In this document: one piece after another, positions 1-64,000 of the stretch
Numbering within the stretch: the stretch's first letter is position 1
Layout of the letters: each line of letters begins with the position of its first letter
Assembly (NCBI GenBank): GCA_973895155.1
Contig: OZ316895.1
Coordinates: 13,441,186 to 13,505,185 of the forward strand
Direction of reading: 5' to 3'
DNA: 64,000 nucleotides
Source: Marsupella aquatica
Lineage: Eukaryota; Plantae; Marchantiophyta
The notes under the pieces: generated by a model
Database searches by the model: none
The model's input: the letters and a program-made list of their open reading frames with translations, nothing else
What the model was told of the DNA's origin: nothing
Program-made: the position numbers and the translations under genes

Positions 1-2297
1 TGTTTTGCATTTAGCATGAAAGATTTGGGGACATTAAAGGGTCATGGTATTCAGATTGAATTGGCTAGTGATGCGCCAATCTTTCGTAGGCCATACCGTT
101 ACAGTGACATGGAGAGAGCTCTGATTCAAAGTAGAACTCAAGATTTGTTGGAGGCTGGATTGGTGGAGATTTCATATGGGGAGTATGCATCTGCCACAGT
201 GATGCCAGCCAAGAAGGATGTGCATGGCAATTACACAGATAGGCGCATGTGTGGTGATTACAGACCCATTAATCGCCAGACAAAATCTGATAGATATGCC
301 ATGCCCACACCTGAGGAGATCTTTGATGCTGTGGGGCATGCAAAGGTTTTCAGTTCATTGGATCTGAGGGGTACCATCAGCTTCCAATTAGGCATGCTGA
401 CAGGTCCAAGACAGCATTCTGGGGGATTGATTCTTATGGCAAAGATCGTTTATATCAGTGGTTATTCTTACCATTTGGGTTGAAGAATGCACCAGCTGAG
501 TTCCAGAGAGTCATGGATCGAATCCTTGCAGGTTTGGATTTTGTCAGATATTATATTGATGATATTTTGGTCTATTCTTCTACCGTGGAAGAACATCAGC
601 AACACTTGCAGATTGTGTTGGAGAGATTGAGAGCACATTGATGGGTTGAAGCTCCATCCTAGCAAGTGTAAGTTCTTCCAAGACCAGATTGAGTATTTGG
701 GCCACACTATATACCCAGGGGGATTGGGTGTACAGCAGACTAAAGTGGAGGCCATTACACAGATTCCTTGTCCTACTGATGTGAGTAGAGTTTATGCATT
801 CTTGGGATTGGCGAGCTACTACAGGAAGTATGTTAAAGGATTTAGCCAGCTTGCTAAACCTTTGACCATACTCACTAAGTTGGATCAGGAATGGATTTGG
901 GGTAATGACCAGGAGCATGCCTTTCAGGAGTTGAAGCAAAGGTTGGCATCATCCCCTATTTTGAGAAGACCCATTTCAGGTAGACCATTTCAGCTACACA
1001 CTGATTGGAGTGGAGTAAGACTTGGAGTAGTGCTGACTCAGAAGGATGATGAGGGGAATGAGTTTGTTGTGGCTTATGCCAGTAGATCAAACAATTCAGT
1101 AGAGGCTAAGTATAGCTCGTATGAGGGAGAGTGTTTGGCAACAGTGTGGGCTGTTGCATACTTTCGTTGCTACTTGTTTGGTAACCCCTTCACCTTGATC
1201 ATTGATCATCAGCCTCTTAAGTGGTTAATGGAGTCTGACAAGCTTACAGGGAAGCTTGCACGATGGGCATTGTTGTTACAAGAGTATGATTTCCAGGTGG
1301 TGCATAGGCCTGGAAAAGTGAACTTGGATGCAGATGGATTAAGCCGCAATCCATGTACCAGTCAGCAGGATGAGAGTGGAGCCAGATAGCATGATGAGTC
1401 AGATAAGGAGATGGTGCCAGGATGGCATGCATCTGCCTTTCTTTGTTGGGTGCCAGCATACAGTGGATCTGTGGACTCTACCTCATTGGATGGAGTGGAT
1501 GATGAGTCTTTAGATGTGGATGTTGGTGAGGTAACTTCTGGACAACAAGATATTCACAATGATGTGAGAGTGTTGGAATATATGCGCAGTGGTTCTATTG
1601 TTGGCAATGTTGATGCCAAAGAACGTGACAGGGTTCTACAGAGAGCCAAGAGGTTTCGATGGGAGGGAAACCATCTTTTGAGAGTACTGCATGATGGTAG
1701 GGTGTTAATGGTACCAAAACCATCACAACGAGTACATTTGGTGCGACATGCACACGAGGAGTTGGGTCACTTTGGTGTGAAGTGCACTTATAGCTTGCTA
1801 CAGACACAGTATTGGTGGCGTGGTATGCACACTCATGTCCAACAGTTGATAGCTAAGTGTGTGGTATGTGATAGAGTGAGAGCATCATTTAATGCTCCCA
1901 CTCCCCAGTTGCACCCGTTGCCGATCATGGGTTTGGGATATCGTTGGAGTTTGGATTTTTCTGGTCCATTACCTCTTACCCAACGTCATAATCGGTATGT
2001 TTTGGTCATGGTGGAGCACTTCTCCAAGTGGATTGAGGTAGTGGCGTTGCTAGATAAAGCCACTGGAGGAGTTGCTGCTACATTTTTGGATCGTGTACTC
2101 AGTCATTTTGGAGCACCAGCTGAGGTGTTGACTGATCAGGGAACTGAGTTCCGTGGAGAGTTTGAGAGTTTGTGTGAACAAGCTCTGATTGATCATCGTA
2201 CTACCTCTCGTGATCATCCTGAGGCAGATGGATTAGCTGAGAGAGTTGTGCAAACTGTAAAGAAAAGATTGCGTAAGTATGGCTTGCAGGTTGGTCA
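1..2297 (+). pseudogene. Ty3/gypsy pol (RT, RNase H, integrase core), frameshifted with premature stops; 5' part outside the window
   Basis: ORFs 16-483, 646-1389 and 1411-2313. RT motifs RRMCGDYRPIN and YIDD (~550-563). RNase H motifs LHTDWS, YASRSN, WALLLQEYDF. Integrase HHCC and D,D(35)E core (SLDFSG, LTDQG, LAERVV). Confidence 0.95.
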
Positions 2298-3350
2298 CAC
2301 TAGTACATATTAAGTTGATTTCCGATGCTCAATTTTTGTGAACAATCGGCGTCCGATTCTTTTAGCATCGGAAATTCCGATTATCAAAAAATGGCAATAT
2401 GCCATACTCTCGGCTTCGGATATCTTCATTTCCGATATAATTGACAACGGAATCTTTCCGATGCGTTAAAAAATGGATCATATCCGTTAGAAAACACATC
2501 GGATCCCTCAACAGAAACTTTGATTGATATGTCCAATGTTTTTTGTAACGAAAATTATGTGCGTTACAATATTGATCGGAAACTTTCCGTAGTTAATAAT
2601 AACGGATATTATATCCGATTGTGCTAACATGGCAAAGTCCGATGTTGGGAGAATGGGAAAATCCGATGCTGGGAGTATGAGAAAGTCCGATGCTAGAAGA
2701 ATGGGAAAGTCCGATGCTGGAAGAATGGGAAAGTCCGATGCTGGGAGTATGGGAAAGTCCGATGCTAGAAGAATGGGAAAGTCCGATGCTGGGAGTATGG
2801 GAAAGTCTGGTTATGACAAAAAGAAAATTTTTGATTGTGTTAGAATGAAAAGTTTTGATGTGTTAGATGGGGTATGTGGTTGCACCGACATACTCTTCCC
2901 AAAAGATGCAATCATTCTTGCATGCATGAATAACTTCATACTTGAGGCAAATGGACTTGAGTGTTGTTTTTGCCTCATTCCAAGACCCAACATATTGTTC
3001 CCTTACGGAAATATGTGCTCAACATGCCAAGTCCAAAATACATCATCTAGAAGGAGGTTGCTTGTCCCATGTAGTCTTTGTTGCAAGTCCAACAACAACA
3101 TAGTTGATAAAAGATGAGACAATTAGGAGCCATTGACGCTGAGGCTTTGGAAGGACCAAAATATCATCCATAACTAATAAGCCATAATTATCCCATATCA
3201 AATCTAATGAAGGAGGGCTTTACTATCGATGAATGACCCCTGCCAGATTTCTATTGGTTTCTCCTAGCTAGGGGAATGTAATAGGGTAACTAGAATAGGT
3301 CACTTGATGCAAAGATCTAATCTCATGATAGAGAAAAATGGATCATGGGT
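2298..3350. mobile_element. Probable truncated CACTA-type DNA transposon end interrupting the gypsy integrase; right boundary approximate
   Basis: The integrase frame breaks at CACTAGTACA (2298). Many TCCGAT/ATCGGA short repeats follow in both orientations, resembling subterminal repeats. Integrase resumes at ~3352 with some sequence missing. No matching right TIR or TSD found. Confidence 0.5.
2629..2810 (+). repeat. 21-bp minisatellite, ~8.5 copies (ATGGGAAAGTCCGATGCTGGG/AGA type)
   Basis: Directly visible tandem repeat; translates as (MGKSDAG/R)n. Confidence 0.9.
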
Positions 3351-3351
3351 A

Positions 3352-3837
3352 TTTCAGAGAGTGATGCCCATGGCTTTTGATAACCTTGCCATTGCCCAAC
3401 ATCGTGATACTTTGAGGTATGCCACTATTCGTGGAGGAGGTTACCGTGCAAGCATTCGATGATTTCATCCTGGTGATTATGTTTATTTGCAACAGACAGC
3501 ACCCATGACACTTGATGTGACCGCAGGCCGGACAATCTTACGTGTGCGTGAAGTGTTGCTTTCTGGTGTCCTGATGTTGGAGGGATGCGATGGTATGGTT
3601 TGGAAGGATCATGTGCGCAATTGTGCACCATGTCACCTTTTCAACATTGATGGTACAGTAGATCCAAGCTTGGCACATGTTCGTGCTGGCTTGAAATGTA
3701 CGTTGTGTGGATCTGCTCAGGGAGCAGCTACTATGTTGATTTATGATAAGTGTTCTAGAGGATGGCACATGTCATGTTTGACACCACCATTGCAGGTGAT
3801 TCCTAGTGGATCATGGTTGTGTCCTCAGTGTCGGTGA
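3352..3837 (+). pseudogene. Integrase C-terminus ending in a PHD finger
   Basis: FQRVMPMAFDNLAIAQHRD...PGDYVYL (one in-frame TGA), then CTLC...ML(I)YDKC...WHMSC...WLCPQC, a C4HC3 PHD pattern with one Cys replaced by Tyr. Confidence 0.85.
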
Positions 3838-4000
3838 AGCCGACTAGTTATCATTTGTGTTCTCTTGGCAGATATGGATTGCAGATAGGTGATCGATGGG
3901 GCTCACTTGCACCCGGCCTCCTGATCTTCACACCTAAAAAGGTGTATATCAATCTTGTAGAACTCATGGCTAGCTAGAGTTAGGGGACCTTACTCCCAGC

Positions 4001-4202
4001 TAGGGGGGCAATTGTGGGTTTTGGACATGTGTGGACATGAGTTCCATTTGTATTCCATTCTCTTGTGTTTGTGATGTGGCAGTGTGACTATGTTTGGATG
4101 TATGTGACAAGCGATGTATGTTGTGTAGCGATGTGTATGCGCACGACAGCTGTCACACCATTCTAGGTAGTGTTAGAGTGTATCGTACTATCTAGATCCG
4201 TA
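4001..4202 (+). repeat. Polypurine tract (PPT) and start of the 3' LTR (TG at 4013) of the PHD-gypsy, cut by element A
   Basis: AGGGGGGCAAT followed by TGTGGG, ~170 bp after the integrase stop; ends abruptly at 4203. Confidence 0.7.
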
Positions 4203-6504
4203 TGTAGTTTGCTATGAAGAACCAAAAACACACTTAAAGGTCTTCAAACTCGGTATTCGTTCCCGTAAAGAACAAGATGGGGTTGGTTTGATAGATTTGA
4301 ACAATAATAAAGAACTAAAAATGTTTTCCACACATAGTAATCAAGTTTGATTACTTCACTAAGGTATTTTGAAGATCGCTCCACAGCGGTGAGTAGTTTT
4401 CAATGATAACTCAGCATCAGGTAACCATAAATTAATGAAAAAGGAATAATTAACAAAACACAAGAGAAAATAATCTCAAAGTACGCTAAGGGAGTTTGGA
4501 ATAGACCAAGGTTACTCCTTAGACATAAGTCAAAATGAAAAGACTTAAGGATTCAAATCCATATTGTTTTTCAGATCTAAACTGCTTACTAGAGTACCTT
4601 TTAAAATGCCGTCAACATGTCTTACCCTTTCTTTCTAAGTGGTACTCAGATAAGATCTAAAAGGTAGCTACTTCAACATTTAGATGGTACTAAGCAACAT
4701 GAAAGAAAATCCATCAATTTCAATGAGACTTAAACTCAATGAGTTAATTTCAAGAACTCAAGAGATTGTAATGAGTCACCAATAAGGAATCTATCATTAC
4801 AACTCAAAAGATTTGCATAAAAGGAATTTTACTTCCTGTGTTTATAATCATAGGTAAAAACACAAGAAGGAGGTAAGTCTCTCCAAATGTTAAACCTGAT
4901 CTCGAACTCATAGATTCATGATCAACTAGTTTAACACAACGAAGAGGCAGAAATGCATAACTTAACCATAAACTACACTAGTGGTGGAGGGGTCTTATAG
5001 TAAAAACCTACAGGGTAAGAGGTCATAGGGTCGAAGAGACATGCCTCTTCATACTCCTCAAAAAGTCAAAATAGCAATTCAGTAAGTGAAAAGCCGGGAA
5101 ATGGCTAAGTAAGAACCCGTAAACCCTTAAAAGCGTAAAAACGTAAAACCGTATAAGCGTAAAAGGGTAAAAGCGTATTCCGGTAAACTTAAAAACTTAG
5201 CAAATTCAACTATTTTTAACTTTCTATTCCTGGTCCAGAAAATTCTGAAATTTTGCCAGCAGGTTTTCCTAGGTATAGACTATATACTAAAGAAGTCTCA
5301 TAGCTTTTAAAGCTCTATAACACATTTTGAAAAATAGGGAAAGATGCACTATTCTTAAAACTAACTAAAAAGACTTAGACTACTCCTCAAGCTTGTTGTC
5401 GGATGTCTTCTGGTTCGAGTAGCTCCACGAGGGTAACAGTCCGAGCTTGAGTAACTTCCATCAGCTCAGCCTGGCATGGGGATCCTCGAGAGTAGGGTAG
5501 GCATCTCAATTGCCTTTCAGGATACATCAGGGGCATTCTTCTCCTTAGATAACATATGTCTATTCGAAGAGCTTCTCTATATATCCCAATCATGTCATAA
5601 TTATTGCAAGTAGCAGCATATACTTGGGGATAATGGTATAGAAATTCATCAGAGTTCAGCATCCTGGAATAGAAAGGGTGAAGCCTCCATTTGACATCTC
5701 TGAAATACCGGTTGAAGTTGGCCAGAGTTTGAGAGGTGACATTGTTCCAGATCCTCTGTTTCTCAGCAAATGAGCTGGTTGAAACAAGGGTAACCTTGGG
5801 CTCTCGAGGAAGGTAAGCGTTCTGGGGAGAAGTAGATTTCTTACTCTGCATGAGAAAAGAAACCACAAAATCTAGGGCATAAGCTGCCAAATTTCCAAAA
5901 TATGCTAGAACTAAATCTGAATCCTCCACCTCCACATCTCCTTGAAGTAGCATCACAGCAAGAATGGGTCGGAAATAGAGAGAGTCAGTCCAGAACTCAT
6001 CGAATTGTGCCATCTCCAGTCTGGAAGTTCCAAAACACCTGAGGTCGAAGATATAACTGGCTTCTGTCTTCTTGAGATAGTAGTATTTCCAGAACTCTCC
6101 AATCGGTGGTCTGTTGGCTTGCATTATCTTACAGGTCTCCACATACCTGTGCACTTGGGACTCTGGATGTCTCGGGTATCTACTCTCGATGGTGGCATTC
6201 CGAGGTGTCTGAGTAGATGAGGTGACAACTGCTACTAAGTTTGGATTGGATCTTAAGGCAGTATCAACATCTTCAAATCCCTGCCTTGGGGATGACTCAA
6301 GAGAATTATCATAAGATCTATAAGTTTCACCATCTGAGGGTGGATCAGAGTCTTCAGGTAGATCTTCTCTGTCGTAAGGGTGGTCATATTGTGACCGATT
6401 GTAGGTGGGTCCTTCTGTGGGTTCGTAGTTGGAATCAGGGCTGTAAGGTTGCGAACCTGGGCTAGGAGTAGGACTAGCAGTTGGACATTGTTGGATCAAG
6501 TTGC
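4203..6504 (-). repeat. 3' LTR of element A, distal segment (ends ...CA at 4203)
   Basis: Matches 58255-60350 plus 63303-63517 with only scattered substitutions. Confidence 0.93.
5387..6499 (-). pseudogene. C-terminal half of the ORF encoded inside LTR A (unknown function), split off by the CACTA insertion
   Basis: 370-aa open frame. The same sequence occurs in the 5' LTR (59448-60350 and 63303-63524). Confidence 0.8.
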
Positions 6505-7147
6505 CACTAGTAGAAACCGGGGCAATTTAGACCATACCTTATAGGACTAAGCCCACTAAGTCCTTTTTCCATACTTGAAACGACTCGCACCCATTGTACC
6601 GGTTTTGTTGAAGACTACAAAAGACTATTAGTGTTTTATGGTTCACTAAAAGACTATGAGAAGTAACCTTGCTACTTTGTGAACGGTCAATAGTCTAGCA
6701 CATCATGGGTAATGTTCACTTATGTTGAGGAGGGGTAATTCTATAAAGAGGGTGATATCAAGGGGCATAACTCAATAAATGGCCTTATTTGTGACCAAAA
6801 AGGTTTTGGAGTGAGGTTCATGGAGGGTGGACTACGGAGGGATCGATTACTAACTCCATCTATAAAAGGCCGAGATGCACAAAGGTAGATTTGTACCGGT
6901 CTCAATTCAAGGGGGTGTGGGTTTAGGGTTAGGGGGTTGTCCAGCCGAAGAACACTCGATTGAAATAGTGACGCAACGGTTTAGGGTAAAGGAACATGTT
7001 TAGGGACCCTAACTTGTTTGCTGCCTTGGGAGGATCTTGAGAGCCTGAGCTTGCAAGCGGCATGCACTCTAAAAATGGCCCCTGCCATTGCAAAGATAGT
7101 CTGGCCACAGTCGACTTGTCAAGACGTTTAAGGGGTTTATATGTCAA

Positions 7148-7625
7148 GGCTAGGGGGTGGCTGGGTTATGTGGGGGAGTTGACAGATATTTGGGTCTTGA
7201 ATTATGGTAACACAAGTGTCCCTATAATATTGATGAAGGGAGCATGGGTGAAATCAGAATGGCAAAGGCCAATGGCCACCATGAAGCGTGATCCTGATGG
7301 GTTCTTGTTGGCCAATTTAGGTCTAGAGTACCAGAATGGTCTGAGCCTTTTGTTTTCCCCAGCCAAGTTGAACAGGCTTTCTTTCTAGATGTGGAGGGGT
7401 CACATGACTGGAGGGTGGTATGCCATAGCCAATCAAGCACGAAACAGGCGGATGGATGGAAATAAAGTAGAGTTCAGTTTGGATGACCATGCTGCATTTG
7501 AGCATCCTAGTCAGGAGACTGTAGTTCCAGCTCGGGCAGGGACCGACTACATCCCGTTAACATTGAGAGAGACATATGATGAACCTGGGGAGATGGAATA
7601 TGATGAGGTTGATGATGTGCAATAG
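7148..7625 (+). pseudogene. C-terminal remnant of the CACTA TnpD transposase (DUF4216-like)
   Basis: YVGELTDIWVLNYG...WVK...DPDGFLLAN, then a frameshift to EPFVFPSQVEQAFFLD, typical of En/Spm transposase C-termini. Confidence 0.75.
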
Positions 7626-7802
7626 GCAACAGCTGGCGATTGGCAAGTATGAGGTTGAGGATGACTACCTGCACAGAGTCACAAAACGGGAATTGTTGCC
7701 TGGAATGATGTTTAGGATAGTTGGATATGCATGAAATTGATTGATACTTTGAATCTAGTGTGCTGATTCTCCCTGTTTGGTTGTGGGTGCTGTGCAGAAG
7801 CT

Positions 7803-10493
7803 ATGGGGGAAGAGGGTGATGATATGGAGACAGACATGGGGCTTGGAGAGTGGGGTGAAGAGGAAAGATTGGATATGGATGGAGATCCAGATGCAGGGGG
7901 CTCACAGAAAAATGCACCTATGCAGGATGCACAGGGCCCTCATCAAGTGCCAGGTAGGTGGGCAAATAGAGAGAAATCACATAATCCATACCCTAGAAGG
8001 AGCCAGAGTTATTGGCAAGGGACGCCTGATGATTATGATGATGACTATGATGGAGCAGAAGATGGATGGGATGAATATGAACACCCAGAGCGTGGTAGAG
8101 ACAGGTACAGAGGGCAATGGAAAGGTGAGGATGATGATTGGACAAGTAAGTGCCTTGTGCTAGTGATTTTGTGATGGTAGTAGAGATTTAGCTCAATATG
8201 GACTTATCTGATGTCTAGCTAGGGCAAAGAGTTTATCTGACAGGTCCATCAGTGTGGCATGTACTTGTTGGTATGCAGACTCTGATTGGGACAATCACGA
8301 AAACAACAAAGGCCATCCACGTTCAGATAGGAGGCAATCATTCACAGGCGGGAGAAACGGCCCTAATTCATCCAGACAAAGCAATTGGATAGGTGGTCCA
8401 GAACCATCTATGCGCCAAGGGAGAGGTAACTTGGTCATTGCAAAATTGCTCTGAAGTCCAGTGTATATTTGGCAGCAAAATTTATGCTTCATACTTACCT
8501 AATGGATCCTGTAAATGTGCAGGGACTCCAAGGAGGTTTGGACAATGCAATCCAGGCCGTGGGGGGAGATCAGGCTGTGGAGGGACCCAGGGCCGTGGGG
8601 GGACACCAGACCGTGGAGGGACACCTAGTAGCGCTTCAGGGAGTACCAAGGCAGGAGACAGTAACAAATTTGGTAAAGTAGAAGTGAATTCCGATGGTTG
8701 GATAACTCCCACATGTGATGGTAAGAACTGTTGGCATTCTGACCTAAGAGGAGAAGTATTGTCTTGGTTAGATTTGAGCATTACAGAGTTTAGGAGTCTA
8801 AACAAAGCTGATTGGGCTGCTATCTGCAAGGACATTCTTGAACGGTGGGACTATGTTGGTAATGATGGTAAGGGCCCAGTTGAAGATTGCATATCAGATT
8901 ATGCAATGAGGATTTTGAAACAAGAGAGGCATAGGTTGAAAAGGATGTGGATAGACAATGGTTCTAACAGGAGAATGCCACGCACCACCCCCATCATTGG
9001 AACTGGATCAATGGACACGGTTAATCAAAGGGTTCATGTCGGAGGCTGGATAGAGCAAAAGTGAACTGATGTCAAATGCTCGAGGCAAAGTGAAACACCT
9101 TTCACAGGCTGGGAGAGGAAGTTATGCTCCAGTGAAAGAACAATTGGTCTTAAGGCAGTGACATGCCTGATAGTAAGCCTCAAACTTATCATCTTGCTAC
9201 CATTATTATATTTTCATTAACAATCAACACTTGGTTTCATTCATATGTATGTTGATGTGGACTGCAAAAGAAATTGACAGGTGAAGAACCATCTGCACAA
9301 GAAGTGAGAGAGGAGTTCATGAAACAAAGGAGTGAGGTGACAAGTGTGACTTCCAAACAGGTGATTATGTTGTAATTCTGTATGTTCTGTGACTATTTGG
9401 CCTTGAGCATCAGAAAGAAATGTAGTAGGAAGTAAGCAACCAGTTCTTGGGGACAGTTATCTGAGATATGTTAGCCGTGTTATGATAGGGAACTGTTACA
9501 ACTCTCACAGAGATGTGTGAACGGTTGAAGTCATTAGAGTGTGGACTCCCTCGAGTGGAAAGTAAATTGGCTGATCGTTTGGATATTGTGGAGGCATCTG
9601 TAGCGAACCTTCTTGCATCAGTGGAATCTAATTTCAAGCTTGTGATTGAAAAATTGGGTGGTTCCCAACCAAACAATGAGGGCAAAATTGTACAAAGTGT
9701 GCCCTTGTTAACAAAAAAGGAGTTGGAAAATCTGACACAGGTATGGAAATGACCCCGGCCCATTGTTCATTGTGTCCTATGTTCAAATGTTAGAAGTAAG
9801 TTTTCATGAATTGAGTGAATGGTTTGAATGCAGGAAGAGTGGAGGCAGAGAAGGACCCTATAATCGGTAAGCAGAATGGCAAGAAGGTTGCTGAGACAGG
9901 TAACCTACTATGATCCAGTACATTACATTTGAAAAGTGCATGGAGTTTTGTGAAGCTTAAGCCGGTTGGAGGTAATCTTTTCTGTAAGAACTGGTTGGAT
10001 CAACTGGGATCTGAAGTGACATCATGATTGATGTATCAGGTGATTCAAAGAGCAATAATGAAAAAGATGTGCCCAGTGCCTCAGTGACCATAGCCAAGGA
10101 GGTATCAGGTAAGCTGATGCTTTAAATTCCTCTATATGAATGTTGAGAAACAATTCAGTGGTTAATAGATTCAACCTGAATATTGTGGTGTGTTTATTGA
10201 TCAGCAGAAGCAGACATGGAGGATATGGTAATGGCAAAGAAGGGGAAGAAGACTGTTCATAATGGTAAGGAGATAGTGACAACTTTGTGGTTGGTGACAT
10301 GTACATTTAGCACATGTGATGAGTGATTGACTTATGTTGGACATGACACTGAATTGTAGTTGATGCAGAGTTGACAGACTCTCAACCAAGTGGGAGCAGG
10401 GTGAAGCGACGTCGGAACTTGGGAGCAACATTGGATGCAAGTAAGATTGTAGATGCTTCAATTGAAGCAAGTACAATGTTGGCAGATACTGAG
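7803..10493 (+). pseudogene. Multi-exon CACTA accessory (TnpA-like) gene, 5' part
   Basis: Short exons with GT..AG boundaries, including the helical segment DWAAICKDILERWDY...RHRLKRMW. The frame ...TMLADTE joins MMSQGNP at 23051 once S1 is removed. Confidence 0.6.
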
Positions 10494-11069
10494 AACACAG
10501 TGACGGACCAAACGAGAAGTATGACCACCAAACGAGAAGTGTGTTTTCGATTTCATGAAAAACGGCGAAAAATCACTAAAATTAAGATCAAAAAGGCTAT
10601 TTTGAGGATGAATCCAAAATCGCATCCAACATCGGATTTCAAATCGAGATACTGTCGATGCAAAAACACAGAATTGTCACAATCCAGAATTCCGATACAC
10701 TTCATCTAAAAAAAGTGCAAATTCCAAAACCTAGAAAAACAATGCTTTTCACGTGATCCTTCTAAAAGCTAAATCCGAGCGTCAAACAAAATGAGTAAAA
10801 CACAAGATTTCATTTTCGCCATCAAAATGGCAAACTGAAAATGGGATACGACGTATCCCATTTTGGATTCAACTATTGAACATGGACGAAAACCACACCA
10901 AATCATTCTCCTAACGCTTTCATTTAACCTCGGGTTAAAAATGTTTGAATTTTTGACTGCGGTTAAATTGAAAACTGCGAAAAACTGACCGCGGACTACA
11001 GTCGAACCACACAGTTAGTTAAGTTAACCCGACGACATGTCCGGAAACTTTTTAGCCCTTAACGCATGA

Positions 11070-12500
11070 TGAATACGAGATGGGATCCAAGTATCCACTA
11101 TCGTATTCAACCTCAATGTTTTCCACTTGCAACTTTGCATCAGGAGATCTTTCGACATGAATACCAACTGAGATCCATGGATCCCATTTTTTTTGCAAGT
11201 CCAAAAACTGATTGGGAAAACAGGAGGATGAATACCACATGGGATGGATCCCATCTAGTATTCAACCTCTACATTTTGAAGCATTTGCATCGCATACCTT
11301 GATATTCCAGTTTGAAGACCAACTGGGATCCACGGCGACTTCCTCAAAAATCTACAATTTAAATTTCAGCATTCTTTGAAAAGACAGACTCTCACGTGAA
11401 AAAACCCTCGTACGGACCAATCAGGGAATGCCACGTGTCCAATGCCCCCAAAAACTATAAAAGGAAGAGCTCGCATCTGTTTTTCATCTTCATTTCTCGC
11501 GATTACTTTGAGGTTCATTCAGTATTGAGTAGTTGTTTTCATAGAATACTGTAATCTGAATTTTCTCTGTTGGATACGAATACGTACTCCTATAGAACCC
11601 TTGTTTGATTCTCTATGGCGTCTTCAAGTGATGAGTCAATTTACAGTTCAGATGCATCTTCACCAGATGTTGTTCGAAAATTTATTCCATCTCGTTTGAT
11701 GAATGAATTACCAGCCTCACAGAGAGTAGTGCCAGAGATTTCATTTTCCTCAGAATCTGAAAAATCAGAGTCTGATTCAGAGTCTTGTAGGAGTGTTGTG
11801 GGTGCTCCAATTTCATACTATGTCTCTCCAAGTAAACCTCTTAAACGACGTCTACTTGTAAAGAAGCCTAATGTAGTTCCTACAACAGAGACACTTGGTT
11901 CACCGCGAACCCAGACAGATCTTCAAAGGCGAAGGCCCCGGTTTTTAATACCAAAAACAACGTTACCATGTAGGCCCGCCCGAAGATCTCCGTTGGTTTT
12001 TCCAATGTCTCGTTCTCCGGGAGCGAAGATAGCTGTGTCCAGTGTTCAATCACAGTTTGAGCGAATGAGGAGTCCAAATGTGCAGGAATTGCAGAGAGGG
12101 GCAGCCTCGGAGCCAAATTTGGTGGGTCGAATACCAAGTGGGATCCGTGGATCCCACTTGGTATTCCCTACTCAAATGTTGAGAAACGGTGAACGCAAAT
12201 TACCTATTTTGTCTCCTTCAGTACCAAATTCCTTGGGTCAAATACGAAGTGGGATCCATGGATCCCACTTAGTATTCCCTCGTGTTATTTTGCAGAATCC
12301 TGTGCCCGAGTCACCGGTCTTACGGATTTCCAACCCGAGTTCTGATGGTGGAATGCGAAATAGGATACGCGGATCCCAGTTCGTATTGCGCAACGGAAAA
12401 TTACCAAGTCATGACGCAGAATAGCAAGTGGGAAAGTTTTCACTTTGAAGTCCCAAAGGACGAATACGAGTTGGGATCCATGGATCCCAATCGGTATTCC
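11070..12500. repeat. Dispersed S1 palindromes, GGATCC variant
   Basis: Perfect 18-bp-arm palindrome GAATACCAAGTGGGATCC-GT-GGATCCCACTTGGTATTC at 12129-12166. Relatives at ~11071, 11158, 11229, 12241, 12354 and 12462. Confidence 0.85.
11417..11462 (+). promoter_or_regulatory. Putative Pol II promoter of the S1 transposase
   Basis: CCAAT (11417), CACGTG G-box (11432), CCAAT (11439) and TATAAAA (11456), ~155 bp upstream of the ATG at 11615. Confidence 0.55.
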
Positions 12501-15463
12501 CATCAGTTATTTCACAGAGTGGTAAAATTAACAACATGGGACTTTGGAGCCCTTTGGCGAGGATGCAGTGTGAGGTTTTTGGATCTTCCATTGGACGGCA
12601 AGCGCAGAACGAAAGAGGGAAGAGATCTAGTGTCCAAAAAATTCCTTGGAGATTATTGCGAAGTGAGCTGCCGGAGAGAGGGCCCAAAAATTCAAGGGTA
12701 CATGCTAAATTGAAACTTGTCCAAAGATTATTCAATGGTCAAGATGAGCCCTCAAGTCGAGAAGAATCACCTAGGCTGGGATTACAGTCTCAGAGACAAG
12801 TGGGCGGTACTCCGACTGAAGATGTGAATATCATTAGAATATTTCAAACTAGAAATCTCCGAACACCTATTACATTTTCAGAAGACTCTGAAGAGAGATC
12901 AGAGGAGGCTGCAAATGACAGAGAGACTGCTGTAATCTCAAATGTTGTTGAAGAGATCCTGGGAGGTGAGATTGTTCATGAAACAGTTACAGAAAATGTG
13001 GAGAGTGGAAACAACTCTACAGAAAATCTTTTTGTTTTAAATTCTAATTCACTAGAAAATAGTGGGGGGTAAGTTCTCCCGACACTATTCAAGATAGAGT
13101 AGAGGTGACAAGACCCAGCAAGAAAATCAGAGATCAGATGATTAGAAAAGATAGACTTACCATTGCAAATCTAAAAAAAACACAAAATTAAAGATATTTT
13201 TAAGTATCCCTGTTGTGACAAGTTTTGCTTGAGGTCTCTGGGTCTAGAGGAATGCTCAAAACAACGCAAGTATTATTTTGGTCTTAAACACTTGCAAAAA
13301 AATATTTTGCTACGAGGTTGTATCATGAACAACTGTAGTACTTCTCGTGGATATAGTGTAAATGGACAACCTATATGTAGAGGAGGATTCAAGAAACTAT
13401 ATTCTTTAGGTAATAATAGATTGGCAACAATCCATGCAAACATGTTTACAAGGATTGAACGAGATACCTTTTGTAAGGAAGACTCACCTTCATTTCTAAA
13501 CTTGGTGGAATGGTTGAAAGATTTTTTCCAAAAAAATATGGATAGTCTTCCCCATAAAGAGATTCATCACTTGCCAGACAATTGGACAAAGCAAGAGATA
13601 CATGGAATCTTTGAAGCTGAAACAATGTTGCGAGAAGAACAACAAGTTACATATTCTTATTTTTGCGTGTTTGGAAAAAAAAGTTTCCAAATGTACGAAT
13701 TCCTAAAAGGAGCCGATTTTCTACTTGTGGTCCTTGTACTGAATTCAAGGCTCTTCGGGACAAAGCAACAACTGAAGAGGATAAAAGTAAGTTCCACTAA
13801 CTATAACCTTCAACTTTAATTTGATGACATGTAATTCAATATTTATCAAAGTTTATCCTTAGTTATTGATTTTTAATTCATTGCTATTGTATCATTTCAG
13901 GAAAGTATATCAATGCCCTTGTGGAGCATCAAAAAGTACAATCATTGGAAATGATGAAGTTAGCCAAGCATCGTAAAAAATGCTATGATGAGCCCAACAA
14001 GTATTTGGGTATTTGTATAGATGGTATGGATCAAAAGAAAACAGAGCTACCACATTTTCTTCGTTGTCCAAAGAACATGGATGAAAAGTATTTTATTCCA
14101 ATACATGTTGTAGGTTGTCTCATCTTCAACAGGAACCTTGTAGCAAAAGTATTTTTGACATATCCCAATATCCATAATGATGCAAACTTGACCATACATG
14201 TTATTCAAAATGTATTGAATACATGGGATGGGACATTACCAAGAGTGTTATATCTTCAATTAGATAATACCACTCGGGAAAACAAAAATAAATTCTTGAT
14301 GGCTTATTAAAGTGGGTTTCTTGTTGGTCGGTCATACACATGACCAGATAGATCAGATGTTTAGTAAATTTTCGTCTAGGTTAAACAAGCACAAAGCATT
14401 TCGCTTGGAGACTCTTGAGGATATTATTCGACGAGCATATTCACCTGAAGCTTTGATCATATTTGTGGATGAAGTAGCCGATTTTTGAAAATTTGTCAAT
14501 GAAAACGACCAGCCAAATGAGAAGGGAGTCTCAGGTAGAGTCTTGAGAGATCTCAATCTCATAACTTTTCAAAGACAATTCAGATTCAAACGAGTCATGG
14601 AGGATGGAAACAAAGAGACAAAATTTCATGGGAAACATCCTTCCACGACCCAGGATTGGGGAGATGCAATGACGTTCGTCAATTACATTCCAACCACAAG
14701 AATGTGGGTTGTTGCACAAATATCACTGAAGTCAGCAAAAGGTGTTGAGAGGGATGATGTCCATGATTCTTCCAATACTGATGGTGCATTAACTACTCTG
14801 GTGAAATATGAAAAAGCTATCCAGGAAGGTTTCAATTACTTTGACAATGAAGATAAACTTTGGTGGATGAGTTTTTTTGAGAAACAAAAAGATATTATCA
14901 AAAACCACCTAGAGGAAGGTGAGTGGTTATTTGAGTGGGTTTGGCCGCAACAAAATCAAGGTGCACAACTACTTCCAAGGGTGAGAAATGAACTTGTTGA
15001 AGAAGGTGTTGATCCAACTTTGGTTGACAAAGTTGCTGGACCACAGAGAATTATGTACTCCGGACCTCGACGAAAGCAAGTTGAATTTGGAGATTTCAGA
15101 GATATGGAAGTTAACAATAAGTGGTCCATGATATGTGTAGCGGCACACAAGGATCCAGAAGGCAAGTTGTTTTGGATGGCAAAGGTGTCAAAGATTTTGA
15201 CAAGAACTGCAGACATTCCTGAGAGAATCAAAATCACATGGTACACAACTGAGGCAAGTGCTGAGTCTGCTATTGATGGGAAATATTTTCCAGAGAAAGA
15301 TAATATATCTAATCGACTTCTCCAAGATGAACTAGTTCTATCATCAACAGCGGTGTATGCATACAACTTTGCGCTTTTAAGTACTAATCAAATAGCAGCA
15401 AAAACTAAAAAAATTATAGAGTCTACTATATTAGAGAGAGGTTCTGCACACTCAGAGGATTGA
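11615..15463 (+). pseudogene. S1 transposase (Sola1-like DDE family), disrupted
   Basis: Motifs ICIDGMDQ, LYLQLDNTTRENKN and FLLVGHTHDQIDQMFS, with upstream Cys clusters. Intron 13787-13900. Has frameshifts, a small deletion near 14310 and stops. Homologous to 35065-38808. Confidence 0.85.
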
Positions 15464-15474
15464 GATTGATGTCC

Positions 15475-16419
15475 TTAAACAGGTACATGGATCAATTTTA
15501 GAATTTGATCTCGAATGAATTTTTTAAGGTTACATGCTCTTTTACAATTGTACCATTTTTCAGTAAATAAAGACTGTGCATCAAGGCATTGTGTAATATG
15601 CCATTGAATTCTGATTTTGTCCATATTTTGAAGAACAAATAGACCACAATCTGAATTGTTTGGTTGTTGAGGTACGTGAGAAAGAATCTTAAAGTTAGTC
15701 CAAAGTGTTTAATAATTGAACTAAATAAAAGTTGAAATAACTTTTCAAATCCTTACCATTGGATTGTATATCTCCACAACTCCCATTGGAACTTTTCCAA
15801 AAAATAATTCCCATTCCATTGTAAAATATCTGCAAATTATCATTCAAAGTTCTTAGTCCAAAGTGTTGATATTTATGTACCACATAAATAAATTCAAATT
15901 GAAAAAATGTAATAGAATATATACGTACCTGCTTAGTATTGATCCAATTACATGGGTTGAGTGTAGACCGGCGAGAGAGTCTAGATGATACATTTTGATC
16001 GAAGATTCAATCCGATCCAAACATATTACAACCAGACTCCAGTGCATGCTCATGTGAATTGGCATGAGAATGACCTCAATTTGGGAAAATGGTGGCTTGT
16101 AATAATTCTGCATCTTTTGAATTGATTCCAACAAGGTCTCGGCTGGTTCTGTTTCAATCCTTGAAACAAGCCAAGGGTAAAAAAAAGAGGATAATGTGTT
16201 TACTGAGGGAGCCAGATCTCCATGTTCCCCGGTTATTAATTGTGGGTAAAATTCCATTATTTCATCACCCAAATATTGACCGGGTTCAAGTTGGCTCAAT
16301 GTTTTATTGTCCAAAAGAAATCCACTAGAAGGATTGTGTGAGAATCTATGCCGAACATGTTTCAATACAAAATCCTCCTTTGGTTCCTGCAAAGACATTA
16401 CTTTGTGAAATAAGAACAT
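15475..16419 (-). CDS. Ulp1-family (C48) SUMO/ubiquitin-like protease carried by S1, three exons
   Basis: YLGDEIMEFY, SSFFY, PIHMSMHWSL (His) and HLDSL (Asp) in 15929-16419. Short exon ~15757-15829. Last exon has VPQQPNNSDCGLFV (Gln/Cys) at ~15635-15676 and a stop at 15475-15477. Confidence 0.85.
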
Positions 16420-16498
16420 AGTCCAATCATAATCTTCCTCAATATTTCACAAGTTTGGATCAATAGATACAACATGAGAGAACTAATCAAACTTAAGT

Positions 16499-19400
16499 CT
16501 ACACCTCAAGGAATGAGCCAAGATCAAGTGTCGGAGCTTCATGTTCCACTTCATCCTCTTCATCCTCATCATTGTCGTTCTCCTCCGCGGTTGTAATAAT
16601 GCAAGTTCCAGTGGTGAGGGTGCTCGTAGTACCACCAATAGGTGGTTGAACCTCAAAGCTCATGGGTCCTGTACCCGCCTCGGTTGCTTCATCATTCAAG
16701 TCCCATGATTCATCAAGCGTGACAAGTCGGGTCCGGATACAATCCCCCTGGCTTGCACTGAGCTCCACGGCTATCACCGGACGTTTCCCTAACAAGGCAG
16801 CGCATGAGGTCAAACCACTCCCCGCACATAAATTAGCAACCCAATCCCCTACTTCACTAAAATGTTGAACGAACCAATCTGCTAAAGCTATCAGTTTCTG
16901 GTAAGGGTTCACTATTTCTCCCAATGGTGTTACATATTTCTTTGTAACACAAGGGACTTTTATGATGTTTATCCTTTTCTCATCATGTTCAAAATTGTAC
17001 ATGTCTCTGGTCCTCATACCACTCTCGTGATAATATCCGATTGACCAGTTTTCAAAAGCCCAAGCCAATCGATTCCCGGAAGGATGAGCATGTACATTTG
17101 GCTTCTCCCAAATTCCAGCCTCTACACCTGCGTTACAAGTTTTTCCAAGAGCATTCATCACAGACCAAGTTTGCTGCAAAGAGTGAATCACAACAAATCT
17201 CCACATCTTTGAACTTGTCACCTTGGCAAAACAATTCACCATATCCACAATATCACTCTCTGAAAATGGGACCTCATCATTTTCAGAGCCAGGCGCATTG
17301 AATCCATAAGGAATGTCTGCAATTGCAAGTGTGTAATTCCTTTTCTCTACAAACTTATCCAGCGCCCTGACATCTCCACAATGCAATGTATATCTGATAA
17401 AATTTCCGTCAGCGTTTTTCCATCGATGGTCACTCGACTCTGCTTCAACCGTTTCAATCCCACGACGACGGTTGTAGTTCTCAATCGCTTCTTGAACGTA
17501 ATTCTTAAACCCCGGGGGAATAACACTCGAAGTCAGCTCCTCCGTAGGCTTCTCAACCGCATTGGCACCAATTGCATCTTTGTTCTTCTTCTTCGAAAAA
17601 GCTTTCAACTGCAAACGCAAACTTGTTAAAAGAATCTGGAGGAAAGACAATGGGGAGATAACCATTTAGGAATTCAAACAATCAAATCTGGATGACGAAT
17701 GCGACATGGGATACTCCGTATCCTAATTTGTATTCAACCAAGCAAAAACCACTGTCAAACATCACCACTGTCAAATAACCACAAGTGAATCCGAGATGGG
17801 ATACCCCGTATCCCACTTCACATTCGACCAAGCAAAAACCACATTGAAACATCTCAAATGTCAAATAACCACATTGAATACGAGATGGGATACCGCATAT
17901 CCCACTTCGAATTCAACTAAGCAAAAACCACATTGAAACATCACAAACTTCAAATAACCATAAGTGAATCCGAGATGGGATACCGCGTATCCCACTTGGC
18001 ATTCAACCAAGAAAAAACCGCATTGAAACATCAACAACATCAAATAAGCACAAGTGAATCCGAGATGGGATACCCCGTATCCCACTTCGCATTCCAACAA
18101 GAAATCCATGAAGAAAACCTCCAAACATGGCGAAACAAATAGAAAAGTCCAATCAGTGGAAGGGGAGAACATACCACATCGGAAAATTTCCCACTCCATC
18201 TTTCAAGCTCGGCAGATTCTGTTTCTTTTGGAAACATTCGTTTGCAAGTCACCCAGTCTTTCTGCCCTGACAACTGAACAAAAAGCTTGCTAATTTTCAC
18301 AAGTTTCTTGTAACTCTCGACTTCTTTTGCCATCTGCTCCAAAGAGATCATCCGGTCCTTCACTCGGAGAAGAAGGGACTCCAAAAATTGGTCATGTTCA
18401 ATTCCCTGGATTGCTCTCCAAGGTGTCAAGGTAAGACCCCCTGCAAGCTTATTCAAAGCTTTTGGAATCGACTGCGCTTTTCCCTTTCCTTTCTTGAGTT
18501 TCTTGATAGGTGACTTCTGCATATTCTGCCCTTTGATCTCCAACTTGTTCCACATCTCAAAGATCTGGTCTTGGAGTTCCCAGACCTTACCCGACCTAAA
18601 CACAATTTGGAAGAGAGGCTCATGCTTCTTCAGGCTTGTGGCGTCCCCCGGAAAAAACCCGTCGAGGCAAACCTCCATCGCACACGCTTCTCTAGTCTCC
18701 TTGGTTTTTGCCATTCCTCTGGCAAGGAAAATCTTATGCATTGTTCGGATTTGATCAATGTTGTTCATTTTTTTCCTGTACTCCTGATCAATATTATGTT
18801 GGATGCTAAGTTTCTGAATGTCCTCCCTTGTGAGACCAGCATACACCCAAGCTTGGAGTTCATTGAAGATCTCTCTCCCATAAGCCTGATACAATTCTCT
18901 CTTGGCCTGAGCACCGTGATTACCTCCAATCACTCGATATTTCCAGCTTGTTGCCTTTTCTGGGTCCGAGTCTATCACTGTCGGGCAGTCTTCCGGGATC
19001 ACAAACAAGACAAATGGCGTCGTGAAATTTGTCGGATTTATTTTCATCAAAGTCTTGATGTTCTCCACATGCAACCGATCGACTGTTCGAACCAACATTG
19101 AGTTCTCGTCGTCAATATCGTCAAGAAGAAGGAGGTTAGTTGTTTTCAGAATAACTGTTGTCTTCTGAACTCGCTTAGTCTCCATCAACCGAGACACTTC
19201 TTCACGAACCACAAGTGTCTCTTCCCGCTGCAAAGCTGTGGTGATATCTGTTGAATCGTTTTTCTTTTCTTTAACAGCTCCTCTAGATGATAAAGAAAGC
19301 CCACCTGACGAAGTTGAAGGAATCTGAGGTGTCTGTGAAATTGGTGGGACCAAAGATGAGACAACACTTCCTGGTGCAAAAGGTGCGCGCTTCTGGATGT

Positions 19401-20133
19401 CACGTCGATCCAATTTGTTCTTGACAATAGCTTCTCCTGACACCGCTACTTTAGAACCTTCCCCAGAGAGTTGATCTGCAAGCTTCCTCTTTGCCGGTTC
19501 CTTAAGAGAAACTGTGGCAGATTTCTCCTTTGTCGAGGGTGTTCCAGACATCTCCCCTGACTTCAAAGCCGGATCGGTAGGCTTCGTCACTTTCAACTTC
19601 AAAGGCCGCTCTTTGACGCCAAAGTCAGCTCCAACAACTGACCTATACGCTACCTTCGTAAAATCCTCAACAACCCTCCAAGACTTCAAGACAAATTTCA
19701 AACACCAATAAGAAAAGTCCTCAATCTCCGGCACTTCCGAAATTAGCTGGCAGATTGGGTCATCAGGAAATGTGTTCATCAAGACCCGATCAAGTTTCTC
19801 GTAGTTGAGGACAACTACAATGAAGGCATTGTTCGGAAGAATGCAAAGGTACATTGGAATCTTCTTCAGCTGTTTTGTTTTTGAGTCGGTGATATCCGCC
19901 TCCCCGGTGTCCACGACTAATCCATAATGGCAATGGTCTTTACCCTTAACGATAACCAACCACACCACTGGACCTTCATAGGCTCTGTGAATATCCATCG
20001 CCCGAGCATCCCTGAAGTACCACCTATTCCTCATGAGTTTCTCCTCCGTGTAAAGGTCTTTCTTCCAAATCTCATCGACGATGGATGTCCGTGAAGACTG
20101 GGTCGAACCAGACGACTTTGATTTGTTCGACAT
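16499..20133 (-). CDS. ParB-like domain fused to a beta-class DNA amino-methyltransferase (N6A/N4C fold), ~1030 aa, two coding exons
   Basis: Exon 20133-18175 has VRTVDRLHVENIK...YRVIGGNHGAQA. Phase-0 GT-AG intron 18174-17636. Exon 17635-16499 has LHCGD, motif IV ADIPY, WEKP, motif X NPYQK, motif I NLCAGSGLT and VIAVEL, in beta-class order. No stops. Confidence 0.85.
17697..18095. repeat. Five ~90-bp units, each with the palindrome GAAT.CGAGATGGGATAC-NNN-GTATCCCA...ATTC, filling the ParB-MTase intron
   Basis: Units start at 17697, 17787, 17876, 17966 and 18056. Confidence 0.92.
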
Positions 20134-20234
20134 GATCCTGAAAAAGATTGACACACTTAGAACCAGACCAAACCACTTGGCATCCAACATCAACAATTGC
20201 CAAGTCTGATGCAAAGAACGAACAAGAGGGAGTT

Positions 20235-20613
20235 GAATGCGAAATGGGATACGCGGTATCCCAGTTCATATTCAAAGTCAAGAAAGAGCGAGGAGGTTCG
20301 GATGGAAGACTAAAAAGAGGGTGTTCAATGCGAGATGGGATACGCGGTATCCCATCTCGTATTCAATATTGAAAAGAAGGCCAAATAATAGAGTTGAATA
20401 CAAATGGGGATACGGCGTATCCCTCTCAGGATTCAACAATTAACCAAACGAGGAGGGGAGAGTTTCTTCAGGTTTTACCAATTTTTTGGTTTCGATTCGA
20501 GCAAATACGAAAAGCTATAGAGATGTTGCGGCCCGAGAAAAATGCGGAGGTAAACAAAGTTGATAAGAAAAAGAAATGAGAGTAATTTTTCTGACCAGGC
20601 ACTCCTATTTATA
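20235..20613 (-). promoter_or_regulatory. 5' region of the ParB-MTase gene: three palindromes in a putative 5'-UTR intron, plus a TATA box
   Basis: Palindromes at ~20235, 20326 and 20395. Splice acceptor TTTTCAG at 20138, just before the ATG. TATAAATA at 20613-20606. Confidence 0.55.
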
Positions 20614-20967
20614 CTTTATCACCTTCGTATCCACAGGCGATAAGGTCTCCACAGGCGATAATGTGTATCCAAAAGCGTAGGGTTGGAGTCCGGATGTCTA
20701 TGTATATTTTTTTCTCTTGATGGGACTAGAGATAAGGCATATCCCCAAGTCCTTGTATTCAACCAAATAGATTTTACGCGTAGCGAATTGGGTAACTCTT
20801 TATTCATTCAGAATTGTGCCACAAAAAAAACTAAGTTGATATTCTTAAAAAGAGTCTTTACAAAGAGCCCATTCAAGATGGCTCTAAACCAGACTAGAAG
20901 CTTTCCCATACATTTCCAAGAGCCTCGCTTGCTCATCTTTCTTAAGATTGTGCCAGTCTTCTTGAAA

Positions 20968-21435
20968 TCAATTTAGGTCAGACCTTGAAAATAAACCTAA
21001 GAAATTGATTGGAGGAAGATTTGGTGTTTCCATCCTAACAAAAGCTTCAATATGAACATTCTGAAGGGGTTTTCCATCGGGAATGCTTGTCAGCATTTCA
21101 TTTACTTCCTCAAGCTGGCTTTTTGCTAGTCTAAGAATACCCCAGACTCGTGTACAAATTACGAGCTGGTTCCATTTCTTGGAGGTGCATCCAAGCCACA
21201 CCATGGTTTTTAATCGCATCAATCTTTCATCAGCTTGGTTCTTGGAGGAATCAAACTCATCCTCTATACAACAAACTTTCAAAATGGGCCAAATGAACGT
21301 TTCAACAATCTCGTCAGGAAGTCCATCCAAAAGCAATCCGGATTCCCTTTGGCCACTTTTTTGTTGAATTTGTTCCTTCTCTTTGTCGAATGACATCGCT
21401 AACCTTGTAAAGACAGGGTTCTCAGTGACTGCCAT
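20968..21435 (-). CDS. F-box-like protein carried by S1
   Basis: LLDGLPDEIVETFIW...LGCTSKKWNQLV fits the F-box consensus with an insertion. Confidence 0.55.
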   Translation of the reverse strand: MAVTENPVFTRLAMSFDKEKEQIQQKSGQRESGLLLDGLPDEIVETFIWPILKVCCIEDEFDSSKNQADERLMRLKTMVWLGCTSKKWNQLVICTRVWGILRLAKSQLEEVNEMLTSIPDGKPLQNVHIEAFVRMETPNLPPINFLGLFSRSDLN

Positions 21436-21611
21436 TCCAAAATAAGAGTGGATACCTGGAGTAATAAATGAGATGGTGAGCTCTTTCTCAGCAACCTACA
21501 AAATAGTGATGGAAAAACTGATTTTATTTCTTTGATCAAAATAAAAATATATTCACAAAATGTTTGACCCAAGAACGTTCACCTAAACACTTACACACTA
21601 ATCAAGAAAAT

Positions 21612-21947
21612 TCAACGCGATAAGTTAACCCAAGGATCTTCGTTCCAAATCCGACAACAAAAATATGCCAATCGATGATATTTGTTTTGGGCATCACGAC
21701 AATAGTTACAAGAAGAATTAACAGAGTGCAGACAACCACTCAAACATATTCTCGACCGAATCGGAACTCCATCCTCATTTTTTTCACAAAACTCTATTCG
21801 AAGTGGATTCAAACTATCATGTGGATCCACGCCTCCGGTCCATAGCGCGCCTAATCCAGCACGAAGAACTTTGAGTGCAACTAATCGCTTATACAATCGA
21901 CGAGCACATTTCTCAAGGTTTTGATTCTGAACCGCCATTAGACTCAC
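21612..21947 (-). CDS. Small Cys-rich ORF of unknown function within S1
   Basis: 111-aa open frame containing CLSGCLH..CNYC; minus-strand TATA box at 22691-22700. Confidence 0.35.
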   Translation of the reverse strand: MSLMAVQNQNLEKCARRLYKRLVALKVLRAGLGALWTGGVDPHDSLNPLRIEFCEKNEDGVPIRSRICLSGCLHSVNSSCNYCRDAQNKYHRLAYFCCRIWNEDPWVNLSR

Positions 21948-22129
21948 AAGAGAAAACTTCGTTTTTCAAGGAAAGCTTAAGCTTGAGTGGGTGTCGGTCA
22001 CTGAAAGGCAGCAAGAGCTTCAGTGCGTACAGTTCAGTTGAACTTCGCCTGTGAAACAATCAGTAATCCATAAGGTTTTTCCCATCATTCAAATAAACTC
22101 TAGGTAAATACCACATGGGCAATCAAAAC

Positions 22130-22895
22130 TGGACATTTGAAGAGTGAATCCCAAACGGGATACGCCGTATCCCATTTCACATTCAACGTTGAGGTTTTGA
22201 CATTTATGTTCTAAGATGCTTCATTTTCGCAGGTTGGATGCGACATGGGATACCCCGTATCCCACTTCGCATCGATCCAACCTCCTTTTTTAGCTAAAGA
22301 GAAAACAAACTGGACATTTGAAGAGTGAATCCCAAACGGGATACGCCGTATCCCATTTCGCATTCAACGTTGAGGTTTTGACATTTGGAGTCTACGATAC
22401 TTTATATTCGGAGGTTGGATGCAACATGGGATACCCCGTATCCCACTTTGCATCCAACCTCCTTTTTCAGCTAATATGAAACAAAAACTTGAAATTTGAG
22501 GGTTGAATCCCAAACAGGATACGCCGTATCCCATTTGGGATTCGTCCTCGCCATTTTCAAAATGATTCTCACCTATTCGTCAAAACTGATTTTCGGGGAA
22601 TACGAGTTTGTATAGACGGTGTGCATTCGTCGAGAGTAAGAGTATACAGAGCGAGAAAAAATGAGCATAAAATTCTCAAGAGTTGATCTCCTATTTATAG
22701 TTTTCTCACTAACCGTGGTTAGTATTTGACTGCAGTTGCATCGCAGTCGGTTAAATGTTACCATTGAGAAGAATTGTTTTGGAATATTCTTGTCGGGTAA
22801 ACCAATATCGGCACTTTTACTGCGTTTTTTTTTTTTTTTTGGAATTCTGCGGTTGGATCCAAAATGGGATACGCCGTATCCCATCTTTGTATTCG
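22130..22895. repeat. Right subterminal palindrome array of S1 (90-bp spacing, 180-bp higher-order dimer)
   Basis: GGGATAC-NNN-GTATCCC units at ~22146, 22236, 22326, 22416, 22505 and 22853. The last one mirrors 10838-10873. Confidence 0.9.
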
Positions 22896-23050
22896 TGTCG
22901 ATTTTTCCTATTTTTTCAATTCGAAAAACTAGTTTTTAGTGGGAATACTAATTCCGTATCCAAGAATTTTTTGCCTTAGAAACTTTTTTCGCCGCGGGCA
23001 AAACGAGAAGTGTGGTCACACTTCTCGTTTGGTCCGTCACCGTGTTTGAG

Positions 23051-23521
23051 ATGATGTCGCAGGGAAATCCTGCTACACAATCAGAAGTGTCAAATATGGA
23101 TGCAGATTCTTTGAAGAAGAGTGTAGCCAATTCTCGATCATCAGCACAAAACACTCGTGCCAAAGTCATGACTCGCAACCAAGGTATGAATAATGTCATG
23201 TATAAGCCACCCAGGAAAGCCAAGAAGAACAGCCAGGGTAAGGTGGAGGTGATAGCCACAGCAGAGCCAGTCCATAATCTTCTATCATGGGAGGATGACT
23301 CGCAGGTATGTGTGGGTACAGGCATTTTGCGACCGGATCATGCTAAATTCCATGGCAAAGTGGTCCCGGATGACCATGTAGTAGTGTTGTTGACTACAGT
23401 GATTGTATCTGATTGTAATTTGCCATTTCGGAATAGAGACGATGATCCACCTCAGGAAATAATTGCAGATGCAATAGGATCTCTTGTGCTCTGGCCATCA
23501 GAGTGTGTTAGTCTACAGTGA
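23051..23521 (+). pseudogene. 3' part of the CACTA accessory gene, with a Tnp1/En/Spm-like C-terminal beta-barrel
   Basis: VGTGIL...FHGKVVPDDHVVVLL...LPF...DAIGSLVLWP. Confidence 0.75.
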
Positions 23522-23742
23522 CTGAATGCAAGTGTACGTTGGTTAGAATGCCTCACTAACCTAACCGAAGAAGGTGTCTTTGGACCAGAGGTAGCCCCCA
23601 GCGGATTATGGCAAGAACCAATGGAAGGTGACTTGGAAGAAGAAGACGAAGAGGTCGAGGACTGCTTTACAATAGAATCCACCTTTTTAGCTGCAATTCC
23701 GGAGGAAGTAAAGGATGTAGACCAATTGGATGAAACGGCTAA

Positions 23743-26700
23743 GTGGGGAGCAGTAGCAGGGACAGTGGATTTTCTGCAGGCGTTGTGGCAGAGCTGACGG
23801 GGTTCACAACGCCATTGATCATCGGCAAGGAATTAAATACCAAGGGATCGGCATACAAGCCGATTACGAGGGCAGAACAAATTGAGGCCCTATTAGAAGC
23901 CGAGAGAGCACAGCGGCCTAACTCTCAGGAGCAAGAGGTGGATGAGATGGACAGACACAATCCAGAGCCAAGGCAGGAAGGGGAGCCGACCACCAATTCA
24001 AAACCGAATAGACCGGCAAGGGGACAATCTATGGACACCAAGGACGGGACCGACTCGGCTAGTCCAGCCGAGATTCCAGTTTATGGAGGTATGAGATTAG
24101 AGCGACTGGAAGCCGAACTGGACCCGAATTTGAAGAAGCAGATTAATATGATCCAAGCACGGCAATATCGGAAGCTCGACTTAGGAGAGGGAAGAGAACT
24201 GAACTTAGGGAGAAACCTAGCACCTGAGCTCGAGAAAGAGATCAGTGACTTATTGATTGAATTTCACGATGTGTTTGCATGGAGTCACCAAGATCTAAAG
24301 GGAGTAGATCCAACACTAGGGGAACATCGAATTGATCTCATGTTAGGAGCCAAATCATTTCGACAACCAATTCGAAGGATGAACCCGAAGTATTCCCTGC
24401 TGGTCAAAACAGAAATCGACAAACTAGTGGAAGCTAGATTCATCACTCCAGTCCTGCATTCAGACTGGGTGTCTCCAATTGTGATAGTTCCCAAGAAAGC
24501 TGGACCCGATGGTAAACCCAAGATCCGAGTTTGTCAGGATTACAGGAAGCTGAATGAAGCAACATTAAAAGACCATTTTCCTTTACCGTTTACTGATATG
24601 GTACTAGACATGGTAGCCAGTCATGAACTATATTCATTCATGGATGGATACTCTGGTTATAACCAAATCAGGATTCGGCAGGAAGACCAAATCAAGACGG
24701 CCTTCATCGATCTATGTCTTCAATCGTATGCCGTTTGGACTCTGCAACGCACCAGCTATGTTCCAACGATTAATGGTGAACATTTTTCATGATTACTTGA
24801 GAAAGTTCATGGAAATCTTCATTGACGACTTTGCAGTATTCGGGAAGGCATCGAAACATGCTAAATACCTCAGGAAAACCTTCATGAGATGTAGAGAGGT
24901 GGGTCTCAAGTTACACCCAGATAAATGTTTTTTTGCAGTAACCGAGGGGGTGCTACTAGGTCACAAGGTATCAAGGAAGGGCATTGAGATTGACAAAGGT
25001 AAGCTAGCAGTATGGCTAGATATCATGCAACCTAAGAACATAAAGGATGTAAGATCCTTCTTGGGATGCATTGGTTACTATCGCCGGTTCATCAAGGATT
25101 TTGCCAAGCTAGCTTTACCATTAACCAATATGCTCAAGGCAGGAGCAGACTTCGAACCCACACCCGAACGAGTCACAGCGGTGGTAGAATTGAAGCAGAT
25201 GTTAGTAGAGGCCCCAGTCATGATAGCACCGGACTGGAACAAAGATTTTCATGTTTTTGTAGATGTCTCGGGCTTCTGTATTGGCTCAGTACTAAGTCAG
25301 TTGGATGAGAAAGGAAGGGACCATCCCATATACTTCGCAAGCCGTCAGCTTGCCGATGCCGAACGGAACTACTCTACCACGGAAAGAGAAGCATTAGGAG
25401 TCATTTATTCTTGTAAAAAGTTTAGGCATTATTTACTAGGGTACAAGGTAATCTTTCATACTGATCATGAAAGTTTGAAGTACCTAGTCAATAAGCCGGA
25501 CCTTACAAGCAGAGTAGCAAGATGGATTTTGCTATTACAGGAGTTTGACTATGAGCTGAGGATCAAGCCGGGAAAGTTACATGCCAATGCCGACTTCTTT
25601 TCAAGGATCACAGGTAAACCTGCCACGGATTGCATCGATGATTGATTCCCCGACGAGGAGCTATTCGTTGTGGAAATAGCTGGTACATGGTACCCTGAGA
25701 TTTTACAATTTCTCAGCACTTCCAGATTACAGCCAGGATTAAGCCGAGAGCAAGCCGCAGTCTTTGTGCGGAAGGTCAGACAGTATCAGTGCATTAAAGG
25801 CATACTGCACAAGCATGGAATCAACGGCATGATTCAAAGATGTTTGGAAAAGAGAGAGCTAAAACGAGTCCTACGGGCCATGCATGGAGAGGAGGCCGGA
25901 GGACATTTTGCCCCAGTAACCACGTCTAAAAAGATATTAAATGCCGGTTACTGGTGGCCCACCTTGCACAAAGATGTCTATCAGTTTATCAAACAATGCG
26001 ATCCTTGTCAACGAGCGGGAGGACCAAGGGCGTCCACCAGGCATCCACTGCACCCTATTCTACCTCTGGCACCATTCAGTGCATTAAAGGCATACTGCAC
26101 AAGCATGGAATCAACGGCACGATTCAAAGATGTTTGGAAAAGAGAGAGGTAAAACGAGTCCTACGGGCCATGCATGGAGAGGAGGCCGGAGGACATTTTG
26201 CCCCAGTAACCACGTCTAAAAAGATATTAAATGCCGGTTACTGGTGGCCCACCTTGCACAAAGATGTCTATCAGTTTATCAAACAATGCGATCCTTGTCA
26301 ACGAGCGGGAGGACCAAGGGCGTCCACCAGGCATCCACTGCACCCTATTCTACCTCTGGCACCATTCGAGAAGTGGGGTATTGATTACATTGGACCTCTG
26401 AAACCACTGACCCACCCTCGACGGAACAAGTACATAATCCTGGCTACGGATTATGCAACTAAATGGGTAGAGGCCAGACCAACAACGAAGGATGATGCAA
26501 TTACTACGGCTAGATTCATGTATGAGCAGATCTTCACCAGGTATGGAGCACCCCTAGAATTAGTTAGTGATAGAGGAACCCATTTTTTGAATGATATAAT
26601 TAGTCGTTTAAATGAGCAGTATTTAGTTAAACATAGGCCTACTACTCCCTACCATCCAAAGGCAAACGGGTTGACAGAACGAGCAAACGGAATTATAGGA

Positions 26701-27288
26701 AAGATATTGAACAAGACAGTAGCTCAGAACAAACTCGATTGGGATGATAAATTGTTTGCTGCTGTTTTTGCTTACAATCTTGCCTATAAATCCACTACCG
26801 GTCATACACCCTTCTTCTTAACCTTTGGACAAGAAGCCCTGGTACCCATGCAACTTGAGATACCGACATTTCAAGTTACAATTGAGGAAAGAGCCTCAGC
26901 GGAGGAGAGCCTAAAGGAGCGAGAATATAGGTTAGAAGCTTTAGAGGAAGCGAGAATGATTTCAGCCGAGAGAGTAGAATATAGACAGAATATCATGAAG
27001 CAGCAGTATGATAAAAGGTTAAAAGTAGTTAGTATTCATACCGGTGATCTTGTGCTACTTTATGACAGTAGGTATAGTAGGTTTCCAGGAAAGCTTTACA
27101 CTCGCTGGTTAGGACCCTTTAGAGTAACCATGATGTTCCCCAATGGCTCCGTACAATTGGCCAACATTACGGGAGAGGTATATCCAGTTCGCATCCATTA
27201 TAACCGCCTCAAGAAATACTATATGGACGAAGATGAAGTTGTTCGCGAGGACGCTTCACAATTAAGTGGGGAGCTATGTGATGCCTAG
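23743..27288 (+). pseudogene. Gypsy B pol (RT, RNase H, integrase), frameshifted
   Basis: Motifs KIRVCQDYRKLN, MDGYSGYNQI, FIDD, VDVSG..YFASRQL, WGIDYIGP, SDRGTHF, NGLTERAN and WLGPF. Confidence 0.95.
25786..26365 (+). repeat. 290-bp tandem duplication in the integrase zinc-binding region, causing a frameshift
   Basis: Copies begin TCAGTGCATTAAAGG at 25786 and 26076 and are nearly identical. Confidence 0.92.
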
Positions 27289-30200
27289 ACAGGAATCACT
27301 CGGCCGGTTAAGTGGGTAAAGCAGGAAGGCACCCTAGGAACACCTTAGTATAGGGACAAAACAAGGAAAATATAAACAATTAAGGGCAACCATGGAACCC
27401 AGGCCGAGGCCGGAGGTAAGGCTGAGGGTGAAAACCCGATTAGGGTTAGGGCGCGTTAAGCGTCGGTGGCTAGGAAGGATCAACGGGAAGAAGGACCAGC
27501 GGAGGAGAGGGGTAAGGAGCGCTTGCAGGAGATGGTGGCTCATTTGCGAGCACGAACTAGGCAGACGACTACGGGAGGCCAACTACTGTCAGCTGCTTAG
27601 GCAAGCACTCGGGGAGAGAGTAGATACCGACGATCGACCTAAGGAGGGTATGAGCAACGTCAATCAAGCGGCACATTTCTGGGGATGCCTGTTCGAACGG
27701 GCAACTGAGTACATCAAGACTTACGAGGACGAGGAATCTGAAAGGGCAGCTCGAGAATGGCAGGAGCTCGCTCGATTGTGGGAGCTGCAGAAGACGGCTT
27801 TCTTAGGAGGCGAACTCATCAAGGACGAGTTCCTGTGGACGCCTACTTCCAATCAACTCGACGATCTTCTGTTTTGCAAAGACAGCGTCGTCGGCATCCA
27901 AGAGGCCATCAAGAACTGCAACGACATACACTGGGAATTAAAGGGTAGCACGGAAAGGTGGACCCAGGCAACGGTGCTAGGAGAAACCTCCACGGCAGCA
28001 GAGATGAAGAGGAAGGGAGCCGTCAACGATGAAGCCACCCCGGCAAAAAGAACGAGGTCGGCGGCACCAAAGAAGCCAGCCGAGCAGCTGAGCAGGAGGC
28101 AGGGAGAAGCCGAAGAGGAGGAGGTCGATCCCATCAAGGCCATTCCAACCAGGGATGACACCTGGAAGGGCTGGGCGGCAACCCTACCGGTGGAGGTGCA
28201 ACTACATTTTGCACGGGAGGAGGATGCATGCTTTACGGCCATGCAGACCAAGAAGTACCAAGGCTTCATGGCCGGATCCGGCTTGGAGGCCTTTGTAAGA
28301 TTACCATGGCTGAAGCCGGAGGTACCGGAGTCAGACCTATTAGAATTCGTGGGGTCATGGGAACCCGAGACCAATTGCACGAGGATATATGGGAAGGATT
28401 TCTATCTTACTCCCAAGGTAATTGCCGAAGTGTTTGGCCTGCCGATAGGCAATAAGACCAAAGTTGATACCAGGAAGACCTTGCCTGACAAGGAGTTCCG
28501 GTCGTTCCCCGGGCCATCAACGAAGAATGGCTTCTTCCGGAACACCTGCACCAACCCGCACATAGGAGAGATGATCGACTTCTTGCGGGTGACCATGCAT
28601 TGTAACTTGCCGAGGGCAGAGATCGGCAAGGCACAGGTCTATCTGGCAGAAAGGCCAGACCCAAGCCGGGACTACAACGGGTACCTCCTCAACCAATTGA
28701 AGAAGATCTTAAAGGAGGAGCAGCAGGTAATCGGCATGGGGAGCGTGTCGCGGCTTGGCTATCACATGCCGCTGTTGTGCCGGTATGCCAGAGGTCAGAC
28801 TTTTGCCCCGGTACTTCCCCTGTAGGTAAGGGCACCCGAGGAAGCTCCAACGCCGAGGCCGTTGGCTGAGAAGCCTCAACCACCTGTTAGTCCTACGATC
28901 GAGCAGGTGTTTAGGCCCAGGAAGGAAGACTTGCCGATGCAGCAACCAGGCATGCAGAGTCTGCTGAAACTACTGGAGAAAGAAAAGAAATCGGCATCGG
29001 CAACAACAACGGCAACGGCAACAATGCAGGACACTACTACAGAGGTAGGCCTACACCGGCTCACAAGAGAAAACCCCTTTGCTGGAGACAAGGAGAGAAT
29101 CAGGCCGGAATCCAAGCCAGGTGTTCGAATGTACGTGGGAACCTCAAGCTCCGAATCTGAGGCAAAATTGTCTGAAGCTCCTACCGACGAAGAGGAGAGG
29201 GAGAAGCCGGACGTCCAAGAGGTAGAGGAGGCAGTGGAGGACTGCAGCCATGATAATTCCGGCTATGGGTCGGACCATCACGTTCCAGGAGTAAGGACCT
29301 GTGGCCGGTTTGTCCCCACACTTCCAAGGGTAGTGCGAGGGGACCCCAACCAGCAGAGTAGCCCTGAGTCTCCCCCACCAGATGTTGCTCCCCCGAGCTT
29401 CGATGGCATAAAACAGACGGTGCAGGAATTTCAGGAGCGAATCAAGCAGGAGGAGGAGGTCGCCCTGGCTAAGGAAAAGGATTTACCAGGAGGAGATTGG
29501 CCGGAGGACATCAGGCGGCTAGCCAAAAAAGGAAGCAAACCTCTAGCCACGATTGAAGAGATCCGCAGGACGGCTTGGGAGCAGAGGCCGCGATGGGCGA
29601 TGCCGATCACTTCTACTTACTCCACCTACGCTAAGAATAGAGCCATGGAGTATGGTGAGATGTGTGGGGAACTTGCGCTCGGCATCTTTGGAGAGGAGTT
29701 GGAGGTAGGACCCTTTTTCCATAGGGAGCAGTTGGAGAAGCACCAATTAGAAGAAGCGGTGGCTTTAGAGAGAAGCAAGAAGGACGAGGTCATTCGGCGG
29801 CTTAGGAGGATGGAAGCCGAGATTGAAGATCTAAGGGCGGCCAAGAAAGCCCAAGATGAACTGCGGATTAAACAACATGAGCTGAACATCATGCAGGGGC
29901 AGTTGGACACCGCGCAGGCTGATAATCAGAATATCAAGGATAAACTGACTCAGACGCAGGAAGAGTTGGCCGACACGATCAAAGAGAGGGAGAAGTGGAA
30001 GCAAGAGCTGAAGAATACAGAGGAGGCCCACATAACAGCCAACAGCCGGGCCATGGCGGAGACCCAAAGAAAGGAATGGGCGTTGAAAGGGGAGCTTGAG
30101 AAAATCCGCGGAGCCCTTGAGCAGAAGGAGGCCGAGTTAGGGAAATCCTATCAAGGGATTATGGCGCTGCAGCAGGAGCTTGCGTCCCTGACGGCCAGCT

Positions 30201-31945
30201 TCAAGGCCGACCTAAGGGAGAAGGACGAGATGCTCGAACAGACTTACGCCAAGATGAACCAGATGGAGTCTGTCATCATTGCAGAGCTCGACAAGGAGCT
30301 AAAAGCAACCCAGGAGGAGAGGACTACCTTGAAACAAGAACGGGAGGAAGCCCAGAAGGAACTAGAGAAGGCACGCAAGGACCTGGATGAGACCCAGGAG
30401 GAGTTGGAGGAAATCACGAGGAAGATGGAGAACCTCCAGCGGCGGGCCGACAACCAAACGGAGCGGCTGAAGAAACAAGCCGCAGTATTTAGGTGCTTGT
30501 CTTCATCAGGCCCAACTCCAATTGGGGCAACCAAGTTACCAGGAGTGGTACTGGCCGAAGAAAAAGCCGCGCCAACTGCACCAGTGCCGGAGGTAAGTGG
30601 GAAGGGGAAGGGACCAGCTGCCGAACCAGAAAAGAAGAAAAAGCGGAAACCTTCAGGGTCAAGGAGTAATCCGACTCCACAAGCCGTGGTGACCAAAGAG
30701 GTAGAACCAGCACCATCCTCCGACATGAATACGGCAATAGATCCCGCTATGATCACAGGTAGGGATGGTGCGGCCCAAGCCGAACTACTCAGTAAGGAGG
30801 CCAGTATTCCAGATCCGCCTCTTGAGCAGGCCGGGGAGACCGTAGCCGAGGCTGAGGCCGTAACCGATTCTCGAGCCGATGCCGACGCCGATGGTGGACC
30901 CAGTCAGGCCGATGGAGAGTTGACTCAGTCAAGGGCAGGTAATCTGTCAGGGAATGAGCCTACGGCAGTGGCTGAGGAGGAAGCGTTGGGGGCGTCCATT
31001 AAGGATCCACCACCGGTGTCGTGACGGTGCAAGGGCGCCGTTCCTTTTAGGGAGGGCGGACGTGGAGGGAGGAGGCGTGAGTGGGCAGGGCGGGCGCGGA
31101 TCTCCACGTTTAGGATTAGGATCAGAACCAGGAACGGCCCTGACACTTAGCTTAGTGGGATTGCGGTCCCACTGGTAGGAGCAACACTTGTGCTCCTGCC
31201 TTGCTGTACATAGGTAGATTCGGGTAAGTAGATTACTGTTAAGTAGATTAGGCTTACGATGCAAAGAATGGCGGATCCACTACCAGGATAAGTACCTGGG
31301 CAGCGGGGAGCTCAGGGCCTCTTCTTTAGCAAGTTTTTAGTTTGCACCAGCCGGGCTGGGATCAAGTAGTACGAGAAGCTCTCGGTTAGTCATACAGTGA
31401 CCCTTGTGTATATTCATGTTTCCTCATGCCTAAGAGCTGAATAGAGTTGGCCTCACGGCTTAGTTCGCAGAACTTGTGTATGAGATGTACTGTTTGTATG
31501 GCAAGTGCATGGTATGACTCAGTCAGAATGAGTCATTTTGCTATTTGTGTGTCGCATTAACTTGTGTGAAGAGTGCCCACATCAACAGAAGGAAGGAAAG
31601 CAAGCAGGGGAGTGAGAGTTGGATGTGTCGAGCTAAGAGAGGTCTTAGCGGCTTAACCAAGCCTATTGGGGATCATTCCGGCGGCGGAATCCAAACATAC
31701 CTAACAAGACGGAGGGGAAGACAGGGGAAGACAGGGGAAGGCCTATATTAGGCCGGCTACGTATCTCATGACCCGATGAAGGATCTGTCCAGTATATGTG
31801 TGTAAAATGTTAATAGTAGTAGTAGAAGGTTAGCAGCGTCCCATGCCGCTAAGCCGCGGAAACGGCCTCGCCAAGCACGAAACCTGCGGGAATCGGCTTG
31901 AGCTGGGGGGTTTCTTGGGTTTAGGGAGCCATGGGACGCACCACA
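27277..31945 (+). repeat. 3' LTR of gypsy B, 4,669 bp, TG...CA
   Basis: Directly follows the PPT AAGTGGGGAGCTA. Both ends coincide with those of the TSD-flanked solo copy at 39067-42358. Confidence 0.93.
27392..31024 (+). pseudogene. ~1,210-codon ORF inside LTR B (plant-transposon/PMD-like domain plus a long coiled coil), with one premature TAG
   Basis: ORFs 27392-28825 and 28862-31024 are in frame, and the TAG at 28823 is CAG (Q) in the solo copy. Motif GLEAFVRLPW...LLEFV...LTPKVIAEVFGLP. Heptad-rich region at ~29730-30480. Confidence 0.85.
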
Positions 31946-32006
31946 TATACGATACTGAATAGTTGTTTAATGGGGTCTAAATACCACCCAGTTTCTACTA
32001 GTGTGC

Positions 32007-33729
32007 GGACGATGCTATCTGTCGAGGTTCACACTATAGTATTTCTAACAAGTCATCCACAATGGCCACACAATTGGTACTATCTGCTAGTGGAACAGGT
32101 TCACTTGTTTCTAGGGGAGGGGGCTGTACAGTGACAGGAGTACAGATCACAAACTCCATTGGTGCTAGTTCTCTTGGGGAAGAGGTCATTCTGACAGGAC
32201 TTAGCTGGTCATGAAATGGTGATCTCAAACTAACAGCCTCCATTCTCAAATTATTAACAGCATCATATAGTCCATCATCACTACAACTGAGGAGAGATGT
32301 CAACTTATCAATAAGCTGCTGATTCGACTCTGCCTTCGAAGGAGTGGACCTGGTGGTCTGATGGGGAGTAGCATCAGTTGGTGTAGCAACATCGTCTTGT
32401 TGATGAATGCTCCTTACTTCTTCAGCTTCTAGTGGATCTGCATCCATAGTCCGGCTAGGGAAATTCTCATTACTTATTGGATGACAAACAACTTCCCTGT
32501 TATGCATAGGAGAATGTGTAGGAACTTCTAATGAAGCATCCTCCATAGGAACATCAGCATTCTCCTCAACGTTCTGATCATTCGAATTCAAAGGGGTGAC
32601 ATGTACAATGTCGTCCATAGGAATTTCTTCTTCAATACCCAGGTCAATTAGGAGTAACCCCCTCTCTGTCTCTTCCTCCGGAGATAAACAGTCATGGGTA
32701 TAATAGAGCTGAGAGAGATAATTCTGTAAGCAAGTGGTCCTCCCCGCTTCCAAGCTCTTTACTTGATCCTTCATTACATTAAACAGAAGTAGGGCCCAAT
32801 TTACTTTTATAGCTCCACTGTGAGCAGCTACAATGGTGTTAGCCAAGGCCACAGGACAGAGAGTTGGCTTTTTCGGATGAAGAATGGGTACCAGGAATTC
32901 CATGAGCACTCTCAATTCAGGATAAGTACACTGGGACAAGTTCCAACCATTCTTGGCATTTTGAGTTCCTGAGAAGTATGGAGTAGGTAAGTCCTGCTTC
33001 TTGGAATATAACGCCTCTCCTTCTGACGGGCATCCAAAGGCGTAAGCAATTTGCTCAACAGTCCACAGGCTGGGGTGAGCTCGAATCGTTCGCCTGAATT
33101 CAATCGGAATGATAGTCCCCTTTACAAAATCCTGTAAGTATGAGTCGAGCTCGACATTCCAGGGAATCTTGAGTAAGCGTTCCAATCCTAAGTGTTGTAA
33201 AGAGTCTTGTAAATTAGAAAGACTATCAGGCGCTCGTGGTATACGAGTTGCCACTACTTTTGAGACTGCTGGAGCTTTAATTTGATACTGTTTCTCAGCA
33301 CCCAGGTTCGCCATAGCCGCGACGGTGATTTGTGTGCTGCAAAGGTTTCTTTTGAAGAGAAAGAGCAAGTGAATAGGGGTGGTGAAAATACAGGAGTGAG
33401 CGCCTGAACTCTCTGCTTGATTCCTATTAAGGTATGAAGTCCCCAATCCGTTTCTAAGTTCCGTTGCGAAGTTAGCCGTAGCGCCGTAACGTACACTTTC
33501 CTTAAACGCGTAAGGTGTAGGCCATAACCCCATATCGGCATAAACCCATAAACCCATAAACCCGTAAACCCGTAAACCCATAACACTTATACGCGTAAAT
33601 GCGTAATCCCGTTATAAAGTATACCCGTAGTTTACACTTGGCATTTTAACAGCAACAGCAGGCTTAAACACTGTAAAAAGTTTAAATTTTTCAGTAATTT
33701 CAGGTTTTCGGTATTACCCAATACTCACA
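32007..33729 (-). repeat. 3' LTR of element A, proximal segment (starts TG at 33729)
   Basis: Directly after the PPT GAGGAGAGGGCTA (33742-33730). The part from 32007 to ~32484 matches 63518-64000. Confidence 0.88.
32034..33314 (-). pseudogene. N-terminal half of the ORF encoded inside LTR A (plant-transposon/PMD-like domain)
   Basis: ATG at 33314. The motif LGLERLLKIPW...LQDFV...WTVEQIAYAFGCP...KNGW resembles the LTR B ORF. Confidence 0.8.
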
Positions 33730-33758
33730 TAGCCCTCTCCTCAAATGGCGCCGTGCCC

Positions 33759-34458
33759 TCACAAGCCTTCAGAATGAGGTAGAAAGTATTTCTTCACCCT
33801 GAAACCATTGATTCTTGTTGCAAGAGGTTCTCCATCCAAAGTTTCTAAAGTTAAGGATCCATTTGGCCATACAGTAACCACTTTGTAAGGCCCTATCCAG
33901 TGAGTAAGGAGTTTCCCAGGGAAAAACATATACCTGGAGTCGTAAACAAGTGCCAAATCTCCCGGTTGGAGAGTAGGTGTTCTCAGCTTTTTATCGTAAG
34001 CTTCTTTCCGTTTGTCCTGTTGATGAAGGGTCTGTTCTAAGGCCAACAGCCTATGCTCTTCTAACTCATCTAGAGTTTCCAGCCTAATGTGGAAGCTATC
34101 CGGTTCAGGTAATCTTTCTGAGATCAGAAGCCGCTCAGTAGGTAATTCAAATTCAATAGGGGTAACACTATGCATACCAAAAGTTAAGTAGAATGATGTT
34201 CTCAAGGTAGTAATCTTTTCTGCGGTTCTGTAAGCCCATAAAGCAGAGTGGAGTTTGATATCCCAATCAGTTTTATGTCCCTCCACCATTTTATTCAATA
34301 TTTTTCCCATTAACCCGTTAGCTCTCTCAGTCAGTCCATTTGCTCTGGGGTTATAAGGTGTGGTCTTTCGATGCTTAATCAGATATTTCTCAGTAATGAG
34401 CTCAATTGTCTCATTAAGGAAGTGGAGGCCTCGATCACTTACTAATTCCAAAGGGCAT
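33759..34458 (-). pseudogene. Element A integrase C-terminal part (with GPY/F motif)
   Basis: CPLELVSDRG..NGLTERAN..WIGPY. Joins ITRYG at 50901 when S2 is removed. Confidence 0.93.
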
Positions 34459-34494
34459 ATCAGCCTATTCATTAAAAGTGTATTATTATTTGAT

Positions 34495-34820
34495 TTATGT
34501 ACATTTGGGCAATGAAAAGTGTACTTTTGGGCTTGAAAAAATGTACATTTGGCCAATGAAAAGTGTACATTTGGGGATAGAAAAGTGTACAATTGGCCTA
34601 AAGAGTGTACATTTGGGCAATGAAAAGTGTATATTTGAACATCAAAATAGGTACATTTGGCTTTAAAAGTGTACATTTGAGTACATTTGGCCTAGAAAGT
34701 GTACATTTGAGTGAAAAAAACATACATTTGGCTTAAAAAGTGTACATTTAAGTGCATTTGGTCTAGAAAGTGTAGCTTTGAGTGCAACAAAGTGTATATT
34801 TGGCCTAAAAAGTGTACCAA
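34495..34820. repeat. S2 left subterminal repeats AAAGTGTACATTTG (more than 10 copies); also at 50767-50845
   Basis: Directly visible next to both TIRs; palindromic TGTACA core. Confidence 0.88.
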
Positions 34821-35064
34821 CTCTTATTATAATCATTTAAAAGAAAGAAATGAATAGAAAAATATTTTTAATTATGCAAAAAAAGCAAACATTCATATTC
34901 ATAACGATCAAAAGTTTAGAAAATAAGGAGATAGTATAACTAACACTCAATGGCATGGTCTCACATTAAAACTATTAAAATAGTAAATAACTAGTAGGTA
35001 CTTGTTACTATCTAAGTAACTATCTATTTAATAATTATTATAGCTTTGCAAGTAACAACTAAGT

Positions 35065-38000
35065 CTACTTGTCCATCCTTTGGAGATAACTTTGGACAGT
35101 TTGTAGAACATTTCGAGGAATCTTCAAACCTCTGCCCGCCATGTTTTCTTCTTTCATGCCAGATTTAAAACCATACATTGCAGAATTTGCATACTGCCAA
35201 TGTTGAGCGTTCTCACCAAACCCTGGATCTCGTTCCCATGTCTTAGTGGACATGAAGCAGTTTAGATACCGTGCACTCTCAGTCACATCAAGTTTAGAGT
35301 GTTTAGGCCTCCACCATTCGACTGGAAACATTGGAGCATATTGTTGAGGCAGAGGAGGGTTTGTTGGAGATGTAGTTGGGACTTCATGCTTAGGGTCAAC
35401 CGAACCCAAAGCTCTCACCAACCAGAAATGACCTCCACCATTTTTATTCTCCCAGTCATCCTCGGGTCGAAGAAATACAAAGTTCCCTTCACAAATATCC
35501 TGTAGGGGAATCCACCGTCCTTGTTCTCTCTCAGCTCGAGATCCAACAAATGGTGCCGCTTGATCTTCCATCTCTTCCAAGACCTCATTTTGAAGAGCCG
35601 TCATCTCCGCATTCTCCTCATCTTCACTTGGAGGACCACTTTGTTCCGGTTGGTTGACCTTGTAACCAGTGCCATGGTTAGTCTTAGGCCAAAATCCGTT
35701 TTTCAAGGGAAATTGAGTACTTCCCTCCCCTTCTAGTGCAAGCCCATTTGTCAACAACTCCACAATTCTCTCCCAATATTTCACAAGAGGAAATCTTTCC
35801 TTATATGCTATAGATGTCTCATAAGTGCAACTCCTTCTCAAAAAATCAAGGTACTTGGTAAGAAATGGGATAATCTCTTCAGATTTTTTGTGTATCTCTC
35901 CAATGGATTTAGCTAAGGGCTCTCCACTAGGTAAAAGAATAGAATTTGTTGTCAGATCTGTTGCCCAAATGCACCTTCCACCAACTGGAGCCCAAGCTTG
36001 CTTTACATGGGACTTATACTGAAATATTGGTACATTATCTCTCATAGAGAAAAGAAATGATACGGGTTTTGAGTGACCTTGAATATCTTTAACTTTGAAA
36101 GTTTGAAGATATTCTTTGTAAGATGCAACTTTTTGTATCAATCTGGGAACTGGATGAATGCTCTCACATTCCCAAACCTCTGCCATAAGAGCAAGGAGAG
36201 TTGCAACTTCCTTGTGCTGAACTTGATATGATACCTTCGAAAAGAGTGCATCAACATCTTCGTGCGTATGACCAACCATTAGAAAAGACATTTGAACAGT
36301 TTCAAATACTCCTCTACTCACAAGCTCACTACAAAATGCCATGACAGTCTGGTTTTTGTTATCCTTTGTTGAGTTATCCATTTGCAGTGTTAGGTGCCTT
36401 GGCAAGGGCTTGAAAGATGGACTGCCTTGTTCCCCATGCATGTCCCCTCCTTGATCCTCACCATGTTGGGTGGAGACCGTCTCCGTCTGACTCTCAGCTG
36501 CATCTTCAGAACCAATATACCTATTCATTGGAATACTCTTTGGTTCCAAATATCCCTTAAAAAATGCATCAAAGCCAAGAAGGGCTTGAAAGAAAGGTCT
36601 ATGAGGTTCCAAATAAAGGCCATCCAACATGTCACCTGTCTTGTCTCCATTGTACTCTTCAAGGTCTCGAAGACACTTAGCCAAGGATGTCACCGTGAAA
36701 TCAGTATCTCCTGGCCAAAGGCCAGTGACACTAAAGTGTGCATATACTCCTGGATCCCTTCCGTGGGTCAACATCCCTGTGAGAGCAATAGGTAGTGGCA
36801 TCCCATGACCGGAAAGTGATTTAGGAGTACTGACCATTTTTGGAATCCACGTCTTTGCTTGATCCATCTTGTCGTGAATGATGCAAAGATATTCCCCTGG
36901 ATGTTGCTTAGCCATCACTCGATGAGCATAGTAAACATATCTACGTGACATTTGCTCACGAAGATGTTGCGCTCGTTTTTCTTCAATTTCAGCACGTTCT
37001 TTTTTCCTTCTTTCTCGCATCAAACTATCTTTGTATTCACAACAAAGAGTACACTTGGCAAATGCACCATCTTTATGGAAACTGAAGTTTGCAAATGATT
37101 TTCTCCAAATCTTGTACAAAGTATTCTCTGTAACTGGGGGAAGCCCCTCTTCCTTCATCTTTGTTCTCACATCTTCCAAAATCTCCAACTTCTTGTAACA
37201 TGCTGGAAGACGATACTCAATGGAGTTGGTCCCATGAGCCCCAGCATAAGGTATATGAGGCATGGGCTCTGCATTTTGAGTCAAAAAATCCTCCAACAGA
37301 GCTCGTGCATGCAAGGTATTTGACCTTGTTTTCATGGAGCCCGTGTTTCCATGGAACCCAATTTTGCAACCCTCCACATATCTCCTTTTGTAATCATAAT
37401 ATTTCGTGTGGCTAAAGCCATGGATGATTGCAAATGCATGTCTACATACGACCATACCCTTGAGAACATGGTGCCCCTTATCACGAACATCATCTTCTCT
37501 GTAGTGGAAGAGGTTGAAAATGTGTGATGTTTTTGACTCGCTATACATTCCGTGAAATTCTATCCGGATATCTTCTATGTCTTCTCTTGGCATAGTCAAA
37601 CAACATTTCTGCTTGCAACAATTCTCTCTTTTAATTTCATCAATCAAAGCTTCCGTTGTTTTTGAAACTGCCTTGGTTTCCAACAGCCTTCTCTTCTTTT
37701 CAATCGGATCTACATGAGTCCTCCTGTTGAAATTGTATGGCCTTGTGCGCGGCATTCCCCTATCATTTACATTTGGATACAGATCATCCCTATCCACCGC
37801 CTCCATCCTCTCTGAACCTTCAACCAAAATGTCCGACAAAAATTTCCCGTTTGCAAGTAGTTTTGTTGAATAAATCCGCCACCGAACCAAAGTGATTACT
37901 CCCCTATGGAAGTTGGGAAAGTATTGTGATTCCACCACATCTTTCACAGCAATCCCTACATGGTCCTCGCCAAGGATTTCATTGTCAACCGCCGCGGTTT

Positions 38001-38808
38001 CTTGAGGCACAGTAATGGTCCCCGTGGCAACCCTATTGGTTCGATCTGAACCAATGTATAGTTCGACCAACTCTGACATCCAATTTGACTGTTGGAAATA
38101 GTCACAATTAGTTTTAGAAATTTCAGCTGAGGGAGACTCCACAACAAAACTCCGCTCTATGTTGATATCATCATCCGCATCCTTCTTTGAGAAACTCTTT
38201 CTACTTAGGACATCTGCCACATCCCAGAGAACCCATGAGTCTTTTGCCTCGTCAATTGTGTCAGCCCCATTGTGTTTGTAAGGTAAAACCCTACTCCCAT
38301 GAAAAACATCAGTGACCCTCACACTGATCCGTGATTCACCAAGTAAAATGTTGTGACATCTTTCCATTGGATTTGTATTGAAAACAACTCCAAGGGCTAC
38401 ACAACACCCAAAGATGAACATTTCAACCTCATCCCCTTGCCTCAGAGTGGTCGATGAGTCCTCCTCTACAGTTGGATTTTTCTCCAAATTACTCTCCGGT
38501 CGATTTGAACAACTACCTACACTAATGCGTTTTTGAGAATTTGTTATCGTTGATAGATATGCGCAAGACAAATCCCAAATAACGCAAGAATCAATGGCAT
38601 CAAAAAGGTTTTCTGCCCGAGGCATTGGAAATGGTAGTTTTGTGGTTTGGTCAAAAACTTTCTCAATGAGAACGCCCATTCGATTCTCTCTCAACAATAT
38701 CTTTTGAACACTATCTTGCGGGTTGATTTTTTGAACTGTCCCGCTTGCAACATCGTAACCACCAATTGTCAATATCACATTGTCGCCTCTCAAAAATATT
38801 CCGGTCAT
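35065..38808 (-). CDS. Intact S2 transposase, 1247 aa (Sola1-like DDE core, three N-terminal En/Spm-type barrel repeats)
   Basis: IIHDKMDQ, LQMDNSTKDNKN and FLMVGHTHEDVDALFS; Cys clusters CCKQKC, VCRHAF and CTLC; uninterrupted frame. Confidence 0.9.
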   Translation of the reverse strand: MTGIFLRGDNVILTIGGYDVASGTVQKINPQDSVQKILLRENRMGVLIEKVFDQTTKLPFPMPRAENLFDAIDSCVIWDLSCAYLSTITNSQKRISVGSCSNRPESNLEKNPTVEEDSSTTLRQGDEVEMFIFGCCVALGVVFNTNPMERCHNILLGESRISVRVTDVFHGSRVLPYKHNGADTIDEAKDSWVLWDVADVLSRKSFSKKDADDDINIERSFVVESPSAEISKTNCDYFQQSNWMSELVELYIGSDRTNRVATGTITVPQETAAVDNEILGEDHVGIAVKDVVESQYFPNFHRGVITLVRWRIYSTKLLANGKFLSDILVEGSERMEAVDRDDLYPNVNDRGMPRTRPYNFNRRTHVDPIEKKRRLLETKAVSKTTEALIDEIKRENCCKQKCCLTMPREDIEDIRIEFHGMYSESKTSHIFNLFHYREDDVRDKGHHVLKGMVVCRHAFAIIHGFSHTKYYDYKRRYVEGCKIGFHGNTGSMKTRSNTLHARALLEDFLTQNAEPMPHIPYAGAHGTNSIEYRLPACYKKLEILEDVRTKMKEEGLPPVTENTLYKIWRKSFANFSFHKDGAFAKCTLCCEYKDSLMRERRKKERAEIEEKRAQHLREQMSRRYVYYAHRVMAKQHPGEYLCIIHDKMDQAKTWIPKMVSTPKSLSGHGMPLPIALTGMLTHGRDPGVYAHFSVTGLWPGDTDFTVTSLAKCLRDLEEYNGDKTGDMLDGLYLEPHRPFFQALLGFDAFFKGYLEPKSIPMNRYIGSEDAAESQTETVSTQHGEDQGGDMHGEQGSPSFKPLPRHLTLQMDNSTKDNKNQTVMAFCSELVSRGVFETVQMSFLMVGHTHEDVDALFSKVSYQVQHKEVATLLALMAEVWECESIHPVPRLIQKVASYKEYLQTFKVKDIQGHSKPVSFLFSMRDNVPIFQYKSHVKQAWAPVGGRCIWATDLTTNSILLPSGEPLAKSIGEIHKKSEEIIPFLTKYLDFLRRSCTYETSIAYKERFPLVKYWERIVELLTNGLALEGEGSTQFPLKNGFWPKTNHGTGYKVNQPEQSGPPSEDEENAEMTALQNEVLEEMEDQAAPFVGSRAEREQGRWIPLQDICEGNFVFLRPEDDWENKNGGGHFWLVRALGSVDPKHEVPTTSPTNPPLPQQYAPMFPVEWWRPKHSKLDVTESARYLNCFMSTKTWERDPGFGENAQHWQYANSAMYGFKSGMKEENMAGRGLKIPRNVLQTVQSYLQRMDK

Positions 38809-39066
38809 TCCTACAACGTGTTCACCTACACAATTTAAAATGTAAAGTATTAGTTAACAATGGTCCCAAATAGGAAGCAGATAGGTGTGAACCCTATCCA
38901 AGGACAGTGCGCAAATAGGGATCATCCCCATCAAGCAAAATAATAGGTCCATAAACAATCCTTAGCTAGCCCTAAGATCCCTGATCCCTATTCAGACGTT
39001 GGATAGGAATGATCCCTGTCCAGACGGTAGATAGGTTCTGTCACTATCCAAACAGTGGACATAGAT

Positions 39067-42000
39067 TGTGGTGCGTCCCATGGCTCCCTAAACCCAAGAA
39101 ACCCCCCAGCTCAAGCCGATTCCCGCAGGTTTCGCGCTTGGCGAGGCCATTTCCGCGGCTTAGCGGCATGGGACGCTGCTAACCTTCTACTACTACTATT
39201 AACATTTTACACACATATACTAGACAGATCCTTCATCGGGTCATGAGATACGTAGTCGGCCTAATCTAGGCCTTCCCTTGTCTTCCCCTCTGTCTTGTTA
39301 GGTATGTTTGGATTCCGCCGCCGGAATGATCCCCAATAGGCTTGGTTAAGCCGCTAAGACCTCTCTCAGCTCGACACATTCAACTCTCACTCCCCTACTT
39401 ACTTTCCTTCCTACTGTTAGTTGATGTGGGCACTCTTCACACAAGTTAATGCGACACACAAATAGCAAAATGACTCCTTCTGACTGAGTCATACCATGCA
39501 CTTGTCATACAAACAGTACATCTCATACACAAGCTCTACGAACTAAGCCGTGAGGCCAACTCTATTCAGCTCTTAGGCATGAGGAAACATGAATATACAC
39601 AAGGGTCACTGTATGACTAACCAAGAGCTTCCCTTACTACTTGATCCCAGCCCGGCTGGTGCAAACTAAAAACTTGCTAAAGAAGAGGCCCTGAGCTCCC
39701 CGCTGCCCAGGTACTTATCTTGGTAGTGGATCCGCCTAATTCTTTGCAGCGTAAGCCTAATCTACCTAACAGTAATCTACTTGCCCGGATCTACCTATGT
39801 ACAGCAAGGCAGGAGCACAAGTGTTGCTCCTACCAGTGGAACCGCAATCCCACTAAGCTAAGTGTCAGGGCCGCTCCTGGTCCTGATCCTAATCCTAAAC
39901 TTGGAGATCAGCGCCCGCCCTGCCCACTCATGCCTCCTCCCTCCACGTCCGCCCTTCCTAAAAGGAATGGCGCCCTTGCACCGTCACGACACCGGTGGTG
40001 GATCCTCAATGGACGCCCCCAATGCTTCCTCCTCAGCCACTGCCGTAGGTTCGTTTTCTGATAGATTACCTGCCCTTGACTGAGTCAACTCTCCATCGGC
40101 CTGACTAGGTCCACCATCGGCGTCGGCATTGGCTCGGGAATCATTATCGGCTACGGCCTCAGCCTCGGCTACGGTCTCCCCGGCCTGCTCAAGAGGCGGA
40201 TCTGGGATACCGGCCTCATGATTGAGTAGTTCGGCTTGGGCCACACCCTCCCCACCCTTGGTGATAGCAGGATCTATTGCCGTTCGGCTTGGGGTCCCCT
40301 CGTGCTACCCTTGGAAGTGTGGGGACAAACCGGCCACAGGTCCTTACTCCTGGAACGTGATGGTCCGACCCATAGCCGGAGTTATCATGGCTGAAGTCCT
40401 CCACTGCCTCCTCTACTTCTTGGACGTCCGGCTTCTCCCTCTCCTCTTCGTCGGTAGGAGCTTCAGGCAATTCTACCTCAGATTCAGAGCTTGAGACTCC
40501 CACATACATTCGAACTCCTGGCTTTGATTCCGGCCTGATTCTCTCCTTGTCTCCAGCAAAGGGGTTTTCTTTTGTAAGCCGGTGTAAGCCTACCTCTGGA
40601 GTAGTGTCCTGCATGGTTGTCGTTGCCGTTGCCGATGCCAATCTCTTCTCTTTCTCCAGTAGTTTCAGCAGACTCTACATGCCTGGTTGCTGCATCGGCA
40701 AGTCCTCCTTCCTTGGTCTAAACACCTGCTCGATCGTAGGGCTAACATGTGGTTGAGGCTTCTCTGCTACCGGCCTCGGTGCTAGAGCTTCCTCGGGTGC
40801 TCTTACCTGCAGGGGAAGTACTGGGGCAAAAGTCTGACCTCTGGCATACCGGCACAACAGCGGCATGTGATAGCCAAGCCGCGACACGCTCCCCATGCCG
40901 ATTACCTGCTGCTCCTCCTTTAAGATCTTCTTCAATTGGTTGAGGAGGTACCCGTTGTAGTCCCGGCTTGGGTCTGGCCTCTCTGCCAGATAGACCTGTG
41001 CCTTGCCAATCTCTGCCCTCGGCAAGTTACAATGCATGGTCACCCTCAAGAAGTCGATCATCTCTCCTATGTGCGGGTTGGTGCAGGTGTTCCGGAAGAA
41101 GCCATTCTTCGTTGATGGCCCGGGGAACGACCGGAACTCCTTGTCAGGCAAGGTCTTCCTGGTATCAACTTTGGTCTTATTGCCTATCGGCAAGCCAAAC
41201 ACTTCGACAATCACTTTGGGAGTAAGATAGAAATCCTTCCCATATATCCTCGTGCAATTGGTCTCGGGTTCCCATGACCCCACGAATTCTAATAGGTCTG
41301 AATCCGGTACTTCCGGCTTCAGCCATGGTAATCTTACAAAGGCCTCTAAGCCGGATCCGGCCATGAAGCCTTGGTACTTCTTGGTCTGCATGGCCGTAAA
41401 GCATGCATCCTCCTCCCGTGCAAAATGTAGTTGCACCTCCACTGGTAGGGTTGCCGCCCAGCCCTTCCAGGTGTCATCCCTGGTTGGAATGGCCTTGATG
41501 GGATCAACCTCTTCCTCTTCGGCTTCTCCCTCCCTCCTGCTCTGCTGCTCGGCTGGCTTCTTTGGTGCCGCCGACCTCGTTCTTTTTGCCGGGGTGGCTT
41601 CATCGTTGACGGCTCCCTTCCTCTTCATCTCTGCTGCCGTGGAGGTTTCTCCTAGCACCATTGCCTGGGTCCACCTTTCCGTGCTACCCTTCAATTCCCA
41701 GTGTATGTCATTGCAGTTCTTGATGGCCTCTTGGATGCCGACGACGTTGTCTTTGCAAAACAGAAGATCGTCGAGCTGATTGGAAGTAGGAGTCCACAAG
41801 AACTCGTCCTTGATGAGTTCGCCTCCTAAGAAAGTCATCTTCTGCAGCTCCCACAATCGAGCGAGCTCCTGCCGTTCTCGAGCTGCCCTTTCTGATTCCT
41901 CGTCCTCGTAAGTCTTGATGTACTTAGTTGCCCGTTCGAACAGGCATCCCCAGAAATGTGCCGCTTGATTGACGTTGCTCATACCCTCCTTAGGTCGATC

Positions 42001-42358
42001 GTCAGTATCTATTCTCTCCCCGAGTGCTTGCCTAAGCAGCTGACAGTAGTTGGCCTCCCGTAGTCGTCTGCCTAGTTCGTGCTCACAAATGAGCCACCAT
42101 CTCCTGCAAGCGCTCCTTACCCCTCTCCTCTTCCGGTCCTTCCTCCCGTTGATCCTTCCTAGCCACCGACGCTTAGCGCGCCCTAACCCTAATCGAGTTT
42201 TCACCCCCAGCGTCCTTACCTCCGGCCTCGGCCCGGGTTCCATAGTCGCCCCTAATTGTTTATATTTTCCTTGTTTTGTCCCTATACGAAGGTATTTCCA
42301 GGGTGCATTCTTGCTTTACCCACTTCACTGGCCGAGTGATTCCTGGCTAGGCATCACA
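39067..42358 (-). mobile_element. Solo LTR of gypsy family B with a ~1.38-kb internal deletion
   Basis: TG...CA ends and 5-bp TSD TAGAT (39062-39066 and 42359-42363). Inverted copy of 27277-31945 lacking ~29350-30730. Confidence 0.95.
39984..42243 (-). pseudogene. LTR B ORF retained in the solo LTR (coiled coil deleted, premature stop)
   Basis: ORFs 40675-42243, 40216-40641 and 39984-40244 are nearly identical to 27392-31024. Confidence 0.88.
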
Positions 42359-44326
42359 TAGATGATCCATATAAACGGCGGACAGGGATCATCCCTATCC
42401 AAAATCCGGACAGGGATGATCCCTGTCAGAACGGCGGATAGGGTCTGTCACTGTCCAAACGGCAAACAGAGATCATCCCTGCCTAAGCGGCGGATAGTGT
42501 CTGTCATTGTCCAAAGGGCGGACACAGCTGATCCCTGTCCAAATGGCGGATAGGGTTTATCACTGTCCAAACAATAGACATGGATGATTCAAGGTCCGGA
42601 TCACTTAGGATCACTCAGCGATCCTATCAAGTAAAACCTTTTATATTGGGGTCCCATAAAGCAAATACCTCAAACGGTGGAGAGGGATCATCCCTATCCA
42701 AATGGCGAACAGGGATCATCCCTATCCAAATGGCAGAGAGGGATCATCCCTATCCAAATGGCGGACAGGGATCATCCCCATCCAAATGGTGGACAGAGAT
42801 CATCTATATCCAAACGGTGGACAGGGATCATCTCTATCCAAAAGGTGGACAGGGATCATCCCCATCCAAACGTTGGACAGAGATCATCTCTGCCAAAATG
42901 ACGGATAGTGTCTATCACGGCGGACAGGGATCATCCCTATCCAAATGGCGGACAAGGATCATCCTGATCCAAATGGTGGACAGGGATCATCCCCATCCAA
43001 AGGGTGGACAGGGATCATCCCTATCCAAAATCCGGACATGGATCATCCCCATCAAAATGGTGGACAGGGATCACCTCTATCCAAACGGTGGACAGACATC
43101 ATTCTTATCAAAAATCCGGACAGGGATCATCCCTATCCAAAATCCGGACTGGGATCATCCCCATCCAAACGGTGGACAGGGATCATCTCTATCCAAACTG
43201 TGGACAGACATCATTCTTATCCAAAATCCGAACAGGGATCATCCCTATCCAAACGGTGGACAGGGATCATCCCCATCCAAACGGTGGACAGGGATCATCC
43301 CTATCCAAAAGCCGGATAGGGATCATCCCCATCCAAATGGTGGACAGGGATCATCTCTATCCAAACGGTGGACAGACATCATTCTTATCCAAACAGCACA
43401 TAGGGATGATCCCTATCCAAACAACTAATAGGGATGACCCTTGTACGGACAGTTAACCTGTACACACTAATTTAATGTTTGACCAAAGAAAGGTTGGATT
43501 GAGATGATCCCAATTGTGAGTTGGGCTGGATACCCCAACCTTAAGTAACTTAGATAATTATACAATTCCTAAATTTGATACCAATGGAATATTTTGTAAT
43601 TAAGTTGAAAGTTACCTGTAATGGAAATGATTCTTGAACACAAAACTCACTTAGTTTATGTTGTCAAACCAAGTAATAAAATACTTTGTTGAAGGGGTAG
43701 TTATCAGTAAGCTGGTAAACTAAATGCTTCAGGGGTGTGGAAGAAATTAAAACTAGATGTTCTGTCTAGAAAACAAGAGTGGCTCAATGGGGCTCCGTAA
43801 TGAACGGACCTGGTTGAGAGACTGAATGAAAATCTAGAAATGAAAATACCAAATGAGGACCAGCCGGACCAGCCCAAGTATCTTATACCATTTGTTCAAG
43901 ATCGCTCTTCCGGATAAGGCGATGCGTGATCAGCCTTAAGCAGCGGCGGAGTTTAGGGTTGAGTGGATGAGGTTAGGGTTTGCCTCGCACGGCTGTCTTG
44001 CCTCGCCTCGCACACCGGCCTCCCATGTGTCGTGCCTCGCCTCGCACCTCGGCCTCACCTTGGAGGGGGGGTAAAGGAGGCAAGAGGTCCCACTTGGGCC
44101 TCATTCTTCTTCCCTCCTCCTCTTCTTTGCTCCTCCGCTTCTGCGCCTCCGCTCCTCCGCTCTTGCGCTCCTCCGCTCCTCCGCCTCATTCGCTTCCAGT
44201 CTCCCTAGGCCCCACTCCACCTCCGCCTTCACACTAGAGTTTCTGCCCTAGCCACCACGTTACTTGCCCGGCCTAGATCTAACGCTCTGTGATCCTCCAC
44301 GTGTCCATACGGCCACGTGTAACAAT

Positions 44327-47300
44327 ATGGATCCATCTAGACCTATTCATGTATCTTTGGTCGTTGAGCCAACAGAGGAGATAGACCTCTCCTCCATTGA
44401 GGATGTGATAGACACGGCCCTCGAGGATTCCAGAGCCTTCCAATTGCTCAATCCAAGTGAGTATCTTGGTAACAAGTTGAATATTTGTGCAGTGGACAGA
44501 GACCATCTCTGTCCAATTGGATAGAGATGATCCCTGTCCAAGTAGAGTCCAAGTAGAATATAGTGATCTTTATTAGGAATTGGATAGAGATGATCTCTAT
44601 CCAAACTGAGGATAGAGATGATCCCTGTCCAATTGGATATGGATCATCTATTATTTTCCAAAATGACGATAGAGGATGTCCAACCAGAGGATCAAAACTG
44701 TCAGATTAGAGGATGCTGAGGATCTTTATTTGGAATTGGATAGAGATGATCCCTATCCAATTCCTAATAAAGATTATCAGTATCCTCTGATCGAATAGAG
44801 ATGATCTTAATTAGGAATTGGACAGACATCATCCCTATCCAAGTAGAGGATAGAGATCATCCCTGTCCAATTGGATAGGGATCATCTCTGTCCAAACTGT
44901 GAGAGAACCTCATCTTTGTCAATTACAAAATTAAGATTTTTCCAAACTAATATGCATGGATGGGACTATTGCAGGGAGCGATCTAAATGGATTGAAACCA
45001 GCAATTTCAGAATCAGATTGCTCCGAGGGAGTCTTGTTGGAGCAGAGCAAACAAGATTTTCGTTGGGGCCTTGAGTTCTCTCGAGTTGATTTCGATTTCC
45101 TTAGCACATCAGAGAGACGGGATCCCATTTTGTGCATAAAGGTTAGAACAGGAGATCAAGAGACTCTTGTACTCGGACCTGTAGTCTTCATTGGAATTGA
45201 AGGAAGAGGGTTTGTTTCTGTCATTCTTGAGCTCCATGAAAGGATGCGATGGGTTAAGCTACATCTACCATCAAAGGCGTATTCTTCAGAGTTCAATGTT
45301 GAATGGTCTGCTGCTGGAGAACTTGGCGTGTTAGCAATGGGCTTTTTCCCTAAGTCGTATTCAACTCAAAAGGTGATTGCTGGAGTGAAGGGGATTCTTC
45401 CACTCGACATCATGTATGGGTTTCAATATGTGAAGCTGAATATCCATAAACACCAAGGGAATTGTACATTTCCAGTGACATGGATTTTAAATAATTTGCT
45501 CGACAAGGCAGGATTCCTATCTTCGGAATCAGGTGTTTTCCTTGAGAAGAAAATTGCATTTGCAAAGGAGTTTGCGATGGATAATGCAAAAAAGTGGGTA
45601 GAATCATTACCCAAGCCTACAAATGTTGCACCAGTAGCGGTGAACGAGCTTCCAGTAGTTGCTAACAAAGAAGTTCCCAAACCTAGAAAAATTTCTCAGG
45701 AGACAACAACAGGGACTGCAGGAACAACGGCTGGGACAAGCACCAAACAAGTGGTTGGGAAGCAAAGACTAAGAGAGAGGAAGGAGCGCGAGAAAATTGA
45801 GACATTGCCAAAGGAACCCGCGAAGAAGCCAGTAGCGAAGAAACAGAAAACTAACAAGTTTGTTGTGCAGTCAACCCCTACGGACGTACAAATGCTCCCA
45901 GAAGATGAGGGAGACAAACTTGACGCCCCTGAGGAGAAGAAGGTCTTAGAAGGAAATGATGTTCTCCAGAGAATAGAGCAATACTATACTTTTGGGATAA
46001 ATGAACTGTTTTCTATTCCTGTGGAGAAAATTATGCCTGCACCTACAAGATTATGTTACAGGATGCTCAGTAGTACCCATGTGAAGCACATAGCTGAATC
46101 CATGGTCAAAAATCCTGGACATGAACCTCACGTCGCGGACCTACTTCCTTACAGTCCAAAGCTTAGAAAGTTGCTCCATTTTGACAGCACGGAGAACGAC
46201 CGCAAAGACTTTCTTGCAGGAGTGAAGAAAGGCGAGATTGGTTTCTTTGCTATCAGTGGGCAACATTCGGCTAGGGCGGCCAAGTGGGTTCTTGAATGGG
46301 TTAAAACTGATGCCAAGCTGACAGTGTTGGCAAAAAAGTTAAAATACAGGAAGTCTAGATTATTGTCAGACCTTACACCATCGGCTGTATTGGTTGAGCA
46401 CTCAATGAGATCAAATGCCATCAATTCGACGATGGTGTTTCAATCTTGCTTCAAAGATACAATTGTTCATGCAAGGAAACAATTCCTTGAATGCGGAGCA
46501 CCAAGAAAGCCAAAGCACGGGGACAACAAGTCAAACGCCCAAGAGAGTCAAAAATTTCAGGTGAGAACTATTTTTCTTGTTTGGACAGAAATGGTCTCTG
46601 TCCAAGAGTGTGACCGTCCGTTACATTGATTTTAGTTCAATATGTTTTTGGTTATGCCTTGGATGGAGATGGTCTCTGTCCAAGAGTGTGATCGTCCATT
46701 CCAGAGATTTCTCTTCCTTTTACTTTTGGTTATGACTTGGATGGAGATGGTCTCTGTCCAACAAGCAAGTGATAGTTTGTTGTCAAATCTCATTGATTGT
46801 AGATAACTTATTTTCCCCTAATTTTTTACTGTAGGATTATTTGGCATTGGCAAGGATGACCATGGGGAGAAAAGACTTGAAAAATGTATATTGGTTGCTT
46901 TTTGCCGAGAATGATCTTTTCGAGCTCTGGCGGTTAGTGTGCCAGATGTGGATTGATGGACATCTTCCTGATGGAGCTGGTACACAGGGAAATAAAAGGT
47001 CCAAAAAGGGTATAACGGTCGCAATGTTTTGTTGTTTTGATGGTGAAATTTCAAATAGAGATTTGACCAGAATTTTGAACAAGGTGAAGTCAGGTCAAGT
47101 TTTATTGAAGAAGGATCCGACAAATAAGTCAGATGTTCCAACAATGGAGGACTTTGCAAAGGAGGTGAAGATATTGATCAAACTGAAGTCTCTTATTGGA
47201 GATTACTACTTCAAGAAGGATCCAAAAAACTTCCCAGCAGATAGTGATTGGGGTAAAGTAATTGAGGTCCTCCCATTGTTAGGTGCCGAGTCGGAGTTGA

Positions 47301-48694
47301 ACAGGTGCCGAAGAGCGGCTGGTGAAGTATGGTTGACAAATTTATTGAAGTCTAATCATACAAAGGAGAGTGAGATATTGCCAATGACATTGGTGATGCG
47401 TCTAGATGATATTTACTGTTAGAAGTTTGGCGGTGGGACAAGTTCTCGGACTCAGCCATGGGTCACATTTTTTAGTAACAATCTAATGAAGACAGTGGAT
47501 CCGGAGTCGTTGGAAGAACAATCTCCAACATGCCCCCTTGCGATTGTTGATTTCAGCCGACTTCAACAGAAGGAGTGGACTGAAGCAGAGATTTTGGTCA
47601 TCTTCCAATATATAGTAGAGCTACCACGGAATCCCACCATTGTTGTGATGATAACTGTCCATCCAGGTTATCTTGTACTGAATGTCCTAAGCGCTCTTCG
47701 TAAATTAGGACATTCAAAAACTTTAAGCATTCACATTGAGTATGGGAGTTATTCTCGAGATGATCAACCTCACCCTCATGACTCATGTTGGAAGGGAGGA
47801 ATAGAAGAAGTTATCTTTGCGGGAATTTCTCACGAAGAGAACGTCAGCTGGGATGAAGTGTTCAAGCCCAACCAGATGAAGCCAAAATGGGTGTACGGTG
47901 AAAAGGATACTGATTTCGTGGTTGAGAAGGTCAAGGGAAAGGGAAAGGCAAAGGACGCGGATGAGGAGTCATTGCATGAAGATCTAAGAAATATGATGAC
48001 CCAAAAAGAGGCGGCAATACTTCTGCACATGGCACCTCGATTTGAGACTGTCGGCGCTCGGGGTGGGTGGGTGAATCCTCACGCCAAACCCACACGGATG
48101 ATCCAAAAGATCATCCAAACACTGTCTGAGCCGGGGGATTTTATTCTTGACTTTTTCTCTGGCGGTCAAGTGATGAAGGCATCCCTTTTTTCTCAACGTG
48201 AATGTTTTGTTTATTGTGACTCTCAACATGAGAGACATTTTGTGGAAGCATACGCTTCGTTCCTTTGTGAGAAGGTTCCCACCATCAAAGATCGTTATGA
48301 TCGCTATGTCGGTGGAAGTTCTAGACATTGGGAACCCTCTTCTGCCGCTGTTGCTATTGAGGATGAATCAGATGGTGATCAAGAAGATGGAGCTGACCAA
48401 TCAGTCAAAGACGATGGGCCATCGGAGGGGGCATACGTGAAGAATTTGGATGACCGAGTTGGCGAGGGTGAAAATATTGACCTTGTGGAAGACGATATGA
48501 TTGTTGGATCTGCACCTTGCAGTTCACCAATTACAGATGTTGCCCCCATGGGCCCCAACGAGGGCCAGTATGATGATAACTTGGATAGAGATGGTCTCCA
48601 TCCACAAGTGCCTGGACAAGAGATGGAAGTTGATACTTTTGAAAAACTTTCTTCAAACAACCTTCTCAATCAAAGGTGCGGAGAGGCATGGTGA
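44327..48694 (+). pseudogene. S2 ParB-like plus degenerate beta-class DNA methyltransferase fusion gene
   Basis: Exons 44327-44456, 44975-46560 and 46835-48694 with phase-compatible GT-AG introns. ParB-like YRMLSSTHVKHIAESM...FAISGQHSARA. MTase motifs X and I: VNPHAKP...SEPGDFILDFFSGG. Motif IV is degenerate (AIVDFS). One in-frame TAG at 47420. Confidence 0.75.
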
Positions 48695-49202
48695 GTCCAA
48701 TGAACTCGACACATTGGGATTGAGACCACAACCCATCCAAATAGCTTACATTCCCGTGAATGAAGCAAGTGCATCCACGACTGCTGACAACCAGGCAGGT
48801 GCTTCAATTTGTCCCAATACACTCTTTTTCGCTTCTGATGACAAATTGGTGTTTGTTCGATCACAATCAAGAAGTCCCGTTATCCTTCCACTCTCAAAAA
48901 AGAAAGGGAAGAGAGTAGGATCAACTAGATATAAGTCACTTGAATATGATTGTTACGTGTGGAAAAGTGGACCCAATGTAGGAACTGAAGTTGCGTTGGA
49001 TGCTGCTCAATCAATTTTGAACAATGACTCATACAAAAAGCACAAGAAAGATCCAACTTATAGAAGTGGAGAATTGGGATTGATAACTCCGGTTTGGTCT
49101 GCACCTTATTGGGTAGAGGAGAGTACCTCTGATGTCAATTATGAGATCCAACAAGAACTCGGTGATGATATCTTGATTGATGAATATGGATCGCATTGTT
49201 AG
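48501..49202 (+). CDS. Probable frameshifted continuation of the S2 cargo gene; unknown function
   Basis: 233-aa frame overlapping the end of the MTase ORF. Confidence 0.4.
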   Translation: MLDLHLAVHQLQMLPPWAPTRASMMITWIEMVSIHKCLDKRWKLILLKNFLQTTFSIKGAERHGESNELDTLGLRPQPIQIAYIPVNEASASTTADNQAGASICPNTLFFASDDKLVFVRSQSRSPVILPLSKKKGKRVGSTRYKSLEYDCYVWKSGPNVGTEVALDAAQSILNNDSYKKHKKDPTYRSGELGLITPVWSAPYWVEESTSDVNYEIQQELGDDILIDEYGSHC

Positions 49203-49454
49203 CCAAGGTCTAGATTGAGCGATGTGACCTTATCAATTTGATATAATATAGTCTGTATAATTATACTTCAAGTTTAACAATTAGAGCATCAGTATCAATA
49301 TCCATCTCCTCTTTACGGTTTCTCAATGAATCTGATCAGTATGGCGATATATTTTCTTTGTGGTTGGCCACTTGTGTTGGATTGACAGAGATGATCTCTA
49401 TCCAAACTTCAAATGTGGTTTTATCTCTAAGATTGGTATTTGTTGCACTTGCAG

Positions 49455-50491
49455 AACCAAGACCTTGTTCCATCAAGCGCAAATTGCTGATTTTGGATCT
49501 TAACAAAATACTTTGGGATTCAGTTGAATTCCAAAGCAAGGGCAAATCCAGAAATGTTGTGATCCCAAGTGGAGTGCATTGGGATAGAAAAAATGGAATT
49601 AGTCGCATGTACACAGAAAGGCCAGGGCTCCATGAGTTTCTAAAGTTGGTTTTTGACCGATTTGACGTTGCAATTTGGACATGTGCTGGGGTACATCGAA
49701 CAGTGAAAATGCTGAACATGATGTTCACTGCTGAGGAGCGGTTGAAACTTAAGTTTGTATTCACACAAGTGGAAGCCTTTGACACAGGCATCCAAAGGCG
49801 TGACATTACAAACGGAAAGGCAAATGTGCTACTGAAGGATTTTTGGGTGGTATGGAGTGGATTTGGAAATCTATATGATGAAACCAACACCCTCCTTGTG
49901 GATGACTCCCCCCTTAAGGCATTTGCCAACCCAAGCATGACCGGACTATTTCTAGTGCCCTACATGCATGCCAATGGTGGAGATAATTTTCTTCTAACAA
50001 TTCTTTGGCCTTGTCTTGAGAAACTATCCCATGCAAGTGACATTAGATGTTATCTTCTTCTTAACTCTCCACTGTGGTCTCTATTGCACATAAAGAGAGA
50101 CAAGGTAAAAAATGAAATTACTTATGATCAACTTAGTAAGAGATGCGCAACAAAAATTTGGAAGTCACAGTTTACGCATAGTGTGTTGGACCTCAATAGC
50201 AATGAGATTCCTTGGAACGTGAAGCATCGTATATGTAGTTTACGTCTTGAGGCAGAACTTGACGATGCACTTGTCACGTCACTTGCTAAAGCATTTGTAG
50301 GAAGGGACTATTCAGGTCCGCATAGAGAAAATCCCAGACACTTTTTGCGGGAGATTATAGCCATTAGGAACAACACCACCAAGTTTCAGCTCCGTGAAGA
50401 TAAAGGGACTTGCAACCGTGACACTAGGGTAGATAGTAAAGGAGACAGGGGCACGTGCTCAAATACACATTGTAAGGAGCACTTTGTTTAG
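49455..50491 (+). CDS. FCP1/NIF-type HAD phosphatase-like protein carried by S2
   Basis: KRKLLILDLN, RPGLHEFL...FDVAIWT, LLKD and NTLLVDDSPLKA..NP. Splice acceptor TTGCAG at 49454. The DxDxT motif is non-canonical (DLNKI). Confidence 0.82.
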
Positions 50492-50900
50492 AGATATGAC
50501 TCATGTTAAGCCCCTTAGATAGAAGAAATACATTGTAAATTTGGAGATAATTGTATATTATTTTATAATCTATTTGGAGTTATGTCATTTTGTTCACACA
50601 TATTCAAGGGTTTATTTGTGCTAAAATGTTTTTATAAGTATGATCTCTATCCTACTATTCTTTGTGAATTCATAAATAATGATCTATATCCTATTATTCT
50701 TTGTGAATCAATAAATGATATAATATGTATTATTTATTAATATAATACTTATATGATTTGGCCTATAAAGTGTACATTTAGAGACCAAAAAGTGTACATT
50801 TGGGTTTCTTAAAGTGTACATTTGGGGACATGAAAGTGTACATTTCAAGACTGATTTGTGAACAAAAGAAAATACACTTTTAATGAATAGGCTGATGCAT

Positions 50901-53900
50901 CCATACCTGGTAATAATGTTTTCAAATAAGAAACTGGCGGCTGTGGCAGCATCATTCTTCCTAGTATGCTTAGCCTCCACCCATTTGGTGAGGTAGTCCG
51001 TAGCAAGAATGATATATCTGCTTCTACTTCTTCTAGCAGCAGGGGAAATGGGGCCAATAAAGTCTATCCCCCATTTTTCAAATGGAGATAGAGGTAAAAT
51101 GGGAGTTAAAGGCCATTTTGATGTGGCCGTAGGCTTCCCTATGCGTTGACAAGGGTCACACCTTTGAATATAGTTATAAGTGTCCTTGTGCATGGTAGGC
51201 CACCAAAATCCAGCATCCTTAATTTTCTTAACAGTTGTATTAACGGCATAGTGTCCACCAGAGGCTTCAGTGTGTAAGGCTGAAATTACCTTTGGAACTT
51301 CTTGAGCTTCCAAGCAACGATGAAGTCTCTGATTTGGTAATAATTTAAACAAAACCCCCCTCACGATAGTATATGGTCCGACTTTGTATAGGAAAACAGC
51401 TTTTTCTTCTGCATTCAAGCCTGGTGGATAGAATCCATGAGTAAGCATTTGAACAATGTCAAAGTACCTTGATTCTTCTCCCTCCAAATGCCATAGCTGC
51501 TCGTCCGGAAATTGATCAGACAAAGGTTCAACACTAGGATCTCCAGGAAGTCGGGATAGGAAGTCTGCATTCTCATGGTGTTTCCCGGCTCAAACCTGCA
51601 CTTCATAATCATATTCTTGTAAAAGAAGTACCCACCTAGCGATGCGCCCACTTAAATCTGCCTGATTCACCAGGTATTTCAGAGAAGAATGATCCGTATG
51701 GAAAATGGTTTTATAACCCAAAAGATAGTGTCTGAACTTTTTACAAGAGAAAATGACCACTAAGGCCTCCTGCTCTGTGATCGTATAATTTTTTTCAGCA
51801 CTATTAATTTGCCTGCTGGCATAATATATTGGGTGATCTTTCTTTTCATCATCTAATTGACTCAAGGCAGCTCCAACACAAAAAACTGAGGCATCAATAT
51901 AAACATGAAAAGGTTTCTGCCAATCCAGCGGTTGTAGAATGGGGGCAACAGTTAGTTTGGTTTTTAAAATTTCAAAAGCTTTTTGCCTGTCGTTAGTCCA
52001 CACATATTTTGCTTCCTTTTTAAGAAGCTGAGTCAAGGGCATGGCAAGGTCAGCATACTTCCATATAAATTGTCTGTAATACCCCACATAGCCCAGGAAG
52101 CCTCGCAACTCCTTCAAATTCCCAGGGGGGTGTAATGCCAAAATAACCCAAACTTTCTCCACATCCACCTCAATTCCTCTTTGTGAGATAACATGTCCCA
52201 GTAGAATACCTTCCTTCATGCCAATGAAACATTTCTCAGGATGTAGACACAACTGTGACTCTCTGCAGCGCTGGAATGTTTGTCTTAGGTGATCCAGGTG
52301 TTGGTTGGCTGATCCATAAACGCAAAAATCATCTATAAAGATTTCCAGAAATTTTCTGAGAAAATCCTGGAAAATGATCATCATAATCCTTTGGAAAGTC
52401 CCAGGTGCATTACAGAGTCCGAAGGGCATAACACGGAAAGCGTAAGTTCCCCAGTCAGTGGTAAAAGTAGTTTTATCTATGTCCTCCTCTCGGATTGATA
52501 CTTGGTTATAGCCAGAGTACCCATCTAGGAAACTATAAAGTTCATGGAGAGCAACCATATCCAACATGAGGTCTATGAATGGCAAGGGATAATGGTCCTT
52601 CCTAGTAGCTGCATTCAGTTTCCTGAAATCTTGACATACTCGGATTTTCGGCTTCCCATCTGGTCCGGGTTTCTTTGGAACAATTACAATGGGTAAAACC
52701 CACTCACTGCTAAGTACCGGGTAAATAAAACCAGCATCGGTTAGCTTATCGAGTTCCTCTTTGACAAGCATGGAATATTTTGGGTTTAAACGATACTGTC
52801 TTTGCCTTACTGGAACTGCTCCTTCCATTAAATCAATTCTGTGCTCTCCTAGGTGAGGTGGTATTCCTTTTAAATCCTTATGGCTCCAGGCAAACACATC
52901 CTTATACTGAGTCAGCAAATCAATATATTTGTCTCTCAACTCTCCTTCAATATGATTACTGATATTTAAAAATTTTCCTGGTTCTATCTCAATCTTCTGG
53001 CATTTTTGAAGGTCTACAATTCCATCGGTTTCGTTTGGTGAAATGTCATCCCAGGAGAGCGTCTTGTTTATGTCCGAGTTTCCCATCCTGGTTTCTTCCT
53101 CTGCCCTCTGCTCATGTCAGGAGATAGGTGTGAGGGTCCCTTCACTTGGTGTGTCACCCTCTACTTCAAGGATATCGAGATACCCGACTTCCAGGGGTTC
53201 AAACTTGGGCGCTTTGATAAGGAGGGTAGAATCCGAAAAATCAGAGGTGTACCCATCATCTGATTGGGTTTCGCCCATATGGGGTTCATCCACCCAACTG
53301 ATAGTAACTCGGGGTTTCCCAAAGGACATCTGTCGTTGGTGCCAATCAACCTTGACTCTGGCTTTGTATAACCAAGGTCTTCCTAAGAGTAGAGGGTAGG
53401 AGGAGGGAACTTCAGGTCGGAGGACTACAAAGTCTAAAGAGAAAGTCAGTCCCCCAATAACTGTGTCGAGACCTATAAGTTTTCCTACGGGCACTACCCT
53501 GGATTGATCTGCCATCCGTAGTACTTGCAAGGTCTTCTTGAACTTATGGATTCCAATGTTGGATGTTGTTTCCTTTGTCATGATGTTTACACTTGACCCA
53601 CCGTCCACTGGTACTTTGGGTATTACACACCCCATGATCTGGACTTCGATTTCTAGGGGTCCCTTATCCTCCCATTCTAGTCTCAAGGCCTCGATAGAAG
53701 GTAGTTTCCTTCTTTTCCTCCTTCCTGTCAATAAGGTCCTTAACTGCTTTTTATAAGTGGGATTATCTTCTAATAGTTCCCCGATTGTAATGTTGGCAGG
53801 TTGATTTTTGACGATGTCCACGATATCATACCCCTTCGGCCTGAGTGGTGGTTCCATGGTCAGTTTGGGCTCGGGCCTCTTTATCTCTGAACGTACTTCC

Positions 53901-54199
53901 GTCCGTTCCCCTAGCAGGGGTGTATCCTCAGTTAACTCATGTATTTGAGTTTTAATCTCTTCAGATATATCAGGCTGAAAGTACTTGGGGTCATACCTGT
54001 TATATGCTGGGTCATCTTCTTTTGGGATTCCTTCCTCTGCTGGTATCCTTGTCTTACTCTTCTTTTTGGATGATTTCTTCTGCTTAGACCCCATCCTTAA
54101 TATGTTTCTTTTCGTGATGAGACTTGGATCTGGTAGTGACGTAAGTTTCCAGAACACGGTCCCGTTCTTGGACTCATTGGTTGGGCATCCCCACAACAT
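50901..54199 (-). pseudogene. Element A pol: protease, RT, RNase H and integrase N-terminus, with in-frame stops
   Basis: Motifs VPVDGGSSVNIM, LLGRPWL, KIRVCQDFRKLN, LDGYSGYNQ, FIDD, YIDAS, YYASRQ, HHCC and WGIDFIGP. Confidence 0.95.
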
Positions 54200-56333
54200 G
54201 ATCTTGTACTAAGTGTTCCACTTCAATATCTAGGATGATACCCGATAGATTCTGTGTATAAATGTTGCGCACCTCCTCTTCTCTTCCTGCTTCAATGGTT
54301 ACATGATTACATTGTTCCACATTTTCCTGGCTGTAGATCATTCTGACCTCCTCCGGCCTGGGTGCTTCCTTCACAGGTTCCTTAGCAAATCTCACCATCA
54401 TCTTTGGTTTTGGTGGGCTCGGGCACTCTAGAGGGAGGTGTCCTTCTTTTCCACAGTTGCCATAAATTGGGGTGTATCCTACTTCTCTCTTTGGGTATGG
54501 ACACTCTGGCGAATAATGCCCTGGTTGACCGCAATTATAACAAGTCCCTTGTACCCTTGGTGCTCCTCTAGGTGGATATCCTCCCGGAGGTCCCATCGGT
54601 GGTCTGGGCCCTGGTCGATTAAATGAGGATGATCCTGCTATTTTCTGCTGAGTCCATGCAGTTGGTCCCGCAGCTGGAGGGAAGTATTGCCCTGCAAATG
54701 GTGCCTGGACTGCATAGATATCTCCATAATCTATCAACTCTTCCTCCTCTCCATAATTGACAGCTCGTTGTAATGTGGGGCACTCGTGGTGGTAGTGTCC
54801 TTGATTATTGCAGCGTGTGCACCAAACATTATTTCAAATGGTAGGTGGCAATTTTCTAGTTGGTTTATAGATGGCCGCATTCATCGAGAGTTTGTTTAAC
54901 TTACTCGTTAAGGAATCCATCATTTTATCCAAGGTTTTAGCCTTTTGCGGCACTATACTTTTCAGCATCCTTTTTGTCTTGGTATCTACATCATCCAAAC
55001 TTGAGCTGTCGCTTGTACTACTGGTAGAGCTTGAGTCGGAACTTGTTCCCTCAGTACTGGTGGTGTCACCATCATCAGACTCTGAGCTTGATGAAGACTT
55101 CGTCTTTTTCTTTTTCTTTTTCTTTTTCTCTTTCTTTTTGCCCTTTTTCAAGTCCTTCTTAACTCGTTTCTTCTCACAGACTTCAGAGTCCATATATTTT
55201 TGGGCTGCTTCCTGTGCCTCTTCAAAAGTTGTACCACCTTCCCTTCTCACATATCATGCAATTCGGGAGGGAAGTCCGTTGATAAACCAATCTCTCGTGG
55301 TAGATTTAGCTGTATTGGGATTGTATTTGTCCACCAGGTCCAATAATTTATCTGCATACTTCCTGACTGATCCATGTTTCTTCATGGTGAGTTGAGAAAT
55401 TCTGGCAAAGGCTCTTGCCTCAACACCATCCTCCTTATACTTGTCCAGAAAACCGGTCTTCGTTTTTCCCCAATCATTCTTGTCTGGGAATCGATCATAC
55501 CATTTTGGGGCATTTTTCTTCAATAAGCCTCCGAAAATTGTGGCTTTTTCAGCGTCTTGGGTTTGCCCATTTGAGGTGGCTGCAGCTTCAAATTCTTTTA
55601 GGAAGGTTTCAGCATCCTCCTTGGATGTTCCTTTAAAGGTATCATAGCGAATATTGTTTCGAGCCATTTGAGTTCTTCTTACAGGAACCAAGATTAAATT
55701 GATTGGAGGAGTGGTTCCCAAAGATTGTGAACTAGCGCTGGTGACTGATCCTTGAGACGTCAATGGTGAAATTGAATTTAAGGAATTGGGAGTGCTTATC
55801 GTGCTAAGGCTGCTGCTAGCACTTCCATAACCAAGCGAGGGAGGTATCTCTACTAATTTTGCAGATTCGTCAATGGGCGTTCTCTGAAGCGAAGGTGCGT
55901 CAGAGTTAAATTTTAAAGATTCAATTTGCTGAATTCCTCCCCCAATTATACTTTCATGCCTTGTATTGGTAATCTTTTCTGTTCCTATTATCTGCAACGC
56001 AGGTGTACCCTCATATTCATCCAAGCTTTGCGTTCTTCTTAATGGTTTGACAATGCCAACTCCTTTCTTTTTAGGCTTGGGTGAAATGTATTGCACATCT
56101 CTGGAGCGTAATTTATAAATTACAGATCGACTTGTTGCAGGCTTGTCCACTGTCCCTTCTATTTCATTTTGTTGGATGAGGGTGACTCTTTCCGCTACAT
56201 GTCCCGGTGTTGGGTAATCTGGGGATTGGAATTCGGGCAATAGTTCCCTAGGATTAAAGGGATCTGGTGGGGCTTCTGATCGTGCTTTGTCTTCTCGTCT
56301 TAATCTCCAACTTTGCTTCCCTTTATCCGACAT
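54174..56333 (-). pseudogene. Element A gag with three zinc knuckles and two in-frame stops
   Basis: FKGTSKEDAETFLKEFE, WFINGLP, CTRCNNQGHYHHEC (~54781-54822), CYNCGQPGHYSPEC and (Y)GNCGKEGHLPLEC. Confidence 0.9.
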
Positions 56334-57076
56334 CCCACATTCTAAGGGTTGATCTTCCTTGGTGGTAGGCTATGGCGTCGGGTTGACCCTTAGTCTTTCT
56401 TGAACCGTCTCCCTTAGCAGGAACAATCGCGTCCCTTGGTATCGTGCCTTTTCCGCTGGGGTCTTATGGGCGGTATGTCCGAACAGTCAGAAGACTCAGT
56501 CGCGAGTCAAAGAGACGCAACATTGACTCGTAACTCCTCAACCTCAAAAATGTCAACCCGTCAACTTGTAAACACATAAATTTGTAGAGACGTAAAGGCA
56601 TAAAGGCGTAAACGTAAAGTCATAACTCCGTAAAATCGTAGAGTCGTAAACCCGTAATGTTTTACCTGTAATGGCGTCTCCTCATTTTACGGTGGTGCCC
56701 CTTGGAAAGTGTCTCTCCCCTGATTGGTTTACAACCAACTTTGGCTCGTCCTTCCTTATCTGAGTCTTCTATTTTGATTTTGCAATATTGTTCTAGCTAA
56801 TTCTTGTATGGAGATAAGGATATACTCCTCTCCAGTAACTTTAAAATAACCAGATGCAAAGCTACTCCTTCCCACCAGGTAATACTCAACCAATGAATAC
56901 CCCTCCTTCCTTTTAGGGACAATACCCATGTTTGAACATACCAATTATGCAAATTCCTTACTCTCACAGTGCCTAAAGACCTGATCAGAGGCATTTCAAT
57001 TATTTTGCCACATTGCTTATTCAAAGTTAGAATCAAGGTTTTACTTTGGAGAAATCCCCCCTTCTGTTGTCCTCTT

Positions 57077-57937
57077 TTATGCTGAGGTCCGGTAGTTATT
57101 CAACAAATTTTCTAGAGTGTCCAGGTCATCCACCCAAGGGTGTTCAACAATGTGTAATTTTTCCAACACCTCCTTGATTCTCAGTTCTTCTTCTCCAGTA
57201 ACCCAGTTACTAATTTGTCCATTCTTGCTTATTACAAATTCTAAATCATGTTCTTCCTTAATGGGCTGCAACTTATATTCCTCATCATCAATCCAAACTC
57301 TCTTAAAGACTATTACATCAGTCAATTTAGAACATTGAGGGAGGGTGGAGGTCCATTTAAAGGATGCTCTTTCTGTACTTAAATCCCTCCATTTTAACAA
57401 AGCCCATCCACTTCTGGCTTGCCATTTACAAGTGTCAACCAACTCCCTTCTATTGGAGGTCATAACCGGTCTTTCCTCCCGAAGTATTAAATTGGGATTA
57501 TCTTGATAAAACTCTGTTAAAACATAATCAAGTTGGTTCCTCCATAAGGGATCCCCTTTTAATCTTGCCAATGCTTTCCTTAATTGATACTCAAGTTCCT
57601 CCTCCAATATTTCCTCCTTAATGTCATGTTCTTTTAGTAAGGGGGAAATAAAATTGGCATCAAATTCATCATCTTGAGTGGCTTCAATCAATTCCAGTCT
57701 TCCATCTATGGCTCTTCTGAAAATAAACACACAATCATACAGAATATTGGTGTCCCATGAGTCAACCTTCACCAATTCGCCACCCCAAAAGTAACTTCCT
57801 CCTCTTTGGTTGGACGCTTGCCTTCTCAAAATAGTTGTTCTATCTTGTGCAGTGGCACTGATAATCGTGTGGGTTTGATTATCCCTAGACCTAATTAAGG
57901 CTCTTTCTCTTTTCTGAGGTCTGCTTTTCCTCACCAT
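57077..57937 (-). CDS. Extra ORF between the PBS and gag of element A (286 aa, unknown function)
   Basis: Intact sense-strand frame starting ~290 bp after the PBS. Confidence 0.65.
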   Translation of the reverse strand: MVRKSRPQKRERALIRSRDNQTHTIISATAQDRTTILRRQASNQRGGSYFWGGELVKVDSWDTNILYDCVFIFRRAIDGRLELIEATQDDEFDANFISPLLKEHDIKEEILEEELEYQLRKALARLKGDPLWRNQLDYVLTEFYQDNPNLILREERPVMTSNRRELVDTCKWQARSGWALLKWRDLSTERASFKWTSTLPQCSKLTDVIVFKRVWIDDEEYKLQPIKEEHDLEFVISKNGQISNWVTGEEELRIKEVLEKLHIVEHPWVDDLDTLENLLNNYRTSA

Positions 57938-58225
57938 CTCTTGCTTGGAAAGGATATTCCCCTACTAAGCACCACTTAATCTTTCCTTCTTGGCCTTAGC
58001 TCTCCTCTTTCTTTCCAAAATTGTGGCAGGATTTTCTCCTCCAATCCTTTCCCTAAATGCCTCGGGTGCATTTTCCACTGTATAAGGTCAAATTTCTAGC
58101 CTTGGAATTGCCCATTCTCCAATAGGTTCCATGGTGGCAATCACCCTTATTTTATTCCATCATTTTTACTGAATTAAAACCTTCTTTTGGCATTCACTGC
58201 CTGTACTTCAAACCTTCCTTGATTT

Positions 58226-58245
58226 GTTCCCCGGCAGCGGCGCCA
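58226..58245 (-). other. Primer binding site complementary to tRNA-Asp
   Basis: TGGCGCCGCTGCCGGGGAAC, 9 nt inside the LTR end; Athila-type PBS. Confidence 0.9.
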
Positions 58246-58254
58246 AAAATCTCA

Positions 58255-61200
58255 TGTAGTTTGCTATGAAGAACCAAAAACACACTTAAAGGTCTTCAAA
58301 CTCGGTATTCGTTCCCGTAAAGAACAAGATGGGGTTGGTTTGATAGATTTGAACAATAATAAAGAACTAAAAATGTTTTCCACACATAGTAATCAAGTTT
58401 GATTACTTCACTAAGGTATTTTGAAGATCGCTCCACAGCGGTGAGTAGTTTTCAATGATAACTCAGCATCAGGTAACCATAAATTAATGAAAAAGGAATG
58501 ATTAACAAAACATAAGAGAAAATAATCTCAAAGTACGCTAAGGGAGTTTGGAATAGACCAAGGTTACTCCTTAGACATAAGTCAAAATGAAAAGACTTAA
58601 GGATTCAAATCCATATTGTTTTTCAGATCTAAACTGCTTACTAGAGTACCTTTTAAAATGCCGTCAACATGTCTTATCCTTTCTTTCTAAGTGGTACTCA
58701 GATAAGATCTAAAAGGTAGCTACTTCAACATTTAGATGGTACTAAGCAACATGAAAGAAAATCCATCAATTTCAATGAGACTTAAACTCAATGAGTTAAC
58801 TTCAAGAACTCAAGAGATTGTAATGAGTCACCAATAAGGAATCTATCATTACAACTCAAAAGATTTGCACAAAAGGAATTTTACTTCCTGTGTTTATAAT
58901 CATAGGTAAAAACACAAGAAGGAGGTAAGTCTCTCCAAATGTTAAACCTGATCTCGAACTCATAGATTCATGATCAACTAGTTTAACACAAGGAAGAGGC
59001 AAAAATGCATAACTTAACCATAAACTACACTAGTGGTGGAGGGGTCTTGTAGTAAAAACCTACAGGGTAAGAGGTCATAGGGTCGAAGAGACATGCCTCT
59101 TCATACTCCTCAAAAAGTCAAAATAGCAATTCAGTAAGTGAAAAGCTGGGAAATGGCTAAGTAAGAACCCGTAAACCCTTAAAAGCGTAAAAACGTAAAA
59201 ACGTATAAGCGTAAAAGCGTAAAAGCGTAAAAGCGTATTCCGGTAAACTTAAAAACTTAGCAAATTCAACTATTTTTAACTTTCTATTCCTGGTCTGGAA
59301 AATTCTGAAATTTTGCCAGCAGGTTTTCCTAGGTATAGACTATATACTAAAGAAGTCTCATAGCTTTTAAAGCTCTATAACACATTTTGAAAAATAGGGA
59401 AAAAATCCCCTATTCTTAAAACTAACTAAAAAGACTTAGACTGCTCCTCAAGCTTGTTGTCGGATGTCTTCTGGTTCGAGTAGCTCCACGAGGGTAACAG
59501 TCCGAGCTTGAGTAACTTCCATCAGCTCAGCCTGGCGTGGGGATCCTCGAGAGTAGGGTAGGCATCTCAATTGCCTTTCAGGATACATCAGGGGCATTCT
59601 TCTCCTTAGATAACATATGTCTATTCGAAGAGCTTCTCTATATATCCCAATCATGTCATAATTATTGCAAGTAGCAGCATATACTTGGGGATAATGGTAT
59701 AGAAATTCATCAGAGTTCAGCATCCTGGAATAGAAAGGGTGAAGCCTCCATTTGACATCTCTGAAATACCGGTTGAAGTTGGCCAGAGTTTGAGAGGTGA
59801 CATTGTTCCAGATCCTCTATTTCTCAACAAATGAGCTGGTTGAAACAAGGGTAACCTTGGGCTCTCGAGGAAGGTAAGCGTTCTGGGGAGAAGTAGATTT
59901 CTTACTCTGCATGAGAAAAGAAACCACAAAATCTAGGGCATAAGCTGCCAAATTTCCAAAATATGCCAGAACTAAATTTGAATCCCCCACCTCCACATCT
60001 CCTTGAAGTAGCATCACAGCAAGAATGGGTCGGAAATAGAGAGAGTCAGTCCAGAACTCATCGAATTGTGCCATCTCCAGTCTGGAAGTTCCAAAACACC
60101 TGAGGTCGAAGATATAACTGGCTTATGTCTTCTTGAGATAGTAGTATTTCCAGAACTCTCCAATCGGTGGTCTGTTGGCTTGCATTATCTTACAGGTCTC
60201 CACATACCTGTGCACTTGGGACTCTGGATGTCTCGGGTATCTACTCTCGATGGTGGCATTCCGAGGTGTCTGAGTAGATGAGGTGACAACTGCTACTAAG
60301 TTTGGATTGGATCTTAAGGCAGTATCAACATCTTCAAATCCCTGCCTTGGTGTCAAACACTTGTCAAGGAGCTTAAGCATCTTTTCCCCTAAAAAACTAC
60401 CTAATACTTGCTCCATGTCATACCAGGGTCACAAAGGATTGACAAAACTTCTGAAATGTGCATGCAAGGTCTAAGTACACCATACACAAGTAGTTTCAAC
60501 TCTCCACTTCTAGAGAGGTAGTCACCTTGACTACTTTTGCACTCCCACTCTTTCTCTCTCCTCTACTCCAAGGATTAGCAAGGGGGATATCCACTCCAAG
60601 CTGTCACCTTAGAGTAGACCCTAAAACAAACACCCAAGAACCCCAAGTACTTTTCTCTTCAAGCTTAAGTCCCCTCAAGATCCTCAAGGTAGTGTTACCC
60701 CTTAACCTTGCCCCCCTGGGCCTTGGTTTGGGTCCACACACCCCCTTGAGCTCTAGAAAAACTCTTCTTGCAAAGAACTCTTCCTCTTGGTTCTCACACA
60801 AGGAAGGTACTTTCCACCCTCAAGATACAATCCTCTCTAAACCCCAAAGTAGTGCTCCACCTTAACCTTGCCTCCCTGGCCTTGGTTGTGTACCAGCACA
60901 TTCCCTTCACGATTAGACCAAGATTGCATCCTAGCATGGACTCTTCTCTTGCTCTCAAATACTTCACATTTAGTCACACTTAGTGGTCACAATGAAGATT
61001 GGAAGAATCCTTTTATTGTATACTCAATCTTTACATAAAAGGTCACTACACACTCTCCACACTAAGCATGGACCTCCTTCCCCTTCTCAATCTTAGCCCC
61101 AACTTGCAAGGTAGAGCTTACACTTAAGAATGAGACTTCTGGTCCTCAACAAATGAAATCTTCCACCTTATATACTATTCTCTTTTCACACCACACCAAG

Positions 61201-64000
61201 CTTGACCTGGGGTCCAACTATATCTCCCCCAAGTCCTCCTAACACACCAAGTCCAAACTATAGTTCATAGCTCACTCTACAACCTATTGCTTGACTCCTT
61301 CCAAGCCCTGGAATATGCCACACATGAGTTGCATGCTTTGACCACCAAACCTGCTCCCACTTATGGTCCTCTTCATCAGATTTCCAACGCACTTGAAAGC
61401 TCGCAAAAAGAGTACTTGAGTCCAAAGTTATGCCTAGTCAAAGTTGGCCTTATTTGACTTGTACCCCTTATACTAGCCTAAGCAAACTACCCTCTATACT
61501 CACTTCTATTAACTTGATGGCCTTGCATCTTCGACCAAAGGTAAGTACCCTTCCCTAGAGCCTTACTAAAGTGGTATGGGTACCCAAAGTGTTTGGCCCT
61601 ACATCTGGTATTCATTCCCCCTTGGCAGCTCCCGTTTGCAAGCTAGCGGGACCCCCCATGGTGACGGTTTAAAATATCTCTGGGTATTTCTTTTCCTGGG
61701 TTTCTACCTTCACTCAACGATGCTTTACCTTCCCTTGAATCGGCACAAAAAATATGGGCCCCAACGGATGCCCCTAGCTCAAGTTATGGCATTTTCCCTC
61801 TCTCAATCCCTTATGTACAAAAGGGCTCCGAATTACACTGTCATAGGTCCCGGTTTATACTTATGTGTATACCAGGTGTCGACCTGAGAGAGTTCCTCAT
61901 AAGGTCCAGTCTTTCCAAAAGCTATAGAGCTTAGCATCGTGCCTGATTGTGCAGCTGATTTGAGGATGATTCCTTGACTAATTGCTTGACTGATTTTTGC
62001 AGTAGCTTCTCCTCTGATTTATGACTGAGTCCCTTCTAATTGTTGGGCTAAATTGTGATTGATTTGCTCAGGAGTAGCCATAGCTCACAACTGCTGTAAA
62101 TTGTAGCAGCTGGTCAATTCTCAGCACATGGATTCTCAATTGCCAGCCATTCTCTTTTGAATTTACTCAGCACAAGCTTACCTACCCGCAGATTGAATCA
62201 GCCAGCACATTGAATCAGCCAGTAGAGTGAATCAGCCAGCAACATCCATGTTTTCCTTGGCAGCAAGCTCTATAGTCTATGTAGTGCCTGCCCTTTCTCA
62301 ATTTGTCAGCATCCAGGCAGAGATCACGTTTACTAGACAGCTGCTGCATCAATTTCACATTGCCTAAGTTAGCCGATCTCGTGCTGGAGCAACAATAGCC
62401 CACCATAGATTTTCCACCATGTGATTTCATAGTCTAATCACTCAACTCGCAGCCGCCCTCGTGCTTAGACTCCTTCCTGCCTCGTGCTAGGCTCGTCGCA
62501 GCCGCGTCGTCGCGTTTCCACACTTAGAAAAAATTTGGTTCTCTCGCGGGAGAAAACTTTGTACTAGCCCTTTTTAAAGCCATGGCACAAATCACCCATA
62601 GGTCTAAAAGAACTTCCGAGCATAGTTATGGGATCCTTGGACATAGGACTCCCTCCTGAATTTGTCAAACGCACTAAATACCCCGCACTGACTTTTCTAA
62701 AAATACCTAAGTTTGCCCATATCTATAGGTTGCATTACTTTTCCCAATCTTTGAGGTGCTCCCAAAAACTAACCAAAGTTGATAAACTACTTCTTAGACT
62801 TTCAAGGGATATTATGGGCTATACTATACCCAATTTTAACCTCGAACCAAAAATATCTACCCCTTGGCTAATTTCTCCGGGACCCGCTAGATGGTTATTT
62901 TAAGTTCAGCCAAAATACTCACAATTCCTAGGTTGAGATCCTACTTCACTTCATAATTTTGCAGGGTTCCCTAGGGACCTCCCCGCACCCATGGGAGAAA
63001 TATTAGCCAAAAATGAGATGTTAGGTGTTGGGTCATTTTCCGGTCCCGACTTAGTCGCCTATCCTAACTAAGGAAAGAATATTTGCTGCCCTACCATAAA
63101 GACCTCACTTATCCCTTTACATCTTCTTAGAACAACATATTTTTCCCTTCCATGATTCCCTACTATCCTTCCTTAGTGACTTAGGGTTGCAAACCCTAAG
63201 TACTTTACTAATGCTAAAATGTATTTCTTACTAACCTTGTACAAAAAGCAAAAAAAATGATGAGTTTCTTACATACCCTATTTTGAGCTAGTCCACACTT
63301 GGGGATGACTCAAGAGAATTATCATAAGATCTATAAGTTTCACCATCTGAGGGTGGATCAGAGTCTTCAGGTAGATCTTCTCTATCGTAAGGGTGGTCAT
63401 ATTGTGACCGATTGTAGGTGGGTCCTTCTGTGGGTTCGTAGTTGGAATCAGGGCTGTAAGGTTGCGAACCTGGGCTAGGAGTAGGACTAGCAGTTGGACA
63501 TTGTTGGATCAAGTTGCGGACCACAGATGCTATCTGTCGAGGTTCACACTATAGTATTTCTAACAAGTCATCCACATTGGCCACACAATTGGTACTATCT
63601 GCTAGTGGAACAGGTTCACTTGTTTCTAGGGGAGGGGGCTGTACAGTGACAGGAGTACAGATCACAAACTCCATTGGTGCTGGTTCTCTTGGGGAAGAGG
63701 TCATTCTGACAGGACTTAGCTGGTCATGAAATGGTGATCTCAAACTAACAGCCTCCATTCTCAAATTATTAACAGCATCATATAGTCCATCATCACTGCA
63801 ACTGAGGAGAGATGTCAACTTATCAATAAGCTGCTGATTTGACTCTCCCTTCGAAGGAGTGGACCTGGTGGTCTGATGGGGAGTAGCATCAGTTGGTGTA
63901 GCAACATCGTCTTGTTGATGAATGCTCCTTACTTCTTCAGCTTCTAGTGGATCTGCATCCATAGTCCGGCTAGGGAAATTCTCATTACTTATTGGATGAA
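58255..64000 (-). repeat. 5' LTR of element A (truncated by the window edge, interrupted by solo LTR C)
   Basis: Matches 4203-6504 and 32007 to ~32484; adjacent to the PBS. Confidence 0.93.
60351..63297. mobile_element. Solo LTR (or non-coding LTR derivative) of another family C, 2,947 bp
   Basis: TG...CA ends and 5-bp TSD CTTGG (60346-60350 and 63298-63302). The empty site is in the other LTR at ~6285. No credible ORF. Confidence 0.88.

Follow-up and report, generated by a model that had tools for sequence, protein, structure and literature searches.

A candidate ParB-methyltransferase helper and element-specific palindromes in two Sola1-like transposons of the liverwort Marsupella aquatica

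Could a plant transposon encode a protein that recognizes the transposon's own DNA and protects it from silencing? The accessible parts of two algal papers propose that ParB accessory proteins bind and modify the transposons carrying them, and report no test of the idea (PMC12477816, 10.1101/2025.02.11.637652). The same question is raised by a 64,000-nucleotide stretch of the M. aquatica genome (contig OZ316895.1; hereafter the window), in which a reading of the sequence alone had pointed to two giant transposons, S1 and S2, each with a transposase, a spliced ParB-methyltransferase gene (here termed the helper), a palindrome array of its own and protein-modifying cargo. The boundaries and main non-helper features of the two elements are as follows:

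10494..23046, unstranded: element S1, 12,553 bp, target-site duplication (TSD) TGAG; defined by its terminal inverted repeats (TIRs), TSD and empty-site joint
10494..10528, + strand: left TIR of S1, 35 bp, differing at 2 positions from the right TIR (23012-23046)
11609..15463, + strand: DUF7869 transposase region of S1 (Pfam E 2e-18; 5' limit approximate)
20968..21965, - strand: two short S1 open reading frames of 175 and 117 codons, without a Pfam match
34459..50896, unstranded: element S2, 16,438 bp (~13.1 kb minus a nested insertion), TSD GCAT
34459..34760, unstranded: left TIR of S2, plus subterminal repeats of 22 bp built around TGTACA, which recur at 50771-50842
35065..38853, - strand: DUF7869 transposase of S2 (Pfam E 3e-43), an open frame of 1,262 codons
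39067..42358, - strand: nested LTR-type insertion in S2, ~3.3 kb, TG...CA, with a 5-bp duplication TAGAT
49247..50491, + strand: NIF (CTD-type) phosphatase-like open reading frame of S2 (Pfam E 5e-15)

S1 and S2 are genuine DNA transposons of the DUF7869 (Sola1-like) type, each bounded by TIRs and a 4-bp TSD. Between the TIRs of each lies a DDE/DDD transposase (DUF7869; IHDKMD or IDGMDQ, LQxDN and VGHTH motifs), bearing out the LQ[LM]DN..NKN and VGHTH motifs named beforehand. The TIRs are unrelated, as had been claimed, that of S2 being a perfect 26-bp repeat, and a blastn comparison of the two elements returned a single 21-bp match (E 0.17). Each end of S1 has two copies of a 10-bp terminal word. 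An empty S1 site, joining 10489 to 23047, was seen in 3 of 4 runs whose contigs were compared, and the flanking reading frame continues over the insertion point; S2 is inserted in a Gypsy integrase, whose flanks likewise stay in frame. Divergent contigs reached every one of the 30 bins of S1, those of the helper among them, in 4/4 runs, no single contig spanning the element; other full-length S1 copies would then carry the helper too. Relative to those other copies, the S1 transposase is broken in the window by frameshifts near 13063, 13173 and 13659 and by 36 nt missing at 14307. The S2 transposase had 41 homologs, the plant ones bearing names being from Riccia sorocarpa, and the insertion nested in S2 is an inverted copy of 27277-31945 with an internal deletion, lying outside the module.

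We take DUF7869 to be the Sola1 transposase, and the 4-bp TSD of Sola1 is present in both elements. The Sola1 hallmark of an AWWT target preference (PMC3845634) fits neither TSD, two sites (n=2) being too few to establish a preference, and Sola1-1_Ec32 of Ectocarpus was, in the accessible part of its description, itself curated with another target bias (PMC12477816). On these sequence features, "Sola1-like" is the safe label. The two elements had also been described as having the same architecture, which applies to their parts but not to their layout: S1 is tail-to-tail (transposase +, helper -), whereas S2 is head-to-head, its transposase and helper being divergent.

We then come to the helper genes, whose parts are placed as follows:

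18175..20133, - strand: S1 helper exon 1, with the N-terminal region, ParB/Srx domain (GGNH) and helical domain
17609..18174, - strand: first intron of the S1 helper (GT-AG, 566 nt), in which five palindrome copies recur every ~90 bp
16505..17608, - strand: S1 helper exon 2, a beta-class amino-methyltransferase with DIPY, then NPYQK, then a CAGSG SAM motif
15475..16386, - strand: Ulp1/C48 SUMO-protease exons of S1 (16386-15929, 15829-15757, 15687-15475; Pfam E 5e-12)
44956..48694, + strand: S2 helper gene, with a ParB-like region (SGQH), an intron at 46561-46834 (GT-AG) and a methyltransferase-like region

Both genes thus contain the GT-AG intron expected of the spliced gene that had been proposed, and over the S1 intron-1 junction the homolog P0001 runs uninterrupted. 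By predicted splicing, Ulp1 is probably joined in frame to the S1 methyltransferase via a further GT-AG intron of 118 nt, and the resulting five-exon model is stop-free and 1,267 aa long. The His-Asp-Cys triad of Ulp1 is intact; together with the NIF phosphatase of S2, it represents the predicted protein-modifying cargo.

The ParB part was recovered by structure. Neither helper gave a ParB match in Pfam, the best 60 of 70 matches from a profile search of PDB sequences with the helper included no ParB, and the S1 ParB region brought up a single homolog in a word-index search. Single-sequence folding of this region gave a pLDDT of 34; with the alignment of 18 sequences that it needed as input, the AF2 model reached 83. 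In Foldseek, the S1 N-terminal model matched Noc (E 1.6e-5), ParB (3e-5) and also KorB over ~280 columns. Against PadC the ParB model scored a VIA Z of 9.8 (rmsd 2.9, 99 residues aligned), and against KorB, which was among the top structural matches, a VIA Z of 9.0 (rmsd 11.8, 147 residues). The ParB/Srx fold that had been suggested for the S1 helper is hence confirmed as a modelled fold, like that of bacterial ParB, Noc and KorB (PDB 7bnk, 7ng0, 8qa9). In contrast to these bacterial systems, the helpers have introns, neither a partner nuclease nor ParA was seen in S1 or S2, and the arginine of the CTP motif is missing: the canonical motif is GxxR, and its place is taken by GGNHG in S1, SGQHS in S2 and GGxH[GSTC] in most homologs.

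In S2 the ParB assignment is weaker (hhalign probability 58%, E 1e-4; rank 5 of 1,001 against shuffles); a word-index search with it, among longer proteins only, yielded zero homologs. The window copy of the S2 helper is also interrupted by an in-frame stop codon (47420-47422); it lacks the catalytic motif, reading DFSR in its place, and its SAM motif is shortened to FFSGGQ. The two helpers can be aligned solely at their C-terminal motifs (E 0.02), and that of S2 is only distantly related to that of S1.

Pfam and profile comparisons backed a beta-class methyltransferase for both helpers, and single-sequence phmmer of the S1 methyltransferase against the PDB gave nothing significant. PF01555 was present in 29/39 family members, and the helper-family alignment has the beta-class motif order, with catalytic motif IV ahead of SAM motif I. 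The catalytic motif, [DNS]xP[YFW], is kept in 73 of the 100 homologs covering it, and the SAM motif in 69 of 89. The canonical beta-class catalytic form is DPPY; S1 has DIPY, which we assume to be competent with Ile, and the window copy has QKL where other S1 copies have the canonical QKP. Judging by these motifs, only the S1 helper, of the two in the window, can be an active methylase. The family profile matched 6mA beta-class enzymes with E-values of 2e-13 to 2e-20 and resembles DpnA, CcrM, M.RsrI and M.MboIIA in both profile and motif order, compared with 3e-6 and 5e-5 for the 4mC-labelled 8s9m and PvuII; DpnA scored ~14 orders of magnitude above 8s9m. By this measure the S1 methyltransferase is closest to 6mA enzymes. 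A kinship with the 4mC enzymes of Marchantia and rotifers, put forward earlier, is not supported by this comparison. DN4MT1 of Marchantia and rotifer N4CMT (PMC8885841) are, like the helpers, eukaryotic beta-class amino-methyltransferases of bacterial type, yet DN4MT1, which makes 4mC, is described in the accessible text as having TSPPY (bioRxiv 10.1101/2021.02.12.428880), unlike the D-x-P-Y of the helper family, and SPPY occurred in 0/100 homologs covering the catalytic motif.

If the helpers bind DNA, the palindromes are their candidate sites:

10842..22883, unstranded: S1 palindromes, 21 copies, of which 15 are TGGGATAC-N3-GTATCCCA and 6 are TGGGATCC-N2-GGATCCCA
42378..43420, unstranded: S2 28-bp tandem array with 27 S2 palindromes, between the divergent transposase and helper
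44492..44895, unstranded: helper promoter of S2, with eight copies of the 25-bp palindrome TTGGAYAGRGATSATCYCTRTCCAA
46581-46761, unstranded: three further S2 palindromes in the helper intron, with four elsewhere in S2

Each S1 palindrome has an outer GAAT...ATTC arm and measures ~41 bp overall; this arm, absent from the search pattern, was paired in 13-14 of 15 copies. Three S1 copies lie near the left end, four in the transposase 5' region, five in intron 1, three at the helper promoter and six near the right end. In line with the claimed element specificity, all 21 S1 sites of the 64-kb window fell in S1 and all 42 S2 sites in S2, and ten shuffles of the window produced 0-2 sites per pattern. 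Promoters, introns and intergenic DNA hold most of the palindromes, with almost no near-end sites in S2, and both elements thereby show the enrichment of a family-specific motif in non-coding DNA that is typical of VANC. The ends of S1 and S2 carry a separate terminal repeat unlike the internal palindrome (in S2, the 22-bp subterminal repeats). This repeat is the likely transposase site, which would leave the internal palindromes free for another protein.

We next consider how widely the pairing occurs. The module has relatives in Chara, Riccia, Adiantum and Ginkgo. A helper-like gene stood at only 2 of 80 related transposase loci, many of which are short, decayed or redundant, and the helper profile is insensitive, missing even the ParB domain of S2. 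At two loci, L050 and L075, a related transposase has a ParB-helper-like or methyltransferase gene as its neighbor. The word DGGHR hinted at a ParB domain in L075, which hhalign did not support (0.3%). Among loci of at least 4 kb, 8/64 had a palindrome in three or more copies, with a detectable helper in 0/8, and the two helper-like loci had only 1 and 2 copies. One locus, L018, is a complete, though decayed, TIR-bounded element of 11.3 kb that has a palindrome array but in which no helper was detected. The Riccia helper homologs R1sor_020633 and R1sor_020851 adjoin none of the named transposase tags, both lists being small samples. The viral contigs searched held no transposase relative and one unrelated multi-methylase locus. 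The 24 bacterial loci examined matched by tblastn at the C-terminal motifs only, without a ParB match within 3 kb, and we therefore name no donor.

The system is not new, contrary to the initial impression, since Sola1-1_Ec32, the Bostrychia ParB genes and the idea of self-modification were in print in 2025; an architecture already in the literature was one of the refuting conditions set with the first reading. As far as its accessible description goes, Sola1-1_Ec32 (21.5 kb) carries a 1,104-aa ParB-like and N4/N6-methyltransferase gene opposite its transposase, and self-binding and self-modification were proposed for it (PMC12477816). By description alone it is likened to S1 and S2 as a giant Sola1 with a 4-bp TSD and an opposed helper, and its termini start with AAC, as do those of S1; it differs in coming from a brown alga, and its main text contains no "palindrom" and mentions no protease domain (PMC12477816). 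The available text on the red alga Bostrychia describes ParB genes of transposons that have inverted repeats arrayed in tandem next to them (bioRxiv 10.1101/2025.02.11.637652), and the same preprint offers a self-modification hypothesis and a comparison with VANDAL, given as the only transposon known to act on itself in this way (10.1101/2025.02.11.637652). The Plavaka accessory genes PAG2 and PAG3 of Bostrychia, again as partially described, have in common with S1 and S2 a transposon-borne ParB-like gene by inverted-repeat arrays and a PF01555 methylase. Their elements have an EnSpm/Plavaka transposase, and ParB-2OG oxygenase and methylase-SET are separate genes there, whereas in S1 and S2 ParB and methylase form a single gene, in S1 probably with Ulp1 as well. 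We found neither a land-plant description nor a ParB-methylase-Ulp1 fusion in the literature searched; Iyer et al. 2011, Repbase or the Bostrychia supplements may cover plants. To published work the present data add a plant instance of the module, two precisely defined candidate sites and a protease fusion predicted from splicing.

A transposon-borne ParB-methyltransferase acting on its own element is a reasonable reading of these sequences, and we lean somewhat towards the view that the ParB part of the helper binds its own palindrome, brings in chromatin-modifying domains and averts silencing of the family. Noc, ParB and KorB bind palindromes as dimers. A ParB dimer would load at the two-fold palindrome and then spread. 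For S1 we picture local deposition of N6-methyladenine, the most likely product of its DIPY methyltransferase, and removal of SUMO from silencing factors by the attached Ulp1; in S2, where the methyltransferase would be a dead fold, the effect would have to come from binding alone, perhaps helped by the NIF phosphatase. As protein and site diverge together, each family may act on itself only, like VANC on VANDAL. VANC of Arabidopsis is an accessory protein whose family-specific motifs lie, often in tandem, in intronic, intergenic and terminal non-coding DNA, and VANC21 binds promoters, introns and intergenic DNA in VANDAL21; the comparison is by description of the available text and claims no homology between VANC and the helpers, VANDAL belongs to the Mutator superfamily, and its VANC effect was demonstrated whereas the effect proposed here is inferred (PMC5735166). 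This reading is favored by the element-specific palindromes at promoters and introns, by the catalytic and SAM motifs kept in most homologs and by the same pairing in published algae; it is weakened by the rarity of the helper at related loci, by palindrome arrays that lack one (as in L018), by the missing CTP arginine and by the lost S2 catalytic motif. Its fullest form, in which a single plant-transposon ParB-methyltransferase-SUMO-protease of phage and plasmid derivation, distributed from Chara to Ginkgo, loads on a 41-bp bipartite palindrome, writes 6mA, strips SUMO and is re-targeted by ParB-site co-evolution, is possible but doubtful.

Other explanations fit part of the evidence. The helper might bind the palindromes but act mechanically or repressively, either repressing the transposase over a long range in the manner of KorB or clamping together ends 12-13 kb apart, with methylation dispensable. 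We consider this unlikely: it would account for KorB being among the top structural matches, for S2 arrays that persist despite a dead methyltransferase, and for the clustering of sites at both promoters and, in S1, also near both ends, but S2 has hardly any sites by its ends, most S1-type homologs keep both catalytic motifs, and the domains attached over the lineages (methylase, SET, 2OG oxygenase, SUMO protease) are chromatin modifiers. Somewhat less probable still is that the transposase or a host factor binds the palindromes, while the ParB-methyltransferase works elsewhere or without sequence specificity. A Mutator transposase is reported in a 2026 preprint to activate cognate copies sequence-specifically (10.64898/2026.08.24.746577), and arrays occur in the related elements L002, L004, L018, L034 and L080, in which no helper was detected; however, L002, L004 and L080 are cut short and the decayed L018 could be served in trans, the element ends carry another repeat, and in both S1 and S2 the promoter and intron of the helper itself are densely set with sites. 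Lastly, it is very improbable that the helper is neutral captured cargo and the palindromes by-products of tandem duplication. Many sites do lie within 28-bp or 90-bp tandem units and both window copies are damaged, yet dispersed sites with unrelated flanks are still intact, the arrangement is common to two very divergent helpers, and brown and red algae show the pairing as well.

For the favored reading, in which the helper acts upon its own family through the palindrome, the window supplies plant material: a multi-copy family with a helper whose catalytic motifs are kept, and two unrelated, exactly defined candidate sites that serve as mutual controls. The predicted SUMO-protease tail points to a specific silencing pathway. 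If true, this would be a second, unrelated anti-silencing system of plants and one potential origin of their local 6mA, and it may provide a compact site-specific chromatin tool.

S1 and S2 both encode transposases matching DUF7869, and the reading frames of their flanks resume in frame across each insertion point, that of S2 lying within a Gypsy integrase. The two transposons and the S1 helper gene are placed as follows:

10494-23046: S1, transposon with 35-bp TIRs (two mismatches) and TSD TGAG
34459-50896: S2, transposon with perfect 26-bp TIRs and TSD GCAT
start 20133, minus strand: S1 helper gene, a ParB exon followed by a methyltransferase exon

The empty site of S1 was present in contigs from three of four public runs, which come from two studies and may include the run from which the window derives. 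All 30 bins of S1 were covered in all four runs, with more than 1,200 variant positions and no single contig spanning the whole element, pointing to a multi-copy family, helper gene included. Three frameshifts and the loss of 36 nt disrupt the S1 transposase of the window copy, and other copies have none of these lesions; that of S2 keeps one uninterrupted reading frame of 1,262 codons and has 41 homologs, those from named plants belonging to Riccia sorocarpa (39-51% identity). At the DNA level, S1 and S2 resemble each other only in a single 21-bp match. Since S2 carries a nested 3.3-kb LTR-type insertion (TG...CA ends, 5-bp duplication), both elements would have a native size of ~12.5-13 kb.

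Around the elements, a 4.7-kb segment (27277-31945; TG start, CA end) lies after a Gypsy pol and purine-rich tract, and an inverted copy with a duplication of 5 bp sits in S2 at 39067-42358; its behaviour is that of an LTR, although it contains long ORFs (495 and 732 codons). Repeats of 8-bp period (AAACCCGT-like) occur in Gypsy-related flanks (5110-5178, 33515-33630, 56543-56657, 59162-59246), and a Gypsy integrase region contains a 290-bp tandem duplication (25786-26365, 99% identical). Two long ORFs on the minus strand (32034-33611, 5387-6526), each downstream of a Gypsy integrase region, had no Pfam match.

In the S1 helper, a 566-nt GT-AG intron separates the two exons, a junction over which the homolog P0001 runs unbroken. 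The ParB region, modelled from an 18-sequence alignment (pLDDT 83), matched Noc, ParB and KorB in Foldseek (best E 1.6e-5, ~280 columns), and PadC, SerK, KorB and sulfiredoxin in VIA (Z 9.8 to 8.2), bearing out the ParB-like domain proposed in the sequence-only reading. The canonical ParB CTP motif includes an arginine; the S1 motif, GGNH, lacks it, so CTP-gated sliding is not established for this helper. An ESM Atlas comparison of 18631-19230 (residues 1-200 of the searched part) gave DUF3723 clusters as the nearest named ones (score 0.94, 171 shared features), before ParB_N. DUF3723 is conserved cargo of Starships, which raises, purely as a lead, the possibility of a related self-recognition protein with a ParB fold in these fungal elements.

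The methyltransferase exon has 239 relatives (E up to 0.001); among 30 looked up, the named organisms were Chara braunii, Riccia sorocarpa, Adiantum nelumboides and Ginkgo biloba (proteins alone), and several of these proteins contain the ParB region as well. One annotated protein, P0047 (Chara braunii CBR_g41648), has two tandem ParB-methyltransferase units, possibly from a merging of two gene copies. The motif order is beta-class. A family profile, which contained the S2 row, matched 6mA-type enzymes (DpnA 2e-20, CcrM 6e-17, M.RsrI 9e-17, M.MboIIA 2e-13) more strongly than 4mC-labelled entries (8s9m 3e-6, PvuII 5e-5). Within the 150 homologs listed, [DNS]xP[YFW] is kept in 73 of the 100 covering motif IV, most commonly as DIPY, the S1 motif, and SPPY in none; the SAM motif is kept in 69 of the 89 covering it. 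The window copy of S1 reads QKL, other S1 copies QKP. Together, profile scores and motif make adenine methylation the likelier activity. Marchantia DN4MT1 carries TSPPY, and the suggested kinship with it thus found no support.

A Ulp1 domain (Pfam E 5e-12) begins ~110 bases past the methyltransferase stop. A predicted gene model with four GT-AG introns (566, 118, 99 and 69 nt; AT content 69-77% in all but the first) yields a stop-free protein of 1,267 residues, in which ParB comes first, then the methyltransferase and then Ulp1, whose His, Asp and Cys residues are present. This predicted fusion goes beyond the sequence-only reading; none of 30 longer helper homologs scanned, many partial or called on unspliced DNA, showed a C48 domain.

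The S2 helper aligns with that of S1 in C-terminal motifs alone (E 0.02). A profile built without S2 detected the methyltransferase region of its helper (E 1e-12), while support for the putative ParB region is moderate. A stop codon at 47420 interrupts the S2 helper gene, and a NIF phosphatase follows the gene. The architecture earlier described as the same is shared as to helper, palindromes and transposase and differs in orientation, the helper standing tail-to-tail with the transposase in S1 and head-to-head in S2, and in catalysis: the S2 copy lacks the catalytic motif, reading DFSR there, and its SAM motif is shortened.

All palindromes of each kind lie within their own element. In S1 the central spacer is 3 bases long in 15 sites and 2 bases long in 6; S2 has 42 sites of a different, 25-bp word, and a 28-bp tandem array accounts for 27 of these. 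In ten shuffles each pattern occurred 0-2 times; since the search patterns came from the sites themselves, core conservation is partly built in. Outside the search pattern, three of four positions of an outer GAAT arm are paired in 13-14 of 15 S1 copies, making the site bipartite and ~41 bp long. In S1 and S2 alike, the sites cluster in the helper promoter and helper intron.

Among the best 80 of 517 related metagenomic transposase loci, many decayed or cut short, a search insensitive to S2-type genes detected a helper-like gene at two. L050 matched the helper helical region (E 2e-12), tail-to-tail with its transposase; L075 has a methylase-SET gene upstream, the domain pair of red-algal PAG2 but on another transposase. 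At L075:2360-9466 this beta-class gene adjoins the DUF7869 transposase, with two 18-bp palindrome copies between them. Eight of 64 loci of at least 4 kb, three being the same element, have their own repeated palindrome, unrelated to those of S1 and S2, suggesting that family-specific palindromes are a wider trait of these transposons. L018:1214-12494 (also L012, L013) is a complete DUF7869 element of 11.3 kb, bounded by 36-bp TIRs, with an S2-like layout: a 24-bp tandem array of its palindrome ATYTRGTGGCCACYARAT, two NIF-phosphatase remnants, a decayed transposase and, by the same insensitive search, no detectable helper; related words turn up in other loci of the set. Promoter-side palindromes of their own, one of 32 bp at ~75-bp spacing and one of 18 bp in six or more copies, were also noted in the DUF7869 elements at L004:8525-9470 and L002:500-1600.

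By analogy with VANC21, which counters silencing of VANDAL21 (PMC5735166), we lean towards a self-recognition module countering silencing. A ParB dimer would bind the palindrome of its own family and so bring its modifying domains to promoters and introns of the element, where, in S1, methylation and de-SUMOylation would counter silencing. Folds, motifs and the placement of the sites are established by the analysis; the remaining steps, and the direction of the effect, are inferred. In bacteria, VirB is likewise reported as a ParB-like anti-silencer (PMC10653881). A helper so placed could instead act repressively or mechanically, which we think unlikely. Binding of the palindromes by the transposase or the host is a little less likely again. 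In its favour, no helper was detectable at the eight palindrome-bearing loci with a profile insensitive to S2-type genes, and co-occurrence among related loci does not prove palindrome-helper coupling; against it, each element's ends carry their own short repeat, differing from the internal palindrome and likely the transposase site. That the helper is neutral cargo seems very improbable.

The anatomy first described (TIRs, TSDs, DUF7869 transposases, spliced helpers, element-specific palindromes) is real and was accurately observed. The claim of a new system fails, as the combination of transposon and ParB-methyltransferase is already in print. Bostrychia Plavaka elements have ParB genes adjoining tandem inverted-repeat arrays, and Iyer et al. 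2016 (PMC4738411) report adenine methylases linked to ParB from chlorophytes and phages, with such enzymes being scarce in land plants. The literature searched, Repbase, Iyer 2011 and the Bostrychia supplements being outside its scope, held no land-plant description or Ulp1 fusion. The value of S1 and S2 is that of a well-defined test case.

Follow-up and report, generated by a model that had tools for sequence, protein, structure and literature searches.

The 64-kb window, the whole stretch of DNA analysed, comes from the liverwort Marsupella aquatica and holds a Sola-like DNA transposon, S1, that carries a predicted two-exon gene for a ParB-methyltransferase (MTase) fusion. The features of S1 (positions of the window) are:

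10494..23046, no strand: S1, a Sola-like TIR DNA transposon of 12,553 bp, delimited by TIRs, TSD and empty site
10831..22894, no strand: 21 S1-specific palindromes of 40-41 bp, half-site TGAATNCRARTGGGAT(A/C)C
11616..15463, plus strand: transposase unit (DUF7869; Pfam PF25273, E 2e-18 and 7e-16) with motifs DGMD, LDN and GHTHD
15545..16395, minus strand: Ulp1/C48 protease gene of about three exons (PF02902, E 4.8e-12), directly downstream of the MTase gene
16499..17608, minus strand: coding exon 2 of the ParB-MTase gene (linker, beta-class amino-methyltransferase domain, acidic tail)
17609..18174, minus strand: phase-0 intron, predicted from sequence and relatives (acceptor 17609 preferred, 17636 alternative)
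18175..20133, minus strand: coding exon 1 (aa 1-320, a region of no known family, then the ParB-like and helical domain, aa 322-653)
20138..20478, minus strand: predicted 5'-leader intron (GTAAAA donor; TTTTCAG acceptor 4 nt before the ATG)
20607..20613, minus strand: candidate TATA box, TATAAAT, from sequence
20968..21495, minus strand: further cargo, a short ORF in which PF00646 gives a sub-threshold F-box-like match (E 0.72), a lead only

The TIRs of S1 begin with AACAC and agree at 33 of 35 nt, a 4-bp TSD (TGAG) occupies 10490-10493 and 23047-23050, and the empty site is represented in four of four runs by contigs that join 10489 to 23047. The ParB-MTase gene is accessory cargo of this element. 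The transposase of S1 is broken: reading frames and indels relative to sister contigs place frameshifts around 13659 and 14307 and a stop around 14488. Its DGMD, LDN and GHTHD motifs, compared by eye, resemble yet differ from a Sola2 alignment. In the Ulp1 gene, the motifs HW, D and QQPNNSDCG share one frame and lie on separate exons. Bacterial contamination is ruled out by the introns and by the nesting of the locus among Gypsy elements.

The sequence-only reading had joined two open reading frames through a phase-0 intron into one protein, and this join holds: exons 20133-18175 and 17635-16499 (minus strand) give 1031 codons with no internal stops across a 539-nt intron (18174-17636; GTATGT...TCCAG, GT-AG, phase 0), and the T content is 40% in the intron versus 25-26% in the exons. 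The acceptor, by contrast, probably lies not at 17636 but at 17609, the second in-frame AG (TTTGCAG), which gives a 566-nt intron and a protein of 1022 rather than 1031 aa. This acceptor is preferred because the matches of three close relatives (P0028, P0038 and P0066) start right after the Gln aligned to its AG and because the exon of two distant relatives, L001 and L002, begins at the corresponding basic stretch; the frame stays open with either acceptor. The position and phase of the intron recur in relatives with 26-54% identity to the window protein. At the DNA level, L001 and L002 have introns (89 and 100 nt, respectively) at the same site and in the same phase, and the similarity of P0001 (54% identical) ends at the same donor. 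A chance join of ORFs is ruled out by this conservation, which also bears out the earlier description of the gene as eukaryotic in style. Residue numbers below follow the 1031-aa model (acceptor 17636), in which IGGNH is at aa 402, DIPY at 760, NPYQK at 896 and NLCAGSG at 921; in exon 2 (minus strand), DIPY spans 17317-17306, QKL 16900-16892 and NLCAG 16834-16820.

By predicted structure, the protein combines a ParB-like fold with a beta-class amino-MTase fold. A Pfam search of the window protein detected neither domain, a PDB sequence-profile search did not detect the ParB part, and structure comparison alone revealed the ParB fold; residues 1-180 had no match in the PDB sequence search. The predicted ParB/Srx N-terminal fold is followed by a helical domain, as in ParB, Noc and KorB. 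The best Foldseek matches of the ParB-like part are Noc and ParB (E 1.9e-5 to 9e-4), VIA-align pairs it with PadC (Z 10.1, rmsd 2.7 over 98 residues) and KorB (Z 8.9 over 173 residues, rmsd 12.4), and the helical domain matches ParB DNA-binding domains weakly (Z 4.0-4.9). The MTase domain is modelled by AlphaFold with a pLDDT of 95.7 and is matched by Foldseek to CcrM (E 4.9e-13) and M.BceJIV (3.6e-11), while the family profile matches M.BceJIV, a DpnA-type HpyAVI enzyme, RsrI, CcrM and MboIIA (E 9e-19 to 1e-14). The beta-class permutation (motif IV, then X and I) proposed from the motifs is thus confirmed, as motif order and predicted fold (CcrM, M.BceJIV) agree. The IGGNH motif had been placed where ParB has GxxR, the arginine of which belongs to the ParB CTP pocket. 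While the ParB-like fold is upheld, this Arg is absent across the family: in 13/13 aligned members covering the site, the residue after GGNH or GGGH is G, S, T, Y or C, with an upstream Arg and a downstream HN conserved around it. Thus, CTP binding is not to be assumed.

Full-length relatives are found in Chara, Riccia, Adiantum and Ginkgo, and one-protein fusions are assigned to Chara braunii, Ginkgo biloba, Adiantum nelumboides and Riccia sorocarpa (8 of the 30 proteins looked up bear an organism name). Judged by protein sequence, the family is extended to streptophytes that include a charophyte, a liverwort, a fern and a gymnosperm; these relatives are known as proteins. One word-indexed protein search returned two relatives and a second returned none (a third, limited to proteins of 3195-5000 aa, was also empty but is uninformative), a locus scan of metagenomes with a single protein gave no match, and a locus scan of viral contigs likewise gave none. 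An MTase-domain tree (38 rows, long branches and only two phage outgroups) yielded neither a donor lineage nor a placement of the paralogue encoded by S2, a second element of the window. Motif IV starts with Asp in 67 of the 70 pattern matches (among 150 hits), the variants including DIPY (28/70), DPPY (only 8/70) and a Ser-first form (1/70). Motif X reads QKP in 58 of 74 relatives matched by pattern, and 50 of the 53 relatives in which the pattern found motif I have Asp as its first residue. All 14 of the close members that were aligned keep the Asp and Pro of motif IV and the QK of motif X. Purifying selection is shown by coding-sequence comparison to act in the ParB-MTase family, with a dN/dS of 0.065 over 334 codons, mostly of MTase exons, between L001 and L002.

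The S1 copy itself is probably impaired and decaying: its transposase is dead, motif X has Leu where Pro is usual, motif I has Asn instead of Asp, and Gln replaces Arg after GGNH. QKL, in place of the usual QKP, had been suspected to be a change acquired by this copy, and sister contigs agree: at position 16893 all contig depth reads Pro in three of four runs, the fourth being without cover. The parallel suggestion for NLCAG is consistent with the Asp of protein relatives and rests on these rather than on sister copies. The window protein also departs from sister copies at Q409, S389 and other sites, and 7 of the 11 listed coding differences in the gene are non-synonymous, a proportion that neutral decay could also give (p 0.22). 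The element family is young, with a divergence of about 1% between long contigs and the window. At this divergence a stop would be absent by chance with a probability of 0.23, and the open frame noted earlier is indeed open but says little about this copy.

All 21 of the S1 palindromes in the 64-kb window lie inside S1: three are subterminal on the left, four are in the 5' ORFs of the transposase unit, five are in the MTase-gene intron, three are in the leader and six are subterminal on the right. Their arms match at 12-18 of 19 positions, and many of their spacers are C/G-rich. A motif-free hairpin scan found 15 hairpins in S1 and none in each of 15 Markov controls. The five palindromes of the MTase-gene intron are spaced 89-90 bp apart, and the three in the leader intron lie at 20246, 20337 and 20407. 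S2 has its own palindrome, with 39/39 copies inside S2, including the leader and intron of its gene. L001 also has its own palindrome (two in the leader intron and one in an MTase intron), and L002 has a variant in that MTase intron. Thus, S1, S2 and L001 place three unrelated palindromes at equivalent positions. The arrays in the introns of the gene had been overlooked in the sequence-only reading.

In the S2 paralogue, motif IV is gone (DFSR), motifs X and I are kept and there is an in-frame stop. The protein was missed by a ParB profile search, and hhalign gave a modest match (probability 71, E 3.8e-5). As S2 nonetheless carries its 39 palindromes, catalysis may be dispensable.

A categorically new design is ruled out by published algal precedents, the Ectocarpus Sola1-1_Ec32 and Bostrychia Plavaka elements. 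Sola1-1_Ec32 encodes an accessory protein with ParB-like and N4C/N6A MTase domains that is proposed to modify its own element (PMC12477816). As described there, it is similar to S1 in being a giant TIR element with a 4-bp TSD and termini starting AAC, in having the accessory gene opposite the transposase strand (in S1, transposase plus and gene minus) and in encoding a protein of about 1000-1100 aa (1022-1031 aa in S1) with a ParB-like domain followed by an amino-MTase, a likeness of architecture. It differs in its host (a brown alga versus the liverwort), its size (21.5 kb and a 282-bp TIR versus 12.5 kb and a roughly 35-bp TIR) and its termini (AACCG versus AACAC type), and S1 has Ulp1 cargo in addition; the string 'palindrom' is absent from the main text on Sola1-1_Ec32 (PMC12477816). 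In the Plavaka elements of Bostrychia, PAG2 is an N6-MTase with a SET domain and PAG3 a ParB with a 2OG oxygenase; PAG3, like the S1 protein, has a ParB-like domain encoded on a giant DNA transposon, and inverted-repeat tandem arrays beside its gene are proposed to be its own binding sites (10.1101/2025.02.11.637652). By contrast, ParB and MTase are on separate genes of an EnSpm/Plavaka element in Bostrychia, whereas S1 has the two in one fusion, a DUF7869/Sola-like transposase and repeats inside the introns of the gene. From these accounts, the ParB-MTase fusion on Sola1 (PMC12477816) and the pairing of ParB with inverted-repeat arrays (10.1101/2025.02.11.637652) are known, and the streptophyte member is new.

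Other systems are more distant. The VANC protein of Arabidopsis binds motifs that are specific to a VANDAL element and lie in its introns and elsewhere in its non-coding DNA (PMC5735166), and S1 shares with VANDAL an element-encoded accessory protein, family-specific motif arrays in introns or other non-coding parts and Ulp1 cargo (PMC5735166, PMC13317346). VANDAL elements are, however, Mutator-like with motifs of 8-9 bp, as opposed to the DUF7869 transposase and long palindromes of S1; VANC causes 5mC loss, and these accounts describe no ParB or MTase domain for it, so that the likeness is functional only (PMC5735166, PMC13317346). The S1 protein, with its ParB and MTase folds, has no VANC/Mutator membership. 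ORF20 of Gardnerella phage vB_Gva_AB1, a ParB_N and N6_N4_Mtase fusion at a terminase locus, has the same domain order (PMC4738411). Its MTase part aligns with that of the S1 family by hhalign (probability 98.6, E 5.5e-16), the ParB parts do not align by the same method, and the phage protein differs in length (411 aa), in its lack of introns, in its DNA-packaging context and in being only about 24% identical to the S1 protein. MpDN4MT1 of Marchantia and N4CMT of Adineta are, like the S1 MTase, bacterial-type permuted amino-MTases in eukaryotes, but are described as host genes with an SPPY motif and no ParB domain, whereas S1 has DIPY on transposon cargo. A chlorophyte ParB-HTH and Dam family (Iyer et al. 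2016) is likewise a multi-copy eukaryotic fusion of ParB-type and N6-MTase domains with mobile-element behaviour, but is reported with an EcoKI/TaqI-group MTase (NPP[FY]), only the HTH of ParB and no transposase nearby (PMC4738411). Membership in that family is ruled out, as the S1 MTase is of a different enzyme class (beta in order and fold), and membership in the retrotransposon DAM clade is ruled out by a different enzyme class or element class.

The S1 accessory protein is best explained, at a probability of about 0.5, as binding the palindromes of its own element and methylating adenines (6mA) in and around them, in a manner similar to ParB/parS or VANC. The spliced protein would be made from intact sister copies, and a dimer would use its ParB-associated helical domain to recognise the palindrome, in the way that parS is recognised by ParB. 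The tethered MTase would then mark the introns, leader and ends of its own element, and the mark or the bound protein would keep element genes expressible or ends usable against host 5mC silencing, as in VANC/VANDAL. Counted in favour of this explanation is a C-to-T excess at CG that may represent host pressure on S1: in a selection of 40 of 1564 rows, the 39 listed S1 differences include 19 of C-to-T type versus four of the reverse (p 0.001), and 8 of these 19 are at CG versus 14.5% of cytosines (p 0.003). Counted against it are the absent GxxR Arg, the weak helical-domain match to ParB and the coding differences compatible with neutral decay.

Where the palindromes lie bears on whose sites they are. 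TIR elements commonly have subterminal repeats to which transposase-associated proteins bind, and the nine of 21 palindromes that are subterminal, together with the four in the transposase unit, are what would be seen if they were sites of the Sola transposase or another cargo protein that had spread by tandem duplication, with the ParB-MTase acting elsewhere (e.g., on TIRs, the excised intermediate or target DNA). This is rather improbable in view of the eight palindromes that the MTase gene has in its leader and intron, 2.6-7.2 kb from the nearer element end, the recurrence of this placement in S2 and L001, and the Bostrychia arrays, which are described as adjoining a ParB gene on a different transposase superfamily (10.1101/2025.02.11.637652). 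What the protein does at the palindromes is a separate matter. Counting against a 6mA writer are a motif IV of DIPY rather than DPPY and a report of streptophytes without abundant 6mA (10.64898/2026.05.21.726589), and both speak for a protein that binds without methylating, in which the MTase fold is a base-flipping or scaffold module and binding shields the element or recruits chromatin factors; the S2 paralogue, with motifs X and I and a palindrome array but no motif IV, points the same way. Binding alone is nevertheless considered unlikely, given the invariant motif IV and X residues of the close members, the low dN/dS across mostly MTase exons and the SAM-binding Asp kept in most relatives.

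If the protein does methylate, the base was previously held to be undecidable from motifs, but the prevalent Asp of motif IV leans towards 6mA rather than leaving the choice fully open. A self-targeting enzyme that writes N4-methylcytosine (4mC), which on CG-containing palindrome spacers would directly block host C5 methylation, would suit the C/G-rich spacers and the fold, which Foldseek matches almost equally well to PvuII and Adineta N4CMT (E 6e-10 and 8e-10), and eukaryotic 4mC writers are described as beta class. The known eukaryotic 4mC enzymes, however, carry (T)SPPY, and DPPY is given as the mark of most N6A enzymes (PMC8885841); with the Ser-first form so rare in the family and N6A enzymes as the top profile and fold matches, 4mC is distinctly improbable.

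A bolder extension of the self-methylation model, which is speculative and judged unlikely, is that streptophyte transposons, in genomes with reportedly no host 6mA system, use a private parS-like code, in which each family has its own palindrome in the ParB-MTase introns and a nucleotide-gated sliding clamp would load there and write 6mA (or 4mC) only along its own element. If so, a bacterial partition-type loading mechanism would now serve in plant chromatin as an orthogonal epigenetic writer addressed by sequence, and S1 and S2 would be two non-cross-reacting versions in one genome. The algal ParB-MTase proteins are proposed to modify their own elements, and the S1 locus makes this idea testable, as its family offers near-canonical catalytic motifs and a well-defined candidate site. 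An active enzyme would introduce 6mA or 4mC locally in plants, which has a bearing on the plant-6mA dispute, and would possibly make a targeted methylation tool. S2, with a different palindrome and a degenerate enzyme in the same window, provides a natural specificity control.

S1, a 12,553-bp Sola-like element with terminal inverted repeats (TIRs), encodes on its minus strand a protein that joins a ParB-like domain to a methyltransferase (ParB-MTase). Its features include:

10494-23046, no strand: S1, TIRs identical at 33/35 nt, TGAG duplicated on both sides
plus strand, within S1: DUF7869 transposase, broken in this copy
within S1: Ulp1 protease gene, cargo
within S1: F-box-like ORF, weak similarity
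20613, minus strand: candidate TATA box (TATAAAT) from sequence
20478-20138, minus strand: possible leader intron of the ParB-MTase gene, predicted from sequence

The 4-bp target-site duplication (TSD) is consistent with Sola (PMC3627910), and the flanks are joined without S1 in contigs of all four public runs (two studies; one run is possibly the source of the window). Gypsy elements surround S1 in the window; its target is another very abundant repeat (7000-10493 and 23047-23520), the ORFs of which match no Pfam family convincingly. At the right end of S1 (22999-23032), the inner TIR motif is repeated in inverted orientation and forms a hairpin with 16-bp arms; at the left end, this motif is repeated directly.

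Joining exons 20133-18175 and 17635-16499 (minus strand) yields 1031 codons without an internal stop, in which the ParB-like motif IGGNH is at residue 402 and MTase motifs IV (DIPY), X (NPYQK) and I (NLCAGSG) are at 760, 896 and 921. The T content is 40% in the intron vs 25-26% in the exons. A GT-AG intron of identical site and phase occurs in two metagenome loci encoding relatives of 26-41% identity (L001, 89 nt; L002, 100 nt), and the similarity of a protein relative, P0001 (54% identity), ends at the same donor; thus, the join is not due to chance, and the gene is judged real on this sequence comparison. While the join through a phase-0 intron proposed in the sequence-only reading stands, its acceptor (17636) agrees less well with the relatives than a second in-frame acceptor at 17609. 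Similarity to P0028, P0038 and P0066 begins just past the Gln aligned with acceptor 17609, and the exon start of L001 and L002 is a basic stretch matching the one that follows it. A protein of 1022 aa is likely.

A Pfam search of both exons gives no match. A search with the MTase domain over 1.84 billion representatives finds 209 matches at E <= 0.001 (150 listed), and a 39-sequence profile matches M.BceJIV, a DpnA-type HpyAVI enzyme, M.RsrI, CcrM and M.MboIIA (E 9e-19 to 1e-14). The MTase model (pLDDT 95.7) matches CcrM in structure (E 4.9e-13); together, profile and model settle the predicted class as beta, as proposed from motif order. The 4mC enzymes PvuII and N4CMT follow close behind CcrM in the fold match, and the modelled fold does not reveal the base that is methylated. 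Motifs had also been thought unable to separate 6mA from 4mC; however, among the 150 listed of 209 matches, pattern finds place Asp first in motif IV in 67/70 cases (Asn in 2/70, Ser in 1/70). As DPPY is tied to 6mA enzymes and SPPY to most 4mC enzymes (PMC8885841), 6mA is favoured as the predicted product.

The model of residues 322-653 (pLDDT 81) has only Noc and ParB among its ten top Foldseek matches, and a wide structure search returns PadC (Z 10.1). The ParB motif is GxxR, the Arg of which is substituted in all 13 aligned family members covering the site. Thus, the ParB-like assignment holds for the predicted fold but not for a canonical CTP pocket, which the domain appears to lack. The top ESM Atlas feature matches of the ParB-like part (18175-19170) are fungal DUF3723 clusters (score 0.94-0.95). 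DUF3723 is a conserved Starship cargo gene, and the match hints, as a lead only, that it is also ParB-like; 'ParB' is absent from the main text of a Starship preprint.

A 40-41-bp imperfect palindrome is present in 21 copies in S1, and the rest of the window has none; a hairpin scan that uses no motif finds 15 in S1 vs 0 in 15 controls. Five copies lie in the MTase intron (89-90-bp spacing) and three in the leader; another four fall in 5' ORFs of the transposase unit, and the remaining nine are close to the ends. The four at 12128-12500 are spaced exactly 111 bp (37 codons) within open transposase-unit frames and have a 2-nt spacer (vs 3), so that they read as peptide repeats. A second Sola-like element, S2, is inserted in a Gypsy integrase:

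34459-50896: S2, TIR 25/25, TSD GCAT, DUF7869 transposase
35065-38853, minus strand: S2 DUF7869 transposase ORF, open, 1262 codons
44935-48694, plus strand: far-diverged ParB-MTase gene without a DPPY-type motif, in-frame stop at 47420
within S2: NIF phosphatase-like ORF
42380-43420: S2 palindrome array, 28-bp period

The S2 palindrome differs from that of S1, and its 39/39 window matches fall within S2, including the ParB-MTase leader and intron. A third palindrome is found in L001, with two copies in the leader intron and one in an MTase intron. The case for a protein that reads its own element rests mainly on this repeated placement. On the most likely reading, given a probability of about 0.5, the protein would target its own element, bind it and write 6mA, and this would let the element stay usable despite host silencing; binding, catalysis and this effect are each an inference. 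Binding of the palindromes without catalysis, with which the loss of motif IV in the S2 version agrees, is somewhat unlikely, and it is unlikely that the palindromes are instead transposase sites. Writing of 4mC, which the fold would permit and motif IV disfavours, is quite improbable.

This copy differs from its sisters. At 16893, all contig depth encodes Pro in three of four runs (the fourth has no cover); thus, QKL is private to the window copy, as had been suspected. Sister contigs in all four runs encode Arg where it has Q409 and Trp where it has S389, and motif I has Asp in 50/53 relatives vs its Asn. Of the coding differences, 11 are listed; seven of these are non-synonymous, a share that neutral drift would allow. 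Among the 39 listed S1 differences (from a list of 40 of 1564 rows), 19 are of C-to-T type, of which 8 fall at CG, and 4 go in the opposite direction. The computed chance that a frame this long stays stop-free at ~1% divergence is 0.23, and dN/dS between L001 and L002 is 0.065 (334 codons). Thus, the family appears from sequence to be under selection, whereas the window copy has probably inserted recently, been methylated by the host and started to decay.

Among 30 relatives looked up, eight are named (Chara braunii 4, Adiantum nelumboides 2, Ginkgo biloba 1, Riccia sorocarpa 1); many of the relatives have ParB-like and MTase domains in a single chain. Phage MTases share ~24-29% identity with the MTase domain, one phage protein encoded at a terminase locus has ParB_N and N6_N4 in the same order, and the MTase-domain tree identifies no donor. 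Distant, eukaryotic-looking MTase-domain relatives (P0099, P0109, P0123, P0135) have Cys-rich, PHD-like fingers at the C terminus, suggesting that the family is wider and includes fusions to chromatin readers.

The S1 gene belongs to a recently described kind of transposon accessory protein, the function of which is only proposed there. The Ectocarpus element Sola1-1_Ec32 (21.5 kb, 4-bp TSD, AACCG termini) is reported to carry, opposite its transposase, a gene for a 1104-aa ParB-like and N4C/N6A MTase protein proposed to modify its own element (PMC12477816), and Bostrychia Plavaka elements are reported to have ParB accessory genes adjoining inverted-repeat arrays (10.1101/2025.02.11.637652). 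VANC, the anti-silencing proteins of Arabidopsis VANDAL elements, bind element-specific motifs in introns (PMC5735166). The chlorophyte ParB-HTH-Dam family of Iyer 2016 (PMC4738411) is, by contrast, a different family, and a 2026 DAM preprint concerns retrotransposons, with ParB and Sola absent from its main text (10.64898/2026.05.21.726589). A literature search, in which subscription journals are thinly covered, finds no description of the ParB-MTase family in land plants. New here are the extension to streptophytes, a family that is young and keeps its catalytic motifs nearly intact, and palindromes that are private to each element and lie within the gene's own introns.

Two repeat pairs in the window are near-identical (94-98%; 27274-31945 with 39067-42361, and 4202-6289 with 58254-60350) and are probably parts of recent LTR retrotransposons; one of these repeats sits within the S2 palindrome region.

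Follow-up and report, generated by a model that had tools for sequence, protein, structure and literature searches.

The window, a 64,000-nucleotide stretch of Marsupella aquatica contig OZ316895.1, contains parts of two Ty3/gypsy families, here called A and B, whose features are collected in Table 1. Family B is represented by a pol remnant; the window contains neither the 5' LTR of this element nor its gag and protease. This remnant carries a frameshift near 24705, a stop at 25643-25645, and a 290-bp tandem duplication (25786-26367), and its integrase frame runs to a stop 12 bases inside the unit that follows. That unit, the family B 3' LTR, spans 27277-31945 on the + strand (4,669 bp), has TG..CA ends, and is directly preceded by the purine tract AAGTGGGGAGCTA, giving an exact PPT|TG junction at 27277. 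The long open reading frame (ORF) within it is interrupted in this copy, where codon 478 (28823-28825) is an in-frame stop.

Table 1. Positions of family A and family B features in the window
Feature	Position	Strand	Remarks
Family A 3' LTR, second part	4203..6504	-
Family B pol remnant	24016..27288	+	RT-RH-INT, no chromodomain; 5' half of element missing
Polypurine tract (PPT)	27264..27276	+	At pol end, used as LTR boundary
TATAAA box	27371..27376	+	Upstream of ORF; candidate promoter
LTR-borne ORF	27392..31024	+	1,210 codons; true start may instead be ATG 27650
Conserved core domain	28142..28822	+	aa 251-477; dN/dS 0.06
Predicted long coiled coil	29732..30481	+	aa 781-1030
Degenerate PPT-like motif	31032..31061	+	Just past ORF stop; candidate vestige of a former 3' PPT, weak
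Non-coding 0.9-kb tail	31062..31945	+	Likely ancestral LTR, with putative genomic promoter, R, and U5
Family A 3' LTR, first part	32004..33729	-	With homologous ORF (ATG 33314)
Family A integrase end and PPT	33730..34465	-
Family B solo LTR	39067..42358	-	3,292 bp; ORF broken
Family A 5' extra ORF, gag, and pol	50957..57961	-	Up to DNA-transposon insertion
Family A primer binding site (PBS)	58228..58245	-
Family A 5' LTR	58255..64000	-	Cut by window edge; with 3' two-thirds of A ORF

A preliminary description of this DNA had placed a gene of about 1,200 codons wholly within an LTR, starting 115 bp past the PPT/TG boundary, and had reported the same unit alone at 39067-42358 with TG..CA ends and a TAGAT target duplication. 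Each of these points held up: the 1,210-codon ORF lies inside 27277-31945, its first ATG is exactly 115 bp in, and the solo LTR has TG..CA ends with TAGAT on either side. The solo copy sits in a 28-bp tandem array that continues at both flanks. It has lost about 1,376 bp (29350-30726 of the PPT-adjacent copy), and with them the whole coiled coil; its frame is lost at the deletion, and it has a stop of its own near codon 522. Both B ORF copies in the window are therefore broken.

No two-LTR full-length copy of family B was seen, the B copy in the window being 5'-truncated. Internal direct repeats are absent from 27277-31945, so the unit is not an LTR-internal-LTR element, and it also lacks long inverted ends. 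A PBS-like site lies behind the 3' end of a B-type unit in one contig of run X6 and one of run X4; these runs represent two organisms and two studies, run X7 yielded no contig, and the window's own B copy has no PBS. The X6 junction contig has a depth of 21.7, against 7.2-9.6 in three single-flank contigs. The B-type PBS may match tRNA-Asn, which along with tRNA-Asp is a primer of Athila elements. Separately, the summed contig depth of ORF plus tail was 3.1-4.5 times that of pol in runs X1 and X2, a depth ratio that is not equivalent to copy number.

Family A, a near-complete second family, has a homologous ORF in both of its 4.0-kb LTRs; its 5' LTR is followed by the PBS and gag, and its 3' LTR is preceded by the PPT. 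Within the 5' LTR, a solo LTR occupies 60351-63298, and the 3' LTR is split by a CACTA element (6505-32003, TGC duplication) that itself contains element B. The two copies show 30 mismatches in 2,789 positions. The PBS differs by one base from the published tRNA-Asp PBS of FIDEL, an Athila element, and RT-RH identity between A and B is only about 59%.

The unit might instead be a separate mobile cassette (a DNA transposon, TRIM, or LARD) that inserted by chance at the pol end, as its occurrence alone with a target duplication and the lack of a B 5' LTR in the window would allow. This is very improbable given the exact PPT|TG junction, the PBS behind the 3' end in relatives, the lack both of direct repeats inside the unit and of long inverted ends, and the full layout of family A. 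The sequence at 27277-31945 as a whole is an LTR, and the Ty3 element to which it belongs is a non-chromovirus of bryophyte type. The preliminary description had read the whole unit as an LTR, and the PBS junction in relatives and the A ORF in both LTRs now carry that reading. It had also named short LTRs with an internal ORF as contrary evidence; family A instead shows the ORF in both of its 4.0-kb LTRs. The gene thus almost certainly sits inside the LTR.

Several comparisons support the ORF being a real gene under purifying selection. Its dN/dS is 0.28 (744 codons, p 2.5e-9) overall and 0.059 in the core domain, while the other two frames of the region give values of about 1. Short indels keep the frame in 3/3 cases in the ORF and in 0/3 cases in the tail, and homologues are found at 42% identity or lower (these alignments exclude P0005, P0017, and P0021, 3 of 21 representative hits, which carry unrelated Ig or helicase-associated repeats). 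The chance that the ORF is instead a neutral by-product of base composition appears negligible. Such a by-product would fit the broken state of both B copies, the dN/dS of 0.71 at codons 1-81, and the run variants, of which 14 of the 33 listed are synonymous against 10.1 expected (p ~0.10); the low dN/dS, the indel pattern, and the diverged homologues speak against it, and dN/dS rules it out for codons 87 onward. Neutral evolution, the other outcome that the preliminary description had set against its own claim, is thus not what these values show. An alternative frame at 27532, whose product presumably resembles a histone H3 tail, was discarded, as it meets a stop in the solo copy while the main frame stays synonymous. 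No relatives of the B ORF were found in the viral or metagenome contigs searched, and a word-based search found no longer homologues.

The assignment to Ty3/gypsy rests on the pol order RT-RH-INT, TG..CA ends with the 5-bp TAGAT duplication, a PPT abutting the 3' LTR, and the PBS seen in X6, X4, and family A. Pfam scans of the B, A, and L002 pol, together with Pfam lists of the closest relatives, revealed neither a chromodomain nor an extra (archaeal-type) RNase H; for B, the scan covered the copy from RT onward, the region upstream of RT being missing. When viral and prokaryote collections were scanned with pol, no nearer relative emerged. In an RT-RH tree without rows named as Tat, Phygy, or Selgy, angiosperm Athila elements form a separate 12-row clade (support 100/100) and B falls in a bryophyte group; the tree leaves the branching among A, L002, and the B/L001 group unresolved. 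The Tat clade with extra RNase H was rejected for B because that domain is absent, and so was Phygy, which has a 4-bp NCGN duplication and a tRNA-Trp PBS (PMC6317226, supplement 3), because the duplication in B is the 5-bp TAGAT. The liverwort Tat Z2/Tat Z1 elements share with B a non-chromovirus character and a plain pol structure, being described in the available part of PMC13468544 (section 2.5) as lacking the extra RNase H; that part describes no LTR-borne ORFs for them. B may belong to these elements.

Athila elements share with B the RT-RH-INT order, the lack of a chromodomain and of an extra RNase H, the 5-bp duplication, a short AT-rich spacer between LTR and PBS, and a sense extra ORF behind pol. 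In excerpts of PMC6317226 and PMC11728184, this 3' ORF is ATHILA ORF-1 (PF03078) or Transposase_32 (PF20167), and the accessible portion of bioRxiv 10.64898/2026.03.20.713144 places it after pol but before the PPT, in elements whose LTRs measure about 1-2 kb. In A and B, by contrast, the ORF lies behind the PPT in LTRs of 4.0-4.7 kb. B also differs in its RT-RH, which lies outside the angiosperm Athila clade, and in its core domain, which has no Pfam match.

The B core may be a distant member of the ATHILA ORF-1/Transposase_32 group. Pfam gave no match for the B or A core domain at E 1 (including PF20167, PF03078, and DUF1985), and a direct profile comparison matched the core weakly to Transposase_32 (hhalign E 0.0075 over 43 columns; E 0.43 from the A side). 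Among Atlas features, 24/30 matches of the A domain were to Transposase_32 and 4/30 to ATHILA, at 0.92, and the B domain fell with a DUF1985 cluster at 0.89. For the A-side domain there were two weak viral matches, which a profile comparison did not bear out, and a PDB sequence search gave no match, one hit at E 0.039 being taken as chance.

Structural models added a further lead. A first model of the core (pLDDT 59) had no meaningful fold match, and a second (pLDDT 69) had none in BFVD and none by Foldseek in PDB. In a comparison with 48,161 chains, the first-ranked match was the VANC21-DNA complex 9lnk_A (rmsd 4.7, 152/194 residues) at Z 4.2, which is below the range that the fold-comparison tool calls meaningful; this match was missing with the first model and missed by Foldseek. 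VANC proteins, according to the part of PMC5735166 available, carry DUF1985 and bind repeated short motifs. Family-specific CG-containing repeat clusters occur in A and L002, the motifs having been picked after the fact; the B LTR has none. VANC21 possibly shares a fold with the B protein; both are element-encoded accessory proteins, and family-specific repeated motifs are present in the relatives A and L002. VANC21 differs in being borne by a DNA transposon (VANDAL21, Mutator-like) and in having no sequence-level match with B, which itself lacks a repeat cluster.

Together, these weak but converging leads suggest that the modeled core is a VANC-like anti-silencing DNA binder. The B protein has basic NLS-like runs at aa 217 and aa 1081 and no transmembrane helix, both by prediction. 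It would act, on this prediction, in the nucleus as a VANC-like factor that binds DNA and opposes silencing. Its core would bind family-specific DNA motifs and counter methylation-based silencing, and its coiled coil would serve as an oligomer or scaffold; we put this mechanism forward tentatively, as slightly short of an even prospect. The LTR layout could also stand with a different protein function, in which the coiled coil would serve particle assembly, nuclear import, or the targeting of integration. Coiled coil and low-complexity linker make up half of the protein, the VANC fold and profile links are weak, and the available text of PMC7264820 gives the function of the plant extra ORF as unknown. 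Such a role is possible but doubtful, since it is the core domain that is under the strongest selection, the DUF1985/Transposase_32 group is indicated by three separate weak leads, and no transmembrane helix is predicted.

How the gene may have entered the LTR is suggested by the relative L002, a single circular assembly whose ~1-kb LTR edges are inferred from motifs. Its order is pol, PPT|GG, homologous ORF, PPT|TGTGATG, 992 bp, and PBS. The B and A/L001/L002 core domains are homologous (hhalign 91.5%, E 8.5e-7), with a profile built from B-side sequences alone reaching L002 only at E 0.3. Plus-strand priming, at first from a PPT located behind the gene, would have shifted to the PPT at the pol end. 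The left LTR edge would be set by the PPT primer, so the intervening sequence would enter both LTRs after such a switch: once the upstream PPT was followed by TG and the downstream PPT decayed, everything between them would be copied into both. We consider this edge logic fairly probable, and a switch to the upstream PPT likely carried the gene into U3.

The PPT-like motif in B lies where L002 has its 3' PPT (p 0.022 near the stop, 0.22 across the LTR); a scan with a PPT matrix, one row of which is off by one base, found no such vestige in family A. That absence, the LTR-borne layout shared by A, B, and possibly L001, and the unresolved branching of these with L002 would also fit an ancestral LTR-borne state, with L002 having gained a PPT behind its ORF, or a capture by a strand-transfer or recombination accident. 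Both seem unlikely beside the B remnant and the angiosperm Athila outgroups, which have the ORF before the PPT (4/7 loci long enough to show a tract). The same order is given in excerpts of PMC7264820, where plant extra ORFs normally precede the PPT, in agreement with the preliminary description's statement on Athila/Tat elements.

The gene would keep a promoter of its own within the LTR's first 100-400 bp and genomic RNA would start in the 0.9-kb tail, so that a solo LTR, if intact, would be a gene complete in itself. Given the TATA box 21 bp ahead of the first ATG, such independent expression is no more than plausible, and we hold the chances of this arrangement to be evenly balanced. In the preliminary description's inference, a solo LTR would leave a trans-acting factor behind; the solo copy here is broken. 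The gene could alternatively lie in R or U5, with one promoter at the LTR start driving the genomic RNA, the ORF at the beginning of that RNA, and gag reached by splicing or re-initiation. The TATAAA at offset 95 is indeed the only one in the B LTR, and TATA-like boxes and pyrimidine-rich leaders precede the ORF in A and L001. This arrangement would, however, need about 4.5 kb of strong-stop DNA; moreover, the L002 LTR lies behind the ORF and the genomic promoter thus does so too, and the family A tail also has a TATAAA and a repeat cluster. We therefore regard it as improbable.

No plant precedent for an LTR-borne gene was found in the literature searched. The closest layout is that of MMTV, whose accessory gene sag, a membrane superantigen gene, lies in U3 and lengthens the LTR (excerpts of PMC9147501); the likeness is one of layout, with no sequence relation claimed, and the MMTV LTR is about 1.3 kb against 4.7 kb in B, whose ORF is 3.6 kb and its product predicted to be nuclear. 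Other plant Ty3 elements also carry extra ORFs, such as ORF0 in Retrosat2/RIRE3 (Retrosat2 LTRs >3.2 kb; PMC3485330) and antisense ORFs in Retand/Grande, the Grande gene having its own promoter (PMC11963269, PMC7264820). In the available parts of these sources, such ORFs lie upstream of gag-pol or in the internal stretch that separates pol from the 3' LTR, and none is placed within the LTR.

Taken as a whole, the reading that a 4.7-kb Ty3 LTR contains a real accessory gene, captured into U3 by a PPT switch and encoding a VANC-like anti-silencing factor, strikes us as moderately probable. A broader version is speculative and rather unlikely: a bryophyte Ty3 lineage would have moved a VANC-like gene and its promoter into U3, intact solo LTRs would be autonomous counter-silencing cassettes, and VANC would have its retrotransposon counterparts in the Athila ORF1/Transposase_32 proteins. 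What Athila-type extra ORFs do is a long-standing question, and with the fold lead to VANC21 and the repeats specific to each family, binding and methylation become directly testable. Plant LTRs are treated as non-coding, and surveys assign extra ORFs to the internal part of the element; such elements and genes would escape pipelines that set short LTR limits (ATHILAfinder default, 1-2 kb) or mask LTRs. Here a selected 3.6-kb gene lies within the LTR in two families, and the relative L002, with its likely pre-capture layout, offers a simple route for kilobase LTR growth in one step. With this layout the gene would be doubled at every insertion, and if the broader version is true, LTR recombination, the host's main purge route, would seed the genome with trans-activators.

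Self-comparison of the window found the family B unit twice, once as the 3' LTR of a Ty3 element and once as a broken solo LTR on the opposite strand; the integrase frame of the Ty3 pol, with Pfam RT, RH and INT domains upstream, ends 12 bases within the former. As the preliminary description had reported, the ORF lies 115 bp behind the polypurine tract (PPT)/TG boundary (ATG at 27392; 1,210 codons), and the unit recurs alone with the same TG..CA ends and TAGAT on both sides. The solo copy is embedded in a 28-bp tandem array that goes on past both flanks; it lacks ~1,376 bp, loses frame at that gap and has a separate stop near codon 522, and the ORF of the 3' LTR copy is interrupted by an in-frame stop at codon 478. 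No internal direct repeat was found within the unit, and no 5' LTR, gag or protease of this B element in the 64-kb window. The B integrase holds a near-perfect (99%) 290-bp tandem duplication (25786-26367), possibly a recent event, or else an artifact of assembly.

Coordinates of LTRs, primer binding site (PBS) and family-specific short CG repeat clusters; L001 and L002 are related elements
Feature	Position	Strand	Remarks
B 3' LTR	27277-31945	+	4,669 bp; starts TGTGATG straight after AAGTGGGGAGCTA; terminates CACCACA
B solo LTR	39067-42358	-	termini identical to 27277-31945 copy; TAGAT at each side
A 5' LTR	64000 to 58255	-	cut by window edge
A PBS	at 58245	-	
A 3' LTR	33729-32004 + 6504-4203	-	~4.0 kb in total; split by CACTA element
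CG clusters, A	33500-33620, 5100-5200, 56550-56660	-	
CG clusters, L002	636-706, 5059-5129, 6739-6803, 7991-8021		
CG clusters, L001	2700-2830		

Part of the stretch is present in 13 of the 15 public sequencing runs listed, and more than half of its words in six. At the 3' end, contig matches in three of four runs break off at 31945-31946 into many differing flanks, and TTTTTGGCGCTAGATGGAGGGG, a PBS-like site, follows the unit in at least one contig each of runs X6 and X4, which come from different organisms and different studies. The X6 contig with this site has a depth of 21.7, versus 7.2 to 9.6 in three single-flank contigs, and an X6 match begins exactly at 27277 with a different flank upstream. 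No full-length B copy was seen in the window or the public run contigs. At 31037, contigs with other upstream sequence join (nine in run X1, 37 in run X2), marking a subfamily with a different ORF end.

Family A, a second Ty3 family, is near-complete on the minus strand (5' LTR, PBS, 5' extra ORF, gag, pol, PPT, 3' LTR) and carries the ORF in both LTRs, which show 30 differences over 2,789 aligned positions; in the 5' LTR, the ORF is inside the window only from about codon 279 on. The conserved cores of the A and B ORFs are homologous (tblastn within the window, E 0.001; profile-profile comparison, 91.5%, E 8.5e-7, 155 columns). Because of the 3' junctions in run contigs, this near-complete family and the core homology, the earlier proposal that the whole B unit is an LTR is well supported, and the gene-in-LTR architecture is real. 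An in-frame stop after codon 426 is common to the two A LTRs (32034-32036 and ~63550, minus strand), and the frame then stays open for ~390 further codons, which could reflect two genes, read-through or damage already present in the parent element. A 294-codon ORF without a Pfam match lies between PBS and gag (57077-57961, minus strand), and family A therefore has extra ORFs at both ends.

Several other elements are nested here. A CACTA element (6505-32003; CACTAGTAGAAAC ends, TGC duplication; 25.5 kb after nested insertions) splits the A 3' LTR and contains element B, which terminates 58 bp short of its right end. The A 5' LTR holds a third-family solo LTR (60351-63298; 2.95 kb, TG..CA, CCAAG duplication, no long ORF), and the A integrase a 16.5-kb DNA transposon block (34466-50956) that carries 22-bp subterminal repeats along with a DUF7869 ORF of 1,262 codons (35065-38853). 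Two related, DNA-transposon-like gene sets lie at 44935-50491 (+) and 16499-20265 (-); one has an ORF matching N6/N4 DNA methylases (E 1e-5) and, in a neighbor of that ORF, a NIF phosphatase domain, and the second a methylase-like ORF, by eye. At 1-3837 (+) is a third, distant Ty3 pol, and the integrase tail behind it shows, by eye, cysteines in a PHD-finger-like arrangement.

Neutral evolution of the ORF, which the preliminary description had named as a refuting outcome, does not hold for B: dN/dS is 0.28 across 744 shared codons (p 2.5e-9) and 0.059 in residues 256 to 477 (p 1.6e-5), whereas the two alternative frames give 0.97 and 1.02. Since codons 1 to 81 give 0.71, not significant, the ATG at 27650 may be the true start. 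Short indels between the B copies keep the frame in three of three cases in the ORF and none of three in the non-coding 0.9-kb tail; the common indels in the lists for four runs, 12 altogether, fall in the tail (nine), pol (two) and near the ORF end (one), with none in 27392-30957. Among 33 substitutions in the run lists, 14 were synonymous where 10.1 would be expected (p about 0.10). TATAAA at 27371, upstream of the ORF, is a candidate element that suggests a dedicated promoter for the gene. A search of 1.84 billion representatives returned 21 matches (top identity, 42%), three of them unrelated repeats that were dropped; Calypogeia fissa is the sole source of named relatives. Besides the core, the protein has a coiled coil of 250 residues (heptad p 0.005) and two basic stretches resembling NLSs; no membrane helix is predicted.

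The ORF core has no Pfam or PDB sequence match. At 0.92, Atlas features link the A core to Transposase_32 (24/30 hits) and ATHILA ORF-1 (4/30); for the B core they lead to streptophyte clusters without a name, to a DUF1985 cluster (0.89) and to one in which PMD makes up 14% (0.87). Profile comparison to Transposase_32 loci gives a weak match. For the better of two structure models (pLDDT 69, pTM 0.59), the top chain of 48,161 is 9lnk_A, a VANC21-DNA complex, at a low Z of 4.2 (rmsd 4.7, 152/194 residues), ahead of a runner-up at Z 3.2 over 81 residues; this match, to a protein already under consideration as a candidate, is absent with the second model and with Foldseek. VANC proteins, anti-silencing factors of VANDAL DNA transposons, contain DUF1985 and bind short motifs repeated across the element's non-coding DNA (PMC5735166). 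The CG repeat clusters of A, L001 and L002 resemble these targets; none is found in B. One CG-containing hexamer of A, chosen after the fact, has 14 copies in 2.6 kb of non-coding sequence and none in 7.8 kb of coding sequence, and in L002 an 8-bp CG array recurs at four sites. We tentatively predict that the B product is a VANC-like anti-silencing DNA binder, a possible reading, if somewhat short of probable.

Among named sequences, the nearest pol relatives come from liverworts (Calypogeia, 69%; Riccia, 54 to 57%). In an RT-RH tree of 35 rows, provisionally labeled from Pfam lists and without named Tat, Phygy or Selgy rows, B clusters with rows from Calypogeia and others without a name (100/98). 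One 15-row clade (96/90), whose internal branching is not settled, takes in A, B, L001 and L002, and the Athila-type rows of angiosperms stand apart in a clade of their own (100/100). A liverwort host is therefore likely. The lineage may belong among the liverwort Tat elements described as lacking an extra RNase H (PMC13468544). As for precedent, MMTV, with an LTR of 1.3 kb, has its sag gene overlapping U3 (PMC9147501); our literature search found no plant element whose LTR contains a complete ORF, and subscription papers (e.g., Steinbauerova 2011), Repbase entries or bioRxiv supplements could contain one.

The circular L002 assembly (10,729 bp; 59% RT identity) reads pol, a PPT then GG, the homologous ORF, a second PPT then TGTGATG, 992 bp to CTACA, a PBS like that of A, and gag, its LTR edges being set by motifs rather than flanks; the ORF is therefore internal, flanked by two near-identical PPTs. 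In A and B, TG comes right after the PPT at the end of pol, which there forms the LTR edge, and L001 runs PPT-TG, TATA box and ORF before stopping 218 bases past the ORF stop. Directly behind the B ORF stop lies a degenerate, weakly supported PPT-like motif, the best such site in the B LTR (p 0.022 in its neighborhood, 0.22 across the LTR); no such motif is present in A. A Transposase_32 ORF is present in all seven Athila-type loci from angiosperms, with a G-rich tract behind it in the four that show one (three times in locus L026), and Wright and Voytas reportedly noted more than one PPT in Athila in 2002. The left LTR edge is determined by the plus-strand primer, so that a switch of priming to the upstream PPT would place the gene, together with its leader, in the U3 region of each LTR. 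From the angiosperm outgroup we infer that the switch probably ran in this direction, and a one-step origin of the LTR-borne gene is plausible.
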